Shown here: one piece after another, positions 1 through 64,000 of the stretch
Layout of the letters: the number at the start of each line of letters is the position of its first letter
How positions within the stretch are numbered: position 1 is the first letter of the stretch
Source: Eledone cirrhosa
Lineage: Eukaryota
Reading direction: 5' to 3'
NCBI GenBank assembly: GCA_964016885.1
Contig: OZ024740.1
Span: 222,518,001-222,582,000 of the forward strand
DNA: 64,000 nt
Made by a program: the position numbers and the translations under genes
Notes under the pieces: model-generated
Seen by the model: the letters and a program-made list of their open reading frames with translations, nothing else
Told to the model about the DNA's origin: nothing
Database searches by the model: none

Positions 1-675
1 CTAAATAGGGATGATAAAAAGAGGTTCATGAATTTGATAAAATACGATTATATGGAATTAAGTTCATACACAAGTGACATTCTAAAAGACTGAAAAGAAA
101 GAAAAAATAAAGTAAACAAAATAAATGTAAATACCCTTATATATGTAAACCATCAATAAAATTGGATTCTCAGAAACATCAAAATGTATATAACTACATC
201 CAATTCAAGAAAGTAATATATATGTATGTATGGGCCCATAACTCTTAAGGGAGTAATAGGGGTGTCATATTGACATACAGCATTTCTATGTTAATTTTAA
301 ACCTAGTGGAGCCCATGGCCTCTCCATGTCTGAATACAGCAGATTTCCAGAAAAGGATAGAGAATGAGAGAAAAGAAGTGAGAAATATTTATAGAGGAAG
401 AAACAACTCCAGCACTAGACGGGTACTTTTTTATCGACCGTGAGAGCAGAGAGTCAGAACAAATACTGCAAACATTCTATCTTGGATTGAAGAAGTTACT
501 TAAGGCTACCTTATAATATAAATATTCACATCATAAAATCATTAGTGGGCTTTAGAAAGCTATTCTGGACATGCTATAGTTAAATGAGGTTGACTGTATA
601 AGTCTCACTCAAGTACTCGTATCTAATGAATTATTCCACTTGTATGACAATATTAGAAATGATTATTACAAGAAA

Positions 676-867
676 GGGTCGGTGGATTGGCATTATCGGT
701 AGAGGGTCAGACGCTATGCTTTCCAGCATAGTTACGTCCCTTTACGATCTGAGTTCAAATCCCGCCGAGGTTGACTTTGCCTTTCATCCTTACGGGGTCG
801 ATAAAATAAAGTACCAGTAATGCACTGGGATAATTGATGGCCTTGTGCCAAAAGTAGAAACAATTAT
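676..867 (+). mobile_element. tRNA-derived SINE (family S1) with 13-bp TSD
   Basis: A-box TGGCATTATCGGTAG, B-box GAGTTCAAATCC, 3' end GGCCTTGTGCCAAAAGTAGAAAC. ATTATTACAAGAA is duplicated at 662-674 and 863-875. More than 10 copies in the window. Confidence 0.9.
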
Positions 868-2825
868 TACAAGAATGATGGGTGGAATGGCAATGAACTC
901 ATAAAAAGTATCTTAAACGAAAGGTATCTGCAATAAAATCTCCCCCTCGTCAACTTTGCCTGTTATGGATCTATAAAATAGATACCAATAATATTACTGA
1001 ATAGATCTAATTTTCTGTTTGTCACCCAAATGTGTGATTCTGTGTTTATGTTTGAAATCATTGATATTTCTGAAGAAGTTAAAATACTCAAACATTTATT
1101 CTGTGTTAGATACTTTACATAATAAACACGTACATAAACATACACATTTAGATAAAAACTTCTGTTGAGATTGTGTTTAGATTCATTTCTATTTACATTT
1201 AATTGTTTGTAAAAAAAACATAAACAAACATACAAACAAACAGATAGTGTGAAGTTAAATTGAAAATGTATTTCATTTTAGAAAAAAGTTTTCATATTTT
1301 ATATTTACACTAAGCTGTATTTTAAAAAACAATTTTCTCAAGATGAGGTTTATATATATTTCTATTTTTCTATGAATATTATTAGGAGAATATGTATTTT
1401 AATGTACTGAATGCTAAATAATATCTTCATGACCAATTTGTTTTACTACAAAAGTTTTTTGACCAATTTGTCTTTCAAAGAGTATACTTTTGACCAATAT
1501 ATTTTTGACCAATGTGTTTTAAATAAATGTGCCATAATACCTAATATTACATATACAGCAGTGTATGTTCAACATATTTTTTCCCAATCTTTGCATACCT
1601 TCTGCATTCAATGCCCATGTTTCACTATCATGCAACATTGCATTCTTTTCACAAGCACTATATAATTTCCCCAATACTCATAGAGCGAATGGCTTCTTTG
1701 CCATCAGTGGTAATAGCATCTTGAACATTCTATATTGTTATTTTGGGTACTTCCACTTTGACTAATTTAGAAAACAAAATTTAAGTCTGCAAAGTTCAGA
1801 AATTTTTTCTCATGTAATTTTCTGTTGAATGAGAGATCTACATAAGGAAATGATTGAGAGAAGCTTGCTGAAGCACTGTTTGTGTATATATTCTGGAAAC
1901 AAAGAATTAAAATCTATTGACATATATAATCGCCTCAAAGATCTTGGTAAATCATATAACAGGTGTATTGAGAAATGTGAACGAGTTGAAATTTGAAAGG
2001 TTATGCATAATTTTTATATTTGAGGTTTGAATAGATAATTAAAGAATGTGCATGTTATATAAGATATTAGAGTAGTTATTGTTTTAAATTATATAACTTA
2101 ACAACTGTTATCAATTTGTTTCTAATTGAACTCAGGCTATTAGCAATATAGTATGATGATACTAAATATGGACATAGCTGAAGCGATCTCTCATTAGATA
2201 GAAAGTAGAATAATAGAGGGGTGGTGATGGGAGAGAAATATATTGATATTGGTTTTGAAGAGATATATCCAGTTGAAGTATCCACCCTTACTAAGGCAGC
2301 ATGTTATAGAGTAAAGGTTCTCAACCTATTTTGCCCTCTCGAAATCATGAAACCCCCCCCCCCCCTACCCTATTTTTCCATTTTTCAATATACTACTGAT
2401 TTTGATATCAGTAGATTACTGGGCCAACTCAAGTTATCTTAGATTCTTTAAAAAATACTCGTACGAATTAAATACAAAAAAGTTTCAGTCAAAAACAAAA
2501 GCAAGCTATTTCAAATTATATATTTTTGAAATAAAAAAAAACATTTGATCTCAGTTGAAAAAGCTTCTTTTTTTTTAAATTCTAAATTTCACTGTTAGCT
2601 GTTGTAATATTTTGAGTGGATAGACAATTGAAACTGCAAAGTCAAAATACAAAAGATGCAAAATATGAAGAATTTTTTACCTTTCTCTGAAATCACAAAC
2701 TCAGGGGAAAAATAGTACCTTGCAAAATAATATACCTCGTAACAAAATAAGTAGTAAGGAATGAATTGAGAAGCTTGGTGACTGAGAAAGCAATATTTTT
2801 ATCCCTTATATATAAACATAGATAG

Positions 2826-2862
<37 letters not shown>

Positions 2863-2987
2863 CATACACACACACAAACTTGTGTGTGTCTTGGTACAGC
2901 AAGAATTTTGTCTACAGTTTTTTATTGCCAGGTCAAAGGCCACAGCTCTTTTCAACAACACCAAATAACAACGCTCCACACACACAT

Positions 2988-3026
<39 letters not shown>

Positions 3027-3220
3027 AATGAAGAGAGAAAGAGGAAAGGACAGAGAGAGTAAGAAATGTGTGTGTGTTTCGTACACGTCTATCTATATAT
3101 CTATCTATCTATCTATCTATTTATCTCCAACAGAGGGCTCACACATGCGGCCCGCGAACTACTTATCTGTGGCCTGTGGTAGAACCAATATTTGATATCC
3201 CATTATAACTGGTGTAAATA

Positions 3221-3430
3221 AGGCGGCGAGCTGGTGGAATCGTTAGCACATCTGGCGAAATGCGTAATGGTACTTCTTCCGTTTTGAGTTCAAATTCCGC
3301 CGATCTCAACTTTGCCTTACATCCTTTTTGCGTCGATGAATTAAGTACCAGTTGTGTACTAGGCACGATGCAATCGACTGAACCCTAAACCCAAAATTTC
3401 ATGCCTTGTTTCTATAGTAGAAATGATTAT
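3221..3430 (+). mobile_element. tRNA-derived SINE, S1-related subfamily
   Basis: GGCGGCGAGCTGGTGGAATCGTTAGC head, GAGTTCAAATTCC B-box, GCCTTGTTTCTATAGTAGAAA end. Confidence 0.8.
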
Positions 3431-3528
3431 AACTGGTGAAAATTTTCACCCACCACCACGTTTGGCCCACTGTGCCTCTCCTCCAGGACGTAATAGCCCT
3501 TTTGTGTCCATGAGTTAGAGACCCCTCT

Positions 3529-3587
<59 letters not shown>

Positions 3588-3868
3588 TTTACTTTTTTTC
3601 TGTCTGCGGACTACGCCCATGATAGAGCATCACCTTGGTAAGTTATGGGGACGTCAACAAACCAACAAGCATTGGTGGGAGGGCAAACACAAATGCAAAG
3701 ACACACACAGACATATATACATATATACAACGGGCTTCTTTTAGTTTCGATCTATCAAATCCACTCACAGGCTTTGGTCGGCTTGGGCAGTGGGACTGAA
3801 CCCGGAAATATGTGGTTGGGAAACAAGCTTCTTGTCACACTGCATATATATATATATATATATATATA

Positions 3869-3946
3869 TAGGAACGAGTACTACCCTAAGTATTGAGTAC
3901 TTTGGTGCATTATGGTCCACCTGGTTCCTTACCACATTTCCATCGT

Positions 3947-3948
<2 letters not shown>
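3869..3948 (+). mobile_element. PLE pLTR family Y: tail fragment with short inverted 5' piece, in (TA)n
   Basis: Near-identical to 34011-34079; begins with the inverted TAGGAACGAGTA as at 33898. Confidence 0.8.
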
Positions 3949-3978
<30 letters not shown>

Positions 3979-3996
3979 TATGTATGTATGTAGATT

Positions 3997-4043
<47 letters not shown>

Positions 4044-4205
4044 GTATGTATGTATATTTATATATATGTATGTATCACAGACCCTTACTATATTTCTTTA
4101 TTTTATTTTTATATATCTCTTGCATTATTTTTATTTATATATTTTTTTGCCCGTTAAACTTTTGCCTTTCTTGAGGAGATTTTTCAAATATTTCACTATG
4201 TTTTA

Positions 4206-4283
4206 AATTGCCTTGTCTGACGAACGAATGAGGACGTTTCTAGTATTCATCTTATTCGGGAAACCTCTGGTAATGAGGTAATT
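4206..4283 (+). ncRNA. Type I hammerhead ribozyme (minimal, PLE-type)
   Basis: Stem I AATTGCCTTGT/ATGAGGTAATT; CTGACGA at 4217; stem II CGAATGAG/CTTATTCG; GAAA at 4260; stem III ACC-TCT-GGT; GUA triplet 4270-4272. Confidence 0.8.
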
Positions 4284-4407
4284 ATATTGTATTGTTTATT
4301 ATACATTAAATTTAGCTCTGTAACTTACATAGAGCACTCTTCACTCCTATGACATTTTCAATTTTCAACGGAAACTTCAATACTTATATATATATATATG
4401 TATGTAG

Positions 4408-4456
<49 letters not shown>

Positions 4457-5303
4457 ATGGAATACTATTAGCTTCTCGCTACAACAATTTCTATACTTTT
4501 CATTTATATATATATATAAATCTACATACATATATGCATACATTTACGTATGTATATAGCTATGCATTTATACATTTGTATATATACATGCATTTATATT
4601 TAAGTGTGTAAGGATGTTGATATGATCTATGTCTTCTTTTTTTGGTAAGGAGAACATTTTTGTCGCTAGATTTTATTACCTAGGGAGTTTAAATACCACA
4701 CTTCTGGCTGAAAGCTGACCAGGTTTTCAACTTCATCAAACACTAACGCCGGCCTGTGTGTGTATATATGTGTGTGTGTGTATGTATGTGTATATATAAT
4801 GCTGGCCTGTGTATGTATGTATGTGTGTGTATGTTCACCACCATTGCTTCTTCTTGTCATTTCTGTTGAAGTAGTCCTTACTTTCATTCTCTTTGATTTC
4901 TTTTGATTTTCTTTTATCTCCCTAGGGAATTCGTTGACAAGCTTCTTTAATTTATTTTCTTTGTTTTCTTCATTCAAATCACTGACTGTCTAAGAGACGT
5001 ACCAATATGACTTATGAAATTTACCAAACTAAAGGAGCTTCTAGCGCCCTCAAAGTTTCAAACGCCCCCTTACTGCATACATGCCCCTAACGCCACCTTA
5101 CTGCATAACGCCCCCCCCTGGGGCTATGAAAACCACCCCCTCGGGGGGAAGATATGCCCCCCTCCGTTGAGAACCTTTATTATAGAGGATAGGACAGACA
5201 ACTGTAGATGAGAGAGTAATGACTATGGCAGTAGGAACGTGACCCAATGGTATATTATACGTCCTAACTTCAATAATCCCCACTACCATTATTTTAATCA
5301 CCC

Positions 5304-5490
5304 AGTGGATAGGCAGTATCAGTAGAGAGTCGGACGCCATGCTTTCCAGCATAGTTACGTCCCTTTACGGTCTGAGTTCAAATCCCGCCGAGGTTAACTT
5401 TGCCTTTCATCCTTACGGGGTCGATAAAATAAAGAACCAGTAATGTACTGGGTAATTGCTGGCCTTGTGCCTAAAGTAGAAACAATTATT
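5304..5490 (+). mobile_element. SINE S1 with 16-bp TSD
   Basis: Same sequence as 676-867; ATTATTTTAATCACCC at 5288-5303 and 5485-5500. Confidence 0.9.
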
Positions 5491-5695
5491 TTAATCACCC
5501 TTTTGCCATGTTTGCACTTGTGGGTAAGATTCCAGCACAGCATGGCCACCATTCATCAAGGTTCTTTGTCATCTCCTTTATGAGGTTCAACTTCTCGAAG
5601 TCAGTCTTTACCACTTCATCCCATGATTTCCTTAGTCTCCCTCTTCCAGTTGGTCCATCTACATCAATACACTTCTTTATCTTAATCTATACCTT

Positions 5696-5902
5696 TTAAC
5701 CATTTTGATATCAAACTGTCTGAAAATTGTTCATTTTGAAATGTTAATATTCATCTAAAATCCTCCCATAATAATTTTTTTAGTTTATATTCCAATCACC
5801 AGCTCAATAATAACAAACATAGTTACATTACTAAATCTCTTCAAATTCTTGATTATTTTCAAAATGATTATTCGATATATGATATTGTAATGAAAAGGTT
5901 AA
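5696..5902. mobile_element. TTAA-flanked (piggyBac-type) MITE, degenerate
   Basis: TTAACC...GGTTAA termini; shared internal CAAATTCTTGATTATTTTCAAAAT motif. Related copies at ~6150-6373 (inverted), ~12157-12366, ~14610-14878 and ~57967-58864. Confidence 0.55.
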
Positions 5903-6817
5903 TTAGATAAATATTATCATGTTTGAAATATTTCTGGATTTACTAGTCAAGCAACCGAATAGAGGTTCCTTATGTTATAAAGTCAGTTTAGCAAATGAAT
6001 ACTTGATCCGTTTTACAGGAGAGATGTTGAATTTGGGTAATAATAAATTCTAGCAAAAAACATTTACATCACTTATTTATTAAAATCTTAAAAACACAAT
6101 AACGCGACATAAACTACCTTTCATTACTATATTTATAGTGAAAGACGTTTCCTATGATTTTCAAATAATTTTGAAAAAATCGAGAATTTTGAAGGGTCTA
6201 ATAATATAAGTAACTTTATCATTACTAAGCTGGGTGTTTGACACCTAATTTAATAAAAGTTCTCACATAATATTATGATGGAAAGTCTTCAGATATAGAT
6301 AATTGGTTTGATATAAACAGCATCGTATAAGAGATCTAAAGGTGGTTTCAGGTGGCTTGGCATCAAAATGTTAAATATATGAATTTTCTAAATTTATGAT
6401 GAGCCTTTAATGTTTAAATTAATAGTAAAATAATTTTATTTAAAGCCGGTAAGATGTAGTAGAAAAATATGAAGCACAAATGATGACGAATGAAACAAAA
6501 CAAAATAAAGTAATGTTTTACAAAGTGTATTTTACCATGATATTTCAGTGCTAATACCCTGTTTTCACATGCGAAGCTGAAACAGTCCAAGACAAAACAA
6601 AATAAAATGAGCAATCAGAGTTTTCTTCCGTTAGAAAACTCTACTCGCTATCATGCTAAAATACACTTTACTTTGTTTTGTTCCATTTATCATTATTTGC
6701 CCTATATATTTTTCTACTGCATTATACAGGCTTTAAAAAATATTCAGTCTTTTACTACATATGCTTTGTATTAACTACTTTACTCTATCAAATTAGTAAT
6801 TGAAATCCTTTTTATAG

Positions 6818-6999
6818 TCTATGGAAGACAACATGGAGGTAATGATCAACTTGGCCTTGAGTCTATCTTGAGCGGTGTCCAACCATTTGTATCTGCACTT
6901 ATATATACACAAAATCCTGCTGTTTCTACCTACCATGTTCCACATTTGAATTACGTTTACACACACCAGCCAGTCCACCATTATCCAAATTGGTATTAG
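6818..6999 (+). CDS. Candidate terminal coding exon, Tyr/His/Pro-rich peptide (YGRQHGGNDQLGLESILSGVQPFVSALIYTQNPAVSTYHVPHLNYVYTHQPVHHYPNWY*)
   Basis: Acceptor ATCCTTTTTATAG at 6805-6817, about 60 open codons, CAG|GTAAGT donor at 7031/7032. No homology recognised. Confidence 0.3.
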
Positions 7000-7539
7000 A
7001 CATTTACAAAATCTCAGTTGAACTTAAGCAGGTAAGTTACGAATAGATTTTCAAATTAATATGTTTTTGCATGTATTTTTCTTCTTTTATTTCTTATTTA
7101 GTGGAAGCATGATGGCCAAATGGTTGAGAAGTTTACTTTACAATCATAAGGTCATAAGTTCAATTCCACTGCTTGGCATATTGGGTAAGTATCATTTACC
7201 ATAACCATGGTCTGATCCAACACTTGTGAATTTAATTTGGAAGATGAGAACTGTTTGGAAACCTGTCAGATGGACTATACAAATAATTCAATAACTTTGA
7301 ATCTGCTTCTCCTTAAGAATTACATTAAGGTACACATGTATGTGGAGAGCTCGGCCATGTGCACATGCATATTATGAGCAGGCTGTTTCATTGAATTAAC
7401 AACAGAAAAATTCCTTGTAGAAAAACAAACTAGAGGTCTATTGCATTAATTATTCATTTTCAAACATCAAGTACTTTTGATATATATTTTGCCATCATTG
7501 ATATCATCATCATCATCATTATTAGGCAATGGGGGGGGG

Positions 7540-7703
7540 GGGAATTGGCAGTATCAGTAGAGTGGCAGACACCATGTTTTGTATTCTGAGTTCAAATCCC
7601 ACTGAGGTTAACTTTGCCTTTCATCCTTACAGCGTCGATTAAATAGACACCAGTTATGCACTGGAGTAATTGCTGGCCTTGTGCCAAAAGTAGAAACAAT
7701 TAT
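7540..7703 (+). mobile_element. SINE S1 (internally deleted)
   Basis: S1 head and tail; ATTATTAGGCAATG repeated on both sides. Confidence 0.8.
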
Positions 7704-9792
7704 TAGGCAATGTTTTTTTTTTCCATACCAGCAGGGATTGGGCAGGTTGTTATTGTCTGAGTTAGTTTTTATTCAGTGTTATTGCCATTCTCAACTGGTC
7801 GGCTGATCATGTCTCACTTGTACATTCCAATGTTTGGCATGAACTCTATAGCTGGATGCTCTTTCTAACACCAATCACTTAACATAAAGCACCAACATTA
7901 GGAAAGTTGCCATGTCCCTGACGATATTAAAGAACCTCCTCTCCATTTTGTTGTTTCAAATTCAATAACCCTGTAACTGTGGTTACCACTGATTTCACGT
8001 GTGCTCTACACACACACATACATGTAAACATACATATAAACTTGTACAGATACAAAGCATATGCACATGCACTAATACAGCTCAAAACATACACATCCAC
8101 ACATACAATAAGATCCATACCTGCACACACATGTAGACATGCAGACATATCTACCTAGTTGATATTGTGTAAATTCCAATGTAAATTCCTATGTTAGAAA
8201 CTGGCTCTCTCTTTATTGGCAAAAATTTGTGAAAATATAAAACCAGAAGAACATACATACTTACATATATACATATATATACATTTTCTGGGAGATTTGA
8301 CAGCAGCTGAATATTATCAAATTCATTTCTTTTGAATATAGTAATTAATTCAAGATATTCACTTGCATATATGGGGTCTCATGTTTGGATTCTGACTGGT
8401 TGACAGGCTCAGTGTCATATGTCTGTAATTGCCATGCGCAGTCAGCTTCTGTTTGTGTCACTGTAGATATACTTGTTAAACCCAGCTCAAATCATTTTGG
8501 GTGATTTTCAACACCAGTACAAATATAGTGATTATAAATTAACAGTCTTGATATTGTTAAATTTGGCACATTATATATAGCACATTAGATTGCTTAACAC
8601 TTGATTTTCTTTTGATATACCCCATAGTAAAGCTGGCACTCGAATCCTTCAAAATCCATTTCTATGTATCTTGTGAATACCTCTAGCAAAACTAATGCAG
8701 TTCCTTAGTGTGTAATTATCATGCATATCTTATAAATACACCGATGGATGCATATTCTGGGATATTAAACTGACAGGCATCGATGCAATTATAGTAAATG
8801 GAGTTAATTATGTAAACATATAATTATGGGAATTGATGTAGAAGTAGGCCTCTGGCACAGTAACATTACAATATAATTTTCATTCCCAGTTGCAGCATTT
8901 CTTCACTTCTTTCCAAAATAACTTTGCGAAAGTCATGAATATCAATCACATTCACTTTTTTTGCCCTTATCAATCTAAAGATTTATGCCTATCCCTAAAA
9001 AATCAATTTTCATGGCATATGTCAGTATGTGTGAACAAGAATATCTAAATATATAATGTATTATAGTTTCGCCATAATATCCCAACTTCATATAGGTCTA
9101 TATTTAGCTGTAATTTCAAACAATAAATATCTAGTTTGCCTTTTGTATTGTTTATTGTAAACTCTAAATAGTTTATGAAGAAATTGGAAATTAATGAATT
9201 CTGCCTGTATTCAAGAAACAATTTATTACTATTGTGTTGGAGAAAAATGAAAATTCGTTGGATATCATTGATTGAAATTGAATATCATAGAATTGGCTAA
9301 TGAAATGAGTTTGGTATAAAGAATTGACTGCCATACCAACTATAGATATATTCCATCATGAATATAATTATTGATTGCTTGTTGTTAAGGTTGTTAGCCT
9401 AAATTAAGTGTAAAACTTCAAAGCCTGATCATGAATATGTTCCACATCAATATGCTGTAAATAACATTTCAGTTTACAGTGAAGAGGGAACAGTTACAAT
9501 TAGAAGTAAAAGTTTTAAGATTAATAAAATTATAATTAGAACATAGAATGAGATCTATCAGCGCCTAAAGTCTTCAGATGTGTAGCTATTTAAATGAAGA
9601 CTTTGAAATATATAATTTTTTCAGACTTTATCTATAGTTGTGTCAAAGTATATACAATTTTCAAAGAGCAATATATGTGGTTTTACACTTCTGATTTCAA
9701 ACCACCCGAAACCGCCCTTGATTCTATGATACAAATTTGTTTATTTTAAAGTATGTATACTAAAGTATGTATATTTTAAAGTATGTATACAG

Positions 9793-10146
9793 TAGGCACC
9801 TCTAACAAAAATACACCCCCGTCCCACTAGCCCCACCCCATCCACCCCACCCCTTTCAATGTAAAGTTATGTTGGTACCACAACATCCAGGCCGAAACAA
9901 ATGAGGTCGTGTAGGTTTCACGACAAAAAAACACAGTCCACGCTGTAATGTGGCCGTGTAGATAACAGGGTAAAAACCTCCCAGTCCACACTGTAAACGT
10001 GTTTGGTGTTAGGAAGGGCATCCAGCTGTAGAAAACCTGCCAGACAGTCCTATACGAGCAAGTCAACCAATCTTGCCTAAAGTGGGAAAATTCCCGTCCA
10101 AACCCATGCAAGCGTGGAAGATGGATGTTAAATGATGATGATGATG
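9793..10146 (+). mobile_element. RTE-tail-related repeat ending in (GAT)n
   Basis: CACACTGTAAA...TTGGTGTTAGGAAGGGCATCCAGCTGTAGAAA...ATGGATGTTAAATGATGAT. Inverted copy at ~43290-43520; relatives at ~12900-13200, ~28050-28320 and ~58190-58690. Confidence 0.65.
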
Positions 10147-11053
10147 ACTCATATTTAGATTCGAACTTTCTAACACAATTCTATGTAAAATCCTTTTTAC
10201 GCTATGTCCCAAATATCTGCTTAATAATGAGACAGACATGTAACTAAACCTTCTCCCAAAATTTGTGATTATTTTCTGAATTAATTGAAATTCGTTTGCA
10301 TTGTCTTTTATTAGAAATTTGGCAACAGAAGAGTTAAAATCGACAAAACCTCTCTTATTTATGATATGGAGGTTTTTCAAAATCACATGATGTGCCTTAT
10401 GACAGGCTATAAGCTTATTGACCACAAACACATCACTAAATGAGCTAGCTTCAGCTTTATCCATATCAAGTTGCATACTTATGATCGATAGTCCCCAAAA
10501 TTATAATATCTACTAACAGCCCGTTTAAGATATGTCTTGAGGGAATGACTGAAGGTAGAAGAATTTATTGTCCACCTCAATAAACTATATTAGTAAAAAG
10601 ATAAATGTATGGTGAGGACTTTCATGTGTGGATGCACAGTCTGCAAATTTGCAGAGAAGCAAAACATGATGATGATATTAATTCATCATAATGCATTGAA
10701 GTAAATCGACCTCAGTAAAGATAATGTCTCTTATAAAACTATCACTTTTATCTCCTATACACCAACAGAAAACAGATGTCTTCCAATCTTGTTGGTAGAA
10801 TAATGCAATAATAATAAAATACATGTTATGTTTTAATACAAATCTGAAATAGGACAAAATTCAGTATGGAATATTATAGATCTTAATTTAGAAGATCAGT
10901 CAAGGCCAAATCTATTTAAATGTGTTTATTTTTGCATTTTACAAAGTCACTTGGATAAATCATGTTGTAGAAAGTGTCCATATATACTTTCAGGAAATAA
11001 AATCAGATATAGCAGAAACTATATCGTTGAGGCTAAACCAAAGCTAATATCTA

Positions 11054-11056
<3 letters not shown>

Positions 11057-11134
<78 letters not shown>
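11057..11134. repeat. (GA)n microsatellite
   Basis: Direct observation. Confidence 0.95.
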
Positions 11135-11138
<4 letters not shown>

Positions 11139-14100
11139 GAGAAAGAGTGAGAGATAGCTGTTAGTAACAGCGAAGAAGAGATAAGTAAGTCATGTGATTT
11201 CGTAAATAGCACCCTCACCCCCAAAGAAAACAACGAAATATGAATAATAAACAAAATACAAAATGACTCATACTCTACTTGTATCTACTTGGCTTGAGTA
11301 ACTCTTGTGACAAATGTGATCAAAACTGTCGTCGACATAATGTTGATACAAGCTGCTAGGTTATTTAGAAAATGTATACTTACTAAAGAAAAAGTAATGA
11401 GACCCTCAATAAAAGTATGTATTATCCCTCTTTCATTAAATGAGTAATGTAGGTTGCACACACCCCATTACAAATGTGGGCAGTTGTTTGCTAACTGAAC
11501 TTGGTAATCCTGACTTTTGACTATTTCTATAGTTCTTTCCTTCAACATCATGCTTATCATCTACCAATTATTTCTAACAGTTACTCTGCTGAATAACACA
11601 GCCACCATGCTGTTTCCCATGACTCAACCATTAAAATTGGCTTCTGGGGACTAGGCCTTGCGAAAGGGCCACCTGATTTTGGTCCAGAACTACTTATTCC
11701 CTATTCACAGCTGACCTGCAAATCCGCAGCAATTTGCCCAATCCAATGATGATGATTATTCCTCTGTTTCTTCTATCACTAATACAACAAATGATTCACC
11801 AAACATCAACACCATCTCTCTTCCCTATCATCTTTGTCGTGTCTTATGCCACCAAACTCCCATTAGTTCTTTCTTTGTAGAAATAGAATTATTTGGGACT
11901 CTTCACTGTTCCATTTTTCTTATCAGCATTGACCTAGAAAAGTTTCTACTGAATGTCAACTGCATTGACTTAAACAGTTTTGCAGGACCTGCAAATGTTA
12001 TGAATATTGCAACTCTGATTAAAATATAAAAAATGGCAAGTCAGTTGATTAGCATGCTGTTACTTTGATCAGCTGGAACCATCTTTCTATATGAACAAAT
12101 AAACACTAAATGCCATAAAAGAGTACAAAAAGAAATATATGTAAAAACAATCTAATTTAACACTTTTTATCCTACCCCCCTGTCTACAATGCAAAAATAT
12201 TTCTTTTAAAGTGTTCATATTTATCTAAAAGCCTTCTATAAATTTTTATCTAAGAATTATGTTCCAAACACAGTTTAATAAATCACTCCAAATTCTTGAT
12301 TATTTTCAAAATTATTTGAAGATTATAGGCTGAGACTTTTATTAGAAATAAGTAACAAAAGGGTTAGAGATAAGCAAAGCTGAAAGTATTCCAAGTGTTT
12401 TTACGATTATTAAATGTTTTCTAGTTTATAAATCTAAGCTGAATCTTATATTGTTCTACATCTTAGATTACACAATATCAACCAAAATAAGAAACAAAAC
12501 ATTGATCAATATATTATTGCTTTATTTATATTAATATGTTGTTTTTTCTTTGCTTTCAGAGAATGGACTAAGATCAACACGAAATTACAAATTAGGGAAT
12601 AAAAGAAAAAAAAAACTTAATAAATATGATTCTCATTAGATCAAAGGAATGTTATTAATTATTTTAAAGTTTTCCAACAAAATGAGACTTAGATTAATAG
12701 AAACATTCCTCAATAAAAAATACTTCATAAGAATTGTTTCTTTTAAGTAAAACCAGAAATATAGTAAACTTTTCTCTAGAGAAATCATTCCTTCTAAGAT
12801 GTTAAACTTTAAGTGCAAAATAAACATGAAATACTATATTCTGTCTTATTCTTGAGTTAACAAATTAAAGAATTTATGCCAAGAACTCTATCAAGGTTAT
12901 CATCATCATCATCATCATCACCATTTAACACCCATTTTCCATGATAGCATGGGTTAGACGAGGTGTCCCATTCTGAGACAAACCAGGTAAGATGACCATG
13001 TCTTGCTCATACAGAACTAATCTTGGCTTAGTTTCCATGGCTGAATGTTCATCCTAATGCCAACCACATTTAGAGTGTGTACTGGGTGCTTTTTTTCATG
13101 TCACCCACACAACCACTTTACAGTGTGGTCAGGGCACATTTTATTGTGTCACCAATATTACCACTTTACAGTGTCGGCTGGGTGCTTTTTGTCTCCTACA
13201 TGATCACCTCTGCATATATGTTACGAAACAATATCAACAAATTTCACAATTGAGGCTCTTTTTAAATTAATGTCATTAAATTGACAGTCAAGCAAACATT
13301 GGATAAAATGTCCCACCATATTTATTGTGGTTCTCTACATTCTGAGTTCAAATCTTTCAGAGTCTCTCATATAAAATCCCACTTCAGAGTAGATTGTCAG
13401 AATTGTTACAGCATTGGATTAACTTTGTGTCATATTTTTGAGCTCTTCACAGTCTGAGTTCAAATGTTTCCTAGTTTAACAACACCACCTAGTAATCAGG
13501 TACTCCAGCAAAGTCCACTCTGTTATAGACATTAAGGTCAGGTTCTTGAGGTAACACCTTTCACCCAGTCTTGGAGGCTCTAAAATGTATCACGATGACT
13601 GCCCATCCTTCCCTCACTAAGCAGTAAAAGACAAAGAAAAAAAACACATCTTGAATGATAAAGAAGCAAGCTTTAAATAAAAAATGTGGAATTATTTTAG
13701 GCAATCTCAAATTTTTTAGTGGCATTACCCCCAACATGCCCAGAACTCACAGACTGGAACAGTTAAAAGGGTAACAAATTTGATTGAAACTAACATGGTA
13801 TTAGTATTGAATAATATGAGTATATTGCTAAAATAAATTTATGAGAAAATAGTAGTTTATAATTTAGGCACAAGGCCAGCATTTGGGATGAAGGGAAAAT
13901 CGATTATATCGATCTCAGTTCTTGACTGTTACTTCATGTTATCGATTTTGGAAGGATGAAAGGCAATGTGTACCTCAGAGGGATTTGAACTCAGAGTGTA
14001 AAGAATCAGAACAAATGCCATAAAGCATTTTGACTGACACTAACAACATCATCATCATTTTTACGTCCGCTTTTCCCTGCTTGTAAGGGTGGGACGGGAA

Positions 14101-17100
14101 CTGATTCTATCATCTCATTTCTAAAGCTGAGTAAACTGGAGCAATGTGAAATAAAGTGTCTTGCTCAAGGAAACAACACATCACTTGGTCTGAGAATTGA
14201 ACTCACAACCTTTCGATTGCAAGCCCAATTCTCTAACCATTAAGCCATGTGCCTCCAACGATTGTATCAATCCACCACCTCTTAATATATTGGAAAATAT
14301 TAGGAATAATAAACATAGCTTTGGGAAAACATCTTGTTTGTAACTATACCCCAGAAAGAAGATGATGGCTAGTTTTTGAGTTCTGCTCATATTTGTGGTT
14401 TATAATGAATCTTAAAGAAATTTACTTTTTACTGAAATCATCCCTTATTAAAGAGATCTATGGTCAATAACACTTCAACAATGATAATTTCCAATTTTAT
14501 TTATTTCAATGAAGTACAGTCAATATGAAGGAACATCATCAACAGAAAATAGCAAAATAATATTTTCTGTTTGATCAGACCAGTTCCCACAAAGTCAAGG
14601 AAAGCTTCCTTAACCTTTTCAATATCAAACCACCTGAAATTCTCCTTGGTTTTAAGAAACATTACTGTACTGTTCCTTTTAAAGTGTTTATATTTATCGG
14701 AAAAAAGTTTCAACATAATTTCATATAAGCGCTCTCATTAAGTTATGTTTCAAACACCAACTAAAAATGGGAAAATTCATTATATTATTAAATCCCCTAA
14801 ATTTCTTGATTATTTTCAAAATGGTTTCAAAATAATAGACAGTGTCTTTCATTAGAAATAAGGCAATGAATGGGTTAAATGTGTTCCTCTTCAATAACAC
14901 TAACACTACAGGTGGGGTAAAATAACTTTATGTGATGAAAGAAACAACAGCCTACCATTTTCAAGTACAATACAACAATAGAAATTGTAGCAAGTGAACA
15001 GCTACCAACTTGTGTAAATGCACGCTGGGAAGAATGAAAATGCCATCAGTGAGAACTGGAGGTAGCAGACATAAAGTGACATTCAATAAATGGTTGGGGA
15101 TACAGTTACTCTAACAACATGATGTTGGAAATCTATTGAGATACATTTTAATGCAAGTATCATGTACTTCTGCCAACCTTGCAATTCTCAGTAAAGATGC
15201 AGGGGGAAATATACACATTTGTCTGAATAAAATTTAGCTGAATGTGAAGTAGATTCAATAAGAAAATATTTAAATGTGCCTTGCATATTCTCAGGATGGG
15301 ATGTTATAATTTGAGGGAGATTTTGTTGTTATTTCTAGCAGATTATTTAACTATATATTTGTTGATTCAAAGGAGCTCAAATTGCTGAAGAGTTGCCTTT
15401 CCCTAGAAATGTTAGCAATCAGGATAATATTTGCTGGAATATTAATGACAGTTAATGTTCTGCACTACACTAAAAGGAGTCAACATAGGAAAAACCTAAA
15501 ATTGAGGTGTTTGTCTATTTACAAGTTTTAGAAGAAGGGGCAATGTCCACACCCATCACAGAACTTCCTAATCAGAGAAATTGATGCTGCTGATGTTCCA
15601 CTTACAATGTTGACCCCTGTAGAAACAAAATGATCAAAGAGAGTATTACAGAAGGCAAACATTCTAAGTAACAAATGTGTAGTGGTTAGTGTTGTGCCTA
15701 GGGATTTAGACACAACATGGGTGATGAGAGATGGTGAGACAGGTGATAAATGTCTTAGAAGTGGCATGAGACCAGTCAGCCAGCTCTGAAGAGTAGATAC
15801 CACTTTTGTCATCTGAATGAACAGAGGCAAGAGGAAATAAAGAGTCATCAGGAGTCAGACAATTCTGAAATTATAACTTATAATAAAGAATGATATGAGG
15901 TTCAAATATATATCATGTTATAGTAAACTATTAACCATTAGCTAAAACCTTGCCACATACATTGTATTGACCTCTTTAATTGAGTCATATAAATCTGTGT
16001 TGCTTCACAATCTTTTTTATTCTAATGAATTTTCCCACAACAATTTTATTAACGAGAAACAAATTTATTTTCTCAGATTTGTTTCCCAATTGAAAGCTAT
16101 ATATAACCGAATATAAAACGAAACACATTACAAAAAGAAACTATTTGTTTAACTCTCCATTTCCTGTACTACATGAATCCACATTAGCAAGTAATTCACA
16201 AAAGTATAAAACAATATTATGACTTAATCACATTAAAGAATCAAGCCTTTAGTGTAACAGAGCAAATTGTTAAAGCAATCTGACCACTAGTAAAACTACT
16301 ATATATAAATAAACAAACCTGTTTTTATTTATTTTCTGCTAAATCATTATAGTATGTTAAAGAGTTAATAAGCTGCTGTTTTGTTGATAATATGTTCAAC
16401 ATTTCAAGTTCAATAGCAGACAATTTTAAACATAGATCAAATTCAAAAAGCATCTAAAGCTATTACACTTTTCCTATAGATTTGAAGGGAATGTTGATTT
16501 TTTAAAAGTTAATTTTTATCTGCATTATTGTACATACTTATACATTTTACATCACAAGCTTTTGAAATTTTGAACTTTTGATCCCAGTACTATCAATAGT
16601 TCTCAGACTACAAATTGGGAATAGATAATAAATGGTCTCTCTTCTATTCCATGGTTAAGTGGTTGACAATAGCAAGAACATCCAGATTCTCCATATATAT
16701 ACAAAATAGATGTAAAACTGTACAAAAAAACAATGACATTATACATTTGAGTGGTCACTTTTGCCTCAAACTCTACACTTCATATTTGACTAATCCTACC
16801 TAGACTGTTTATATATTCCATAAATAAATATATTATGAGTTATTCTTTCTGTTCTAATTTACATTTTACCTACTCTACTATATTGTAAGAAACTCCATTA
16901 AATTCTTTCTGTGGATTGCTAAATCAAAAAGCTGCCACTAAATCCTAACCATAAAAATACTCTAGAATCAGAATAATACATGATTTCTAGAAGCACAGCT
17001 TTAGCCAAAAATAGAATTTTACTTATTCTGAAGAAGTTACTTACATGGTATTAACATATAGCAATTGCTTTTAGCCATCTCTGTGAAGAAAATATCAAGA

Positions 17101-18729
17101 TTTAATTCTGGGAACTCTGTTGGAAGTCAGAGACAGCTACGTGAAAATGTAGTTTCATTTTATTACTTACAGGATAAGAATACATTGTGTATTTTTTCCT
17201 GTCTGATAAAGAAAGATTGAAAGATTTTATTACAACTTGGCCAAAGTTTAAGCTGATGCTGAGGAGTGACCCAAAAAAGGGAACTAAATGTAATTCAGAA
17301 AAGCACCAAAAATGAATTAAAAGTTATATAAAAAATAAAATGTTAGTTGAAATTAAAATTTTGTCATGAATCAGTGAAACTTACACTTTTTAAAATTTGT
17401 CAGTAGGGTTGTATGCTTCTGAATATATGAAGGAATATAAAGATTTTAACAAAAAATACTAACTTTGATGTTATGTTATAATTACCAGGTGTTAATATGA
17501 TCAAGTTTATAATGTAGTGAATAACTTCAATTATTTGTTTTATGTCAATTTGTGTGAAGTAGAACTAAAACCTCCATAAAAATATTTTATTGCATTAATG
17601 ACACTAACATTGCCATGACATTAAAACTCACAGGACAGTTGAAGAGTAATTTCCTTAAAAGGATGCCTTCAGTATTAACAGCATACAGACAAGAGATAAG
17701 AGCTGCTTCTGTAAACTGACTCTAACATTACAGTAATCTTCACACACTGACATTATCCTCATCAAGCAGAAACATATCAAATTGAGTGTCAGAAGCCATC
17801 ATTAAATGGATGAAAGAAATGAAAAGAGCTTTGTTGGCTCTGAAATTTGTTGAATTTGAAAGTTAGGAAATATTTCGAGCATCTAGAACATAAAATGAAT
17901 CCAGCATGTATGTTCTGAAGTATCAGTACGTTTTAGCACTTGTTTACTTTATTTTAAAGCAATATTTTAATTTTGTTGGATTAGATTTAATTTTTAAAGA
18001 AGTAAAATAATAATATTTTGCAGACCTGCTATTCTTAACTATGTAAGAATTCCTATGGAAACGTTAGATTTTGAAAAGATTAACAGGATTAAAACTGAGG
18101 AAGTTAAAACACATGACATTGGATATTCCTTGTAAACTGAATTTACTACATAAAACATATCAAAAATAATTTACAGTGGCAGATACTGTGAATAAATTTA
18201 AGGATTCAAGGAAATTAGATATACCTTGTACCTTCAGGCAGATCTAATATAAATATTTGTTATGGGATTGAAATGATGTACTACCATCAAGCAAAAAATA
18301 AGGAAATAAATTACACTTTTGAATGAATTTTGCATTGGACCATGGGAATTAAAAACGACATGGTAAAGAATCCACACTGTTGTTTTATTTTTTCTTCTAT
18401 TTTCCTTAAATTTCATAAACAGATTATTTAGAAATGGAAATTGGCAAGTCATTAATTACATTGAATTGATAAAAGCAAATATCCCAAATTGGAAATAATT
18501 AAATTATCTTGAAATATTGTGCACCACTACCACTATTCACAATATCCAGTATATCTAGGCTCAACAGAAGGAGCAGCTATATTGTCATTCAATGTGCTAG
18601 AAATAGCAGATAAATTGTTTTTATATCACATTCTAATGTCTTAAAATAGGAGGTAAACATGGAATAAAGTAATTCTAGATCTATATTTAATTATAGTTAT
18701 TATACAAAAGACAGAAATATGAGTTATAC

Positions 18730-19060
18730 AAAAAACAGAAATATTTGTAGAGTATTGCTAACCTAAAAAGGGAATTGCAGAAAATGAAAGAAATAGAGCC
18801 AGTAATGTTTGTTGTGAAGAGAAATGTAATGAGATGATTGTGCCATATGTTGAGGAAAGATGAAAGTGGCTGGGTGACAGGAGTGATGCAAATGGATATG
18901 GAAGGAAATAGAGGAAGAGAAAGACCAAGCAAAAATCAGGCTAAAGGTGATGGAGGAGGGAATGAAAGAAAAGGGGTTGGTGAGGTGGAATGCAGATGAT
19001 AGGACAAAATGAAGAAGTTTGTTGTGGGGACCCTCAAGTTTAACCCTTGCTTTAGCAAAG
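18730..19060 (+). mobile_element. Degraded RTE-clade LINE 3' fragment
   Basis: Remnant C-terminal motif ..CHMLRKDESGWVTGVMQMDMEGNRGRERP.. Confidence 0.55.
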
Positions 19061-19729
19061 AGAATGGTCTTAAAATACCTGTTGTTTTTGGTCGTTTGTA
19101 TATACAATTCCTAAAATATAGATAGGTTAGTTAGAGTTGTAATTCTTTCATTCAAAGATTTGCTGAGCCACGGTTGACCTGGGGCTAAACAACAACAATA
19201 TACAATATAGCCAACTATAGCCAACAATTTGATGCCACCATTTTGTTCCATTTGTCTGCATTTTTGATTGATTGATAACTTGTGTGTCTGCTTAGATATC
19301 TAAGAAACTATTGAAGCTAAGGATTGCTAAACAAAAACGAAATTTCTTTTGTTTTAGGAACTTTTTTTGGAAAATCATTTAGATATTATGCACATAGTCT
19401 GGTTCTCTGCAATATAACATATGCTAAGTGGTCTAGGTGTCAAATGAAAAACAAAATGCAATACAAACGATTGACTCTTCCATCAAAACGAAGATATGAT
19501 GCATAGTAACAGATGGTAAAGTATGAATCATAAAAACTTGCAAAACTGAGTTAAAATAGAATTAACAAAACTTTATGTAATAGGATCATCATCATCATCA
19601 TCATCATTTTATGCTCTTTTTCCATGTTAGCATGGGTTAAATGGGTTGTTGCATTCCTAGACAAGACCTGGAATAGTAAGCATGTCTTCCTCATATGTTC
19701 CATATTTTAGATAAAATTAATGAAATATT

Positions 19730-19950
19730 AATGGTTTCTGATTTAGGTACAAAGCCAACAAATTTGGGGGAGAAGGGAAATCGATTAAATAGACCCCAGT
19801 GTATTATTGGTACTTTATTTTATCGACACTGTAAGGATGAAAGGCAAAGCTAACCTTGGCAGGATTTAAACTCAGAACGTAAAGGGACGTAACTATATGC
19901 TACAAATCATATTGTCTGATCCACTATCAATATTACCAATCTACCATTCT
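19730..19950 (-). mobile_element. SINE S1-related (reverse)
   Basis: Reverse complement of S1 (GGTACTTTATTTTATCGAC..GGATGAAAGGCAAAG..ACTCAGA). Similar copies at ~13860-14040, ~22550-22760 and ~22782-22925. Confidence 0.75.
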
Positions 19951-20510
19951 TAATAAATATATAAATAATAATAAAAAATAATAATAAATCAAATTGTATT
20001 ATTTTGCTCTTATGAATTGAAACGCCATGTTGAGGCCTGCAAGTGTCATTATATGCATCATATAGAAATATGGGCACATATCAATGAAATTAATGGATAT
20101 AGCACTAGCGCAAAGTAAAGGTTTACTCCTACTTTACTCCCACCGTATTATTTTATTCGTTTTAGTCATAAAACTGTGACCATAAGGTGGAGAGGGCAAC
20201 ATAGTTATACCTGTATACTTTTATACTGATAAGTATATATTGAAAGTATATATTTTATATGCGCGTATATTATGTATATATACATAAATACTTACACACA
20301 CACACACATATATATAATTAAAAAAACAAACTTTCGCTCTACATCGCTGAATACAATAAATGTAATCTGAGTTTTTCGAATATTAATAATAACAATTTAT
20401 TCGTTTGCAATTATGCAAACAAGCCTCATTTTTAAAACCATGTCAGTTTTTTTTTTTATTTGAATGTGGCAAAGCCGGCCATTTATCGCTCATATACAGG
20501 AAACTGACAA

Positions 20511-20609
20511 GCCAGTCTGCTGATATGCAATTCTGGCTGATCAGTGGATGTGCTAATATGCAGATCTGACTGATCAGCCAGTCTGCTAATATGCAAATCA
20601 GGCCGATCA
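20511..20609 (+). promoter_or_regulatory. Three 33-bp tandem units each carrying an octamer-like motif
   Basis: Units 20511-20543, 20544-20576, 20577-20609 contain ATGCAATT, ATGCAGAT and the perfect ATGCAAAT (20591-20598). The repeat is seen directly; regulatory function is inferred. Confidence 0.55.
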
Positions 20610-20667
20610 GTCACTGTATATTTTAGAAACTAGCATATATTTTCACTAGCTCTGACAGTTGGCAGGT

Positions 20668-20729
20668 GAACAGTGAGCTGTACTGATGAAGGGTGATACT
20701 CAGAAACATTAGTGTCTGCAGTTCTGTTT
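20668..20729 (+). ncRNA. Type I hammerhead ribozyme with bulged stem I
   Basis: GAACAG-TG-AGCTGTA / TGCAGTT-CTGTTT stem I; CTGATGA at 20683; stem II GGGT-GAT-ACTC; GAAA at 20703; stem III ACA-TTAG-TGT; GUC 20714-20716. Confidence 0.9.
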
Positions 20730-20889
20730 ACATGCCAACACAAGAGCAAGAATGAAGGATTCATTCTACTGACATGGCTTTAAAAATGAGGCTTGCTTGC
20801 ATAATTGCAAACAAATCAAATGCTATTATTAATATTTGAAAAACTCAGATTACATTATTATATATATATATATTTATATATGTGTGTGC

Positions 20890-20924
<35 letters not shown>

Positions 20925-20954
20925 CAGAGAGAGAGAGGGGGGAGGGAGAGAGAT

Positions 20955-20997
<43 letters not shown>

Positions 20998-23535
20998 CAA
21001 AATATATGGGGCTATATTTTCTGGGGAAAGGAAAAGTTAAAAAATTGAATATTGTTTTGCAATAGGGAAAGGGGACTCAAGAAATTGAATTTCCAAATTT
21101 TTTCATTGTTTTTGCAAATCATAATGCCCCTAAAGAAAATATATTATTCAGAAAAAAATACACTGAAAGAAAAGTAAAAAATAGAAAAGTTGCAACTGGT
21201 TATTATAATCCATAACAGTGATGGGTGCAGAAGAGGAAAAAGAATTGAAATTTTGAAAATTTTGTTTCCAAAATTCATTTTAGTATGGATCTGACAAAAC
21301 TTGTAAATACTACTCTCATTGGTTGATGGTCGATAATCTTATGTATTCTAGGTTGTAAATAGCTTTATTATAGAAATGTGAAGATGAACTGAAAAACAAA
21401 AAATACAAATAATTCTGCAATTACATAATTGGAAAGTCATTTATGTCATTTAAAAGTTGTTAAATTCTCTTTACATTTATCATTTATTTCTTGGTGTCAA
21501 AACTTATTTGCAACTGGGTTGAAAATTTTGATACCAGGAAAAAAGATATATGTGTGAAATGAAGGGAACAGGGTTTGTGTGGTTCTGTATGGCTAAAATA
21601 AATCTTCCATGATGTAATTGCTTTAATTTAAATATGCTGACTCAGATCATGTTATGTGCCAGACAAGTACAATTCTGAAACAAATACTTTTGTTTTTAAA
21701 CAAATTCAATAATGGAAATAGTTACAATCTCGATTATATTTCGGATAAACTTCCATAGGTTTTTTAAACTTCCCCTACTTAGTTCTTATATTTCTCTTTG
21801 GACTTTTTAAGATTTGAACATCAAAATCTACAAAGCCTTTTCTTTTTAAGTTAAACATCTTTTTCTTTTAAGATTAAGAAAAGATATATTTTTCATTCAA
21901 AAACAGATTAGGGTTAGATATATATGGCTGTTGTATAAGCATTACAAGTGTATGAATATAATTTTTTGTATTTGAAATGTATCAGTGCATTCTCTTTGTG
22001 ATTCTAATTATATTTTCATCCTTAAGAAATTGAGACAGAAACAACAGCATTTTACATTTTCAGAAATGCAAAAATAAAAACTAATGCTTTCAAATGTAAA
22101 TAAAATATTTATACACTTCAAATGCAAACAAAATATATTTCTATAAAAAAGGTACTTCAGTTGTAAAACCACTAATTTTAATCAATTTTTGTTTCAGACT
22201 CTGAAGATTTTTTTAAATGGTATAATGTAAAAGATAATGGATGGTTTAAAAAAAAATCCCCTGACCAAAAATATATTTCATTTATTTAAAGATAGAATTG
22301 TTATGAACAATTTGTCGTCATTTGTTTTAAAATTATGATAGCTAAAGAAATAGTATTAGAAATATTACAGTTCATTCACTGAGTAATTTGTATTATTTTT
22401 TTTAAACTTTTATTATTTTACCTCGAGATTGAGTCTGGTTGCTATTGATTGATCTAGTAGAAATTGCAGTCTAATACCCTTACAATCACACCCTCTTATC
22501 AACACAATATTGCACAATAACAGCAGGAGCACAGAGATAAAAACAATAATGGTTTCTAATTCAGGCACAAGGCCAACATTTTGGGGAGAGGAGAAATTTT
22601 ATTTAAATTGACCTCTGTGTTACTAGTATCTTATATTATTCACCCTGTTAGGATGAAAGATAAAGGTAACTCCAGAAGGATTCAAACTCAGAATGTAAAG
22701 CGACAGAACCGCATGCTGCAAAGCATGTTTTCTGATTCTCTACCTATACTGCCAATCCACTACTCTAATAACAATAAAAATAATTGTTTCTACTTTTGGC
22801 ACAAGGCCAGCTATTACCCAGTACATTACTGGTACTTTATTTTATCAACCATGAAAGGCAAAGTTGACCTCGGCGGGATTTGAACTCAGAAGGGAAAGGG
22901 CCGTAACTCTATGCGTCAAAGCATAATAACAATAAAAATAATGACACAAAAACTAATCCTTGGTAGTACCAAAGGGTAGCAGTTCTAACCAACAAGCAAC
23001 ATGAATAGTATTGCAAGAGAATTCAATACCAACTAACATGACAATTAGTATGAGGAGTTTACATTGGTAATGTTTAATGAAAATGAACATGTGAGAATTT
23101 GAACAGGTCCAAAGGAAGTAGAGGTGAGAGTGAGATGAGCTATTTACGTTTGTCTATAAATGGTGACAGTCATGTTAGAAATGGAGTAAAAAAAAATCCT
23201 TTTTTAAAGAAACATTAAGATTTGAAGTTTTAATATTTAAATAAGCATTTTAAATTCAGCAAAAAGGCTGTTTTAATAATAGCTTCAATGATATATCCAT
23301 TTCGTTTTTACTCCATTATATATGAGACTGGATTATTAGAATATCAGACAACATACCTTGCAGCATTTAGTAACAGCTGTTCATGTTCTGAGTTCAAATC
23401 CTGCCTGGGTCAATTTTGCTCTTCATACTTCCAAGTTTGATAAAAGGATGTACTAACCAAGTAATGGTGTCAATATTACCGATTGTCTCCTGACAATAAA
23501 ATGTTTAGCCTTGTACCTAACATAGGTGGTCTAAA

Positions 23536-23811
23536 TCTAAGGTCTGTCTTGAGCCTGAAGGCTCACCAGGCCTGTGCTTATCCCAGTTTCTGTGGCATGA
23601 ATTGACGAAAAGTATAAAACTCCCCACTGAACAGGACACCAGCTCATTGCAGGGTTAAACCCCCAGCTATTGCTGGTACTCATTTTCAGCTGAGTATACT
23701 GGAGCAATGGGAAATGAAGTGTTTTGCTCAAGAACACAACACACAACTCAGCCGAAGATTCGAACCCTTGACATTATGATCGTGAGTCCAACACCCTTTC
23801 CACTAGGCCGT
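23536..23811 (-). mobile_element. tRNA-derived SINE family S2 (CORE/Meta-like central domain)
   Basis: Minus strand CGGCCTAGTGGAAAGG A-box, GGTTCGAATC B-box, TGTGTTCTTGAGCAAAACACTT domain. Partial copies at ~14125-14255, ~56350-56470 and ~60590-60710. Confidence 0.75.
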
Positions 23812-25459
23812 ATAGAAAAAATATAGTGGTAGAATACATTCCTGTTTCTATTTAGTTACATTCCTTTACATTCCAAATTTAAGTCGAACAGAGGATGAAT
23901 TATTTTTCGTTCTTTTGGTCCCCATCAAATAAGTACCAGTTAAGTATTGAAGTTGATTGCTTCACCCCACCCCACCCTACCACAAGCATATAACCACTAG
24001 AATATAAGACATAATCAATATTGTTATCAAAGTTTCATATTGATAATATCAACAGATGCATGCTTTGAGATTCCATGTCTTGCCAAATGCTCTGAAGAAC
24101 TTTAAGAAACATGACTGTGAAATAAATGTGTAAGTTTCTGCAACACAATGGTTTGGTTCTTAGTTTACAAAAGCTCTCAATAATTTGAAGAATTGTTTTG
24201 TTATCATTCTTCTCAGCAGTCTTATAACATTAATAAGGGTATCATTTATACACACATCTCTGTGTTTTTTCAGTTCTCTATTTTCCCTTTAGTTCAACTC
24301 CAATCATTTTTATAACACAATGTATAGTCTAACCTTCTTTCCTTTGAGCCACTATGGTATGGTCAGCTTTTACTAAGAAATGCTCAAGAATTTTAACTTA
24401 GTAATTATCAGTAGAAATGTTTTGTTGGTTAGAGCACTATACTGCATCTACATTGAATCTAGCATACCTAGTGACTTCTAGGTGTACATGTTTCCTCTTG
24501 TAATGTATGTCATTTTGATACATTCATACAGTATATAGTTGACAGCTCTCTCTATGTTGCTATGAATCTGGCATTCACTATCTTGTTAACTTCCTAAACA
24601 AGGTTTTTTCTAATTGCATTTTTCTTGAGGATATGAATGTATTTTTGTATTTTTGCAAATTTCAATTTTTTTTATCATGTCTTAGACTTTCCAGGATATT
24701 TGCCATATAACAGATCTTTTGTCTCTACATCTATGTTCTTTTTTATTTGCAATCCATTATTACTTCTATGCTTCCATATGTTTGCCACTGACTTTTCTAG
24801 ATGTACATCTTCACTTCTTCCAGCATACTTCACTAGTCCAATCATTGGTAAGTGTGTTGTGTTTGTGACATTGAGTAATCATTTACCTTTCTGTTTTCCT
24901 GATGTATACCATCTGCTATTACTGCTTCATTGATATGCAATGTTAAAAGCTTTATTAAAAGCATGGTTAAATGCATAGTACATTGATAAAAGCTTTTTAA
25001 TGCTCCTTTCAGTTTCTTTCAGTTCATTTTTCCTGTTCTGAAAAATGACTGCAGAATATCTCAGAATTGATATTGCCCTTGTGGTGATGTCTTTAATTAA
25101 GAGATCCTTCCAATTATTTTACTTTCTTTTGGATCTTTCAATTATTGTTTTCTCTAACTTTACATTTCATTTTCTTCTGTTCCAACCTATCATCCTGCAA
25201 CGCACCCAAATATGTATATGTCTACTCCTTCATTGAAGGGGGTTCGCAAACACTACACTTTTTCTCTCTTTATTATAAGTATGACATAGTTTTCACTTAC
25301 TGCATCCTAACATGTATAGTAAACTTTCTTCATAAATACTATCAGAAAATCCAACTAAAAAATTATAGAAAAGTGTGTATTGATAATCAGCAGAAGGGAG
25401 GTAGGTGTAAAAGGCAAACTTGCTATCTTCAATTCGGTTTTGTGTCAACCCATACCTAA

Positions 25460-25890
25460 GGACATAAATCTTGGGTAATGATCAAAAGAATACAATCCTA
25501 AAAATAAAAGGCCAAAATAAAGTTCCTCTGAAGGGTATTTGAAGTAATGTTACTCGATAGAGTGTATAGCTCAGAGATCAGATAGTCACTCCAGCTAGAG
25601 TCGCTACTTCTCTGAATTGAGAGATCACAGCTCCAATATTATGAGCATGTGGTTAGAATGTCTCAGGAAAGAATCACTGCACAGATTTTACAGGCAAAAA
25701 CCAACCGGCAGCCAACCCAGGGGTAGACCTCGACCAAGATGGTCAGATAACATCCATGAGCTTGGCTGGCATTGCTTTTGGATCCAGCCAGATCAATTAG
25801 AGATGGTTGCTTCTGACAAGACCTGCTTGGAGGAGTGTTTGAGGACTCTACCCCATGATCCTCTCAGGAATAAGTGGGCGAAGAAGAAGT
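25460..25890 (+). mobile_element. RTE-clade LINE 3' fragment
   Basis: PTGSQPRGRPRPRWSDNI motif typical of the RTE C-terminus. Confidence 0.7.
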
Positions 25891-26889
25891 GTAGTCATTT
25901 TGTGTACATGTAGTTGATTACAGCTTTACTATTGACCATATAGGAGCTTGACTTGCTCTTTTTAATGTATAAGCATTAGAATTAAATCAATAAAAAACTA
26001 AAATGAAGAAAAGAAAACTTTTAAAAATGCTTCCTTTAATGACAAATTCCTTGTGATATACTCCAACATATTACATCTCAATGTAAAAGTATTTTATGTT
26101 TGCCTCAAGACTGATCCAAAATACTGTCATACACTTTAGAATCTGAGAATGAGAGATCATGTCATACGCTTTAAGTAGTCACTATATCCCATTGCTGCTT
26201 GCTGCATCTTTCTTTGACTTCTAACTCATGGAAGTATCAATCTGTATCATATAGTAGATAATCAATTGCAGTGATTCTCTTTAGCATGTTTTTATTTTTC
26301 AGAAAGTAAGTGTTCTATTTCCATTAGCATCATTAGCATGCCATCAGTAAGTATCTCTCATCATTGTGAAATTGGTTATCCCACACAATATCTCAACAAA
26401 TTCTGGTTTTCAAATCATCTGACCAGGTTCTGAAAATTCTTCAGTCAATTCATTCCAATTTTTCCTTTATTTTTGAGTCAAGGAATAAGGACAGTACCGA
26501 TGGCATTTTCTGGGGTTGGACAAAGGTGCTCTCAAAACAGAGAGACCTACTTTGAATGTTGCAATGGATTAGATTCCACTGATAGCACTGAAGGGCCAGG
26601 CTATGGTCTTAAACAAGGCAATGGATCTAGACTATTCACCCAGGTAGACAGATTAAGTCTATTACTAGGTGATCTCTTCTAGTATTTTTTCTGCTATCAG
26701 ACAGTTTGCTCCGTGCTAGCTTCTCTACTTATCAAATTCTTTCTGTGGTTTCTATTTTTCTAATGCCTTATTGTTTCTCACACTTACCAGAATCAGTTGT
26801 ATATGACTACCTTCATTATCAGCTTGCATGCCTAATCATCCCGAATAACTGCTGGTACAGTTTTCAGTTTCTATAGAGACAGATCTCCC

Positions 26890-28320
26890 CAATACTCTAT
26901 TTTATTAGCATGCCGAAGACATGATAGAAAGCTTGAGAAGATACTCCAAACCTGGAAGCATGGCCTAGAAACAAAGGGTCTTAAAGTCAATCTGACAAAG
27001 ACTAAGGTCCAATTAAGTAGAAGGTAAAACAGAGCCGTAATCCCATCAGGGAAATGGCCTTGCACAGTGTGTAGGAAAGATGTAGGTAGAAATTCCATCC
27101 TCTGTCCCAAATGCAAACTATGGGTACACAAGAGATGTAGTGCAATCTCAGGAAGTTTAGCTAAGAATATAGGTTTTATATGTAGCCATTACATCTTAGC
27201 AGTAAGTGGCAAATGACCACAGGAAACAAGCACTATAAAATTCTGAGAAGGTTTCATAGAAGCAGTAGACAGTGTCTGCTACCTGGGTAACTAAATTAGC
27301 AGCAGAGGTGGGTGTTCTGAAACCACAGTAGCCAGAGTGAGGATGAGATGTAAGCAGTTCAGGGAGCTACTACTACTGCTAACTACAAAAAGCTTTTCCC
27401 TCAAAATGAAAGGCAGATGTGTGCATACAAACAACATTGCTTCTTGGTAGTGAGATCTGGGCACCGTGTGCAGAAGACTTGCAAAGATTAGAAAGAAATG
27501 AAGCTTGCATGCTTCAATGAATATGTAACAGTAATGTATGTGAATAGCAAAGCATAAAAGAACTGAGAGAGAAACTCGGCATAAGAGGAATCAGATGCAA
27601 TGTGCAGGAGAGGAGATTGTGTTGGTATGGGCATGTGATGTGTATGAAGGATGACAGCAGTATAAAAAGATGCAGAGTGCTGAAAGTTGAGGGAAGCCAT
27701 GGACTGGGTAGATCCAGGAGGACTTCGGATGAAGTGAGAACAATTGACCTTACCCAACTGCACCTCTCAAAGGCGATGACACAGGACCAGGATCTCTGGT
27801 GTTATGCAGTAATACTGAAGACATTCCTTCCCATGAGCACAGGCTGAAGAATGAATATAGTATACACCCCCTTCACATTCATCCCACCACTCTTCCATAC
27901 ACGTCCTATGAGCAGAGAGTGAAACATACATCTAGTTTTCTCCACCCAACACATACCATCACCTCCCATGTCCTAACACACTGCTCTTTATTCACGCCCA
28001 AATACTAACCACCCCAATCCACCACACACCTCTCCCACCAAAATCCCCAGCACACACTGTAAAGTGGTCATGCTGGTGACACGACAAAAAGTACCTGGAC
28101 CACACTGTAAAGTGGTCATGTAGGTGTCATGACAAAAAGCACCGTGTATACACTGTATATGTGGTTGGCATTAGGAAGGTCATTCAACTGTAGAAACCAA
28201 GCCAAAATCATGTCTGTATGAGCAAGGCATTGTCACCTGACCCAGCATTTCTTACATCAGGACAACTCATCTTATCCATGCTAGCATAGAAAAATGGACA
28301 TTAAACAGTGAGGATGATGA
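26890..28320 (+). mobile_element. 5'-truncated RTE-clade LINE (RT C-terminus with Cys-rich insert, 3' UTR, GAT tail), disrupted
   Basis: WKHGLETKGLKVNLTKTKV; WPCTVCRKDVGRNSILCPKCKLWVHKRCS; VDSVCYLG; RRLCWYGHV..GLGRSRRT; stops and frameshifts. Confidence 0.8.
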
Positions 28321-29743
28321 TAATGACTCATCCATCATTTCTGATAAAGCTGACAGCAAAGATATTGACTGTATCACATATATGAGCCTTCTATAAAGCT
28401 ACCCACATATAATTTCTTTCATTTCATCGCAATGAAATGTATGGTGTTTTGACAAGTTTATTTACTATACTTATTTTATCAACTCTATTGTACTTCAGTT
28501 TTTTTGTCTGTAACTTTCTTCATCATATATCTGACTATTTCATTTCTCAGGATGACTTATATCACTGACAAAACTACATTCCAAAATCTAAACACACTTT
28601 TAACAGTAAAAAAATACTGTAGCTAGGAACATTTGCTCAAGGCACCTGTAATGTTGTGCTCATTTATTTCAGACCAGTTTCTATACACCTTCATATAAAG
28701 CTGACGAGTAATTAGTTAATATGCTGCAACTATTTGCTTAATGACATGCTGTATCCCCATTCTTTTGTTATAGATTAGTATAGGGTGTTTCTATTTGAGG
28801 ACTAACATGCTTTATTGACATCAATGCTTCTGGCCACTTTAATTCTCAAATTTTTCATTCCTTATTCTATATTGTGCTGTTTATGGTGTGAGAAAAATGT
28901 TAATGTAATACGTATTGTGCGGAGAAAACTGATAGAATATGTTTTAAAAGACAGGGATATAGCTTGAATCATTCTCATAACCCATTTATCAACTTATAAC
29001 TTTCTCCAGCACACAAAAGAAAACAAAAAACATGATCACTGACAAATGCTTTCTTCTTGTTGATGAATATAAAGTAGAGAAGTTTATCCTTGGTTAGATA
29101 AAAATAGTTTCTGCAAAGTAATTGACCAAGAAAGAGAGAATAAGGAGAGATTAATGCAAAGACTATGCTACAGTATATAATCTCTTAAAAGATTATATAC
29201 TGTTATCTAGGCCAGTCTAGTTTCTGGCTACCAGCTAAAGTATAAAATTTTATCTCTAGAGCAAAGGTGGTCAATCGTTTGCACACTATGTACCCTCATT
29301 CGCAATAACCTTTTTAAAAATATTCTGTTGCATCCCCATAGGAATTTCTTAAAGTATCAGACTTTCATTTATATTTTATTTTATAAATTATTTTATGGAG
29401 AGAACAAAATGTTTAAAAGCATTTTTATATAGGGATCTATTTAGTGTCTTTGATAACGTTGTGTTAATCACAGGCAATACCAGTAAACTTAGAGATCAAA
29501 ATAATACACATATTGCAGCTTTGAAACAATAACTGAGCTCTGAGGTGAAGGCCGATAAGTAAAGGTTGCTGATCTTTTATAAAATCATGAACAAAAGTTT
29601 ATTCTCCTGCATGCCAAAGACATTTTTATGTATGCCATCTTGGGTATACATACCATAAGCACACCACTACATCTATAAAGTAAAAATCTGTAAATAGGAA
29701 TTAAGTGTGTGGTTCAGCAATTCATTATTAATAATTGTTTCAT

Positions 29744-30045
29744 GGGCGGTGGATTGGCAGTATCAGTAGAGGGTCGGACGCCATGCTTTGATGCATAGAG
29801 TTACGGCCCTTGCCATTCTGAGTTCAAATCCCGCCGATGTTAACTTTGCCTTTCATCCTTACGGGGTCGATAAAATAAAGTACCAGTAATGTACTGGATT
29901 ATTGCTGGCCTTGTGCCAATAGTAGAAACAATTATTAATAATTGTTTCTACTCTTGGCACAAGGCCAGCAATTACCCAGTACATTACTGGTACTTTATTT
30001 TATCAACCCCGTAAGGATGAAAGGCAAAGTTAACCTCGGCGGGAT
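29744..30045. mobile_element. Two S1 SINEs tail-to-tail (full + copy, 5'-truncated - copy)
   Basis: 29744-29936 forward; 29939-30045 is the reverse complement of its 3' half. Confidence 0.9.
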
Positions 30046-30899
30046 GTAATTAAATTGTGATGTAGAATTCAGGGATGACCTTAGCTTTTCCAGTCATTCT
30101 CACATGTACATAGATAGGTATCATAAAGCTTAGGTAAATAAGCTACATTATGAGAAGTTCTTCAATGGGGTACACCTATGGTAAAATGGTGTGTGTCTTA
30201 TACATAATCACTGCATTGATCAGTCAAATTTACTGTTCATTTCACTGGGGTTGATAAAATAAATATCTATAATAAAGTGCATCAATTCAATACAAATTCT
30301 TATACAGAACTTTGCCTCATATTTTGTTCAAGTTATCATCAATATTAGAATTGATATGAGATAGGGGATTGGCAAAAATTGTAGTGTAGTAGATGACATA
30401 CAATGGGTGATTTAGATAGGTTCTTTTACATTCTCAGTTCAAATTCCTTTAGAGTCAACTTCATTCTTCAAATTTCTTCATGGTTGACAAAGTAAGTCCA
30501 AGTGAAATACGATAGTCAACAGGATTAATTAGACTCCTTTTAAATATATGCAAGTGTTGACTTGGCTGGTTGGGATGCGTGACATGACAGCCATGTGAGT
30601 GACATGCTATTCAGGTCCTGTATTGGTAACCCCATGGAAAGAGGTGAAGAGCATGTCCCAAGATGACTCGGCAGTAGGCAATTGACAAGGACCTGAAACT
30701 TGTCAATTAAAATTAGAATGATGTATTGATAGCTGCAACTATCCATGGTCCTTGGAATATTTTGGCTTCTACATGCATCTCAAGATATGAGAACTTCTAA
30801 GTCAAAGTAAGTCTTAAATATTGGGCCTTGATATTGGGGCACCACCATCGATTACCTATGCTAGCAAACATTATTAGAAATGTAATGTTTGCTTTCTTT

Positions 30900-31430
30900 A
30901 AACATATGGCATTTGTCTTTCTTTAGTATGACTGTCATGTCTATCCAAATGCCATGTCTAGCTAAATCTGCTATGGCTAGCTGACTTTTCTGATGAAAAT
31001 GGTTCAACACTGTGCTGATTTCAAGATAATTACTTCTTCAGTACCTAGAAACTTTGCTGCAGAAATCTTACAAGTTTTTTCTCTTTTATTTGCAGTTTCC
31101 TCGATCCAATGAACAGTACTCTTTCCATTTGTCTCGATCTAGCATTATCACTCCAAGATCCATTAAATTTCCTCCTGTGTCAGCACATAGCATATCAAGA
31201 TATATTGTTGCAGGGTGACTTCAACTTCTATGGCCAAGTGTAGGCTTCCATAAAAAATCACGGCCACCGCACTTGTTTTTTGCCCTGCAAGAATATCCCG
31301 CATCCTTCTTAGATGAACAATATGTGAGCTAAGTTCAGTTTATTTCTCTAATATAACTTGAGAAATGTTGGGATTAACTAATTGAACTTTCTTCAAGATA
31401 AACTGCAAGACGACAAAGTCTTTACTGGTG
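30900..31430 (-). mobile_element. Degraded RTE-like LINE 3' fragment
   Basis: Minus strand LWKPTLGHRS*SHPATIYLDMLCADTG resembles the RTE C-terminal motif. Confidence 0.45.
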
Positions 31431-32062
31431 CCTCTATGACTTAATTGGTTTATAAGACTTGTGGCTGTAACATTTGTAAGAGTAACAGTATAATATGAGA
31501 GGGGAGATCTTGGTCAGCTGAATCTTCAACCTACATTTATGTCTGGGTTGTAACCATTTTACTTCCGTCATATTCTCAACACACTTTGGGAATATAATGT
31601 ATGAGCAGACAATCTCATATAAATCGGTGATGTTTTGACTAAAACATAAATCAATAGTGCAATGAATATTTTCCAGCTTTTCACAATCAACATCGTCATT
31701 ACTGTTATCATTTTAATCAACATTATCCTTATCTTTATTATCACCATACGAAACATCATTATACTCATTGTTATCGTCATTAATTTGATCTTTATCACCA
31801 CCACCATCATCATCATAATCATCATTATGGCCATGTAAGCAACAGCTATTTTTATAAGAATCTGAAGAAACAGCTTTGGTGTTCTCCCCTCTCTCTCAAT
31901 ATATACATATATACATACATATATATATATATATGTGTGTGTGTATGGGTGTGTGTGAGTGTGTGAGTGTGTGTATAGATGCTTTTGCTCATTCATCTCT
32001 TGTAATTCATTTCTTTTTTCGTTTGCAACTTTTATATATATATATATACATACATATATATA

Positions 32063-32142
<80 letters not shown>

Positions 32143-32552
32143 TCTTTCTTTCTATCATCAAACATTCTTACTAAATGTATGACCTTCAAGTTCAGATTTT
32201 CTCTTCACCAGCATTTAACCTTTGTTTGAAGTGAAGCCAATTTAAACTAGCTTCATAGAAAATTAGCAGATTTCATTTTAGATACGACGACATCTGGCCT
32301 TTTTAGCTTGAACTGTCTTTTTATTAGTTATACTAGCCTGTCCAGTTTTGAACTCAAAGTGCATTAAATCAAAACTAATCTCTCAAGGAGAACCATTCAT
32401 GGGAATTTTTGATACTTTGTTTGAGATCTCATTATCTTAATCAGGACAAGCAATTTTAATGAACTTCTTTTATGTAGAATTAAAAGCAAAATAAAAATAA
32501 AATAAAAAATGTAAATGAATTTAAAAATAAAAATGTCCACATGCTAATGAGA

Positions 32553-32577
<25 letters not shown>

Positions 32578-32591
<14 letters not shown>

Positions 32592-34076
32592 GTGGCTGTG
32601 GTGGTACTGATGATAGGGAAGATGAGTGGGAGGAAAAGAAAGAGTAAAGTATGTAAAGAAAGACGAAAGGGAGGAAGGTAAGAGTGGCCATGACTATGAG
32701 GACAATCATGATGATGATGAAGAGGATGAAAGAGATGATGACGATAATGATGATAAAGGGGATGATGACAGCAATGATGATGATAATGATGATATAAAGG
32801 TGAGGTTGATGATGTCGATGATGATGCTGAAGATTTTCACTACAGAAATAAAATTTAAATTGTTGCTGACAATAATGATGGTGATAATGATGACAAAGGT
32901 GATGAGGACAATGGTAATGATGACAATGGTGATGATGACGATGGTGTTGATGACAACGATGATGATGCCAAGAGTGACGATGATAATGAAGATGATGAAA
33001 GTGATAATTGTTTCTACTATTGGCACAAGGCCAGCAATTACCCAGTACATTACTGGTACTTTATTTTATCGACCCCGTAAGGATGAAAGGCAAAGTTAAC
33101 CTCGGCGGGATTTGAACTCAGAATAGCAAGGGCCGTAACTCTATGCATCAAAGCATGGTGTCCAACCCTCTACCGATACTGCCAATTCACCGATGAAAGT
33201 GATAATGATGGCAACGATGATGATGGGAATGATGATGAGAATGATGATGATGACAATGATGATGATGACAATGGTGATGATGACAATGGTGATGATGACA
33301 ATGGTGATGATAATGAAAAGGATTAAGGTGATAATTATAACAATGATGATATAATGGTGATGACAAAGATAATGATGATGATGATGATGATGATGATGGT
33401 GGTGATGATAACAGTGGTGCAGATGATGAGTGTGATTATGATGACATTGAGTATCATTGTTGTTGCTATTATCATCATTGTCACCATCATGATTATCATT
33501 ACAATTGTTGTTAAGTTACACTTATGATTAAGGTGAGAGCTCTTTCAAATAATAGAGACATAAATATTTTATTCATCATCATTACCAGTATTATGTCTGT
33601 ATTTCCATTCTGGCATGGGCCAGGTGACATTTTTGAAGAACTCTATGAATAGCTACCCTTTGATAACAACTTTCAATTGCTCTCTAAGTAAGATATGAAA
33701 TTTTGTCCATTTCTCTGCCTGGCCTGAGCCATGAGACTAGTTTATGTGGAATACAAATAAACATCACTGCCTATAAAGATTTGAATTATTTAAGATCACC
33801 AAACACCCGTTAAGTCATTCTTCGCTTTTTTCTTACTATATATCTTACTATACTAAGGAAGTTCTTTGATTTTCCACTATATATATATATATATATATAG
33901 GAACGAGTAGGAGCCCGACGGCTGAGCTCAAGCCGTTTCGACGGTGAATTAACCGTCGAAACGGCTTGAGCTCAGCCGTCGGGGTCCTACTCGTTCCTAT
34001 TACCCACTCTACTACCCTAAGTATTGAGTACTTTGGTGCGTTATGGTCCACCTGGTTCCTTACCACATTTCCTTCG

Positions 34077-34149
<73 letters not shown>

Positions 34150-34300
34150 GTCGTTTGGAAGCCTCGACAATGCAGATGCGTAAATCTCCGGGTAACAAGA
34201 TCCGGTGGTGGGTGTATGTTGAGATGCGTGGCGTGTATAATACTGTAACGTGTAGAGAATGAAGGAAAGAGCGTAAAGGATAAAAATAAAAATAACAACA
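32578..34300 (+). repeat. Left arm of ~1.7 kb inverted duplication ((GAT)-rich DNA, S1 SINE, unique DNA, family Y pLTR)
   Basis: Reverse complement of 39425-41106; ORFs 32626..33099(+) and 40587..41060(-) are almost identical. Confidence 0.95.
33898..34079 (+). mobile_element. PLE pLTR family Y: ~100-nt near-perfect hairpin holding the 3' half of a hammerhead, plus tail
   Basis: Arms 33898-33945 and 33952-33999; GAAA-CGGC..GCCG-TC gives stem III and GUC; tail runs to (TA)n. Duplicate at ~39630-39811. Confidence 0.85.
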
Positions 34301-34591
34301 CGAGAAAGAGTTACCTTGGGAGAGATTTAACTGTCCCTATATATTCTCATCACATAAAATAGGGAGACATGATATGAAGCTTAAAAAACATTGCAAGCAG
34401 TGAAGTGTTAAATCAATATATGAAAAATAAGATAAGATGGATATATGAGATTGGGAAAAAAGAAGGAAGGGGGAAGAAAAAGGTAAGGAAGAGGAAGAAA
34501 GAAAATAATAAGAAAAAAATATATAATAATAAGGAAAGGATGACGGAGAAGGAGTATAGGAAGGAAGGATGAGAGAGGAGGAGAAATGAGT

Positions 34592-34636
<45 letters not shown>

Positions 34637-34716
34637 TTTAATACTGAGAAAAACTGTCTCACAGAGAACTTTAAAAGAACGTTGTAAGATAATACATAAT
34701 TAAAAAAAAAAAACTT

Positions 34717-34783
34717 TTTTGTCTGATGAGAACGCAAATATCATCCCATGATGATATTTGTTTTAGAAATGCGCATAATAAAA
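34717..34783 (+). ncRNA. Type I hammerhead ribozyme, palindromic stem III
   Basis: TTTTGT/ATAAAA stem I; CTGATGA at 34723; stem II AACGCAAATATCAT/ATGATATTTGTTTT; GAAA at 34766; ATGCGCAT palindrome; AUA triplet. Confidence 0.85.
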
Positions 34784-34964
34784 TACATGGTACTCTGTTA
34801 ACCATCTTTTGATCTTATATTATATTTATACTCCAGTCCTATAAACTGTTGAGTGCTATTTATTCGATATATGCATTGCTTTATTGAGCTACAATAAAAC
34901 TCACCTCCTACATTATATATATATGGCGTGGTAGAGTCGGAAATGCTCTACTACAGAGATAGGA

Positions 34965-35639
34965 GCTAAATAACAAAGGAATTGCGGTAAGGAACCAGAT
35001 GGACTATAACGCACCAGAGAACTCAATACTTAGGGTAGTAGAGTGGGAAATAGGAAAATGTATGACCCCCACGACAGAGCTCAAGCCGTTTCGACGGCTA
35101 TTTCTGGACTAACTACATATAGCAGATGTGTTAAACCCCTTTAATTTTGTATCAGTTTTGTAATTTCTACAAGTTTTTTCTATTCTCAACTTATTAACCT
35201 GTAATTGTAAGATAGCATTGTGATTTTTTTATTCATTTCTCACTATCTAATTTTATATATTTTTTTATTTCTTTCTAGTATCTTTTATTGTCTCCTACTC
35301 TCATTCGATTTACCTATTCTATAACCTCCCTCCTCCACTTCATACACTATCCTTAAAATCTGCTGTATACATATCACTTTCAACGCTTGACCGCTCCACT
35401 CACTCCCCTATTATTCTACAGGCAAGTTCAGCCACCCCTACCACCCACCAAATGCCATGATGGACTTATTTGTGTTTACAACACATATTAACCAATCCTC
35501 TTGACAACTACAATCTTCCCATATAAGGAAGTACCCCCTTGACAAATTCGGCTATTTATTCACCAGGCTAAAAATTCTAATTTAGTCCAGAAATAGCCGT
35601 CGAAACGGCTTGAGCTCTGCCGTCGGAGTCATACTTTTT

Positions 35640-35643
<4 letters not shown>
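34965..35643 (+). mobile_element. Diverged family Y pLTR pair (inverted arm with tail, forward arm with ribozyme)
   Basis: 35051-35112 is the reverse complement of 35582-35643; 34970-35050 is the reverse complement of the family Y tail. Confidence 0.8.
35531..35634 (+). ncRNA. Hammerhead with U3-A8 core variant
   Basis: TTGACAA at 35539-35545; stem II CGGCTATTT/AAATAGCCG; GAAA at 35602; CGGC/GCCG stem III; GUC 35622-35624; imperfect stem I. Confidence 0.65.
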
Positions 35644-35681
<38 letters not shown>

Positions 35682-35807
35682 AAGTTTTATTTAAATTGTT
35701 GGGTTACAACGAGTAAATATTTATAACTGATATAAAAGCACTCAACAAGTATTTGGAGTATATTTACGATATTAAATAAATGGAAATTATATTTATAAAA
35801 CCATATT

Positions 35808-35873
35808 TATTTCATTATATATATTTCAGGGATATCATATTGAAAATATGTTATGCCTTCTTCAGACAAAATA
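35808..35873 (-). ncRNA. Type I hammerhead ribozyme (pLTR family X)
   Basis: Minus strand TATTTTGT-CTGAAGA-AGG..CCT-GAAA-TATATA-TA-ATGAAATA. Family copy at 57066-57131. Confidence 0.8.
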
Positions 35874-37211
35874 CAATATAAACAGTCTTATAAATAGATA
35901 GATTCGACATACCTTTCAACTTCGACTTGCATTTGAAAAGTTGATTTGGTAGTGAAAAATATTATGGACAGTTATAAAAAGAAAGAAAGAAAAACGAAGA
36001 AAAAGAAGAAATGCATGCAACTAAATAGAGAGAGATAGATATAGAGAGATAGATATAGAGAAGAAATTCATGTAAAGAAACAGAGAGAGATATATAGAGA
36101 GAGGAAAAAACACAGAGGGAGATAGATAGAGAGAGAGAGAGAGAGAAAAGAGAGAGAGAGAAAATATAGAGAGATAGATATAGATAGAGATAGAGAGAAA
36201 GAAAATAGGTAGTTGGGCACCAGTTGAATGACGTATCAATGATATATTTATTTATTTATTTATTTATTTAGCTCTAGTATTAATGTAGAGAGAGATATAT
36301 GTGGTTAGGAGAGAAAACAGCCGTTACATAGAGAGAAAAGAAAAATATCCAGACATAAACGAGGCAGATTTAAAACACTATGTTTCATCAATGTAAAAAT
36401 ATCAATTCGTATAAATCAGGCATTATAATGTAAATATCAGTATTCATGAATGAGACACGTATCAATAATGTGTGAAAAATAATGATCATATGTCTAGTTT
36501 AAAATTCCTAAGTTTATATCAGAGTTGAGATAAAATAGAAGGTTATCCCAGATTCGATACTATAGACATCCATGTGAATTTACGTGATCAGCTCTGCAAA
36601 TTCCTATTTCACACGAAAACATTCTCATTGTGCTATAAAAATTCTAGTATACATATATGTGTACACACACACAAATATATATAGAGTCTACATTAATTTT
36701 AACAATACTATTCTTGTCGTTACTCTACATGATTATCGTTCAAGCATAAATAGAGAACAGATATCAATATATCAATAAAAATATCAGAAACCAAAAAAAT
36801 ATACAAAAAAACAAAAAAACATATTAAAAATAAAAATATTAAAAATATTAAAAATAAAAATAAAACATAGTATGCCCCGCAAATCAACCACAGAGATCAA
36901 CCCTTCAAAGTTAATTGACAATATATTGCCAAGTTCGTTATAAGCGTCAGAATCAAAAGCAAACAAAACCAAAAATTATTTACCAAATCCTGTCTAGCAG
37001 AAAACATTCCAAAAAGTTTAGGATACCCATTTGATCTACAGATGTTCTTATATTTAATATAGAAGTTTATCTAGTGTAAAATTTATTCGATATATTTGGT
37101 GCATCAGCTTTTAGGGTAGTTTAATTATTCATGAAGAATGTTTAAAATAAAAAAGAAATCGAAAGATTTATCGGCGAGTTTCATAAATAATTATAAATCA
37201 AACTAAATATA

Positions 37212-39390
37212 CTAGATTTTAAATTTATATTTATATTTAAAAGTTGAGTTCAATCTATGTCTGCAGCAACTGAATAAATTTGTCCGTAAATTAAGGGAAT
37301 TTTTAGATTTTAGTATAAAGAATATCTCCTCCGCGCAGAGGTCACATGTCTCAGAGGATGAATTAAAAGGAATCCCTCTTGAGACTATATTCCAAGCCGT
37401 CGAATATGCAACGTTATCATGCCTAAGTTGCCAGAGTAAGCCTGATAGCGATGTTGAAGATTTTTTGCTTGGATCTGTGAAAGAATTCTTGTGGTTATTA
37501 TAGCGAAGTTTAAATTCTGTCGAGGTGGAACCAACATAGTTAAAAGAATTTAAGTCCGTTTTAACATTACAGTTGTATATTATATTTTTAACTAAGCAAT
37601 TGTTATTTAACGGACATTTAGATCTATCTCTACAGTTACATTTGTTAACTTGGATATTATTTATGCTATTATCGGTATTTTGGCTAGGTTTTAAATTCCT
37701 ATTATTTATTCTATTAATATTTTGTGCTAAATTTTTGGTGGATGAGTAGGTTAATTTTATAGTATGTCTATTGAAAATTGAGTGATACCTATGTGTTCTA
37801 GGGAAGCGATTATCAAGAGCATTAAAAAATAGTTTAGCGATGTGGGTTTTAATGTTTAGTGAGAAAGGGGGGCAAACCATATTATATTCCTAGTTCTATT
37901 TATTTTTTGGCTTTTGGAATTATTGTAATGCTTTCTATTATAGTTGTTAAAGTTGTTGCCGTAATTAAAATAGTTGTTATTTTGGTTAGTTTGTCTATTA
38001 TTATCTATGTACATAATTTTATCACTATATCCTGCTCTAGCTAACGCTTCATTGTAATACTGGGCTTTTTCGTCGAAAATCTTTTTATTAAATGAGATTC
38101 TAGAAATACGTTTTTGAACAGAGTTTACTATAGTATTTTTAACAGATCTGGGGTGGTTAGAGTTAAAGCTGACATAGTTTAAGTTTTCATTCAACTTGTG
38201 AAATGGATAGTGAAGACATGTGTTGAGATTTAATGTTACATCTAGGAAATTGACTATTCTATGGTTATTCTCAATTTCTATTTTTAGATTAAAGTAATTA
38301 AAAAATTGTGTAATTTGTTTTCTTTTTCTATTTAGTTCAGAGTTATTATTTTCAACAAGTAAAAGCATGTCATCTCTATATAAACCTCCGGTAGCACCGG
38401 GTATTTTCCTATGCAGCGAATTGATTAAAAATAGGCCCACAAGGTCAGTTACCTGAGCTGAGTCGGATGATCTCATAGTAATGTCGAAATTGTTATCACT
38501 ATCTGCTCTGGTCCATAGTTGGTCATTAAATTCTATCAATGTTTTCCTAGCCGATAAAATAATGTGCATTTCATTGCTAGTTAGGTCTGTATGTTTGAAT
38601 GCGTAATTTAGTGCCTTATTTAGTAGATTAGGGGTAATAGATGAATAATAGTTAGCAATATCTAGTTGAATAAACTTATTATTATTGTTATATTTAATTT
38701 CTTTAAACCACTCAACAACCTCTCCAGTTCCCTTCCACAAGCTCAAGTTAGGTAAACAATTCAAGTTTTTAATTTGCTGTATCACCCTGTCTAGAATGTT
38801 TTTGCTTAGTTTACCCAGGTCCGATTTTGATGGTGCAATCAATCTTACTGGCAGGTCATTTTCAAAATTTCTTTTGTGATCTTTCATATTGATCTTCGGT
38901 TTCCTGGGCACGAAAGGTTGTGTTCTGTTCTCAATTTCCAACTCATGCATTATACAAGATGCCTCAACATTCATTTTCTCAAGCTCGGCCTTATCTGCTA
39001 CCTTGTACTTTTTCCTCAGTTCTTTCAGTATGAGGCCATTATACAAGTCTTTTTGCACTCCATAGAGGTTGTTGGTCTTGTCAGATTTCACCAAGATCTT
39101 CTCAGTTTTCTCTAAGCTCTCAATATTATCCTTAATGCCTTTCAAATATTCCTGGCCTTTGAAGTTTCTCTTGAATTTGACTCCTTGTATGATAGAAATT
39201 ATATCGTTTTCAAAGTCAAATAAAAGTTTGTTGGGGGTGGATTTCTTTTAGATTTGAAAACTTTGTCTAAGTCCGAGACATTTTCATTTATATTAGATTT
39301 ATCAAAGTGGAATGCCCGCCACCTGATTCTCCTTATAAAAGAGTCAGATTTATCTATTAAATGTTTAATAACGTCTTTGTTTCTAGGTAT
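37212..39390 (-). mobile_element. Naiad-clade Penelope-like retroelement ORF (RT + GIY-YIG), 5'-truncated, two frameshifts
   Basis: FIRRIRWRA, KSDKTNNLY, FIQLDIANYYSSI, FDITMRSSDSAQVTDLVG, GLYRDDML, VNFLDVTLNL, SNHP, WFAP/PFS, CNCRDRSKCPLNNNC, IIY..YVGST..FKLRYNNHKNSF, CDLC, LNLR..CRH. Confidence 0.93.
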
Positions 39391-39424
39391 AACGATATAA
39401 TTTCTATCATACAAGGAGTCAAAT

Positions 39425-39575
39425 TGTTGTTATTTTTATTTTTATCCTTTACGCTCTTTCCTTCATTCTCTACACGTTACAGTATTATACACGCCACGCA
39501 TCTCAACGTACACCCACCACCGGATCTTGTTACTCGGAGATTTACGCATCTGCATTGTCGAGGCTTCCAAACGAC

Positions 39576-39632
<57 letters not shown>

Positions 39633-41106
39633 CGAAGGAAATGTGGTAAGGAACAAGGTGGACCATAACGCACCAAAGTACTCAATACTTAGGGTAGTAG
39701 AGTGGGTAATAGGAACGAGTAGGACCCCGACGGCTGAGCTCAAGCCGTTTCGACGGCTAATTCACCGTCGAAACGGCTTGAGCTCAGCCGTCGGGCACCT
39801 ACTCGTTCCTATATATATATATAGTGGAAAATCAAAGAACTTCCTTAGTATAGTAAGATATATAGTAAGAAAAAAGCGAAGAATGACTTAACGGGTGTTT
39901 GGTGATCTTAAATAATTCAAATCTTTATAGGCAGTGATGTTTATTTGTATTCCACATAAACTAGTCTCATGGCTCAGGCCAGGCAGAGAAATGGACAAAA
40001 TTTCATATCTTACTTAGAGAGCAATTGAAAGTTGTTATCAAAGGGTAGCTATTCATAGAGTTCTTCAAAAATGTCACCTGGCCCATGCCAGAATGGAAAT
40101 ACAGACATAATACTGGTAATGATGATGAATAAAATATTTATGTCTCTATTATTTGAAAGAGCTCTCACCTTAATCATAAGTGTAACTTAACAACAATTGT
40201 AATGATAATCATGATGGTGACAATGATGATAATAGCAACAACAATGATACTCAATGTCATCATAATCACACTCATCATCTGCACCACTGTTATCATCACC
40301 ACCATCATCATCATCATCATCATTATCTTTGTCTTTGTCATCACCATTATATCATCATTGTTATAATTATCACCTTAATCCTTTTCATTATCATCACCAT
40401 TGTCATCATCACCATTGTCATCATCACCATTGTCATCATCATCATTCTCATCATCATTCCCATCATCATCGTTGCCATCATTATCACTTTCATCGGTGCA
40501 TTGGCAGTATTGGTAGAGGGTTGGACATCCTGCTTTGACGCATAGAGTTACGGCCCTTGCCATTCTGAGTTCAAATCCCGCCGAGATTAACTTTGCCTTT
40601 CATCCTTACGGGGTCGATAAAATAAAGTACCAGTAATGTACTGGGTAATTGCTGGCCTTGTGCCAATAGTAGAAACAATTATCACCTTCATCATCTTCAT
40701 TATCATCGTCACTCTTGGCATCATCATCGTTGTCATCAACACCATCGTCATCATCACCATTGTCATCATTACCATTGTCCTCATCACCTTTGTCATCATC
40801 ATCACCATCATCATTGTCAGCAACAATTTAAATTTTATTTCTGTAGTGAAAATCTTCAGCATCATCATCGACATCATCAACCTCACCTTTATATCATCAT
40901 TATCATCATCATTGCTGTCATCATCCCCTTTATCATCATTATCGTCATCATCTCTTTCATCCTCTTCATCATCATCATGATTGTCCTCATAGTCATGGCC
41001 ACTCTTACCTTCCTCCCTTTCGTCTTTCTTTACATACTTTACTCTTTCTTTTCCTCCCACTCATCTTCCCTATCATCAGTACCACCACAGCCACCATCAT
41101 CATCAT
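39425..41106 (-). repeat. Right arm of ~1.7 kb inverted duplication
   Basis: Reverse complement of 32578-34300. Confidence 0.95.
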
Positions 41107-41335
41107 GGTGATTTAGGTGAGGTTGGTTTCTTATTTTAATTCAAACTTTTAATTTTAATGTTTTTCCTATGCCTCTAGTAGATTATATTCTCTTCACGTT
41201 GGTGGTTTGAAATTCCTGTAAAGAAAAACAGTCTTATGTGTCTTTCCCCTCTATACATTGTATTTTAAAGTGTCCATTAAAACTCTTTCCTTTGAGCTCA
41301 TTTAATTACAAGATTATACGCGAATCCTTTGCTCC

Positions 41336-42420
41336 ATTATTATACCAATTTATGTAGAAGCTTGTATAAGATCAACAGATACTTATTCAGGTGGGCTCTT
41401 ATAATTCTTCAGTGGGTGCCCAATAATATTAATATTGATAATCAAATCAACATTAATATTTAGCGATAATCACCATCAGTGCTTGGGGTAGCTGCTAGGT
41501 TGGTAGCCCAGCAGTTCTAAAGAAATACTCATACTGTCTCAAGCACTGATGGTGATTATCGCTAAATATTGATGTTGATTTGATTATCAATATTAATATT
41601 ATTGGGCACCCACTGAAGAATTATAAGAGCCCACCTGAATAAGTATCTGTTGATCTTATACAGGCTTCTACATAAATTGGTATAATTTCACCCAATTTGT
41701 AGGAATCTTATAATGAAACGAGACGCCGTCTGAGATGAGATATATTTGATATAACTCATATGAAATAAAACAGCCAATTTTCCACACAATACAATTAGTT
41801 AGCACCCGAACGTTTAATTAAGAATATATTCACTTATTTCCTAATGTGTGTTGAGTGAGTTGGGATTTGGTCGGAGTATCGCTATAGCTTTCTCCGATAA
41901 TGTATTTATATATTTAATCTTGGAGCAACGGATATGAACTTCCCGATATAAGGTTTGGCTCTCTTTGTTTATTTTTATATATGAATATTGATTGTTTCTT
42001 GTATCTCATTCTCTTCTTTTGCCCGAGAAAATATCTGTGTGTCATCAAACGATGTACACATGGATATTTTTTCAAATTCCAATTGAATTCTAGCACGTGG
42101 CTTGAATTCCTCTTAGAGTTCATTGTCCTGCGCATGTATTGTTTTTTGGCGGTAATTCTCCTTCCTCTTTTTTTTTTGAGACAGTATGAGAATATCTTTA
42201 GAACTGCTGGGCTAGCAACCTAACAGCTACCTAAAGCACTGATGGTGATTATCGCTAAATATTGATGTTGATTTGATTATCAATATTAATATTATTGGAC
42301 ACCCACTGAAGAATTATAAGAGCCCACCTGAATAAGTATCTGTTGATCTCATACAAGCTTCTACATAAATTGGTATAATTTCACCCAACTTATTAGCTTT
42401 CTCCGATAATGTATTTATAT
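41336..42420 (+). mobile_element. PLE remnant: inverted plus partial tandem pLTR copies
   Basis: 41336-41543 is the reverse complement of ~42175-42376; 41541-41696 is a direct copy of ~42233-42388; shared end TAGCTTTCTCCGATAATGTATTTATATA at 41885 and 42394; NGYELPDI (~41927-41950) resembles a PLE endonuclease C-terminus. Confidence 0.75.
41608..41735 (+). ncRNA. Type I hammerhead with large branched stem II insertion
   Basis: CTGAAGA at 41613; ATTATAAGA/TCTTATAAT stem II; GAAA at 41715; ACG..CGT stem III; GUC 41728-41730; weak stem I. Confidence 0.7.
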
Positions 42421-42423
42421 ATA

Positions 42424-42581
42424 TATAGTTATAGGAATAGCCAAAGAGTGCTTAGCATATTCCTATAACTATAACGGCTCTGTAGTATACTAGTTATCCT
42501 ACATTGAGCTAAAAACACACTGTCATACCAAGGGCAATATATCAGCGTGTCTGGCAATATTGATATATTTGTCAACGAAAC
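42424..42581 (+). mobile_element. Minimal PLE end in (TA)n: 16-bp inverted repeat plus tail
   Basis: TATAGTTATAGGAATA (42424-42439) and TATTCCTATAACTATA (42458-42473), followed by the UU-bulge hairpin. Confidence 0.65.
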
Positions 42582-42685
42582 TATATACATATATATATAT
42601 ACATACATATATATATATATGAAAGACGTAAAATAAGAAAATTTTAAAAAGAATTTAAAAAATTAACTTACTTACTAAAATTTTC

Positions 42686-42767
42686 ACTCCAACTAATTAG
42701 TTTCTGCAATGGGATAAAGACAGTTACGTAATATAACCGTCGAGAATTCATTGCGTCATCAGGGAGT
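42686..42767 (-). ncRNA. Type I hammerhead ribozyme, palindromic stem III
   Basis: Minus strand ACTCC-CTGATGA-C-GCAATG..CATTGC-A-GAAA-CTAATTAG-TT-GGAGT, inside a 25-bp inverted pair (42618-42642 and 42840-42864). Confidence 0.85.
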
Positions 42768-42970
42768 CTATTCTCAGGTAAGTCTCCAGGCAATGCGCGG
42801 ACACTGGGGACTCATATAAAAATAATAATAATTCGGTAGATTTTCTTATTTTACGTCTTTCATATTATTGTTCTGCATCCTCCTGCATTGAACCACCTAG
42901 GTACTATTACATAACTTATGTATTTGCTAGCATTAGCGTACATCTGTACGCATATGTTAGTAGATATACT

Positions 42971-43062
<92 letters not shown>

Positions 43063-43148
43063 CATATATATATAATCACATATATATATATTTAATATAG
43101 AAAAGGCTTCTACAGGACTAGAACACAGATAAACACATAGTTAAATCT

Positions 43149-43240
43149 TCTCCTTTGCTGACGATCCGGGATTTGACTACTGATTTACCAATTGATGGTG
43201 AAATATATTTCTTTATTCAATGAAGTATATACAAAGGAGA
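43149..43240 (+). ncRNA. Type I hammerhead ribozyme
   Basis: TCTCCTTTG/CAAAGGAGA stem I; CTGACGA at 43158; GAAA at 43200; stem III ATATATTTC/GAAGTATAT; AUA triplet; irregular stem II. Confidence 0.8.
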
Positions 43241-43769
43241 TTAATCATCTTTAAAAGGTTTTGAAGTTCTCGTTAAACTTTAATAGGACTGTCTGGATGC
43301 CCTTGCCAACATCAACGACGTTTACAGTGTGGACTGGGAGGTTTTTACGTGTTACCTACATGGCCACATTACAGCATCGTGACACCTACATGACCTCATT
43401 TATTTAGGACTGGATGTTATGGTACCAACATAACTTTACAGAGAAAGGGTGGTGTTGATAGGGGCGGGGCAGTTGGGGTAGTGGGATGGGGGTGTATATT
43501 TGATTAAGAGGTGCCTACTGACTGTAGGTTTCACTTTGTACTTAGGCAAGGTGGGTTTTCTGTATTACTGCAAAACACCAAAGATCTCGGTCCAGTGACA
43601 TTGTCTTAGAGAGGTGTAAGTGTGTAAGGTCAGAATTTATCAAATCGTCCCAGGTTTTTCTGGGTATGCCTACTCCGTAACTTCTGTCAATTTTGATCGC
43701 CCTGCATTTTTTTATACAAAAAAAAAAAATTAAAAAATAATAATAATGATTTCTTTATTTATTTATGTG

Positions 43770-44170
43770 ATCACAATATCACGGCAAAAGAATTTGACAA
43801 GCTACAAAAATATAAAGATCTGCTTATTGAAATTGAGAAAATGTGGCACCTCAAGGCCGTTACAATACCAGTGATTGTGGGAGGACTGGGAATGATCAAG
43901 AAAGGAACAGAACAATATTTGCGAATTATTCCTGGTTTACCCTCTCTGCAAGAGGTGCAAAAATTTGTTTTGACGGGTACTGCACACGTATTGAGAAGAG
44001 TACTATCTCTGTAAGATTGATATCCTTCCTTACATATGCATATGCACATGTGCATATATGTATACTGTTTTTTTTTGTTTTTATTGTTAGTTTTAATCAA
44101 TGTTCTAATTTATTTGCCCTAGGTGTCAGGAAGAGACTCGCCATATATCTCAGAAACAATAATGCAAGAA

Positions 44171-44172
<2 letters not shown>
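43770..44172 (+). mobile_element. R4/Dong-like RLE non-LTR retrotransposon 3' end, ending in (TAA)n
   Basis: KEFDKLQKYKDLLIEIEKMWHLKAVTIPVIVGGLGMI..QKFVLTGTAHVLRRVLS*, then (AAT)n. Confidence 0.85.
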
Positions 44173-44218
<46 letters not shown>

Positions 44219-44221
<3 letters not shown>

Positions 44222-44406
44222 TGTTTCTACTTTAGGCACAAGGCCAGCAATTACCCAGTGCATTACTGGTACTTTATTTTATCGACCCCGTAAGGATGAA
44301 AGGCAAAGTCAACCTCGGCGGGATTTGAACTCAGATCGTAAAGGGACGTAACTATGCTGGAAAGCATGGCGTCCGACCCTCTACCGATACTGCCAATCCA
44401 CTGACC
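44219..44406 (-). mobile_element. SINE S1 inserted in (TAA)n
   Basis: Full-length reverse-complement S1 flanked by AAT repeats. Confidence 0.9.
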
Positions 44407-44649
44407 TTATAATAATAATAATAATGTTTTCTTTATTAACCACAAGGGTTTACATAAAGTAGACATTAAGGACAGTACAGGACAATACAGGACGGTACAA
44501 ATGGGCATTTCTGCGTGTAAAAAAAACGGAGGTTGAAATAAAATAACAAAGAAAAATTCCCCAATAGGGGGGATACTTCCGAGGGACATTTGTGGAGAAA
44601 GCCCATTAAAAGACCACAGTGGCCCTGGCCACCAGGGCAAGTGCCCTCT

Positions 44650-47030
44650 CCCAGTTTTCCACCTTTAATTTACAGACACATACTCAGAGAAGGCCCATTC
44701 ATTCGGGCCATACTTGCTTCTCTCACCCATCTTTCAACAAAATGCTGGGAAGAGAGTACTTCCCTCTCTACCCTGATTTTCCTTTTCAAATGAAATTTGA
44801 AAAAGTTAATCAGGGCATCACCGAAGAGGTAAGTGCTCGTCTTCAGCCCTTTCAAACGTGTCCACCATACTATCTCTTTCGCCATGGCCACCAGACAGAT
44901 AAAAACTGCCTGCCCTCACCTCTTCGTATTCTCTTAGTGTAGTGCCGATCGCCTCGATGTGTTTGGCGTTCGACACCACTACGGTGACATCGTCGGCATA
45001 TGCTGACACGGATCTTCCGCATCTTAGTTCGCGCGGGACCCCCCCTCAACGTCTCCAGTTTGTGCAGTAATGGCTCGAGAGTCAATACGTACAATAGGGA
45101 CGAGAGGGGACATCCTTGGCGGACCAAGCGCATGATGTTGAACGGTTCCGAAAGGTGATCCTTCACTCTCACTACAGAGCAGATGTCGCTGTGCATGGCA
45201 GCGGTCCAGCTTCTGAAGGCGGGCCCAAAGCTAGCCGCCCTCAGGACTGCCGCTAGGTAACGATGGTCGACCCTATCGAAAGCTTTCGACTGATCTAAAT
45301 TGATCAAGGACCCACCCGTGCCAGGTTCCATAGCTACTCTCTCTACGATGTATCGCATGAGGTGGAGGTTGTCGTGGGTGGATCTGTCGAGAATGGCGCA
45401 TGTCTGTGCCTCTCCCACCAGACCACCAACGACAAGCGCCAACCTCATTGCTAGCACCTTGGACAAAATCTTGAACTCTGTGTTTAGCAGAGTTATGGGC
45501 CTAAAATTATCTATGTTATCCCCCTTATTCGGATCCTTTCTCAGCAGCGCCACAGCTTCTCGGCTCACAGAGCTGGGAATTGTCCCGTTCTGTTGCCAGT
45601 TGCAGTAGATGTCCGCCAAGCGGCCTCCGAACAAGTCTGGCATCTGTACGTAATGTTCATAGGGCAGATATTCCAAACCAGGCGAATTACCTCTTGTGCC
45701 TCCCGTACTTCAGCGGCTGTTATCAGCTTTTCGCAACACTCCGCCTCAGTGGCCGAGAGCCGCGGCAGTCCGTCGAGATAGACACTAATGTCCATCCCTC
45801 GATCCTGCCCGCCCCTGCCCCCGAACAGCTGTGCGAAGTGTCGCTGAAAAGCTTCACACATTTAACCGGGATCGAGTACCTAACGCCCGTCGTGGTCCAC
45901 CAAAGACCGGATCGTGGCTTCGTTGCCACTACGCGCCTCCGCCACTCGGGCCCATTGAACGGCTTTCGTCCCCTCGTGTCTGAGAGCACGCACCCTAGCT
46001 CTGACAACGCAGCCTTCGTGCTTTGCATTGAAGAATTGGTGAAGGGCCTATTTCGCCGCAAGTACGTCGGTCGCGATGCCTTTGCTAAGCGCCTCGTCTA
46101 ATTTTCTAACTAATTCTCCCTCTACTCTATTTTTCTTTATTGCTAAAGCCTTACTAAACCTAATGGACTCTATTCTAATTGCTCTTTTCAGAGCAAACCA
46201 CCACTTGTTGTTGACGATGGCCCCCGTCAACGCCCGCTTAACTAGTTCGCTAATCCGGTCTCTGGTGAGGATGCGTTTAGCTTCCAGTAGCCTGGTCCTC
46301 GTCTATGAAGCCTATCTAAGTAAAGCACACAGATCACGAATTTGTGGTCCGTGTAGCTGACTATCTTGAATTGTGGACAGCCTATGCTAGACCTATCTAT
46401 TTCCCTACAAAATACTCTATCTAGATATGATCTGGATGACCCTATGCGATGTGTCCAAGTCCACATTGACACATTCGGGAAATCCAATCGGTACCTGTCA
46501 GACAGTTCAAAACGCCTGAGCAGGTTGGTGAGGCTCTTGCACCTTCCTCCCCTATCCGCTAATCCCACACAGTCCCAGCGTGCATCTAAGATGCCGTTCC
46601 AGTCGCCCACTAACACTAAAGAGCGGGACGTTCCTAGAAAGGTCTCCAGACGCCGGAAGAAATCAGGCCGCCCTGCTCCTGTCGTGGAATAGACGGCCAC
46701 TAGCCTGAAAGCTTGCCCGTCCCCGCTGGTCATGTCTAGCATCACCAACTTACCTTCTGGGTCCAGGAAGATGGCCCGTATGGCGAGATCCAAACCTCTC
46801 CGAAAAAGCACAGCAGCTCCTCCCCCCGATCCCGGACGGCTGGGAGATGCGTACACATCGTAGCCGCCGAAGATCGGTGCGAAGGCCCGTGCTTTGGAGA
46901 TTCTGGTCTCGCTGATGGCCACTACATCTATGTTTAGTGACCTGTGGTCGTTGAGCAGGTGGCCCTCCTTCCATGACGACCCCAAGCCAAGCGCATTTAT
47001 GCTGCCTATTCTGAGTGAGGTGACGTTGAA
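44650..47030 (-). pseudogene. LINE ORF2 (APE endonuclease + RT), frameshifted and internally deleted
   Basis: LRIGSINALGL, ISETR, VGDWN, SYLDRVF, TDHK, GYWKLN; NFRPITLLNTEFKILSK, LDQSKAFDRVDH, RQGCPLS, YADD. Confidence 0.92.
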
Positions 47031-47743
47031 ATGGAGTGGAAAAGATGGGAAAGACCACTTACCTTCTCGTAGAGGAAGGATGGTTTGTCCATCCTTTTCA
47101 CCACTTGTGGCCTCCTCCGGAAGGATGTCCTAATAAATCCTCCTGGAGATTGTTTGTCGGAAGTCTCCGATTTCTTTGGGTAATTTTTGTTTTAGTGTCG
47201 TGTACGTTTTCTGTGTGATGCGAGTGATTTGTATGTGTGGAGGTGGTGTGAACCTTTGGGTTGTTATGTAGTCTTTTTCTGTGATGCTGGTGTTGTGTTG
47301 GATGTAGTGTAATAATTGGTTGTTGTTCAAATTTAATGCTGTGTAGTGTGTATCGTTTTGGTTGTTTTGTTTTGTTTGCGTTTGTTGTGGGTTTCATTCT
47401 GTTACGCTTTTTGGTGACTTTTGTGGTGTTGGTGTTTGTGGTGATGGGTTTGGTGATGCTGGTGTGGATGGTGGCATATCTGTCCTAACTTTTTTGTTTG
47501 ATAGTTTATTTGTTTCCCTCCATATTTTGTTTTTGGAGGGGGAAGGAAGAGAATTTTTCTTTTTTGGTTTCTTTTTTTCATTTTTCCTGATACCGCTTCC
47601 CACTCCTCGTCGTCACAATCTGTCAGCAGTTGCTATAAGCCGGGAAGTGGAAAATCCTCCACAGGCGTTGGTTTTGCTTGTGGCGTGGTGGATGGTGTAG
47701 GCGCTGGTCCTAGTTCTGGCGCGTTGGGTGGTGGTGTTGTTGG

Positions 47744-48682
47744 TTATTCTACTGTTGCTGCGGTTGTTGCTGTTACAGTAGCTTCTGTTGTTGCTGCTAC
47801 AGTTGTTGCTGCCATCTCTGCTGCTGATGGTGTTGATGGTTGAGTCACTGTGGTTGGTAAGAGAGGTGGCCTCAACCTTTTAGCCTGAGGGCAGAAAGCC
47901 CTTAGGTGGGTTCCTTCACCACAAACGACACACCTAGGCCTTCTGCCCTCGACGATTACGGTGAGGTGGCTGCCGTCAGTGAGATCTATTACCTCTGAGA
48001 TCTCCTCAATGCTTTTATGGTCCGCTTGGATCAAGAGCGCCATCCCAGATCCGGACCAGTTCTCCTGCTTTTCTTTCGCTATTTCGATTATCTTGGTGTT
48101 GGCCTCGATGCCGGCGAGGACGGCAGCCATTAGCCAGGGAATTTCGATGGCCGGTGGAACGTGGGTCACCCCGATCTTCACGAGTTTCTGGCCACAATAG
48201 CTTGGGACGAGTGTGAAGTCGTCACTTCTTAATGGGGCCATGGAGTGTTCTCTGGCCTTCTGTGGTGTTTCAAAGAACACGTCCACGGTTCCATATTTCT
48301 GCCCACGTCTGATGTGGGTTTCTTTTGCCCACACATGTCCCAAAGCTTTTTGGATTTGGGACGCGGATGCCCGTTCCACTCGGCGCGATTTTATGTTAAT
48401 TGTCCGATAAGATACGGTGCATAGGCGACGATGCTCCATTTTATTAGGTGCGCGATGGGTGAGGCTGACCCTGTACCAATCTTTCTTTACCATTCTTTTG
48501 GCTTCTTCTAATTCCTCCTGAGTTACCTGGATCGCTTCGCACATTTTTGCTACTCTCGCAAAAGACAGGGTAGTTTTCTTAATATCATTGTTGTTGTTGT
48601 TATCGTTATTTTTGTTATTGTTCATTTTAGTTTCAGTTGTGGTGGTGGTGGCGTCAGTGGTGTTCGGTGTAGAAGAGTTCAT
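47744..48682 (-). CDS. LINE ORF1 (gag-like, CX2CX4HX4C zinc knuckle); Thr/Pro-rich sequence continues past the stop
   Basis: VEGRRPRCVVCGEGTHLRAFCP. Confidence 0.85.
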   Translation of the reverse strand: MNSSTPNTTDATTTTTETKMNNNKNNDNNNNNDIKKTTLSFARVAKMCEAIQVTQEELEEAKRMVKKDWYRVSLTHRAPNKMEHRRLCTVSYRTINIKSRRVERASASQIQKALGHVWAKETHIRRGQKYGTVDVFFETPQKAREHSMAPLRSDDFTLVPSYCGQKLVKIGVTHVPPAIEIPWLMAAVLAGIEANTKIIEIAKEKQENWSGSGMALLIQADHKSIEEISEVIDLTDGSHLTVIVEGRRPRCVVCGEGTHLRAFCPQAKRLRPPLLPTTVTQPSTPSAAEMAATTVAATTEATVTATTAATVE

Positions 48683-49278
48683 TTTGGTTGAATTTATTTC
48701 GATATCACGAGTTAATTTATTTTTTTCTGTTGTTTCTGTGTCGCTGGGGTGGGGTGGCGGCTTTAAAACACGCAGTCATTGGTAATGGCGGGAAATGAAT
48801 GTCTGCCTGAGACAAATTTAAAATATTGCTACTGCTTATATTTTTAGTGTTGGCAAACGTAGTAATATTTACAATGGTGGTGTCGGTGTGAGGTGTTAGT
48901 TTGTGAGGAAGGTGTGACTCTGTGACGGCCATGATTTTTCAAAGAAATTTTTTTTTTTTGTTTGATAATTATAAAAAGATTAAATTTTGGGCTCAAGGCC
49001 CCAATCTTTTTGAGTGTCTTTTCAGAAATCAATGTATGTGCACTTATATACAGTTAACAATAAAAAGTTTCCATAAATGGCAATTTTAAACAACTGAAAA
49101 TAACAAACCTTTGCGGAACTCACAGTGATACGATTTACAACGTAGGTCGACAATAATAATAATAATAATAATTTTTTTTTTCTTTTTTAAATGATAATCA
49201 ATGTGCTGTATTAACTGGCTTACCAATGCACACTGTGAATTTATTTGCCCTCGGAGTCAGGAAGACACTCGGCATATA

Positions 49279-50920
49279 TTGTTCTACATGGATGACCTGA
49301 AACTATTTGCAACAAAATGATGAGCAATTGCAAGGGCTATTATCCACTGTGAAGCAGTTCAGTTATGACATTAAAATGGAGTTTGGACTAGATAAATGCG
49401 TCAAAGCCACGTTCACCAGAGGAAAGCTGCTGAAAAGTTCAGACATTAATCTTGATCGGGGGAACGTGATAAGAGAACTTGATCAAGGGGAAACTTACAA
49501 ATATCTAGGTGTTTGTGAAGGAGACGGAATCAAGCACTCGACAATGAGGGATAGGATAAGGAAGGAATGTTGCCGCATAGTAAGAGCAATCTTAAGAACG
49601 GAATTAAATGCAAGGAATAGGATCGATGCCATAAACACGCTTGCCATACCAGTAGTAACCTACAGTTACAATGTCATCAACTGGTCAAGCACAGAGATCC
49701 GTAGGCTCAATACAAAAATTAGAAAATTCTTAACCATGCGCAGAATGCATCACCCTAAGGCAGATACATATAGAATATATCTCCCTAGGAAAGAACGCGG
49801 ATGTGGCTTAATCCAGTTAGATATTGCGTTGAAAACTGCAACAATTGGATTATCTACATATCTAAAGGTATCACATGATTGGGTGATCAAACTCATTTTG
49901 AAACACAAAAGCATCAAAAGATGCACAAAGATACAGTAATGAACTACAAATATCAGAAGTCCCATTTACTGCTGAAATGAAAAAACACAGAAAAAGCAAA
50001 GCAGGTAAAAGTAACTGCAAAGAAAGAGCTGCTACAGAAACTGGCTAAGAAATGGCAAGAAAAGTATCTGTATGGAAAATACCCAGAAAGAGCTATCAAT
50101 CCTGATGTTGACAAAACTTTAACCCATCAGTGGTTGGCATCCTCTGGACTGAAATTGGAGACTGAAGGACTGATTATATCAGCACAAGATGAGTGTCTGC
50201 CAACAAAAAATTACCAAGCCAACATAATAAAAATTGCAACCCATTATGCTGTGTATCTAAAAAACAACCAAAGACCATTGATAATATAATTTCAATGTGC
50301 AGTCCTATAGTTCCAAGCCAATACCTAAACAGGCACGACAGAGCTGCACAATACATACATTGGATAATGTGTAAGCATTTTGACCTGCCCCATCAAAATA
50401 ATTGGGGGGGGGGGAGCATAAACCACCTACCGTACTTGAAAAAGATCACATCTCAATACTGTGAAACTTTAGCATCCCCAACAGACCGAAAAATAAATGC
50501 AAATAGACCTGATATAATACTGAAGGACTTTAAAAAGAGGGTATGCCTGCTAATTGATATGTCCGTTCCAATAGACAAGAATGTTTCAATAAAAACATTT
50601 GAAAAATTGAGCAAGTATAAGGACCTGGAGTTAGAAATTGGAAAAACGTGGAAATTGAGAACTAAAACAATACCAGTGGTTGTAGGCCCTCTAGGAATGA
50701 TACCTATGGGGTATAATGATTACTTATCGCAAATCCCAGAAGAAATACAAAAGATGGTACTAATGGGAACTAAGGAAGATTCTGTCAATATAAGTACATC
50801 AGAAGTCTAAACTCATAAAGATGCATGTGTGTGTATGTATGTTCTTCCTTGTTGTGTCTTGAGGTCACTGGTTGTGACTTGGTGATAACTCGTATGAACA
50901 TAAAGCAAGATAAATGCAGT

Positions 50921-50922
<2 letters not shown>
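49279..50922 (+). mobile_element. R4/Dong-like non-LTR retrotransposon, 5'-truncated at RT YMDD, disrupted, (TAA)n tail
   Basis: FYMDDLKLFA, MEFGLDKC, TYKYLGV, AINTLAIPV, IYLPRKERGCGL, RHD..IHW, NRPDII, LIDMSVP..EKLSKYKDL (PD-D/ExK RLE). Confidence 0.9.
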
Positions 50923-50973
<51 letters not shown>

Positions 50974-50977
<4 letters not shown>

Positions 50978-52725
50978 CTTTCTTTATTAACCACAAGGTT
51001 TTACACAAAGTAGACATGAATGACAGTAGAGGACAACAAAGGATGGTGCAAATGGGCATTTCTGCATGTAAAAAAACAAAAAAACAGAGGATGTAACAAA
51101 AAAAAAAACAATGAAAAATTCCCCAATAGGGGGGAGACTTCTGAGGGCCATCGTGGAGAAAGCCCATTTAAAGCCACGGTGACCCTGACCACAGGGGCAA
51201 GTGTCCTCTCCCAGTTTTCCATCTTCAATTTACAGGCATATACACAGAGTAGGCCCATTCACTTGCCCATCTTTCAAAAAAATGCTGGGAAGAGAGCACT
51301 TTCCTCTCTACTCTGATTTTTCTTTTCAAATGAAATTTGAAAAAGTTAATCAGGGCATCACCGAAGAGGTAAGTGCTCATCTTCAGCCCTTTCAGACGCG
51401 TCCACCATACTATCTCTTTCACCATGGCCACCAGACAGATAAAAACTGCCTGCCCTTCCCGGCTAAAGGAAGAGCATGGGGCAATCCTCACGATGGACTC
51501 AGCTGATCCGTTCTACATGCGACAGCAGGTGTTTGACATAAACCCACAAGTCAGCAATGCTTGGACACTGGACGAGTGCAGGGAGGACAGTTTCGTCACC
51601 CAGTATGCATCTCGGACATCCCCGGCTGACGGCACTTCCATGCCTGTAGAGTTTATCCTGAACTGGCAAAGCTCCTCGGTAGCAATGCCAGTCCAGGAAT
51701 TTCTAAAAATTGTTCATGGGCCCCGGCCCGAAAGTTCTTCCGAAGAGATTGGCTAGTTGATTTTCATCGACAACTAGAGTTTCCCAAAGTACGTCGTCGT
51801 TCTCCCCCTCCACTAATACTCTATAGAACGCCAAGGTGGAGTTTCCACCGATCACATTGCCCGACTGGTTGAGCGCCATGAGTGCCTGAAGACATTCCTG
51901 TCTCCAAGCGCTCCCTCTCGGTCTTCGTTTGACCCAGGACTGCAGCTCCATCAAGGAGACGAGCTGGGGAAAGACGCATCTAGCAAATGGCGACCACACC
52001 GGATCACCGTCGAGGAAGAGGTGGAGATGTCGTAGCCTGAACACGTGTCTGCGCATCATCAGCCATGGCATGCCCAGCCCTCCACGTAGCGGGTGTTGAT
52101 AGCAGATGGACCGCCTGACCATCGGAGCGAGTCCCTTCCACAAAAAGCGAAAGAGCAAATGCTCCAGCGCAGTCAGGCGGGGCTTAGGACAAGGTACGAC
52201 GGTCAGGCGGTAGTAGATGACGGACACAATGTATACATTCGCCACCTCCGCTCGACCTTTCAGGGATAGCTTCCTCTCCGCCCATTTCTGGGTGAGAGAA
52301 GCCACCCTCTCTGTCACTTCATCCCAGTTTTTGTCTGTCTGGAGGTCCGGACCGAACCAGACCCCTAGCAATTTAACCGGTCCATCCATCCAGTGCCTGA
52401 CGATGCTGTTGGACGGCATGGAACCGCCTCTCCAGGTGCCAAGCTGCAGGCCCACTGACTTTTCCTGGTTGCTCATTGCTCCTGTCACCGCTTTGTATTC
52501 TCTTAGTGTAGTGCCGATCGCCTCAATGTGTTTGGCTTTCGACACCACTACGGTGACATCGTCCGCATATGCTGACACGGACCTTCCGCATCCTAGTCCG
52601 GGCGGGAACCCCCCCCCCCCCCCCAACGTCTCCAGTTTGTGCAGTAATGGTTCGAGAGTCAATACGTACAAGAGGGACTAGAGGGGACATCCTTGGCGGA
52701 CCGAGTGCATGATGTTGAACGGTTC

Positions 52726-52726
<1 letters not shown>
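50974..52726 (-). mobile_element. 5'-truncated second copy of the Tx1-like LINE, in (AAT)n
   Basis: ORF 51703..52671 (YADD, KLLGVWF, LSLKGR, GGLGMP); 3' UTR homologous to 44423-44920; AAT repeats on both sides. Confidence 0.92.
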
Positions 52727-52759
<33 letters not shown>

Positions 52760-53682
52760 GAAGAAGAAGAAGAAGGATATGTATATATGATGCGCCCTGT
52801 AAATATAATGTCTGCCAAATTTCATGTGTATCAAGTCCCATGAGGTGAGATAGAATGGATTATGGAGAATGAAAGGAAATCAACAAACACACAAAATAAT
52901 TTTTCTAAATATCATTTGTCTTCTACTATAGCCTTGTGAGTGAATTTTAGTTGACAAAAACTCTGCACAAGCCTATTGTTTATACGTGTATGCCTGTGTG
53001 TGTCTGTGAGTGTATGTGTGTTTATGTCTCATACCTTAACAGACAAAAATGATTCATAAAATAAGTATCTGACATGAAAAGTACATTTTAAAATAATTAC
53101 AGAATTTGATATGATTCACTAAGCCCCTTTCAAGGACATTCTCCAGCATCGCTGTAGGTTAATGGTATAAACCAATTAAAGAACAAAAGAAAGTTAGTAA
53201 GATGTAAAAATATAGGAATAAGTAATTAATGTAACACTTCACACTAACCAACAAGAATTTCTAAATGAAATAATATCAATAACACACATTTCTTTGTTAT
53301 TCTATTGTTTACTTATTTTATAGTCAAACTAAAGTAAAACTAGTTTGGTTCACTGTGAATATTAAATTGTGGAACAACCAATTCAACAGGTTCAACTGGT
53401 TTTTAGAGAAATGTATTAGATTGCTTTATATATATAGTGTAAGTCCAGGTATGTCTGTGTGGTTGTGTGGCTAAGAAGTTCACTTTCTATCTATCTGGTT
53501 AGGAGTTTGGTCACACTACACAGTATCTTATGCAAGAACAAGTATCTTTTACTGTAGATGGAAACCGCATCAAAACCGGCTGAATACACACGCACATACA
53601 CACATGCAGATTATAGTTTTACTTTGGGAGAGTCATGCTGCCAATAAAAACACACATAAACCTGTTGGGTATCACTTCAAGG

Positions 53683-53868
53683 GGGATTGGCAGTATCGGT
53701 AGAAGGTCGGATGCCATGCTTTGCAGCCTAGAGTCAGGCTCGTTTTATAGTCTGAGTTCAAATCCCGCCGAGGTTAACTTTGCCTTTCATCCTTACGGGG
53801 TCGATAAAATAAAGTACCAGTAATGTACTGGAATAATTGCTGCCTTGTGCCAAAAGTAGAAACAATTA
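53683..53868 (+). mobile_element. SINE S1
   Basis: Same sequence as the other S1 copies. Confidence 0.9.
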
Positions 53869-54424
53869 TAATGATTTCTCAGTCAGTGTCTATTTGATAG
53901 ATGTTTATGGCTACTGGCATATCACAATGATTGCATAACTGCACCTATGATTGCATAAGAATCTGATGAAGTCACATGAATAACCATGTAACAGAATTAT
54001 ATATTCAATAAACAATTATGGTGAAATAATTCTGTCTTTTCTATCATTATTTGATAAATGAATATTCATTATCACTTACCTAGCATAAACTACTGAAGTG
54101 CTTTGGATCGCTAGGACTTGCTTATCCTCAGGAAGTAACAACTAAGATAAACAACACTCTTCTATAACTATATATATATCTAACCTGAATGTATTTTCGT
54201 TGCTTTGGTGTTATGTAGCTAGGCACGCCTGCTGCAGTTTTCAATTTGTCACGCATTCTAAAGTATGTTAATTACTCTAAGGTGATACAGCCTTATTGAG
54301 TGCTTTGCTGCACAAACCTAACTGCATATCGTTAGCTTTGCCACAACAAAAAATTTGATTTTACTAAATTTCCATTTGTATATATATATATATATATACA
54401 AGGGAGCTTCTATATATATACATA

Positions 54425-55798
54425 CAAGGGAGCTTCAAAAATTTGCGGAAAAAGTACATAGCTAAAAGTCATATGCAAGGATTTTGATCTCAACGCATTC
54501 TTGTACTAACGTGTCACAACATGTTCTAACATGAACCCTTAAATGCATGTTACAATGCAGCATTGCCAGTTGGAAGTCAACACCCGCTCGAGCGCATGAC
54601 CTCCATCAAAATTGAGGCCAGGACAAACATCAAATTCAGGGTGAAGCTAGGGTGAAATAGCAGCGAAATCACTGACTCTCTGCAGAAAGTTTATGGGGAC
54701 AACGCCCCAAAGAAATCAACAACCTACAAATGGATGTCTTTTTAGAAGTGAGATTGAAGATGATACCTGCAGTGGCAGGCCATCCACGTCAGTCTATGTG
54801 GAAAACATCGATGCTGTTCACAACCTAATTGAAAAGGATAAGTGAATAACCACAGAATCAGTAGCTGACACACTCAACATCTCTATGTTTTCTGCACACA
54901 CCATTCTGGTGGAGAGTTTTGGGCTGAGCAAGCATTCTACTGTTGAGTCTCAAAGCTGTTGCACCCATACCAGCAGCAAACAAGGGCAGATCTTTCGATG
55001 GAAATTTTGAACATGTGGGATGAAGACCCTGAAGCTTTTCTGCAGAAAATTGTTACCAGGGATGAAATGTAGCTCTACCAAGGACATAATTCAATCAAAG
55101 CAGTGGCTGCCCAGGGGTGAAGTGGGCTAGTCAAGTCAAAATTTGAGCATTTTAGAGTGAAGACCTCGGCCACTGTCTTCTGGGATGCAGAGGGAATTTT
55201 GGTGGTTGACTTATTTGAGAACAAAAGAACGATTACAGCAGCATATTATGAAGGTGTTTTGAGAAAACTGGCTGAGAAAATCGTAGAAAAACACCTGGCG
55301 AAGCTGCAATGGCATGTCCCCTTCCACCACAACAATGTGCTTGCTCATGGTACTTTGCAGACACACGAGCTGTATTGCATGAATTTCGATGGGAAATCAT
55401 CTGACAGCCATCTTAAAGCCCTGATTTAGCCCCATCTGACTTATTTTTGTTTCCAAACTTGAAAATATCATTGAAAGGTGCCTCTTTTCCATCAGTTGAA
55501 GATGTAAAAAAAGCTGGTTTGATATGGCTTAAATCACATGGCTCTCAGATTTACACAGATGGACTTAAAGGCTGGTATCAACGCTTGCAGAAGTGTATTG
55601 TTTTAGATGGAGCAGATGTTGAAAAATAAACGTCATAACTTATAATAATAATAATGAAATTATTGTGTACAGTGCTCAGGTGCACTACAACTCATCAAAG
55701 GTGCATGTATAGTACATAGAATAATGTATAGTACATAGATTAACTTAAACCGTTTTTTCCAATTGTCCTTTTTCCTCAAGCTTTTTGAATCCTCCTCA
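54425..55798 (+). mobile_element. Mariner (Tc1/mariner, DD34D) transposon, decayed
   Basis: Imperfect ~30-bp TIRs, TA on both sides; IVTRDE, ATVFWDAEGI, FHHNN, PDLAPSD.FLFPNLK, RLQKCIVLDGADVEK; multiple stops. Confidence 0.92.
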
Positions 55799-56687
55799 TA
55801 TATATATATATAGGACTATGAGCCAAACACAACACCACTAATATATATGTATATATATTAATAAATAAGTATATATATATATATAAAGAGAGAGAGAGAG
55901 AGAGATGTAAAATCCTGACTGAGGCACCAAGCAGTTTCAGCTTGTGTGTTCAGCAAGACTTTTTAAGGTTTTAGTAATATTTGTAAGGTCTCACATGACT
56001 TGGTAGTGTCTTAGTTGAGTTTATCATAGTAGTAAAGTGGTCTGATGCGAGGGGGGGGGGGTGATTAGTGGGTAGGAGTGAAATAGGAAGAGAAGGGGCA
56101 TAATGGTCATAGAAATAGGGGAGGGAGGGTAAGGCTATTTATAGATGGAGCTTATAGGTTGAAAGGGTATTTCTAAGTGAAGAATTAACAGTAACAATTT
56201 GGTTATATAGAAGTAAATGAGCAGATGGCTAAAGAAAATAGTAAATAAAATCAAATAAGGTCAAGTAAAATATAGGGATTAGAAAATATATAAAGTGTAT
56301 TAAATGGGTTGTTAAACACTAATATGTATATAAATATATATATACATTTGAAGGCACATTGCTTAATGATTAGAGTGTAGGGCTTGCAATTGAGTGATTG
56401 TGAGTTTGAATTTTGGATTGGGTGATGTGCTGTGTCCTTGAGTAAGAGAATTTATTTCACGTTGTTCCAGATAATTCACCTGTAGAAATGAATTGTGGTA
56501 TCACTGGGGCCAAGCTGTATTAGCCATTGCCTTTCCCTTGGACAACAATGGTGGTGTAGAGAAGGGAGAGTGGTAAGTATGGGTGACTGCTGGTCTTCCA
56601 CAAAAAAGACCTTGCCCAGGCTTGTGCCTCGGAGGGAAATTTCTGTGTGCAAAACAATGATAATCAGTGATTGATGGGAGCCGTAAA

Positions 56688-56743
<56 letters not shown>

Positions 56744-56745
56744 GG

Positions 56746-57172
56746 AAAGTTATATTTAAATTGTTGGGTTACAACTAGTAAATATTTCTATATATATGTA
56801 TCTATCTCTATTTCCTCTCTCTCTCTATATATATATATATATCTCTGTTTCTTTACATGAAGTTCTTCTCTTTATCTATCTTTCCATCTCTCTATTTTGT
56901 TCCATGCATTTCTTCTTTTTCTTCGTTTTCTGTCTTTCTTTCCTTTTTTTCTCTCTTTCTTTCTCTCTGTGTACAATTTTTTCACTGCCAAATCAACCTT
57001 TTCAAATACAAGTCGATGTTGTTACGGTATGTCGAATCTATTTATCTATAAAACTGTTTATATTGTATTTTGTCTGAGGAAGGCATAGCATATTGTTAGT
57101 ATGATATCCCTGAAATATATATAATGAAATAAATATGGTTTTATAAATATAGTTTCCATTTATTTAATATTG
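56746..57172 (+). mobile_element. pLTR family X: inverted tail piece plus forward tail-less pLTR
   Basis: 56746-56787 matches 35681-35722 in the same orientation; ~56900-57172 is the reverse complement of ~35765-36020. Confidence 0.8.
57066..57131 (+). ncRNA. Type I hammerhead ribozyme (family X)
   Basis: TATTTTGT-CTGAGGA-AGG..CCT-GAAA-TATATA-TA-ATGAAATA. Confidence 0.8.
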
Positions 57173-57224
57173 TATATATATTTATATATATATATATATA
57201 TACACGCATGAAATGTATAGCCTT

Positions 57225-57304
57225 ACACATGCTGATGAACCGAGGTTATTCCATTTCTGTCAACAAATTACTGGCGAAACATCTCTTTGGATTTGTACGT
57301 GTGT
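57225..57304 (+). ncRNA. Type I hammerhead ribozyme
   Basis: ACACATG/CGTGTGT stem I; CTGATGA at 57232; A-CC..GG-C stem II base; GAAA at 57276; GUA 57295-57297. Confidence 0.75.
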
Positions 57305-57468
57305 TATATAGTTATAGAGGTATTTATTTACGCTTTAATTTATATTTTTAATTATCGTGTCTATAGTCTGCCTTTCATAGGTTATAGATTCCATACACTG
57401 GTGGTTTTTTCCCTGTTTTATTGATAACGCACTATATATCTCTCTCTGGTGTGTTACCTTTTCAACAT

Positions 57469-57507
<39 letters not shown>

Positions 57508-60500
57508 TTCTTAGGTGAACATGGTCTTACTATTCTAAACTGGTACTTACTATTTTAGACTAATAAGACTAATTTCACCTAAAGAACTCAATACTTGGTG
57601 AAGTAGAGTGTATATATTGTAAAGCGTTAGTGCCTTATGTCTGAGGTCGCATCAAAACGATGTGAGTACGGCCATTTATATATGTGCATGAATGTATATA
57701 TACATATATATGAGTGTGTGTATATTTTTACTGTTTACATCCCCCCTCAAAAAAAGAGATTGATGAAATAAGTACCAGGCTTTAAATGAACTCAATATGA
57801 CGAACTAAATCCCTTCAATATGGTGCTCCACTATAGTCACACTCTAATTATGGAAATTAGTAAAAGCAAAAAATAAGTAGTGGTTGTTTAGGAATAGATG
57901 TAAATATGTCCAAGATTAAGTTTTGATTAGACTTGAGTGCCTAGCTCGAAAACTGTTACTTACATCTTAACCCTTTTTTTTTCCAAACTGCCTGAAACTG
58001 ACACCTCAGTACTATGATAATGAACTCTATATTTTAAAATGTAATTGCAATTATCAAAGAACTTTCCATTAAAATTTCATCTAAGAATCTTTGTGAAGTT
58101 CTCTCTCCTATTGGCCCTTTCTCCAGAGCAGAGGGGGCTCTTCAGTTGGAACTATTAACTACATTTTTTGTAATGGTGTGACAAAAATGCACCCAGTATA
58201 CCTTGTAAGGTTGTTGGCATCAGGAAAGCACCCTGCTGCAGAAACCATGTAAAAGGGTTGAGAGGACCCTTAGTTGTGTCAATGGCACAACAACCACTCT
58301 AAGGCTGGTTATCTACACTAAATGCACTGCAATGTTATTGGTAATAAGAAGGGCATCCAGTCACAGAAAGCTTGCAGACACAAAGGTCTATGAGGATACT
58401 ACAATTATGTTAAGGTCATGACAGCCTCCCTAGAGTTGGTGATCTACATAATAAATGCACTATGTGAAGGCTGTAAAACTTGGTGAATCCCCACTTATGT
58501 CAAAGACATGACAAACTCTCTAGAGATGTTGCCATGAGAAATTGTACTTGGTAGAATGCAGAAACATATGTAAACGAGATGCAAACCACCAGCCTTTCTA
58601 GGAGGTCAGTTGCCCCATTTCAGTGCAGACTTGGTCTAAAATGACCCACTCAACTCTTGCTAGCAAGAAAAGTGGACGTTAAATGATGATAATGATGAAG
58701 TCGATGATGTTGATGGTGATGAATCTTTGTTAAGTCATGTTTCAAGCACCAGCTTAATAATGAGAAAATGAGTTAGATTACTAAATCCCTCCAAATTTCT
58801 CATTATTTTCCAAACTGTTTCCAAATAGCGTCTTTCATTAGAAATATTAGAAATAAAAAGTTAAAAGCCTTTCTGAAGGCTTCATTGTAAAAATCTATTT
58901 ACCTTTCATTAGACCATATAGGCATCGAGCTTGTCTCAGAAATCATATGTACAAACTAAAGTAACTGTCTGAAAAGGTTAGCAAAATTTGCACTTTACCT
59001 ATCCACTACTAGAGAATAATGACTAACTCATCTCTTATTTCCAACTTCTTTACATGTAAATTACTAATGGTGTAATATTGTTTATGTCCGTTTGTTCTTA
59101 AGATTAGTAGGGCATTGTTTCTAAAGCATAGGCTAAAATAAATACTTTGTGCTAAGTGTATAACATATATTGTTTACAAATTTTACCTAATATAGGCATG
59201 GAGGATGACCGCAGTAGAAGAAGACCATGTAAATCATGTGTAGAGGTGGGAGAGCTGACCTCAGATTGCTGAAGTGAGTGGAGGAGATGACGAAAGACCA
59301 TGACGAATAGAGGGATGCTGTGCTAAATAGGACCCATCCCACCCTTGTAAGCAGGGAAAAACGGACGTAAAATGATGATGATGATGATGATAATAGATCT
59401 CTCTATGTGGAGTGGGGTAAACAATTTATTTTGGTATTTTAAAAAATGACAGTCACACGTAATACAAGTTTTACCTTTTGGTTGTTCACAACTATATCAC
59501 TATAAAAATAAGAAATTCTTCATATTAGAACATCTAAATAAGTTCAATTCTAGTTTTTAAATCAGAATCCCATTATTCTTTTACAAGAAATATTTGTGGG
59601 GAAGTAGTCTGCTGTCAATAAATCATATCTTAGCTCTACACCACAGATAGCAAAAGTCAGCATCACCTTTTGAAATTCATTGATGGTTCAATAAACAAAA
59701 ATGAAATCTTTTTTCAATGAAGTGAAAATATAAAAAAATATTGTTTAATGTCTACAGATTAAAGAAACTTAGCTTAAAACGGAAATTAGAAAATATTCTT
59801 GAAGAAGAAATAAAATTAGAATATTTCAAAACATAAAATTTTACAAATATATTTCTATAAAATATATTTATATTCAAGATGTTTTAAAATAATTCATAAT
59901 AGGATTCTGGAAATAAAATTTATACATTTCTTTTTAAGTCACAAGAATACATATTTTGTATACTCATACATATAAGTAAATATGTATATACACAACTACA
60001 TTTTCTTCGTGTCAGTGTGTGTATATATTTAATAGTTTATTTGATATCATATAATGTACAAATATAATTATTGTTAAGCTTTCTCACATAAACATTCAAA
60101 CATATGATTTATATTTTGTGCATAAATTTATTGCCTATTGTCTTCTATAATCAGAAGCAAGAATTTCTACAGATTTTTACTTAATATGGAAAACAAGATG
60201 TTCAAATTCTTTTTAAAATCTATGAAAAATTTACCATAATAATAATTCTTTGTTTACTATTACTAGCAATGTCCATTCATTCATACAATGAACACACATA
60301 CAAAAGCAACCAGTGTCCATTCATTCATACAATAAAATCATATAAAAATTTATGGTTAAAAACAGAACAAAGTTATATAAGAATGACAGGGAGAGACATT
60401 ACACAATATGTTATGATTTCGAGTTAGAATTCTCATTTCATGCCTGTTTTCTCATGGAAAAAGCCTGCAGCTTATCCTGGTTACATGTGATATTAAGTAA

Positions 60501-62327
60501 CTTAAATGACAAAACTTTCTCTGGACAGGATATCAGTCCATCACAAGGTCAACACCCATCTGCCCCGAATAGTCATCTTAAAATGAGAGAAGTAGAGCAG
60601 TGTGAAATGAAGTGACTTGCTTAAGAACATAATGTCAACCAGTTTCAAAATCAAACACATGATCCTATGATAATGAATCCCAAACCATAACCACTTGGTA
60701 AAATGCCTTCAAAATATAAAAGTACTTCAGTAACTTGTCATATTGGAAACTGGCCCATCCAAAAGTACCCCACGAATACAATTTAGTTTGTATGGGGTAT
60801 CATGATGTGATAAACTATTTGCGATCTTCAACAACATCCAATTAAATGTGTCTACTGCTGAACTCTTAAGAGAGGGAGAGAGCCATCTCTGAAGCAAAGT
60901 TGAAGAAAGATTCAAACTAAGCTACTTTTAAAATTACAGGCAAGCATTTTTTAATGTAATTCAATAAATGTGTAACTATATGTAGTGACAGCAGAAAGAG
61001 TATTAAAACTAAAGCAGGGGTTAACTCTATGGGCCCCTTGAAAATCTTCATATTCATCTTGAAGACTTTCCTTAAGAGAAGCTACATGCCTTTCCTGATA
61101 TGAACCATTTTGGTTATCTCTTATTGCATACAGAGTGACCACAAAAACACTCCTTGATTTCAAATACTGCAAAGAGTCTGGACTGAACTTTATCATCGCA
61201 AAAAGGGGTGCACATCGAGTGTCTATGATAGCAACCAATACCACATAAAACATTGTTAGTTCATGCAACTGTAGCCACCAATATTGTAACAATATTCATT
61301 TAAGTTTTTATATCATAAGTATTTGAAATCAAGGAGTGTTTATGGTCACCCTGTATTCTAAACCAGATACAAACAACATAAGTTTTTATTAAATCTCATG
61401 TCATACAGTGAGTTGTCATGATAGAGTGATGTTACAAACATATTTTGATTCAGCAGAAAAAATATGAAAGCAAATATTTCCAGTCTTGAAATAAGATGTT
61501 TTTGTTGCCCAGTTTTATTGTATTCCATATTGTTGTTGTTATGTAGCATCAGGTCATCATTATTGATCAAATGTGATTGAACTGTAATGATCTGTACATT
61601 TTTTCAGGATCAACATATATAGGTTTACATTATCAAAAGAGTGTCTCTATTTTTTTTAGGATATAATTTGAAATAGATCAGACTACTATTTCTACCATAT
61701 CACATAACTACGCAGAAGTTCTTCTAGTAGTTTCACTAAATTATCCATCTTGATCCTAATGGAATGAAACAACACTCTATCAAATCAAGTTCAATAACAT
61801 TTTTCATAAAGGGAAAGTTCACCTGAGTAATAATAATATATATTTCAATATCTGGATCAGAGGGTAAGATCAACGACATACTTCATAGTTAATATATTGC
61901 CACCCACTGAAACTACTAAATCAAAGAATAATGCAATATACCACACACGAGATCAAAGAATTTTCATGTTTCAATAATCCTGGCACAAAGCAAAAACACA
62001 TATGATATAAGCAGAGGAAAATATTTGTTGACAACACTAATAAAATCTCTTTATTGTTGTAGAATATGAACAATGATAAGATGTATGTGTTTGTGAATGT
62101 TATTAAATTGTCTTTTCATATGAGCAACTTTAAAATGTGCAATAAAATAGGTAATTTACAAACAAAATTTAACTCAAGATTGGATTGTATATCTTTTTCT
62201 CACTCTCTTTGCACTTTGCATCTATATGTGTGTGTTTTTGTCTATTTCCTTGTCTGTCCCTCACTCCTCCTCTCTCTCTCCCTCTCTCACATCTACACAC
62301 ACACACATACATATATATAATAGAGAA

Positions 62328-62364
<37 letters not shown>

Positions 62365-62438
62365 TAGAGAGAGAGACAGACAGAAACACAGACACATATA
62401 TACAGATATGTATATAAATGAGGAATTTCATGTTAAAT

Positions 62439-62830
<392 letters not shown>

Positions 62831-63196
62831 AATTATTTCCAATAAAATATTTCTATATTTCTTGTTTATTGAATAGCAAGCAAAAATATTTGGGTTGAAT
62901 GATCATTCTGTGTTAAATGTTTATATTTAGAATAGTAATTCATAATCAACTGAGAAATGCTGAATAAATCTGTCAAAAGCACAAGATTTTAGCAAAGAAG
63001 AAAATATGTTGATTTGAAGTCAAAATGCCATGAAAGCAAGAGACCAGTTTACTTTTGAGATATCTTGTTGCAAATTTCAATAATGACTCAGCAACACATA
63101 GTAATGTTCATGGAGTTTTATCTATTTTGTTTTCGTATTTGTTATTTGCTGATAGGAAAATATTATATAAATATCTTTAGTTTCAGAATAAATTCA

Positions 63197-63243
<47 letters not shown>

Positions 63244-63349
63244 TGTATCTGTGTATATATATATACACATATATATATCTGTGTATATATATATATATAT
63301 ATGGGGAGGGTCATATTGTTGTAATAATATTGCCAGAATTAATAACAGA

Positions 63350-63670
63350 ACACACTCACTATTTGGTAAGATGTACAAAGGGTACTTGCAGAAACATGAC
63401 AACAACATACATAGGTGAGACAGTTCGTAGCATAGGTGAAAGGATAGACCAACACTGGGGGGGGGGGGGGGGGGACACTAAAAGGACGAAAAAGTGTTTC
63501 AGTACTATACAAACACGCCAGACAACAACACGACGGTAACATAGACAACATAGAAATTAAAATAATATCGAAACATAGAAATGACCCAGCAGATAGTAAA
63601 ATCAGAGAGGCCAGTGAAATAGAACTTAGAAGGCCAAAGCTAAACAGAAAAAATGAATGGAATAACAACA
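63350..63670 (+). pseudogene. GIY-YIG endonuclease fragment of a second (Penelope/Neptune-type) PLE
   Basis: YLVRCTKGTC...YIGETVRSIGERIDQH, then after a G-run IEIKIISKHRNDPADSKIREASEIELRRPKLN. Confidence 0.8.
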
Positions 63671-63940
63671 ACACTGACTTAAGAGAAATATAAATGAATA
63701 AATAAATAAATAAATAAATAAATACGTACATAAGCACAATAACAACAAACTCATATAAACACACACTAGTAAACTAAGATAGAATACAATAACCAAAACA
63801 CAGTCACCCAAACACGAACACACATCAAACACTATACACACACGCAAACACATGCAAAGACAAAAATAAATAAATAAATAAATAAATAAACAGATTAAAT
63901 AAAGATGGCGTAGACATACAATACAACAGGAGGAAACATA

Positions 63941-63994
63941 ATAGCACCACTGACGATGTTGCAGATGTGCAACGAAAGAGCTTTGTTAGACTAT
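63941..63994 (+). ncRNA. Hammerhead in the 3' region of that PLE (imperfect stem I)
   Basis: CTGACGA at 63950; GTTGCA-GATG-TGCAAC stem II; GAAA at 63974; GAGC-TT. Confidence 0.65.
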
Positions 63995-64000
63995 ATATGT

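Follow-up and report, generated by a model that had tools for sequence, protein, structure and literature searches.

Paired bulged hairpins beside the insertion termini of Hydra-clade Penelope-like elements are candidate anchors for reverse transcription

Elements and hairpins in the window

The window analysed here, 64,000 nt of Eledone cirrhosa DNA (contig OZ024740.1, positions 222,518,001 to 222,582,000), contains copies of hammerhead-bearing Penelope-like elements (PLEs) and related families, which we distinguish by letters. Intact elements carry two bulged hairpins, HP1 and HP2, downstream of the hammerhead and ahead of the start codon, and insertions end shortly before HP1 (short end) or HP2 (long end). 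A family B element on the minus strand comprises a Hydra-clade ORF (37212..39396, in three frame pieces) for a reverse transcriptase (RT) with a C-terminal GIY-YIG-like endonuclease, a type I hammerhead (35816..35873), HP1 (35740..35759) and a long end at 35679. The same family has an inverted insertion at 56741..57172, with its long end at 56741 (minus arm), a hammerhead at 57066-57123 and its short end at 57172 (plus arm), just before HP1.

Family A is represented by an inverted insertion in (TA)n (33900..34077; short end 33900 on the minus arm, long end 34077 on the plus arm), in which a 5′-truncated copy retains the 3′ half of a hammerhead (33958..33980, plus strand) and HP1 (34006..34029, plus); (TA)n junctions lie 8 nt 5′ of this hairpin in 13 copies. 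A second family A copy has HP1 at 35021..35044 (minus) and the short end of its partner arm at 35644 (plus), HP2 of the family is visible at 34945..34966 (minus) since the copy reads through its long end, and the HP1 at 39680..39703 (minus) is a segmental duplicate of that at 34006. Family L, which is related to family A, contributes an HP1 at 57586..57609 (minus).

On the plus strand, hammerheads precede HP1 in family G (type I hammerhead 4208..4280, predicted cut after 4280; HP1 of a long-end copy 4315..4335, with the short ends of other copies starting 8 nt 5′) and family C (34717..34777 and 34830..34854). HP1 of family H (42477..42509, plus) has short ends 7 nt 5′ and a hammerhead upstream in other copies, and HP1 of family K (54274..54301, plus) lies in a 5′-truncated copy. 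The family I inverted insertion (42621..42973; short end 42621 on the minus arm, long end 42973 on the plus arm) carries a hammerhead on its minus arm (42691-42767) and an HP1 with a compensatory UUC/GAA core (42870..42893, plus). The family J copy has a hammerhead (43153..43231, plus) and stops short of its two real hairpins.

A strict descriptor found only two of the hammerhead sites, and the remainder were placed by looser patterns. Predicted cut-to-hairpin gaps were 34 nt (4315), 25 nt (34006), 52 nt (34830) and 56 nt (35740). An earlier sequence-only reading of this DNA had given this gap as 26-57 nt, which describes the four cases in the window but not other families, where it is 55-130 nt or more; the distance across families ranges from 25 to >130 nt, and positions are better referred to the insertion terminus than to the ribozyme used in that reading.

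Judged from sequence, the motif marks Hydra-clade PLEs and their non-coding tandem derivatives. The family B ORF, a single ORF of 742 aa in locus L016, contains SDKT (DKG changed to DKT), the conservative variant RWR at the site of the N-terminal RWK motif (also in L279), and CNCRDRSKC, which fits the CxCX5C linker and is followed by the GIY-YIG-like core; DKT, RWK and CxCX5C are features of the Hydra clade (Craig 2021). The single ORF, the hammerhead in the pLTR and the (TA)n termini fit the plan of that clade. A Pfam search gave no match for the Hydra ORF pieces, and a homodimer prediction for residues 1-250, with a score of 0.00 and an uncertain fold, points in neither direction. Hydra-type ORFs were linked to families A, B, C, M and N and none to G, H, J, K and L. 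The carriers had been described as unrelated, but every family with a linkable ORF belongs to the Hydra clade, and the hairpins at 34006 and 57586 come from close kin. Family I is a non-coding tandem of four units of 544-545 bp, in which no ORF exceeds 35 aa and every unit contains a type I hammerhead, as in non-LTR retrozymes; it keeps both hairpins.

The hairpin does not appear to be a general feature of PLEs: the tails of Neptune-type loci contained no match to the covariance model described below. This model gave three matches (E<0.1) in 30 GIY-YIG loci, mostly Neptune-type, two of which precede a Hydra ORF (L279) and one of which lies far upstream in L276. Motif 9-mers occur four times in the 584-kb Craig supplement, twice in Hydra leaders. 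Neptune-type elements have a conserved nonamer just beyond the short end.

A covarying hairpin with a bulged U

The motif has the form N-CUC-[stem-loop]-U(N)-GAG-N′. Its bulge had been read as a kept UU, of which the first U is fixed and the second base varies: among 51 hairpins from 30 metagenome families, we counted UU in 32, UC in 12, UA in six and UG in one, and one family has a single-U bulge. A shuffled control, of the kind proposed by the sequence-only reading, supported the motif, with nine matches to a strict descriptor in the window compared with 0, 1, 0, 0, 0, 2, 0 and 0 in eight block shuffles. In 400 kb of held-out DNA from the same genome, the descriptor matched 10 times against 1, 0, 0, 1 and 2 times in the controls, an approximately tenfold enrichment, and a mirror-image descriptor with a 5′ bulge had no match there.

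All nine strings of the sequence-only reading were found where it had placed them. A covariance model built from 30 instances, all from other organisms, gave nine matches in the window (E<0.1), recovering six of these nine and adding three that had not been listed (35021, 39680 and 34945, all on the minus strand); it missed 42477 (long loop), 42870 (UUC/GAA core) and 43258. Predicted stabilities of the window instances are low (−1.3 to −8.5 kcal/mol). The bulged hairpin is real, and the claim of a shared fold stands for eight of the nine instances. The ninth (43258..43278, plus) was rejected: it has no fold, its descriptor class occurs at chance (11 matches vs 6-12 in the controls), its 4-bp outer stem is missing from the other listed family J copies and was created by a deletion private to this copy, and the true hairpins of family J sit further 3′.

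Inner pairs 1-3 were Watson-Crick in 45, 34 and 30 of the 51 hairpins, compared with 26.1, 16.0 and 13.5 after permutation (0 of 5000 permutations for each), a control that ignores the relatedness of the families. The 30-row alignment had 97% of its cells paired and 32 double-sided changes, whereas slid registers reached 24-54%. Because the CUC/GAG core never varies in this alignment, it gives no covariation, and the UUC/GAA of family I is the only compensatory core change that we saw. Flanks and loops cannot be aligned across families, yet the inner pairs covary. HP1 contains six G-U pairs and no A-C pair and therefore folds on the sense strand.

Two other identities were rejected, namely a hammerhead accessory helix (the distance varies and the second copy is far away) and a DNA cruciform (the bulge is asymmetric and the G-U bias is on the sense strand). 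A scan of Rfam 15 gave 59 matches at E<=1, none of them on a listed hairpin as such; membership of an Rfam 15 family was rejected, there being no match at any family's gathering score, and the scan missed the hammerheads too. We found no earlier description of the hairpin in the literature searched, which comprised sources other than the supplements of PMC11167929 and of the bioRxiv papers.

Two hairpins and two insertion ends

The sequence-only reading had assigned one hairpin to each tail. Only the first copy is visible in tails, but the element carries two. Among 30 independent metagenome families, in which the hairpins were located with a sequence-only anchor, 22 had two hairpins, seven had one and one had none; L174 lacks the anchor and HP2 of L181 lacks CUC. 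An anchor for family D proved too short, yielded noise and was set aside. We obtained 53 descriptor matches in 48 leaders, compared with a shuffle mean of 0.86, and five in 530 ORF windows, while the mirror and opposite-strand controls each matched in 1 of the 48 leaders.

HP2 sits 21-57 nt before the ATG in the metagenome families. In intact copies of family B it lies 9 nt after the long end, and in a read-through copy of family C (L334) it lies 8 nt past the long end, with a Hydra ORF downstream; the latter position had been predicted in advance and was seen in one copy only, with a 3-nt bulge. HP2 of family K contains a long inserted loop in L233, L235 and L238. In families M and N, the assignment of HP1 was changed once the termini had been seen, and the hairpin has a weak fold or another register; for family M, a stemless tri-loop was replaced post hoc by a long-loop register once the termini were mapped. 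L372, considered as a read-through copy of family G, is not a read-through, and neither family G nor family H yielded such a copy. Inspected by eye, six published Hydra consensi included three with a canonical hairpin, one with a stem mismatch, one that ends before HP1 and one without a hairpin (Hydra-1_Obim). Among published Hydra consensi, those of a coral and a sea cucumber carry the motif by eye, and one of these has both copies, with its 3′ end 2 nt before HP1.

Overall, 159 of the 187 placed (TA)n junctions began 6-10 nt 5′ of a hairpin. Within 2-13 nt of a hairpin lay 173 of the 187 junctions, compared with 50 of 321 possible TA/AT starts, and 14 junctions fell outside this range. Each terminus has a UA-rich patch of 2-8 nt resembling the (TA)n target in sequence. 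About 10 listed ends of shared sequence from other organisms stop 0-6 nt before a hairpin, at a microsatellite or TA-rich flank. The proposal that the tails of hammerhead-bearing PLEs contain a conserved RNA element in cis is thus supported by covariation and by the fixed position relative to the termini.

Inverted pairs combined one short and one long end in 44 of 48 cases, with one short+short and no long+long pair, frequencies that are biased because most loci were fetched by similarity. Loci that were not chosen for their family gave 30 of 33 short+long pairs (approximately 49% expected), and two families fetched afterwards gave 27 of 27. The tail measures 55-120 nt here, the same as the distance between HP1 and HP2, and it is nearly obligatory at exactly one end. 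The arms of inverted insertions overlap and copy the same template stretch, and their junctions are often imperfect palindromes. Arm divergence was 4.3% within one insertion and 7.7% between insertions; in only 6 of 14 cases did the own arm match best or equally well.

A putative start signal for reverse transcription

The paired hairpins, each 6-10 nt 3′ of one terminus, likely dock the RT-endonuclease at two internal starts. That the hairpin is an RT binding or priming signal, as had been suggested, is made probable by covariation and by the fixed terminus distance, with binding and priming themselves putative. As RT-anchoring signals 3′ of the start sites, the hairpins would programme twin priming on one RNA. 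The ORF protein would recognise the CUC/GAG stem together with the bulged U and the 3′ flank, and the endonuclease would cut both (TA)n strands; each target 3′ end would then pair with the UA patch that immediately precedes one hairpin and prime cDNA synthesis. The two cDNAs, probably from one RNA, would be joined head to head. The long cDNA would start at HP2 and include the tail, made up of HP1 plus the spacer, and the short cDNA would start at HP1 and hold neither hairpin. HP2 would never be copied, and only a copy that continues into the leader of a following unit would regain the full signal; this would explain the tail as well as why tandem copies (pLTRs) are needed. Trans-mobilisation would be expected for non-coding tandem units that have both hairpins. 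The stricter version, in which a telomerase-related RT uses two identical hairpins of one transcript for an obligate, structure-programmed twin priming of a (TA)n double-strand cut, has somewhat less than an even chance of being correct. Slippage on the alignment patch may lengthen the flanking microsatellites, and the same scheme, based on different motifs, may operate in other clades, for example with the Neptune-type nonamer.

The geometry of the ends could also arise if only HP2 started the RT and the cDNA folded back, with HP1 marking a second-strand stop or endonuclease resolution at the short end. Fold-back would yield short+long pairs with near-identical arms and the imperfect palindromes at junctions; self-priming and endonuclease resolution have been proposed earlier (PMC3846280; PMC8557442), and the Drosophila tail, according to a citation in PMC11167929, was needed for endonuclease recognition of DNA. 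We consider this unlikely, though worth keeping in mind, as HP1 and HP2 are alike in sequence, orientation, geometry and terminus distance, suggesting that both are recognised in one way, HP1 lacks structure on the cDNA strand (G-U and not A-C pairs), and both starts of the Poseidon element are RT starts in vitro (PMC11167929). Hairpins that direct RNA 3′-end formation, with a cut 6-10 nt upstream, made by a nuclease or by the RNA itself, yielding two UA-ended RNAs for ordinary target-primed reverse transcription, would account equally well for the fixed distance and the UA ends, in elements that already have one self-cleaving RNA. Two random RNA species would, however, also give long+long and short+short pairs, of which we saw 0 and 1 among 48; the Poseidon protein initiates internally, and a 3′ extension leaves its product size unchanged (PMC11167929); and no known ribozyme family matched in the Rfam scan. 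This explanation is quite improbable.

The position of HP2 21-57 nt before the ATG, and the protein requirement of the Poseidon ribozyme (PMC11167929), would suit hairpins that bind the ORF protein or a host factor for translation, packaging or ribozyme chaperoning, with the termini merely following UA-rich spacers. Such spacers do not predict the junctions (50 of 321 possible starts vs 173 of 187 junctions near a hairpin), the ribozyme distance varies (25 to >130 nt), and non-coding family I retains both hairpins, which makes this role very unlikely. That all carriers belong to one clade, that the fold is short and weak and that one of the nine instances is spurious might point to inherited similarity or chance without a selected structure. 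Inner pairs that covary between unalignable flanks and loops, together with the null mirror and opposite-strand controls (1/48 each), have already largely ruled this out, and its probability is minimal.

If the stricter version is correct, a signal outside the cDNA would explain why PLEs have a tail, an inverted pLTR and a requirement for tandem copies, and how retrozymes are mobilised in trans. PLEs are the sister group of telomerase RTs, and their template choice, one-sided tail and inverted ends have been an open question; an in vitro study (PMC11167929) located two start sites and no RNA motif. Our finding adds a mutable, clade-wide element of 20-35 nt with a precise prediction: each hairpin would set a start 6-10 nt upstream for one cut end, and the question thus becomes directly testable. 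The hairpin pair is also a marker for annotating Hydra-clade leaders and their non-coding derivatives and, if the inference holds, would offer a portable signal for starting an RT whose insertion target is (TA)n.

Comparable signals are known from other retroelements. Hepadnavirus epsilon is a small bulged hairpin proposed to bind the RT and set initiation. The 3′ stem-loops of stringent LINEs and SINEs, such as eel UnaL2, are small RT-recruiting hairpins. Those hairpins occur singly, and their bulge serves as the primer template or they fall within the copied region, whereas the hairpins described here are paired, 3′ of the start and outside the cDNA, 6-10 nt beyond the terminus. L1 twin priming likewise uses both target strands to prime on one RNA and gives an inversion, but its second site is opportunistic and its arms are non-overlapping, with an internal deletion (PMC2837659). 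In the elements studied here, the arms overlap and each of the two sites has a fixed place next to a structure; unlike in L1 twin priming, arms from the same stretch need displacement or two leader repeats.

Within PLEs, inverted insertions that may be extended at one end, by a tail of 30-40 bp ascribed to endonuclease resolution, and the (TA)n targeting of the Hydra clade, as seen here, have been described (PMC8557442, PMC3846280). In the Poseidon PLE of Anolis (PAc), which also has a hammerhead upstream, two internal RT starts delimit the tail, each strand of the target undergoes cleavage and extension, and the reaction depends on RNA lying 3′ of the starts (PMC11167929). The PAc starts involve an AC-rich stem-loop inside the ORF without target homology, and no binding motif was reported (PMC11167929); the stem-loop drawn for the Poseidon element lacks our motif. 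By contrast, the elements described here have a defined, duplicated and covarying hairpin in the leader and TA microhomology at each start. The non-LTR retrozymes are, like family I, non-coding tandems with a type I hammerhead, and the accessible part of their description names no cis signal for mobilisation (bioRxiv 10.64898/2026.07.22.740005), for which the two hairpins are a candidate.

A bulged hairpin in the window and in the Eledone cirrhosa genome

All nine strings that the sequence-only reading had listed as instances of one bulged hairpin are present in the window. Eight of the nine instances stand, because the loose descriptor class that contains the ninth, at 43258, occurs at chance level in E. 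cirrhosa stretches (11 matches compared with 6–12) and its outer stem was created by a deletion in the window copy. As this stem is also incomplete in that family's other copies, 43258 was rejected; the genuine hairpins of the family are found farther 3′.

A strict descriptor (RYTC, an inner stem of at least 3 pairs, a TT bulge and a complementary outer stem) found 9 window sites compared with 0–2 in 8 block-wise dinucleotide shuffles, and it added three copies absent from the earlier list (35021, 39680 and 34945, all on the minus strand). Because this descriptor was derived from the window, we also applied it elsewhere in the E. cirrhosa genome, to 40 arbitrarily chosen stretches of 10 kb, which gave 10 matches compared with 1, 0, 0, 1 and 2 in the controls. 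In the same stretches, TA-bulge (4 versus 0–1) and TC-bulge (5 versus 0) variants were found, and AA, CT and GT bulges and a mirror-image 5′ bulge gave 0 matches. A covariance model built from instances in other organisms recovered 9 window sites at E<0.1.

The motif reads N-CUC-[stem-loop]-U(U/C/A)-GAG-N′, mostly followed by ACU, with UU, UC, UA and UG bulges in 32, 12, 6 and 1 instances, respectively, and a single U in one E. cirrhosa family. Among 51 instances selected without any pairing criterion, inner pairs 1–3 were Watson-Crick in 45, 34 and 30, compared with 26.1, 16.0 and 13.5 after permutation (0/5000 each), and pair 4 was not significant (129/5000). In an alignment of 30 of 50 instances, with the register chosen using the closing pair, 97% of the cells were paired and 32 cells had changed on both sides, whereas slid registers paired only 24–54%; three core pairs showed no variation there, and the controls of both analyses ignore relatedness. 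Because the first hairpin (HP1) after the hammerhead shows 6 G-U and 0 A-C pairs across instances, and the second (HP2) 3 and 3, folding on the sense RNA is favoured.

A segmental duplication of 1.7 kb, 96.7% identical and in inverted orientation, lies on either side of the Hydra-type ORF (32580–34300 and 39425–41106). Because it copies an insertion of element family A, the hairpins at 34006 and 39680 represent one event. A family A tail fragment at 3872–3946 has a partly deleted HP1 5′ strand.

Two hairpins and two insertion ends

Intact copies of family B, the ORF-bearing window element, carry another, similarly built hairpin ~90 nt past the first, directly before the ATG. For family A, HP2 is exposed in the window (34945–34966, minus strand), in a copy that continues beyond the long end. 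The base of the family K HP2 (loci L233, L235 and L238) is kept despite a 70–90 nt AT-rich self-complementary loop insert, and therefore loop length seems free. A metagenome contig scan yielded 78 loci at 32–39% identity, and the 48 with a leader of at least 150 nt contained 53 matches to the core descriptor, compared with a shuffle mean of 0.86, 1/48 on the opposite strand, 1/48 for the mirror form and 5/530 ORF windows. After clustering of these loci into 30 families and location of hairpins with a sequence-only anchor, two hairpins were present in 22 families, one in 7, where several contigs are short, and none in 1. By eye, the motif is found in 3 of 6 published Hydra consensi; one has a mismatch, one ends before the motif and one lacks it.

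Element copies stop at one of two places, the short end 5′ of HP1 or the long end 5′ of HP2. In a BLAST-based map of six families, 145 of 164 microsatellite ends lay at most 12 nt from a hairpin; the exceptions belong mostly to families M and N, whose ends would fit with a long-looped, weakly folding HP1, a post hoc assignment. When (TA)n junctions were mapped without alignment, excluding the long ends of any family whose HP2 is not known, 159/187 started 6–10 nt 5′ of a hairpin and 173/187 within 2–13 nt, a range that holds 50/321 possible TA/AT starts. At each terminus, the template carries 2–8 alternating U/A bases matching the target. An HP2 past the long end was forecast beforehand for families C and G. 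In the single read-through copy of C, it lies 8 nt after the long end and has a 3-nt bulge; among the copies of G, none read through. In the metagenome loci, ~10 ends stop 0–6 nt before the hairpin, the remaining rows being contig ends or divergence between relatives.

Among 48 outward-facing inverted pairs, 44 joined a short with a long end, 3 a short with another end, 1 two short ends and 0 two long ends. In loci that had not been retrieved for the respective family, 30/33 were short and long and 3/33 short and other, where chance predicts about 49% from 78 long and 58 short ends (0.49^30 ~ 5 × 10−10). In two later families, whose loci had been selected for having a long end, the count was 27/27. 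Arms diverged by 4.3% within one insertion versus 7.7% between insertions; the own arm was the best or tied match in only 6/14.

Hydra ends are often nested in one another's microsatellites, and the family C long end lies at a short TA site within a family A leader (34915–34925). In family J (L217, L220–L225), an internal (TA)n separates the hammerhead region from the short end and may be an older terminus that was captured. A variable (CT)n often lies between family I long ends (42974–43003; L286, L289, L290) and the (TA)n, at a place where the CU repeat of the template is only short, and families D and L have comparable runs of (AC)n or (CT)n. Such runs suggest repeated slippage during initiation, in a manner that recalls telomerase.

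Host elements and clade scope

Family B is abundant and young, with 136 scored copies at 95–100% identity out of 31,902 candidates. Hydra-type ORFs about 35–51% identical to that of family B were linked to families A, C, M and N as well, and none to G, H, J, K and L; the host-element comparison drew on PMC8557442. Family I consists of a young, non-coding unit of 544 bp repeated in tandem, which carries a long-stem-II hammerhead as well as HP1 and HP2 (L290 and E. cirrhosa matches); it is a retrozyme-like passenger that fits the non-LTR retrozyme definition in bioRxiv 10.64898/2026.07.22.740005.

The 30 E. cirrhosa GIY-YIG loci are mostly Neptune-type, judged by zinc-finger motifs, and the motif was not found in the tails of these Neptune-type loci. 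Across all 30, the model gave 3 matches below E 0.1, of which two are hairpins that precede a Hydra ORF and the third lies far upstream in L276. Neptune-type elements have a distinct conserved nonamer 3–4 nt beyond the short end, which opens the short tail 3–4 nt past the TA site (L250, L253, L255, L261, L266, L269, L276, L277), and the elements bearing it are without the canonical hammerhead core. The nonamer is a possible analogous signal at the place that HP1 takes in Hydra elements.

The window also contains broken non-LTR retrotransposon ORFs unrelated to the hairpin (44870–48775 and 51703–52677, minus strand; 49301–50810, plus strand), with Pfam RVT_1 and endonuclease matches for three pieces. 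A ~200-bp SINE-like repeat with (TAA)n or (GAT)n flanks is present in many copies (659–869, 5303–5490, 29738–29940, 33004–33198, 44212–44426 and 53670–53876).

Proposed priming at two hairpins and related systems

For a Poseidon element, Frangieh et al. 2024 (PMC11167929) showed cleavage and extension of both target strands, reverse transcription from two internal start sites that delimit the tail, and a requirement for RNA located 3′ of these starts. By this precedent, we take the Hydra termini as putative RT starts, each with its own hairpin immediately 3′. In the simplest reading, the element protein would dock on each of the two hairpins, and both ends of the (TA)n cut would be primed on UA patches. 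Both primings on one RNA would be most economical, although the number of RNAs and protomers, like the joining step, belongs to the conjectural part of this scheme. The tail would correspond to the HP1–HP2 interval. HP2 would be left behind at each round, and we propose that it is therefore restored only through tandem read-through.

Fold-back with termination at HP1 is a possible alternative, as is RNA cleavage before each hairpin. For docking and priming at both hairpins, the nearest mechanism is L1 twin priming (PMC2837659), in which, however, the second site is opportunistic and the arms do not overlap.

No earlier description of the motif was found in Rfam 15, in full-text searches of the openly accessible literature or in passages of PMC4209133, PMC6765202, PMC5737381 and PMC3846280; the element is apparently undescribed. 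The duplicated RNA element is real and tied to both insertion ends across one whole clade of PLEs, and with it the origin of the PLE tail becomes testable. Comparison systems are the LINE 3′ stem-loop and hepadnavirus epsilon, and the hairpin element would be a variant of RT-positioning stem-loops and of twin priming.

What the first reader, a model, noticed from the sequence alone, without database searches (positions are those of the whole stretch)
20317..20858. Hammerhead preceded by triple octamer repeats: snRNA-promoter-driven retrozyme-like unit?
Seen: three 33-bp units with ATGCAAAT-like motifs (20511-20609) end about 60 nt before the best-formed ribozyme in the window (bulged stem I, GUC). 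The inverted arms also carry a TTTGCAATTATGCAAA palindrome, and no ORF is present. Established: ATGCAAAT is the POU/Oct distal element of snRNA promoters, and newt satellite 2 hammerhead transcripts use octamer and PSE elements. Inference: a parallel mollusc system with an internal snRNA-like promoter. TCAC-initiated segments at ~20611 and ~20643 are only weak PSE candidates.
Basis: partly seen in the sequence, partly recalled or inferred. Interest (0 to 1): 0.75.

Follow-up and report, generated by a model that had tools for sequence, protein, structure and literature searches.

The report
Hammerhead retrozyme copy with octamer repeats
This is a single copy of a very abundant, protein-free repeat that carries a predicted self-cutting RNA, was likely pasted in by Penelope-type jumping-gene enzymes, and may carry its own on-switch like a newt repeat does, though that last point is untested.

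Summary
There are three 33-bp units, a type I hammerhead 60 nt downstream, inverted arms and no ORF. Only one octamer is perfect here; the family majority has two. The hammerhead core is intact but helix II starts with A·A, which is family-wide.

Reads show a family of roughly 10^4 copies with a head-to-tail unit of about 438 bp. The inverted arms are not fixed termini. They are a variable 5' inversion with a 39-bp tail in a (TA)n target, the published footprint of Penelope-like elements (PLEs). Best reading: a solo non-LTR retrozyme copied by PLE enzymes (about 0.85).

The promoter claim is plausible but untested: no host snRNA gene, no RNA run. Octamers are kept across copies, but no more than neighbouring bases, and the repeats also fold into a strong hairpin. 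I put promoter function at about 0.5 and snRNA-type at about 0.3. Most copies include the promoter part, which favours read-through (Pol II) templates.

The scan already noted this layout on other DNA of this genome; no note matched this family's sequence. New member of a known kind.

The parts
20293..20316 (.). Left half of the target microsatellite, (CA)n(TA)n
   Evidence: sequence; family depth is absent left of here, but 20270-20332 was skipped as repeat
20317..20355 (-). 39-bp tail of the inverted copy: 23 nt that continue the unit past the short end, then about 16 nt (a T7 run) that repeat the unit's start
   Evidence: depth 193,100 at 20345 in X1; 15 of 17 letters match 20445-20461
20356..20447 (-). 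Inverted, 5'-truncated copy of the unit's 3' end (left arm); 3-nt overlap AGT with the direct copy
   Evidence: other loci have other arm lengths
20404..20419 (-). Imperfect palindrome; in element sense a small predicted hairpin of the 3' segment, once per unit
   Evidence: the 131-nt block as a whole folds no better than shuffles, z -1.07
20445..20859 (+). Direct copy: about 415 of about 438 bp of one unit, with the hammerhead inside it
20447..20457 (+). T run at the unit junction (T11 here, T7 in the inverted copy); would stop Pol III (recalled rule)
20503..20613 (+). Three 33-bp units plus a partial fourth; octamer-like sites at 20525-20532, 20558-20565, 20591-20598; whole array is a near-palindrome
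   Evidence: hairpin z -6.4
20611..20630 (+). TCAC-initiated block, weak PSE candidate; polymorphic at 20618 and 20625
   Evidence: sequence; not compared with any host PSE
20636..20647 (+). TATA-like TATATTTT, 25 nt before GGCAG, followed by a second TCACT
   Evidence: sequence; no variant at 7% or more; spacing
20658..20739 (+). Type I hammerhead: helix I with internal loop, core 20683-20689 and 20703-20706, A·A then 4-bp helix II, 3-bp self-complementary helix III, predicted cut after C20716
20768..20859 (+). 3' segment of the unit (right arm), ending at the short end without the tail
   Evidence: 67 contigs and 569 reads run into (AT)n at the matching point
20860..20924 (.). Right half of the target microsatellite, (TA)n(TG)n
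   Evidence: sequence; 20852-21007 was skipped as repeat

Best explanation
This is one insertion of a very abundant non-coding repeat with a head-to-tail unit of about 438 bp holding a type I hammerhead motif (a solo non-LTR retrozyme), likely pasted into a (TA)n tract by a Penelope-like element's enzymes, and its octamer repeats likely act as part of an internal promoter that would drive read-through transcription into the next unit. Steps. Shown: high copy, conserved hammerhead, tandem-type junction, variable inversion, two 3' end points 39 bp apart, (TA)n target. Inferred: in multi-unit loci a POU-bound octamer block with a PSE-like or ordinary core promoter starts Pol II near the start of helix I (about 20660-20670). 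The transcript runs through the T run and the next unit's promoter part. Hammerheads, probably as dimers through the self-complementary helix III, cut it into unit-length RNAs that may circularise. A PLE reverse transcriptase and GIY-YIG endonuclease cut (TA)n DNA and copy the RNA from two start points on the two sides of the break. That gives a long direct copy crossing the cut site and a short inverted copy with the tail. This solo copy has one hammerhead, so it could be transcribed and cut once but would not release a full unit. My odds: retrozyme-type unit copied by PLE enzymes 0.85; octamer block works as promoter or enhancer 0.5; specifically SNAPc/snRNA type 0.3.
For: Family: summed contig depth 1.3-3.1 x 10^5 over 20524-20732 against 9-11.5 in unique flanks; ratio 1-3 x 10^4 (rough, the tool says summed depth is no copy number); also in organism B (43 contigs). 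PLE footprint as described in PMC8557442 (passages: 5' truncation, adjacent inverted 5'-truncated copy, 30-40 bp tail, (TA)n bias): depth climbs from 3.4 x 10^4 at 20458-20468 to 3.1 x 10^5 at 20711-20721; depth of the two arms added in register is 2.4-2.9 x 10^5 at 3 positions checked, like the interior; among the 15 of 180 joints shown, 3 join the left arm to other interior points and 3 are opposite-strand joints inside the unit, 5 more such position pairs are in table 5c without a printed kind; joint 20602/20710 recurs in a second sample. Tandem unit: tail end matches unit start 15 of 17; 27 reads put tail-like letters directly before 20447, 34 contigs have a blurred tail-like loose end there (judged by eye), and go-back joints 20773 to 20464 (X12; matching row in X13) and 20750 to 20481 (X1) exist. 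Hammerhead: 0 of 13 core positions vary at 7% or more; 6 of 7 changes at paired sites keep the pair (P 0.023 for 6 of 6 transitions); helix III is self-complementary (-8.8 kcal/mol), as in PMC4209133; 9 of 21 distinct metagenome matches to the A·A motif have helices I and III and GUH against 4.6% with shuffled flanks. Promoter: majority octamers perfect in units 1 and 3; 17 of 20 columns around the octamer are identical in the three units against 5 of 13 elsewhere; precedents are newt satellite 2 (cited in PMC2220036) and the Penelope pLTR promoter (PMC2377424). No depth step at 20660, so most templates held the promoter part.
Against: No transcription, cleavage or circle was shown. No contig shown spans two full units, and this locus has one hammerhead. 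Joints rest on 1-3 read start places each where shown, from ddRAD libraries at 80% likeness, where the tool warns of repeat artefacts. Octamer and core conservation alone are not beyond chance (P 0.28 and 0.36). The octamers sit 60-133 bp before helix I, closer than the -250 to -170 given for the distal element (PMC9652321). The repeat array is a strong RNA hairpin, so column conservation could reflect structure or recent duplication. The PSE candidate is polymorphic at two sites. No Rfam hammerhead hit. No sequence link to an autonomous PLE was found in the window. In Li et al. 8 of 9 predicted retrozymes did not cut in vitro.
Confidence: 0.6

Rival explanations
1. Same element, but the block is a U6-type Pol III promoter (octamer, PSE, TATA) that makes a short RNA of about 235 nt from near 20661 to the T run; full units would come only from rare read-through.
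For: TATA-like site invariant at 7% and 25 nt before GGCAG; T7-T11 run about 180 nt past the cut site; the tail end of the inverted copy lies within 4 nt of that run; TATA selects Pol III in vertebrates (PMC9652321); unchecked scan notes report U6-like boxes in other families.
Against: Depth shows no step at 20660 and stays at about 60% of the plateau up to 20535, so most copied templates included DNA upstream of the proposed start. No host U6 was compared.
Confidence: 0.18
2. Same element, but the 33-bp units are a structural minisatellite (RNA hairpin or protein-binding stem) with a chance octamer; the family is transcribed by read-through from host genes.
For: Array folds at z -6.4; the unit 2 mismatch makes the central hairpin pair better; about 2-3% of 544-bp tiles hold an octamer by chance; conservation test has no power; copies with one or two units skipped occur (33- and 66-nt skips).
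Against: Order and spacing octamer - TCAC block - TATA-like - helix I fit a promoter; newt and Penelope precedents; other families of this genome are said to share the layout (unchecked notes).
Confidence: 0.3
3. The family is the 3' pseudo-LTR fragment of a longer autonomous PLE, not a self-contained tandem unit.
For: Hammerhead, tail, inversion and 5' truncation are all pLTR features; retrozymes derive from pLTRs.
Against: The sequence before the unit start looks like the unit's own tail; no ORF letters seen in the loose ends shown (12 of 534 rows).
Confidence: 0.1
4. A MITE (non-autonomous DNA transposon) with about 97-bp terminal inverted repeats that captured a hammerhead.
For: Two 91% identical inverted arms frame the copy.
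Against: Arm length and junction differ among loci; one side has a 39-bp extension; depth falls steadily toward the 5' end; arm depth sums to about one copy per element.
Confidence: 0.03

Closest known systems
Metazoan non-LTR retrozymes (Cervera and de la Pena 2020, PMC7229834, passages and Discussion read; Li, Clavereau and Pollet 2026, 10.64898/2026.07.22.740005, parts 1-3 of 5 read)
   Same: Non-coding unit of a few hundred bp, type I hammerhead with short self-complementary helix III, high copy, solo and head-to-tail forms; mismatch at the base of helix II has a precedent (U·U in axolotl Amex2).
   Different: Those texts propose PLE mobilisation but do not describe inversion, tail and (TA)n footprints on retrozymes in the parts read; in PMC7229834 both occurrences of 'promoter' are T7. 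Here the mismatch is A·A, and expression, cleavage and circles are untested.
Penelope-like element insertions (Craig et al. 2021, PMC8557442, passages; Arkhipova et al. 2013, PMC3846280, passages; Frangieh et al. 2024, PMC11167929, parts 1-2 of 4)
   Same: 5' truncation, adjacent inverted truncated copy, 30-40 bp tail from two reverse-transcription start sites, AT-rich or (TA)n target, hammerhead near the 3' end.
   Different: No RT or GIY-YIG ORF; partner family not identified.
Newt satellite 2 (Coats, Zhang and Epstein 1994; paper not held, seen only as cited in PMC2220036 and, for Pol II, PMC6765202)
   Same: Hammerhead repeat of a few hundred bp with a proposed internal snRNA-type promoter just upstream of the ribozyme.
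   Different: There it was shown by experiment (octamer and PSE dependence recalled, not read); here only motifs are seen, with octamers triplicated in 33-bp units and a TATA-like site.
Schistosome SM-alpha hammerhead repeats (as reviewed in PMC6765202, passages)
   Same: Promoter followed by hammerhead in a tandem repeat; after cutting the promoter lies at the 3' end, so only tandem copies propagate.
   Different: That promoter is Pol III and SINE-like; no such box was sought or seen here.

Membership tests
Non-LTR retrozyme | Type I hammerhead in the unit | tested here: met
Non-LTR retrozyme | No protein coding; unit of a few hundred bp | tested here: met
   unit about 438 bp
Non-LTR retrozyme | Tandem arrays with two or more hammerhead units somewhere in the family | tested here: inconclusive
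   This locus is a solo. Head-to-tail junctions are seen but no contig shown spans two units.
Non-LTR retrozyme | Self-cleavage and expression as linear or circular monomers | not testable with these tools
   no RNA holder listed; needs bench assay
PLE-mobilised insertion | Inverted 5'-truncated copy abutting the 5' end, variable among loci | tested here: met
   few read starts per joint
PLE-mobilised insertion | 30-40 bp tail at one end only | tested here: met
   39 bp, 20317-20355; two end points in reads
PLE-mobilised insertion | 5' truncation gradient and (TA)n target | tested here: met
   contig depth is an indirect measure
PLE-mobilised insertion | Sequence homology to the pLTR of an autonomous PLE | tested here: inconclusive
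   none within the 64-kb window; genome not held
Autonomous PLE | RT plus GIY-YIG ORF | tested here: not met
Canonical hammerhead | Core C3-A9, G12-A14, A15.1-U16.1, NUH | tested here: met
Canonical hammerhead | G10.1-C11.1 pair; Rfam model match | tested here: not met
   A·A in this copy and the family; no Rfam hit. A variant; the A·A form recurs in unrelated natural motifs.
snRNA-type promoter | Octamer distal element | tested here: met
   two perfect sites in the family majority
snRNA-type promoter | Distal element at about -250 to -170 from the start | tested here: inconclusive
   60-133 bp before helix I; true start unknown
snRNA-type promoter | PSE matching the host's U1/U2/U6 PSE at -40 to -70 | not testable with these tools
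   TCAC block lies 47-55 nt before 20658-20666, but no host snRNA gene was available; no usable mollusc PSE in searches
snRNA-type promoter | SNAPc-dependent transcription from a discrete start | not testable with these tools
   needs RNA or reporter data
MITE | Fixed terminal inverted repeats shared by copies | tested here: not met

The most novel reading that the evidence does not exclude
Animal retrozymes carry a hijacked snRNA-gene promoter (POU octamers plus SNAPc site) inside each unit, here amplified to three octamer repeats, and this module is shared in design from newts to molluscs. It explains their constitutive expression in all tissues, while PLE enzymes copy the resulting RNA circles from two start points to leave the inverted, tailed insertions.
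Probability: 0.28. Interest if true: 0.7.

Novelty: new member of a known kind. Interest (0 to 1): 0.45.

Why it matters
Two open points about animal retrozymes become testable on one family. First, what copies them: the papers read propose PLEs from co-occurrence and pLTR homology, and this family shows the PLE insertion footprint itself. Second, what transcribes them: they are reported as highly expressed in most tissues, and the parts read name no promoter, apart from the newt and schistosome cases. If the octamer block drives SNAPc-dependent transcription, about 10^4 copies would also be POU/SNAPc sites scattered through the genome. If it does not, this is an ordinary retrozyme solo.

Tried and rejected
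Whole genome: not held, so no copy alignment, no host snRNA promoters and no partner PLE search. Rfam: no match at gathering score in the window; only chance miRNA/snoRNA matches at E up to 10. No other copy in the window. Family core pattern: 0 hits in viral, metagenome and prokaryote collections; relaxed pattern: 0 viral, 28 metagenome loci, none a family member (only a 30-nt core match in L023) and 0 of 29 matches with a perfect octamer in 200 nt upstream, which says nothing on the promoter because these are unrelated. No RNA holder listed; not evidence either way. Read starts and ends piled at 20731/20734, 20409/20412, 20463 and 20806 fall on CATG and AATT sites and were rejected as ddRAD cut sites, not element ends (inference from the sequence). 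Extended motif TAATATGCAAAT with one mismatch: 2 window matches, both in the element, against 2.3 by chance window-wide: not informative. Paper search for the hammerhead's letters: 0 papers. Searches for a mollusc snRNA promoter and for retrozyme plus snRNA promoter listed no paper describing this in a mollusc; PMC13652810 and PMC13282606 passages were not relevant. Supplements were not read, and those of the bioRxiv preprint are closed; they could list this family. Sigma-70 scan is not applicable. Pfam, PDB and pairwise comparison did not recognise the neighbouring PLE-like ORFs. MITE reading rejected.

Full report
1. Observation. The three 33-bp units are real. In this copy only unit 3 has a perfect ATGCAAAT (20591-20598); units 1 and 2 have one mismatch each. 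The third ends 60 nt before helix I. The ribozyme is a type I hammerhead: helix I 20658-20682 with 20717-20739 (outer part, internal loop, 5-bp inner part), core CUGAUGA at 20683, a 4-bp helix II flanked by A20690 and A20702, GAAA at 20703, a 3-bp helix III and GUC ending at 20716. All 27 modelled pairs are standard; this fold scores -25.2 kcal/mol against -34.1 for an alternative minimum. Rfam gives no hammerhead match. The arms are 91% identical over 97 nt. No ORF of 100 aa overlaps the element, and there is no second copy in the window.

2. It is a high-copy family. No genome is held, so I laid public runs on the stretch. In X1 (contigs, organism A) 9,414 records were laid, with summed depth 10^4 to 4.7 x 10^5 inside 20328-20860 and 9-11.5 on unique flank contigs; X12 (ddRAD reads) gave 47,972 reads; organism B gave 43 contigs and organism C 2. 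The ratio suggests 1-3 x 10^4 copies; this is rough, because the tool warns that summed depth is no copy number. Earlier scan notes call the animal an octopus; I did not test that.

3. The inverted arms are an insertion footprint. Both ends lie in the (TA)n core of a (CA)n(TA)n(TG)n tract. Copies end at two points: 67 contigs and 569 reads pass into (AT)n at the short end (20356 in register, 27 more contigs at 20351), while depth 193,100 continues into the extension at 20345. The extension here is 39 bp. Depth rises steadily 5' to 3'. Arm depths added in register equal interior depth at the 3 positions checked. Of 15 joints shown (of 180), three link the left arm to other interior points (20366 to 20537, 20366 to 20582, 20392 to 20701) and three are opposite-strand joints inside the unit (20533/20760, 20561/20732, 20602/20710). 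Five more left-arm/interior pairs stand in table 5c (12 of 83 rows shown) without a kind. One search repeats 20602/20710 in a second sample and adds 20523/20707. Each has few read starts, so each is probably one locus, and artefacts are possible. Together they show that arm length and junction vary. Craig et al. (PMC8557442, passages) list exactly this set for PLEs: 5' truncation, an adjacent inverted truncated copy, a 30-40 bp tail, (TA)n bias. Frangieh et al. (PMC11167929, parts 1-2 of 4) trace the tail to two reverse-transcription start sites. A MITE is rejected.

4. The unit is head-to-tail. Read in element sense, the left block is arm, 23 nt, then 17 nt that match the direct copy's first letters 15 of 17. 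This closes a unit of about 438 bp, of which the direct copy holds 415 with the cut site inside. Supporting rows: 27 reads with tail-like letters directly before 20447; 34 contigs with a blurred loose end there (agreement 0.44, tail-like by eye); go-back joints 20750 to 20481 and 20752 to 20464, the latter matching 20773 to 20464. No contig shown spans two units, so arrays are inferred. I looked for this junction after seeing scan notes on 420-468 bp arrays. A copy that crosses the cut site needs an uncut, multimeric or re-ligated template.

5. Conservation. One search lists all 30 differences at 7% or more over 20425-20752. I dropped two rows with one read start (20451, 20459); of 28, 7 are private to this copy and 21 polymorphic. 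Unit 1 octamer: T20531 is A in 115,166 of 115,257 depth (X1) and 11,922 of 12,405 reads (X13), so it is perfect in the majority. Unit 2: the perfect form is 1.6% and 8.1%. Unit 3: no row. But 1 polymorphic site in 24 octamer positions against 1.8 expected, and 0 in 13 core positions against 0.97, are not significant. Six of 7 changes at paired ribozyme sites keep the pair (P 0.023 for the 6 transitions; partners not phased; one is this copy's private change). A20690 and A20702 have no row, so A·A is the family state. It also recurs elsewhere: 9 of 21 distinct metagenome matches to that motif have helices I and III and GUH, against 268 of 5,800 with shuffled flanks. Mismatches there have precedent as U·U. 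Helix III is self-complementary, the dimer design described in PMC4209133 (parts 1-2 of 4).

6. The promoter question. For: order octamers, TCAC block (20611), TATA-like site (20636), GGCAG (20661) and helix I; the TCAC block is 47-55 nt before 20658-20666, within the -40 to -70 given for the PSE (PMC9652321, passages). The 20 columns around the octamer are 17 identical in the three units, the other 13 only 5. Newt satellite 2 has an snRNA-type Pol II promoter (cited in PMC2220036; PMC6765202; the original is not held). Penelope's pLTR drives the downstream copy (PMC2377424, abstract and Discussion). Against: the octamers are closer than the usual distal element; the TCAC block is polymorphic at two sites; the array is a strong hairpin (z -6.4); one octamer per 544 bp arises in 3 of 117 tiles. 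A TATA 20 bp before TCACT was also read as an ordinary core promoter in a rotifer pLTR (PMC3846280, passages). No host snRNA gene could be compared, and no RNA holder was listed. At least eight scan notes report similar layouts and U6-like boxes in other families of this genome. They are unchecked, I could not test their host comparison, and none matched this sequence. They raised my odds from 0.15 and gave me the TATA-GGCAG-oligo(T) layout and the two-start-point wording.

7. Mechanism. I commit to Pol II read-through. Depth has no step at the proposed start and is still about 60% of the plateau at 20535, so most templates contained the promoter part, which a Pol III transcript stopping at the T run would lack. 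In arrays the block in one unit would start a transcript near helix I that runs into the next unit. Hammerheads would cut it to unit length, perhaps followed by circularisation as shown for mussel, coral and axolotl retrozymes (PMC7229834). PLE enzymes would then copy it into (TA)n. Family structure and footprint are shown; transcription, cutting, circles and the partner are inferred. A Hydra-like broken PLE lies 16 kb away and shows that a (TA)n-targeting clade is in this genome, but it shares no sequence with the unit.

8. Comparison and verdict. It works like, and most likely is, a solo copy of a non-LTR retrozyme family; tandem arrays and expression remain to be shown. It is not an autonomous PLE, not a MITE and not a canonical hammerhead at 10.1-11.1. 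Li et al. 2026 (parts 1-3 of 5) already argue that animal retrozymes are non-autonomous PLE derivatives, and count solos. Searches listed no paper on this family or on an snRNA-type promoter in a mollusc retrozyme; most subscription papers and all supplements were out of view. New member of a known kind, with a direct PLE footprint and an untested promoter lead. Interest 0.45.

Noticed in passing
window 37212-39247 (-): Broken PLE-like ORF in two frames, RT part upstream of a GIY-YIG-like part, with DKT and CxCX5C motifs read by eye. These are the Hydra-clade marks in PMC8557442, a clade that targets (TA)n. No Pfam or PDB hit. No sequence shared with the retrozyme unit.
   Followed up: partly
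window 32580-34300 and 39425-41106: About 1.7-kb inverted duplication, 96-99% identical, framing that element.
   Followed up: no
window 35824-35865 (-) and 57074-57115 (+): Two copies (90% over 107 nt) of a second hammerhead-like core with extra A, long helix II and an AT-palindromic helix III, like the minimal PLE hammerheads.
   Followed up: partly
window 33897-34077, 34967-35104, 35586-35640, 39626-39812: Short (TA)n-flanked repeat family, 87-94% identical; may be the scrambled-hammerhead family of earlier scan notes, not checked.
   Followed up: no
window 20464-20773: A go-back joint gives a 310-bp shortened unit in X12 (126 reads, 1 start) and a matching row in X13; earlier notes describe a 310-nt family, but no sequence match was returned, so the equal size may be coincidence.
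   Followed up: partly
window 20785: 3,791 ddRAD reads of X12 leave the element here into mixed AT-rich sequence (agreement 0.38): perhaps a third 3' end point or a subfamily. No matching drop in X1 depth. Unexplained.
   Followed up: no
window 20563-20730: 8 non-CpG A/G polymorphic sites against 4 C/T on the sense strand, several in predicted hairpins, including the unit 2 octamer mismatch. Could be fixed A-to-I edits; too few to test.
   Followed up: partly
L004, L009, L013, L016, L018, L019, L021, L026, L028 (match at 761-828): Unrelated metagenome hammerhead candidates with A·A at the base of helix II. Passages of PMC3088659 shown mention U·U there, not A·A (12 of 32 places seen).
   Followed up: partly
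window 19766-19885: SINE-like segment that I recall as a cephalopod repeat; recalled, not tested.
   Followed up: no
window 44870-48775 (-), 49301-50810 (+), 51703-52677 (-): Fragments of non-LTR retrotransposon ORFs (endonuclease and RT, read by eye).
   Followed up: no

Follow-up and report, generated by a model that had tools for sequence, protein, structure and literature searches.

How one stretch of flanking DNA came to lie on both sides of a transposable element, in opposite orientations and with one copy abutting the element's 5' end, is the question raised by a locus in the 64,000-nucleotide window of Eledone cirrhosa DNA analysed here (contig OZ024740.1). An answer depends on which of the two copies is derived, on what the element is and where it ends, and on whether related elements have left comparable structures. 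The features are collected in Table 1.

Table 1. Features of the locus (positions in the window)
Feature	Position	Strand	Remarks
(ATG)13 tract in which the left arm's outer end lies	32553..32591	+	
Left arm, original copy	32580..34300	+	inner end continuous with element Y
SINE in arm, with target-site duplication	33004..33193	-	copy at 40493-40682
Small foldback insertion, putative family X	33900..34079	+	between (TA)n runs; arm copy 39631-39812
Element Y	34147..34911	+	(TA)n-flanked; minimal type I hammerhead 34723-34777; boundaries by eye
Element X, larger copy	34925..35641	+	(TA)n on both sides
Element Z	35679..36245	-	minimal hammerhead 35865-35816; (TA)n 35642-35678 marks the 3' end
Probable 3' UTR of the Hydra element	36870..37211	-	putative left boundary
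Hydra-type Penelope-like ORF	37212..39390	-	reverse transcriptase (RT), CxCX5C linker, C-terminal GIY-YIG-type endonuclease
Template of the 35-bp segment, in coding region	39174..39208	-	182 nt from the truncation point
35-bp snap-back segment	39391..39425	+	reverse complement of 39174-39208; replaces native N-terminal codons
Right arm, the inverted derived copy; breaks off within element Y	39425..41106	-	from self-BLAST
(CAT)4 at the right arm's outer junction	41095..41106	+	

The inverted arms and their surroundings

Self-BLAST of the window returned one inverted match (32580-34300 against 41106-39425, E=0), in agreement with the initial annotation, which had described near-identical inverted arms around a spacer of about 5.1 kb; the left arm begins at 32580 rather than 32578, and the spacer (34301-39424) measures 5124 bp. 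The aligned arms are identical in 1664 of 1721 columns (96.7%), with 18 mismatches and three gaps, all of the latter within tandem repeats (one 15-bp unit and two (TA)n lengths). Three of the mismatches stem from a single slippage event at 33370-33377, which leaves 15 true substitutions and a divergence of 0.9% (95% CI 0.5-1.5%). All four homopolymers of at least five bases are equal in the two arms, and polarisation by paralogues firmly places derived changes on both, 2 on the left and 7 on the right. Seven of the 15 substitutions are clustered within 88 bp of the SINE (p=5e-4), a cluster that the double-foldback model set out below does not account for. The inner breakpoint at 34300 falls within element Y, which on the left continues across this position to its own hammerhead at 34723. 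Only the left side thus holds element Y uninterrupted, which identifies the right arm, where it is cut, as the copy.

Around 80% of the arm is repeat-derived, consisting of GAT tracts, the SINE, the small foldback and part of element Y, and its innermost 420 bp are made of (TA)n and Penelope-like pieces. Of the earlier description of the arms as a SINE plus unique DNA, the SINE is borne out, while only about 22% of the arm (33501-33877) is free of other matches or repeat character within the window. The small foldback may be assigned to family X, a hammerhead-type Penelope-like family whose stem-loops fold at 35530-35625 (z=-2.5) and whose larger copy carries an inverted 5' arm of its own (35053-35112 against 35582-35641). 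Element Z, which has an 83% copy at 56832-57180, may have inserted separately or may represent a long 3' UTR belonging to the Hydra element. A coding origin of the 5' part of element Y was considered and is unsupported, its alignment to an endonuclease remnant at 63.5 kb being off register. The hammerheads reported here were called from custom pattern scans and not from Rfam, which for 30000-44000 gave 56 matches at E up to 5, none at gathering score and none to a hammerhead family. The whole region from 33.9 to 43.3 kb is dense in (TA)n and palindromes. A scan of 95 ORFs (89 of the 102 listed ORFs and six LINE ORFs), covering exons of at least 62 codons, found no host exon in the window; five ORFs had matches, all in a transposon context, among them a PHD finger inside a decayed LINE. 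The locus probably amounts to a neutral scar amid DNA that is dense in repeats and free of genes.

Identity of the Penelope-like element

By architecture and motifs, the element is a Penelope-like element of Hydra type. The Hydra clade has been described as having a single ORF with the RT followed by GIY-YIG, a DKT motif, RWK replacing GxKF/Y, a CxCX5C linker, CxxC and CxH flanking E and N with no CCHH, and a canonical hammerhead near the 3' end, in elements of less than 3 kb that insert into (TA)n; Naiad elements carry an N-terminal GIY-YIG with a CCHH finger in its core, preceded by a CX2-5CxxC finger, and a DKA form of DKG (PMC8557442). In the window ORF, RT (39232-37871) precedes the endonuclease (37865-37215) on the minus strand, and homologues align in that order. 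The ORF has DKT, as 28 of 29 long homologues have DK[TS] and none of the 29 has DKG. RIRWR, a conservative variant, stands at the position aligned to RWK, and RxRW[KR] occurs in 18 of the 29, several of which lack the N-terminus. The translation of 37212-37889 contains the CxCX5C linker, found in 25 of the 29, and an endonuclease in which CxxC and CxH flank E and N, with no CCHH and no CxxC between the GIY-like and YIG-like strands; R, H, E and N columns are conserved in the endonuclease alignment. The initial annotation had taken the element for a Naiad, an identity excluded by the domain order, by DKT in place of DKA, by the CxCX5C linker and by the missing CCHH. Pfam gave no informative family for either of the two ORF pieces, so that the endonuclease is called from homologues and from the motif description in PMC8557442. 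A PDB sequence search gave no matches.

No second near-intact Penelope-like ORF turned up in the window. This one contains no in-frame stop across 722 codons, two frameshifts, both in G runs (37867-37872 and 39233-39237), and changes at 2 of 56 invariant residues; its RT carries a Gly-to-Arg change. Identity to the best full-length relatives is 33-40%, as of a distinct family, and protein searches found no close sibling, the best match being 57% identical on a short piece.

Ends of the element and junctions

Two scans found no canonical hammerhead between 36250 and 37211. A degenerate, non-canonical hammerhead-like motif, missed by the scans, starts at 37107, 105 nt after the stop, and the distance from ORF end to hammerhead is 97-200 nt in 11 related loci. 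The canonical hammerhead at 35865 belongs to the Hydra element only if Z is its 3' end, and the element accordingly measures about 2.5 kb if it stops at an AT-rich tract, or 3.7 kb if it extends to (TA)n. At the other end, the N-terminus is cut at about codon 15. As a published octopus Hydra consensus has about 170 nt ahead of its start codon (PMC8557442 supplement), the break lies within roughly 200 nt of the 5' end. The cDNA, previously described as truncated, was thus nearly full length, and the truncation point sits where a cDNA end is expected; a random break at this place is unlikely.

The 35-bp segment that follows is an exact inversion (35/35, E=3e-11) and has one base, 39425, in common with the right arm, which begins, as had been noted, where the inverted 5' end of the element stops. 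The second switch has an overlap of 1 nt and the first one of about 1 nt at most, the native continuation at the first being known from homologues only; overlaps this short fit RT jumping or end joining. The segment was also considered as native coding sequence and rejected, with a profile score of 1.8, where 21 native N-termini score 24.5-40.3. Its reading frame is kept and it faintly resembles the N-terminus of the family, but an equal score is reached by 79 of 3657 inverted 33-mers drawn at random from the element, so that guiding homology for this switch is at most a weak hint.

The outer ends lie in (ATG)13 and (CAT)4, which bears out the (GAT)n previously given for them, and no target-site duplication is discernible there (32553-32591 and 41095-41106). 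No match to the left flank or the spacer was obtained for the 233 bp that follow 41106 (local scores 38-49 against shuffled maxima of 57-61), which do not begin with (TA)n and give no match as the missing 5' part of the ORF. Their first 30 bp share an 11-mer with the GAT region of the arm, in left-arm orientation (empirical p ~0.05), a weak hint of the 3' transduction discussed below.

Related loci

An inverted segment is found at the 5' side in 8 of the 11 related loci with a visible 5' side, with arms of 26-1519 bp, and inverted 5' segments are routine in the Hydra-type clade. In one of the 11, L007, the Hydra ORF is cut near residue 33 and the inverted arm is a copy that takes in the 3' end of this element, the (TA)n and a further 208 bp or so, with identity at 204 of 208 aligned bases; this duplicated 3' flank may itself be a repeat. 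A tRNA-like continuity across the outer breakpoint of L007 was looked for and did not emerge. In L007, too, the arm is coupled to the truncation point.

Proposed integration mechanism

It appears somewhat probable that a Hydra-clade element inserted here and that its integration ended in a double foldback, which copied 1.7 kb of the flank. The GIY-YIG endonuclease would have cut an AT-rich site in the spacer, either near 36870 or at the (TA)n 35642-35678, and RT, by target-primed synthesis, would have extended the + strand 3' end rightward over almost the whole element to the observed end at 39390. The cDNA end would then have snapped back onto itself 182 nt upstream and copied the 35 nt now present in the sequence. 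In a second switch, again with the same strand as template, it would have moved to genomic DNA at 34300, 1.4-2.6 kb beyond the 3' end of the element, a template presumably exposed by resection of the opposite strand; in both switches the template is the + strand upstream of the growing end. From there 1.7 kb, the present right arm, would have been copied outward to the (ATG)n tract, and the copied end joined with little homology to the far DNA end at 41107, where the join is seen. The original right flank of the target would have been lost, a deletion that must be assumed because the 233 bp past 41106 are unmatched and have no (TA)n start. The missing target-site duplication and the two candidate positions for the element's 3' end also count against this model.

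The ages of the parts are compatible, 0.45% of change per arm standing against no stops in 722 codons (0.3-0.4 expected at 0.45%), in a weak test, given that a stop-free ORF permits up to about 4% decay and that no close sibling is available for dating. A template switch at integration, as first proposed, is the best-supported mechanism, favoured by the breakpoint at the truncation point, the derived state of the right arm, the common template strand and L007, while the clade, the uniqueness and the cDNA truncation attached to that proposal do not stand. The outcome is best explained as a variant of the routine inverted 5' arm, built from flanking DNA, and the inverted arm is most likely a neutral by-product. 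Long dsRNA and inversion of the spacer, raised in the initial annotation, are purely hypothetical consequences here, the ORF scan having found no host exon in the window. In the preferred reading, the arms are 0.9% apart through later drift.

Alternative explanations

Identical anatomy would be expected if a double-strand break close to the 5' end of an older Hydra insertion had been repaired by host polymerases with two foldback switches, which removed that end and duplicated 1.7 kb, the element being a bystander or only the source of the nick. Microhomology-driven switching usually uses overlaps longer than 0-1 nt, which speaks against such a repair here. So does the need for a random break to have struck no more than about 200 nt from the 5' end of the single near-intact Penelope-like ORF found, and so does L007, where the coupling between truncation point and arm recurs. 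The abundance of (TA)n and palindromes between 33.9 and 43.3 kb is in its favour, and the two frameshifts and the Gly-to-Arg change would allow the element to predate the arms. In addition, short templated foldback inversions of about 5-34 bp have been described at yeast breaks with no retroelement (PMC11724301). On balance, we regard break repair as unlikely.

A 3' transduction, which we consider quite unlikely, would have inserted a read-through RNA (a Hydra source copy plus 3-4 kb of its downstream flank) as an 8.5-kb unit into (ATG)n, with priming from both target ends, the right arm being a 5'-truncated inverted copy of the RNA 3' end. Indeed, the outer ends lie in the same microsatellite, as those of inverted pLTRs do in (TA)n, and the DNA right of 41106, with its shared 11-mer, looks as if an ATG/GTG tract ran on. 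In rotifers, host genes are mobilised by Penelope elements, and 0.9-1.5 kb of host DNA is captured (PMC3846280). In element X, and likewise in Z at 56.7 kb, the inverted arm carries a tail that the sense copy lacks, for which both ends must have been primed. Against this, such an RNA must extend through the sense hammerhead of Z and across several nested elements. The reported target of Hydra elements is (TA)n, and since (ATG)n lacks self-complementarity, no more than 2 nt would be available for priming at the right end. The two outer flanks are also without homology, and editing-type changes of the needed polarity are not in excess (1 T/C among 15 substitutions).

An assembly artefact, in which the arms are two alleles joined by a haplotype switch at a heterozygous rearrangement, or result from a chimeric read, is improbable. 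A divergence of 0.9% with microsatellite length differences is also allele-like, the two G-run frameshifts could be long-read errors, and tandem and inverted Penelope-like structures trouble assemblies (PMC8557442). The inner junction is complex and base-precise, however, and the equal homopolymers and the derived changes on both arms do not suit an artefact. A single-arm haplotype with this junction would need a segment both moved and inverted, which is more complex than a duplication. Chimeric foldback reads yield arms without a 5-kb spacer, unlike the arms here.

That RT, after the snap-back, copied 1.7 kb of a local + strand transcript instead of DNA is highly improbable. Resection would be unnecessary, and 6 of the 15 substitutions have A on the left and G on the right and lack a 5' G neighbour, the pattern to be expected if such a transcript had undergone A-to-I editing. 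Among polarisable sites, however, the ancestral base is G at both 33125 and 33952, and a derived A-to-G on the right is seen only at 33000; the arms have no splicing difference and the ORF scan of the window found no host exon. Editing as the source of the arm differences is likewise unsupported once these are polarised.

Implications

The origin of the tandem and inverted ends of Penelope-like elements is stated to be unresolved (PMC8557442), and RNA self-priming has been proposed for those of rotifers (PMC3846280). An arm made of target flank cannot derive from the element's own RNA and would thus require a DNA-templated foldback step, if an in-place event is confirmed. We tentatively suggest, as a possibility short of an even chance, that inverted 5' Penelope-like arms are at least in part DNA-templated foldbacks, formed in cis at the target once the first strand has been made, which regularly overshoot to duplicate hundreds to thousands of bp of flank in inverted form. 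If so, genomes rich in such elements would recurrently gain long inverted repeats, with dsRNA, editing substrates and invertible segments among the products, from a source that has so far gone unrecognised, and arms that include flank would discriminate directly between integration by RNA self-priming and by DNA snap-back. The window locus and L007 suggest a simple genome-wide count of such arms. As a longer version of the routine inverted ends, the structure may help show how Penelope-like elements integrate.

Comparison with known systems

The structure resembles the inverted pseudo-LTR (pLTR) of Penelope-like elements (PMC8557442; PMC3846280) in the inverted segment placed directly at the 5' truncation point, in the inverted repeats around the unit, in ends within microsatellites and in variable arm length. 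It differs in that the arm copies flank and contains neither the element's own 3' end nor its hammerhead; indeed, the arms have no match to 35679-39390 except the common base at the 35-bp junction. The earlier view that this is not an ordinary pLTR therefore holds for the missing 3'-end copy, but not for the inverted segment, which adjoins the 5' end as in a pLTR. The element itself is like Hydra-1_Obim (PMC8557442), as judged by eye from the published protein text, in having RT then endonuclease, DKT, RW[K/R], CxCX5C, CxxC and CxH flanking E and N, no CCHH and about 720 codons; it differs in belonging to another family and in that the canonical hammerhead and the (TA)n target are only candidates here.

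Outside the Penelope-like elements, R2 cDNA is described as snapping back onto itself or onto nearby rDNA, often after full-length synthesis (PMC11371274), and the likeness lies in a cDNA 3' end that primes on itself or on nearby target before the 5' join. That work concerns engineered insertions made by an R2 protein in human cells, and the sections of it used here describe no kilobase flank copy and no double switch. For L1, a foldback with 6.3 kb (6271 bp) of resection and three insertions with locally templated DNA have been reported (PMC11702581); as proposed here, a cDNA-extended end anneals kilobases upstream after resection, and insertions carry DNA from near the site. Those were somatic events in cultured cells, of a LINE with an AP endonuclease (PMC11702581), and large L1 foldbacks are resolved by replication, whereas the foldback in the window returns after 1.7 kb and is found in an assembled genome. 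Finally, rotifer Penelope elements differ in carrying their captured host DNA within the unit, where it either separates ORF from pLTR or is enclosed by pLTRs and accompanied by a target-site duplication (PMC3846280).

Anatomy of the inverted duplication

The inverted duplication is a genuine feature. Self-comparison of the window yields a single long inverted match between the two arms (1664 of 1721 columns identical), which bears out, far above chance, the arm anatomy described in the initial annotation. The junctions claimed there also stand: base 39425 is common to the 35-bp inversion and the right arm, so that the arm starts where the inversion stops, and the outer ends lie in (GAT)n, the left one in (ATG)13 and the right one in (CAT)4. 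The arm alignment holds three gaps, one of a 15-bp repeat unit and two of (TA)n length, and three adjacent mismatches that represent one slippage event. True substitutions number 15, a divergence of 0.9% (95% CI 0.5-1.5%), i.e. 0.45% per arm. By length, the arms consist of GAT-rich low complexity (43%), sequence unmatched elsewhere in the window (22%), a SINE (11%), a small foldback insertion of the hammerhead-type family X (10%), the 5' part of element Y (9%) and (TA)n (5%). The spacer is a nest of elements in the order Y, X, Z and then a Penelope-like copy, with boundaries read by eye. Y continues uninterrupted out of the left arm but is truncated at 34300 in the right-hand version, which makes the left arm the original and the right arm its copy.

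Features of the window and their positions
Feature	Position	Strand	Remarks
Left arm	32580-34300
Right arm	39425-41106
Spacer	34301-39424		5124 bp
Substitution cluster in SINE	33100-33187 / 40499-40586
X, small copy	33900-34079		inverted 5' junction
Y	34147-34911		(TA)n-flanked; minimal hammerhead at 34723-34777; no inverted 5' junction seen
X, large copy	34925-35641		inverted 5' junction
Z (35.7 kb)	35679-36245		no inverted 5' junction seen
Penelope-like protein	37212-39390	minus	three frames, two frameshifts in G runs; inverted 5' junction
35-bp inversion	39391-39425		exact inverted copy of 39174-39208
Penelope-like element	41.3-42.4 kb		inverted 5' junction
Z (56.7 kb)	56743-57180		inverted 5' junction
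10-bp case	3870		inverted 5' junction (weak)
Type I hammerhead-like motifs	20683-20716, 42762-42691, 43158-43231		first one follows a 33-bp tandem repeat (20516-20613)
Two SINE copies, tail to tail	29738-30045		218-bp palindrome, 95% identity
Exact 26-bp inverted repeat	42617-42642 / 42840-42865		flanks 200-bp segment; possibly MITE-like, or another foldback junction
LINE (AP endonuclease, RT), in pieces	44409-52725	minus	500-bp direct duplication, 44409-44916 / 50960-51456, 86%
Second LINE fragment	49301-50810	plus	nested in the preceding LINE
Mariner-type transposase fragment	55121-55429		Pfam Transposase_1, E=4e-12
Different GIY-YIG endonuclease remnant	63290-63700		cysteines ahead of YIG strand, broken at long G run; candidate canonical or Naiad-type Penelope-like element

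An 88-bp stretch of the SINE accounts for seven of the 15 substitutions (200000 uniform simulations, p=5e-4). Four of these seven are firmly derived in the right arm, while the adjoining 724 bp contain zero true substitutions. Conversion by another SINE copy would fit this cluster, as would a jump from one SINE copy to another in the course of synthesis, or arm-to-arm conversion elsewhere in the arms.

A Hydra-type element at the inner breakpoint

The Penelope-like ORF has zero in-frame stops across 722 codons. Searching with the protein gave 52 relatives, among them named sequences of Argonauta hians, Octopus bimaculoides and Oculina patagonica; identity is 33-40% for the best full-length matches, and none of the matches is a close sibling. 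Together with the repeat landscape, these relatives suggest that the host is probably an octopod. Pfam and PDB searches of the protein gave nothing informative. The initial annotation had named the element Naiad, a group that PMC8557442 characterizes by an endonuclease at the N-terminus together with DKA and CCHH; Hydra elements are defined in the same paper by a C-terminal endonuclease, RWK, DKT, CxCX5C and CxxC + CxH, without CCHH. Here the RT precedes the endonuclease, which is C-terminal, none of three tested Naiad features is present and the Hydra set is found with RWR replacing RWK, so that the Naiad label is abandoned. From its sequence, the element is filed as Hydra-type, with a putative hammerhead and target. 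Two scans of 36250-37211 detected no canonical hammerhead; a degenerate hammerhead-like motif begins 105 nt past the stop, the span being 97-200 nt in 11 related loci. An Asn-rich insertion between RT thumb and endonuclease linker (37920-38000), also present in the Argonauta and Octopus relatives, is reminiscent of the Asn-rich inserts of rotifer Penelope.

Native coding stops at 39390, around codon 15, and the inverted 35 bp were rejected as native coding (score 1.8 versus 24.5-40.3 for native N-termini). As about 170 nt precede the start codon in the octopus Hydra consensus, according to the PMC8557442 supplement, the copy is nearly full length.

Inverted 5' junctions among related insertions

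Inverted 5' junctions are the rule among these Penelope-like elements. They occur in six of the eight parsed insertions of the window, a count that leaves out the hammerheads at 20683, 42762 and 43158 and the remnant at 63.3 kb. The element at 41.3-42.4 kb, separated by 230 bp from the outer end of the right arm, is a partial tandem (41339-42473) with an inverted 5' arm, 41339-41542 versus 42176-42379; a 50-bp palindrome follows the tandem. In the large X and in Z at 56.7 kb, the inverted arms bear 3' tails for which the sense copies have no counterpart. At about 80-125 bp these are longer than the tails of 30-40 bp on record for such elements, which suggests priming from both target ends.

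Scanning a prokaryotic genome collection uncovered 15 loci with Hydra-type genes (L001-L015) in assemblies titled as bacteria. These retroelements carry hammerheads and (TA)n, and the loci are probably animal DNA in binned assemblies. Only the 11 loci in which over 100 bp precede the match on its 5' side were counted for inverted segments: eight have one, of 26-1519 bp, which in seven is purely element sequence. In the remaining one, L007 (CBDDTI010000575.1, element at 3961-8520), the arm extends into the 3' flank, i.e. 1/11 loci (CI 0.2-41%). Its ORF, truncated near residue 33, is interrupted at 4661 by a 1.3-kb palindromic insertion. Its inverted arm (3961-4453) repeats the 3' end of the element, (TA)n and 208 bp beyond, with 204/208 aligned flank bases identical once a 31-bp tandem duplication is set aside. 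A later 280-bp foldback element lies within the 3'-side (TA)n. The duplicated flank, which may be a repeat, matches the other fetched loci only in (TA)n; continuity across the outer breakpoint was looked for and not established.

Origin of the arms

A snap-back coupled to integration is our favoured origin for the arms, with somewhat better than even confidence. Along the plus strand, a chain with its primer to the left of the element would extend to 39390 and fold onto itself, copying 35 nt; a second fold on the same strand at 34300 would let 1.7 kb be copied outward before joining to 41107. Both templates would then be the primer strand, the one single-stranded after 5' resection of the break. 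The first switch has a junction overlap of at most about 1 nt, and the second one of 1 nt. Element and arm ages would loosely agree: a decay of 0.45% predicts 0.3-0.4 stops against none seen, with decay to about 4% still compatible, and 2/56 invariant residues are changed, against 0-6 in intact-looking homologues. Counting against such a snap-back, the DNA right of 41106 contains no recognisable other half of the target, so that a deletion has to be assumed.

Later break repair at an already inserted element is unlikely, as the break lies near the element's 5' end and L007 offers a comparable case. A 3' transduction that landed in (ATG)n is a quite unlikely source of the arm: this would account for the microsatellite common to both outer ends and for a weak 11-mer match (p ~0.05), but the RNA would have to pass the sense hammerhead and an atypical target would be needed. 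Mis-assembly is improbable given a complex junction precise to the base, homopolymers equal between arms in 4/4 cases and derived changes on both arms. An RNA-templated jump is highly improbable, the polarised A/G sites giving no support.

Consequences and precedents

A transcript spanning both arms would give a 1.7-kb duplex, and recombination between them could flip the spacer. No host exon was found among the 95 ORFs scanned in the window, which cover longer exons; a PHD finger (Pfam E=3e-7) at 26800-27900 was rejected as one because it lies in a decayed LINE RT C-terminal region. As a single locus the duplication is of modest interest; its larger value is as a lead to a countable test of how Penelope-like elements complete integration.

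The literature searched, a set without the earlier Drosophila work on Penelope and without the review of 2005, lists no paper on a Penelope-like insertion that duplicates its target flank in inverted form. Inverted 5' copies of Penelope-like elements are already known (PMC8557442; PMC8969392), and a retrozyme preprint (10.64898/2026.07.22.740005) ties animal hammerhead repeats to these elements. In rotifers, Penelope copies take up host DNA and bear repeats of non-pLTR origin (PMC3846280). Beyond Penelope-like elements, foldback inversions of short length are described for breaks in yeast (PMC11724301), snap-back onto its cDNA or neighbouring target DNA for R2 (PMC11371274) and foldbacks plus local templated insertions for L1 (PMC11702581), where the same anatomy may already appear in supplementary figures S9-S10.
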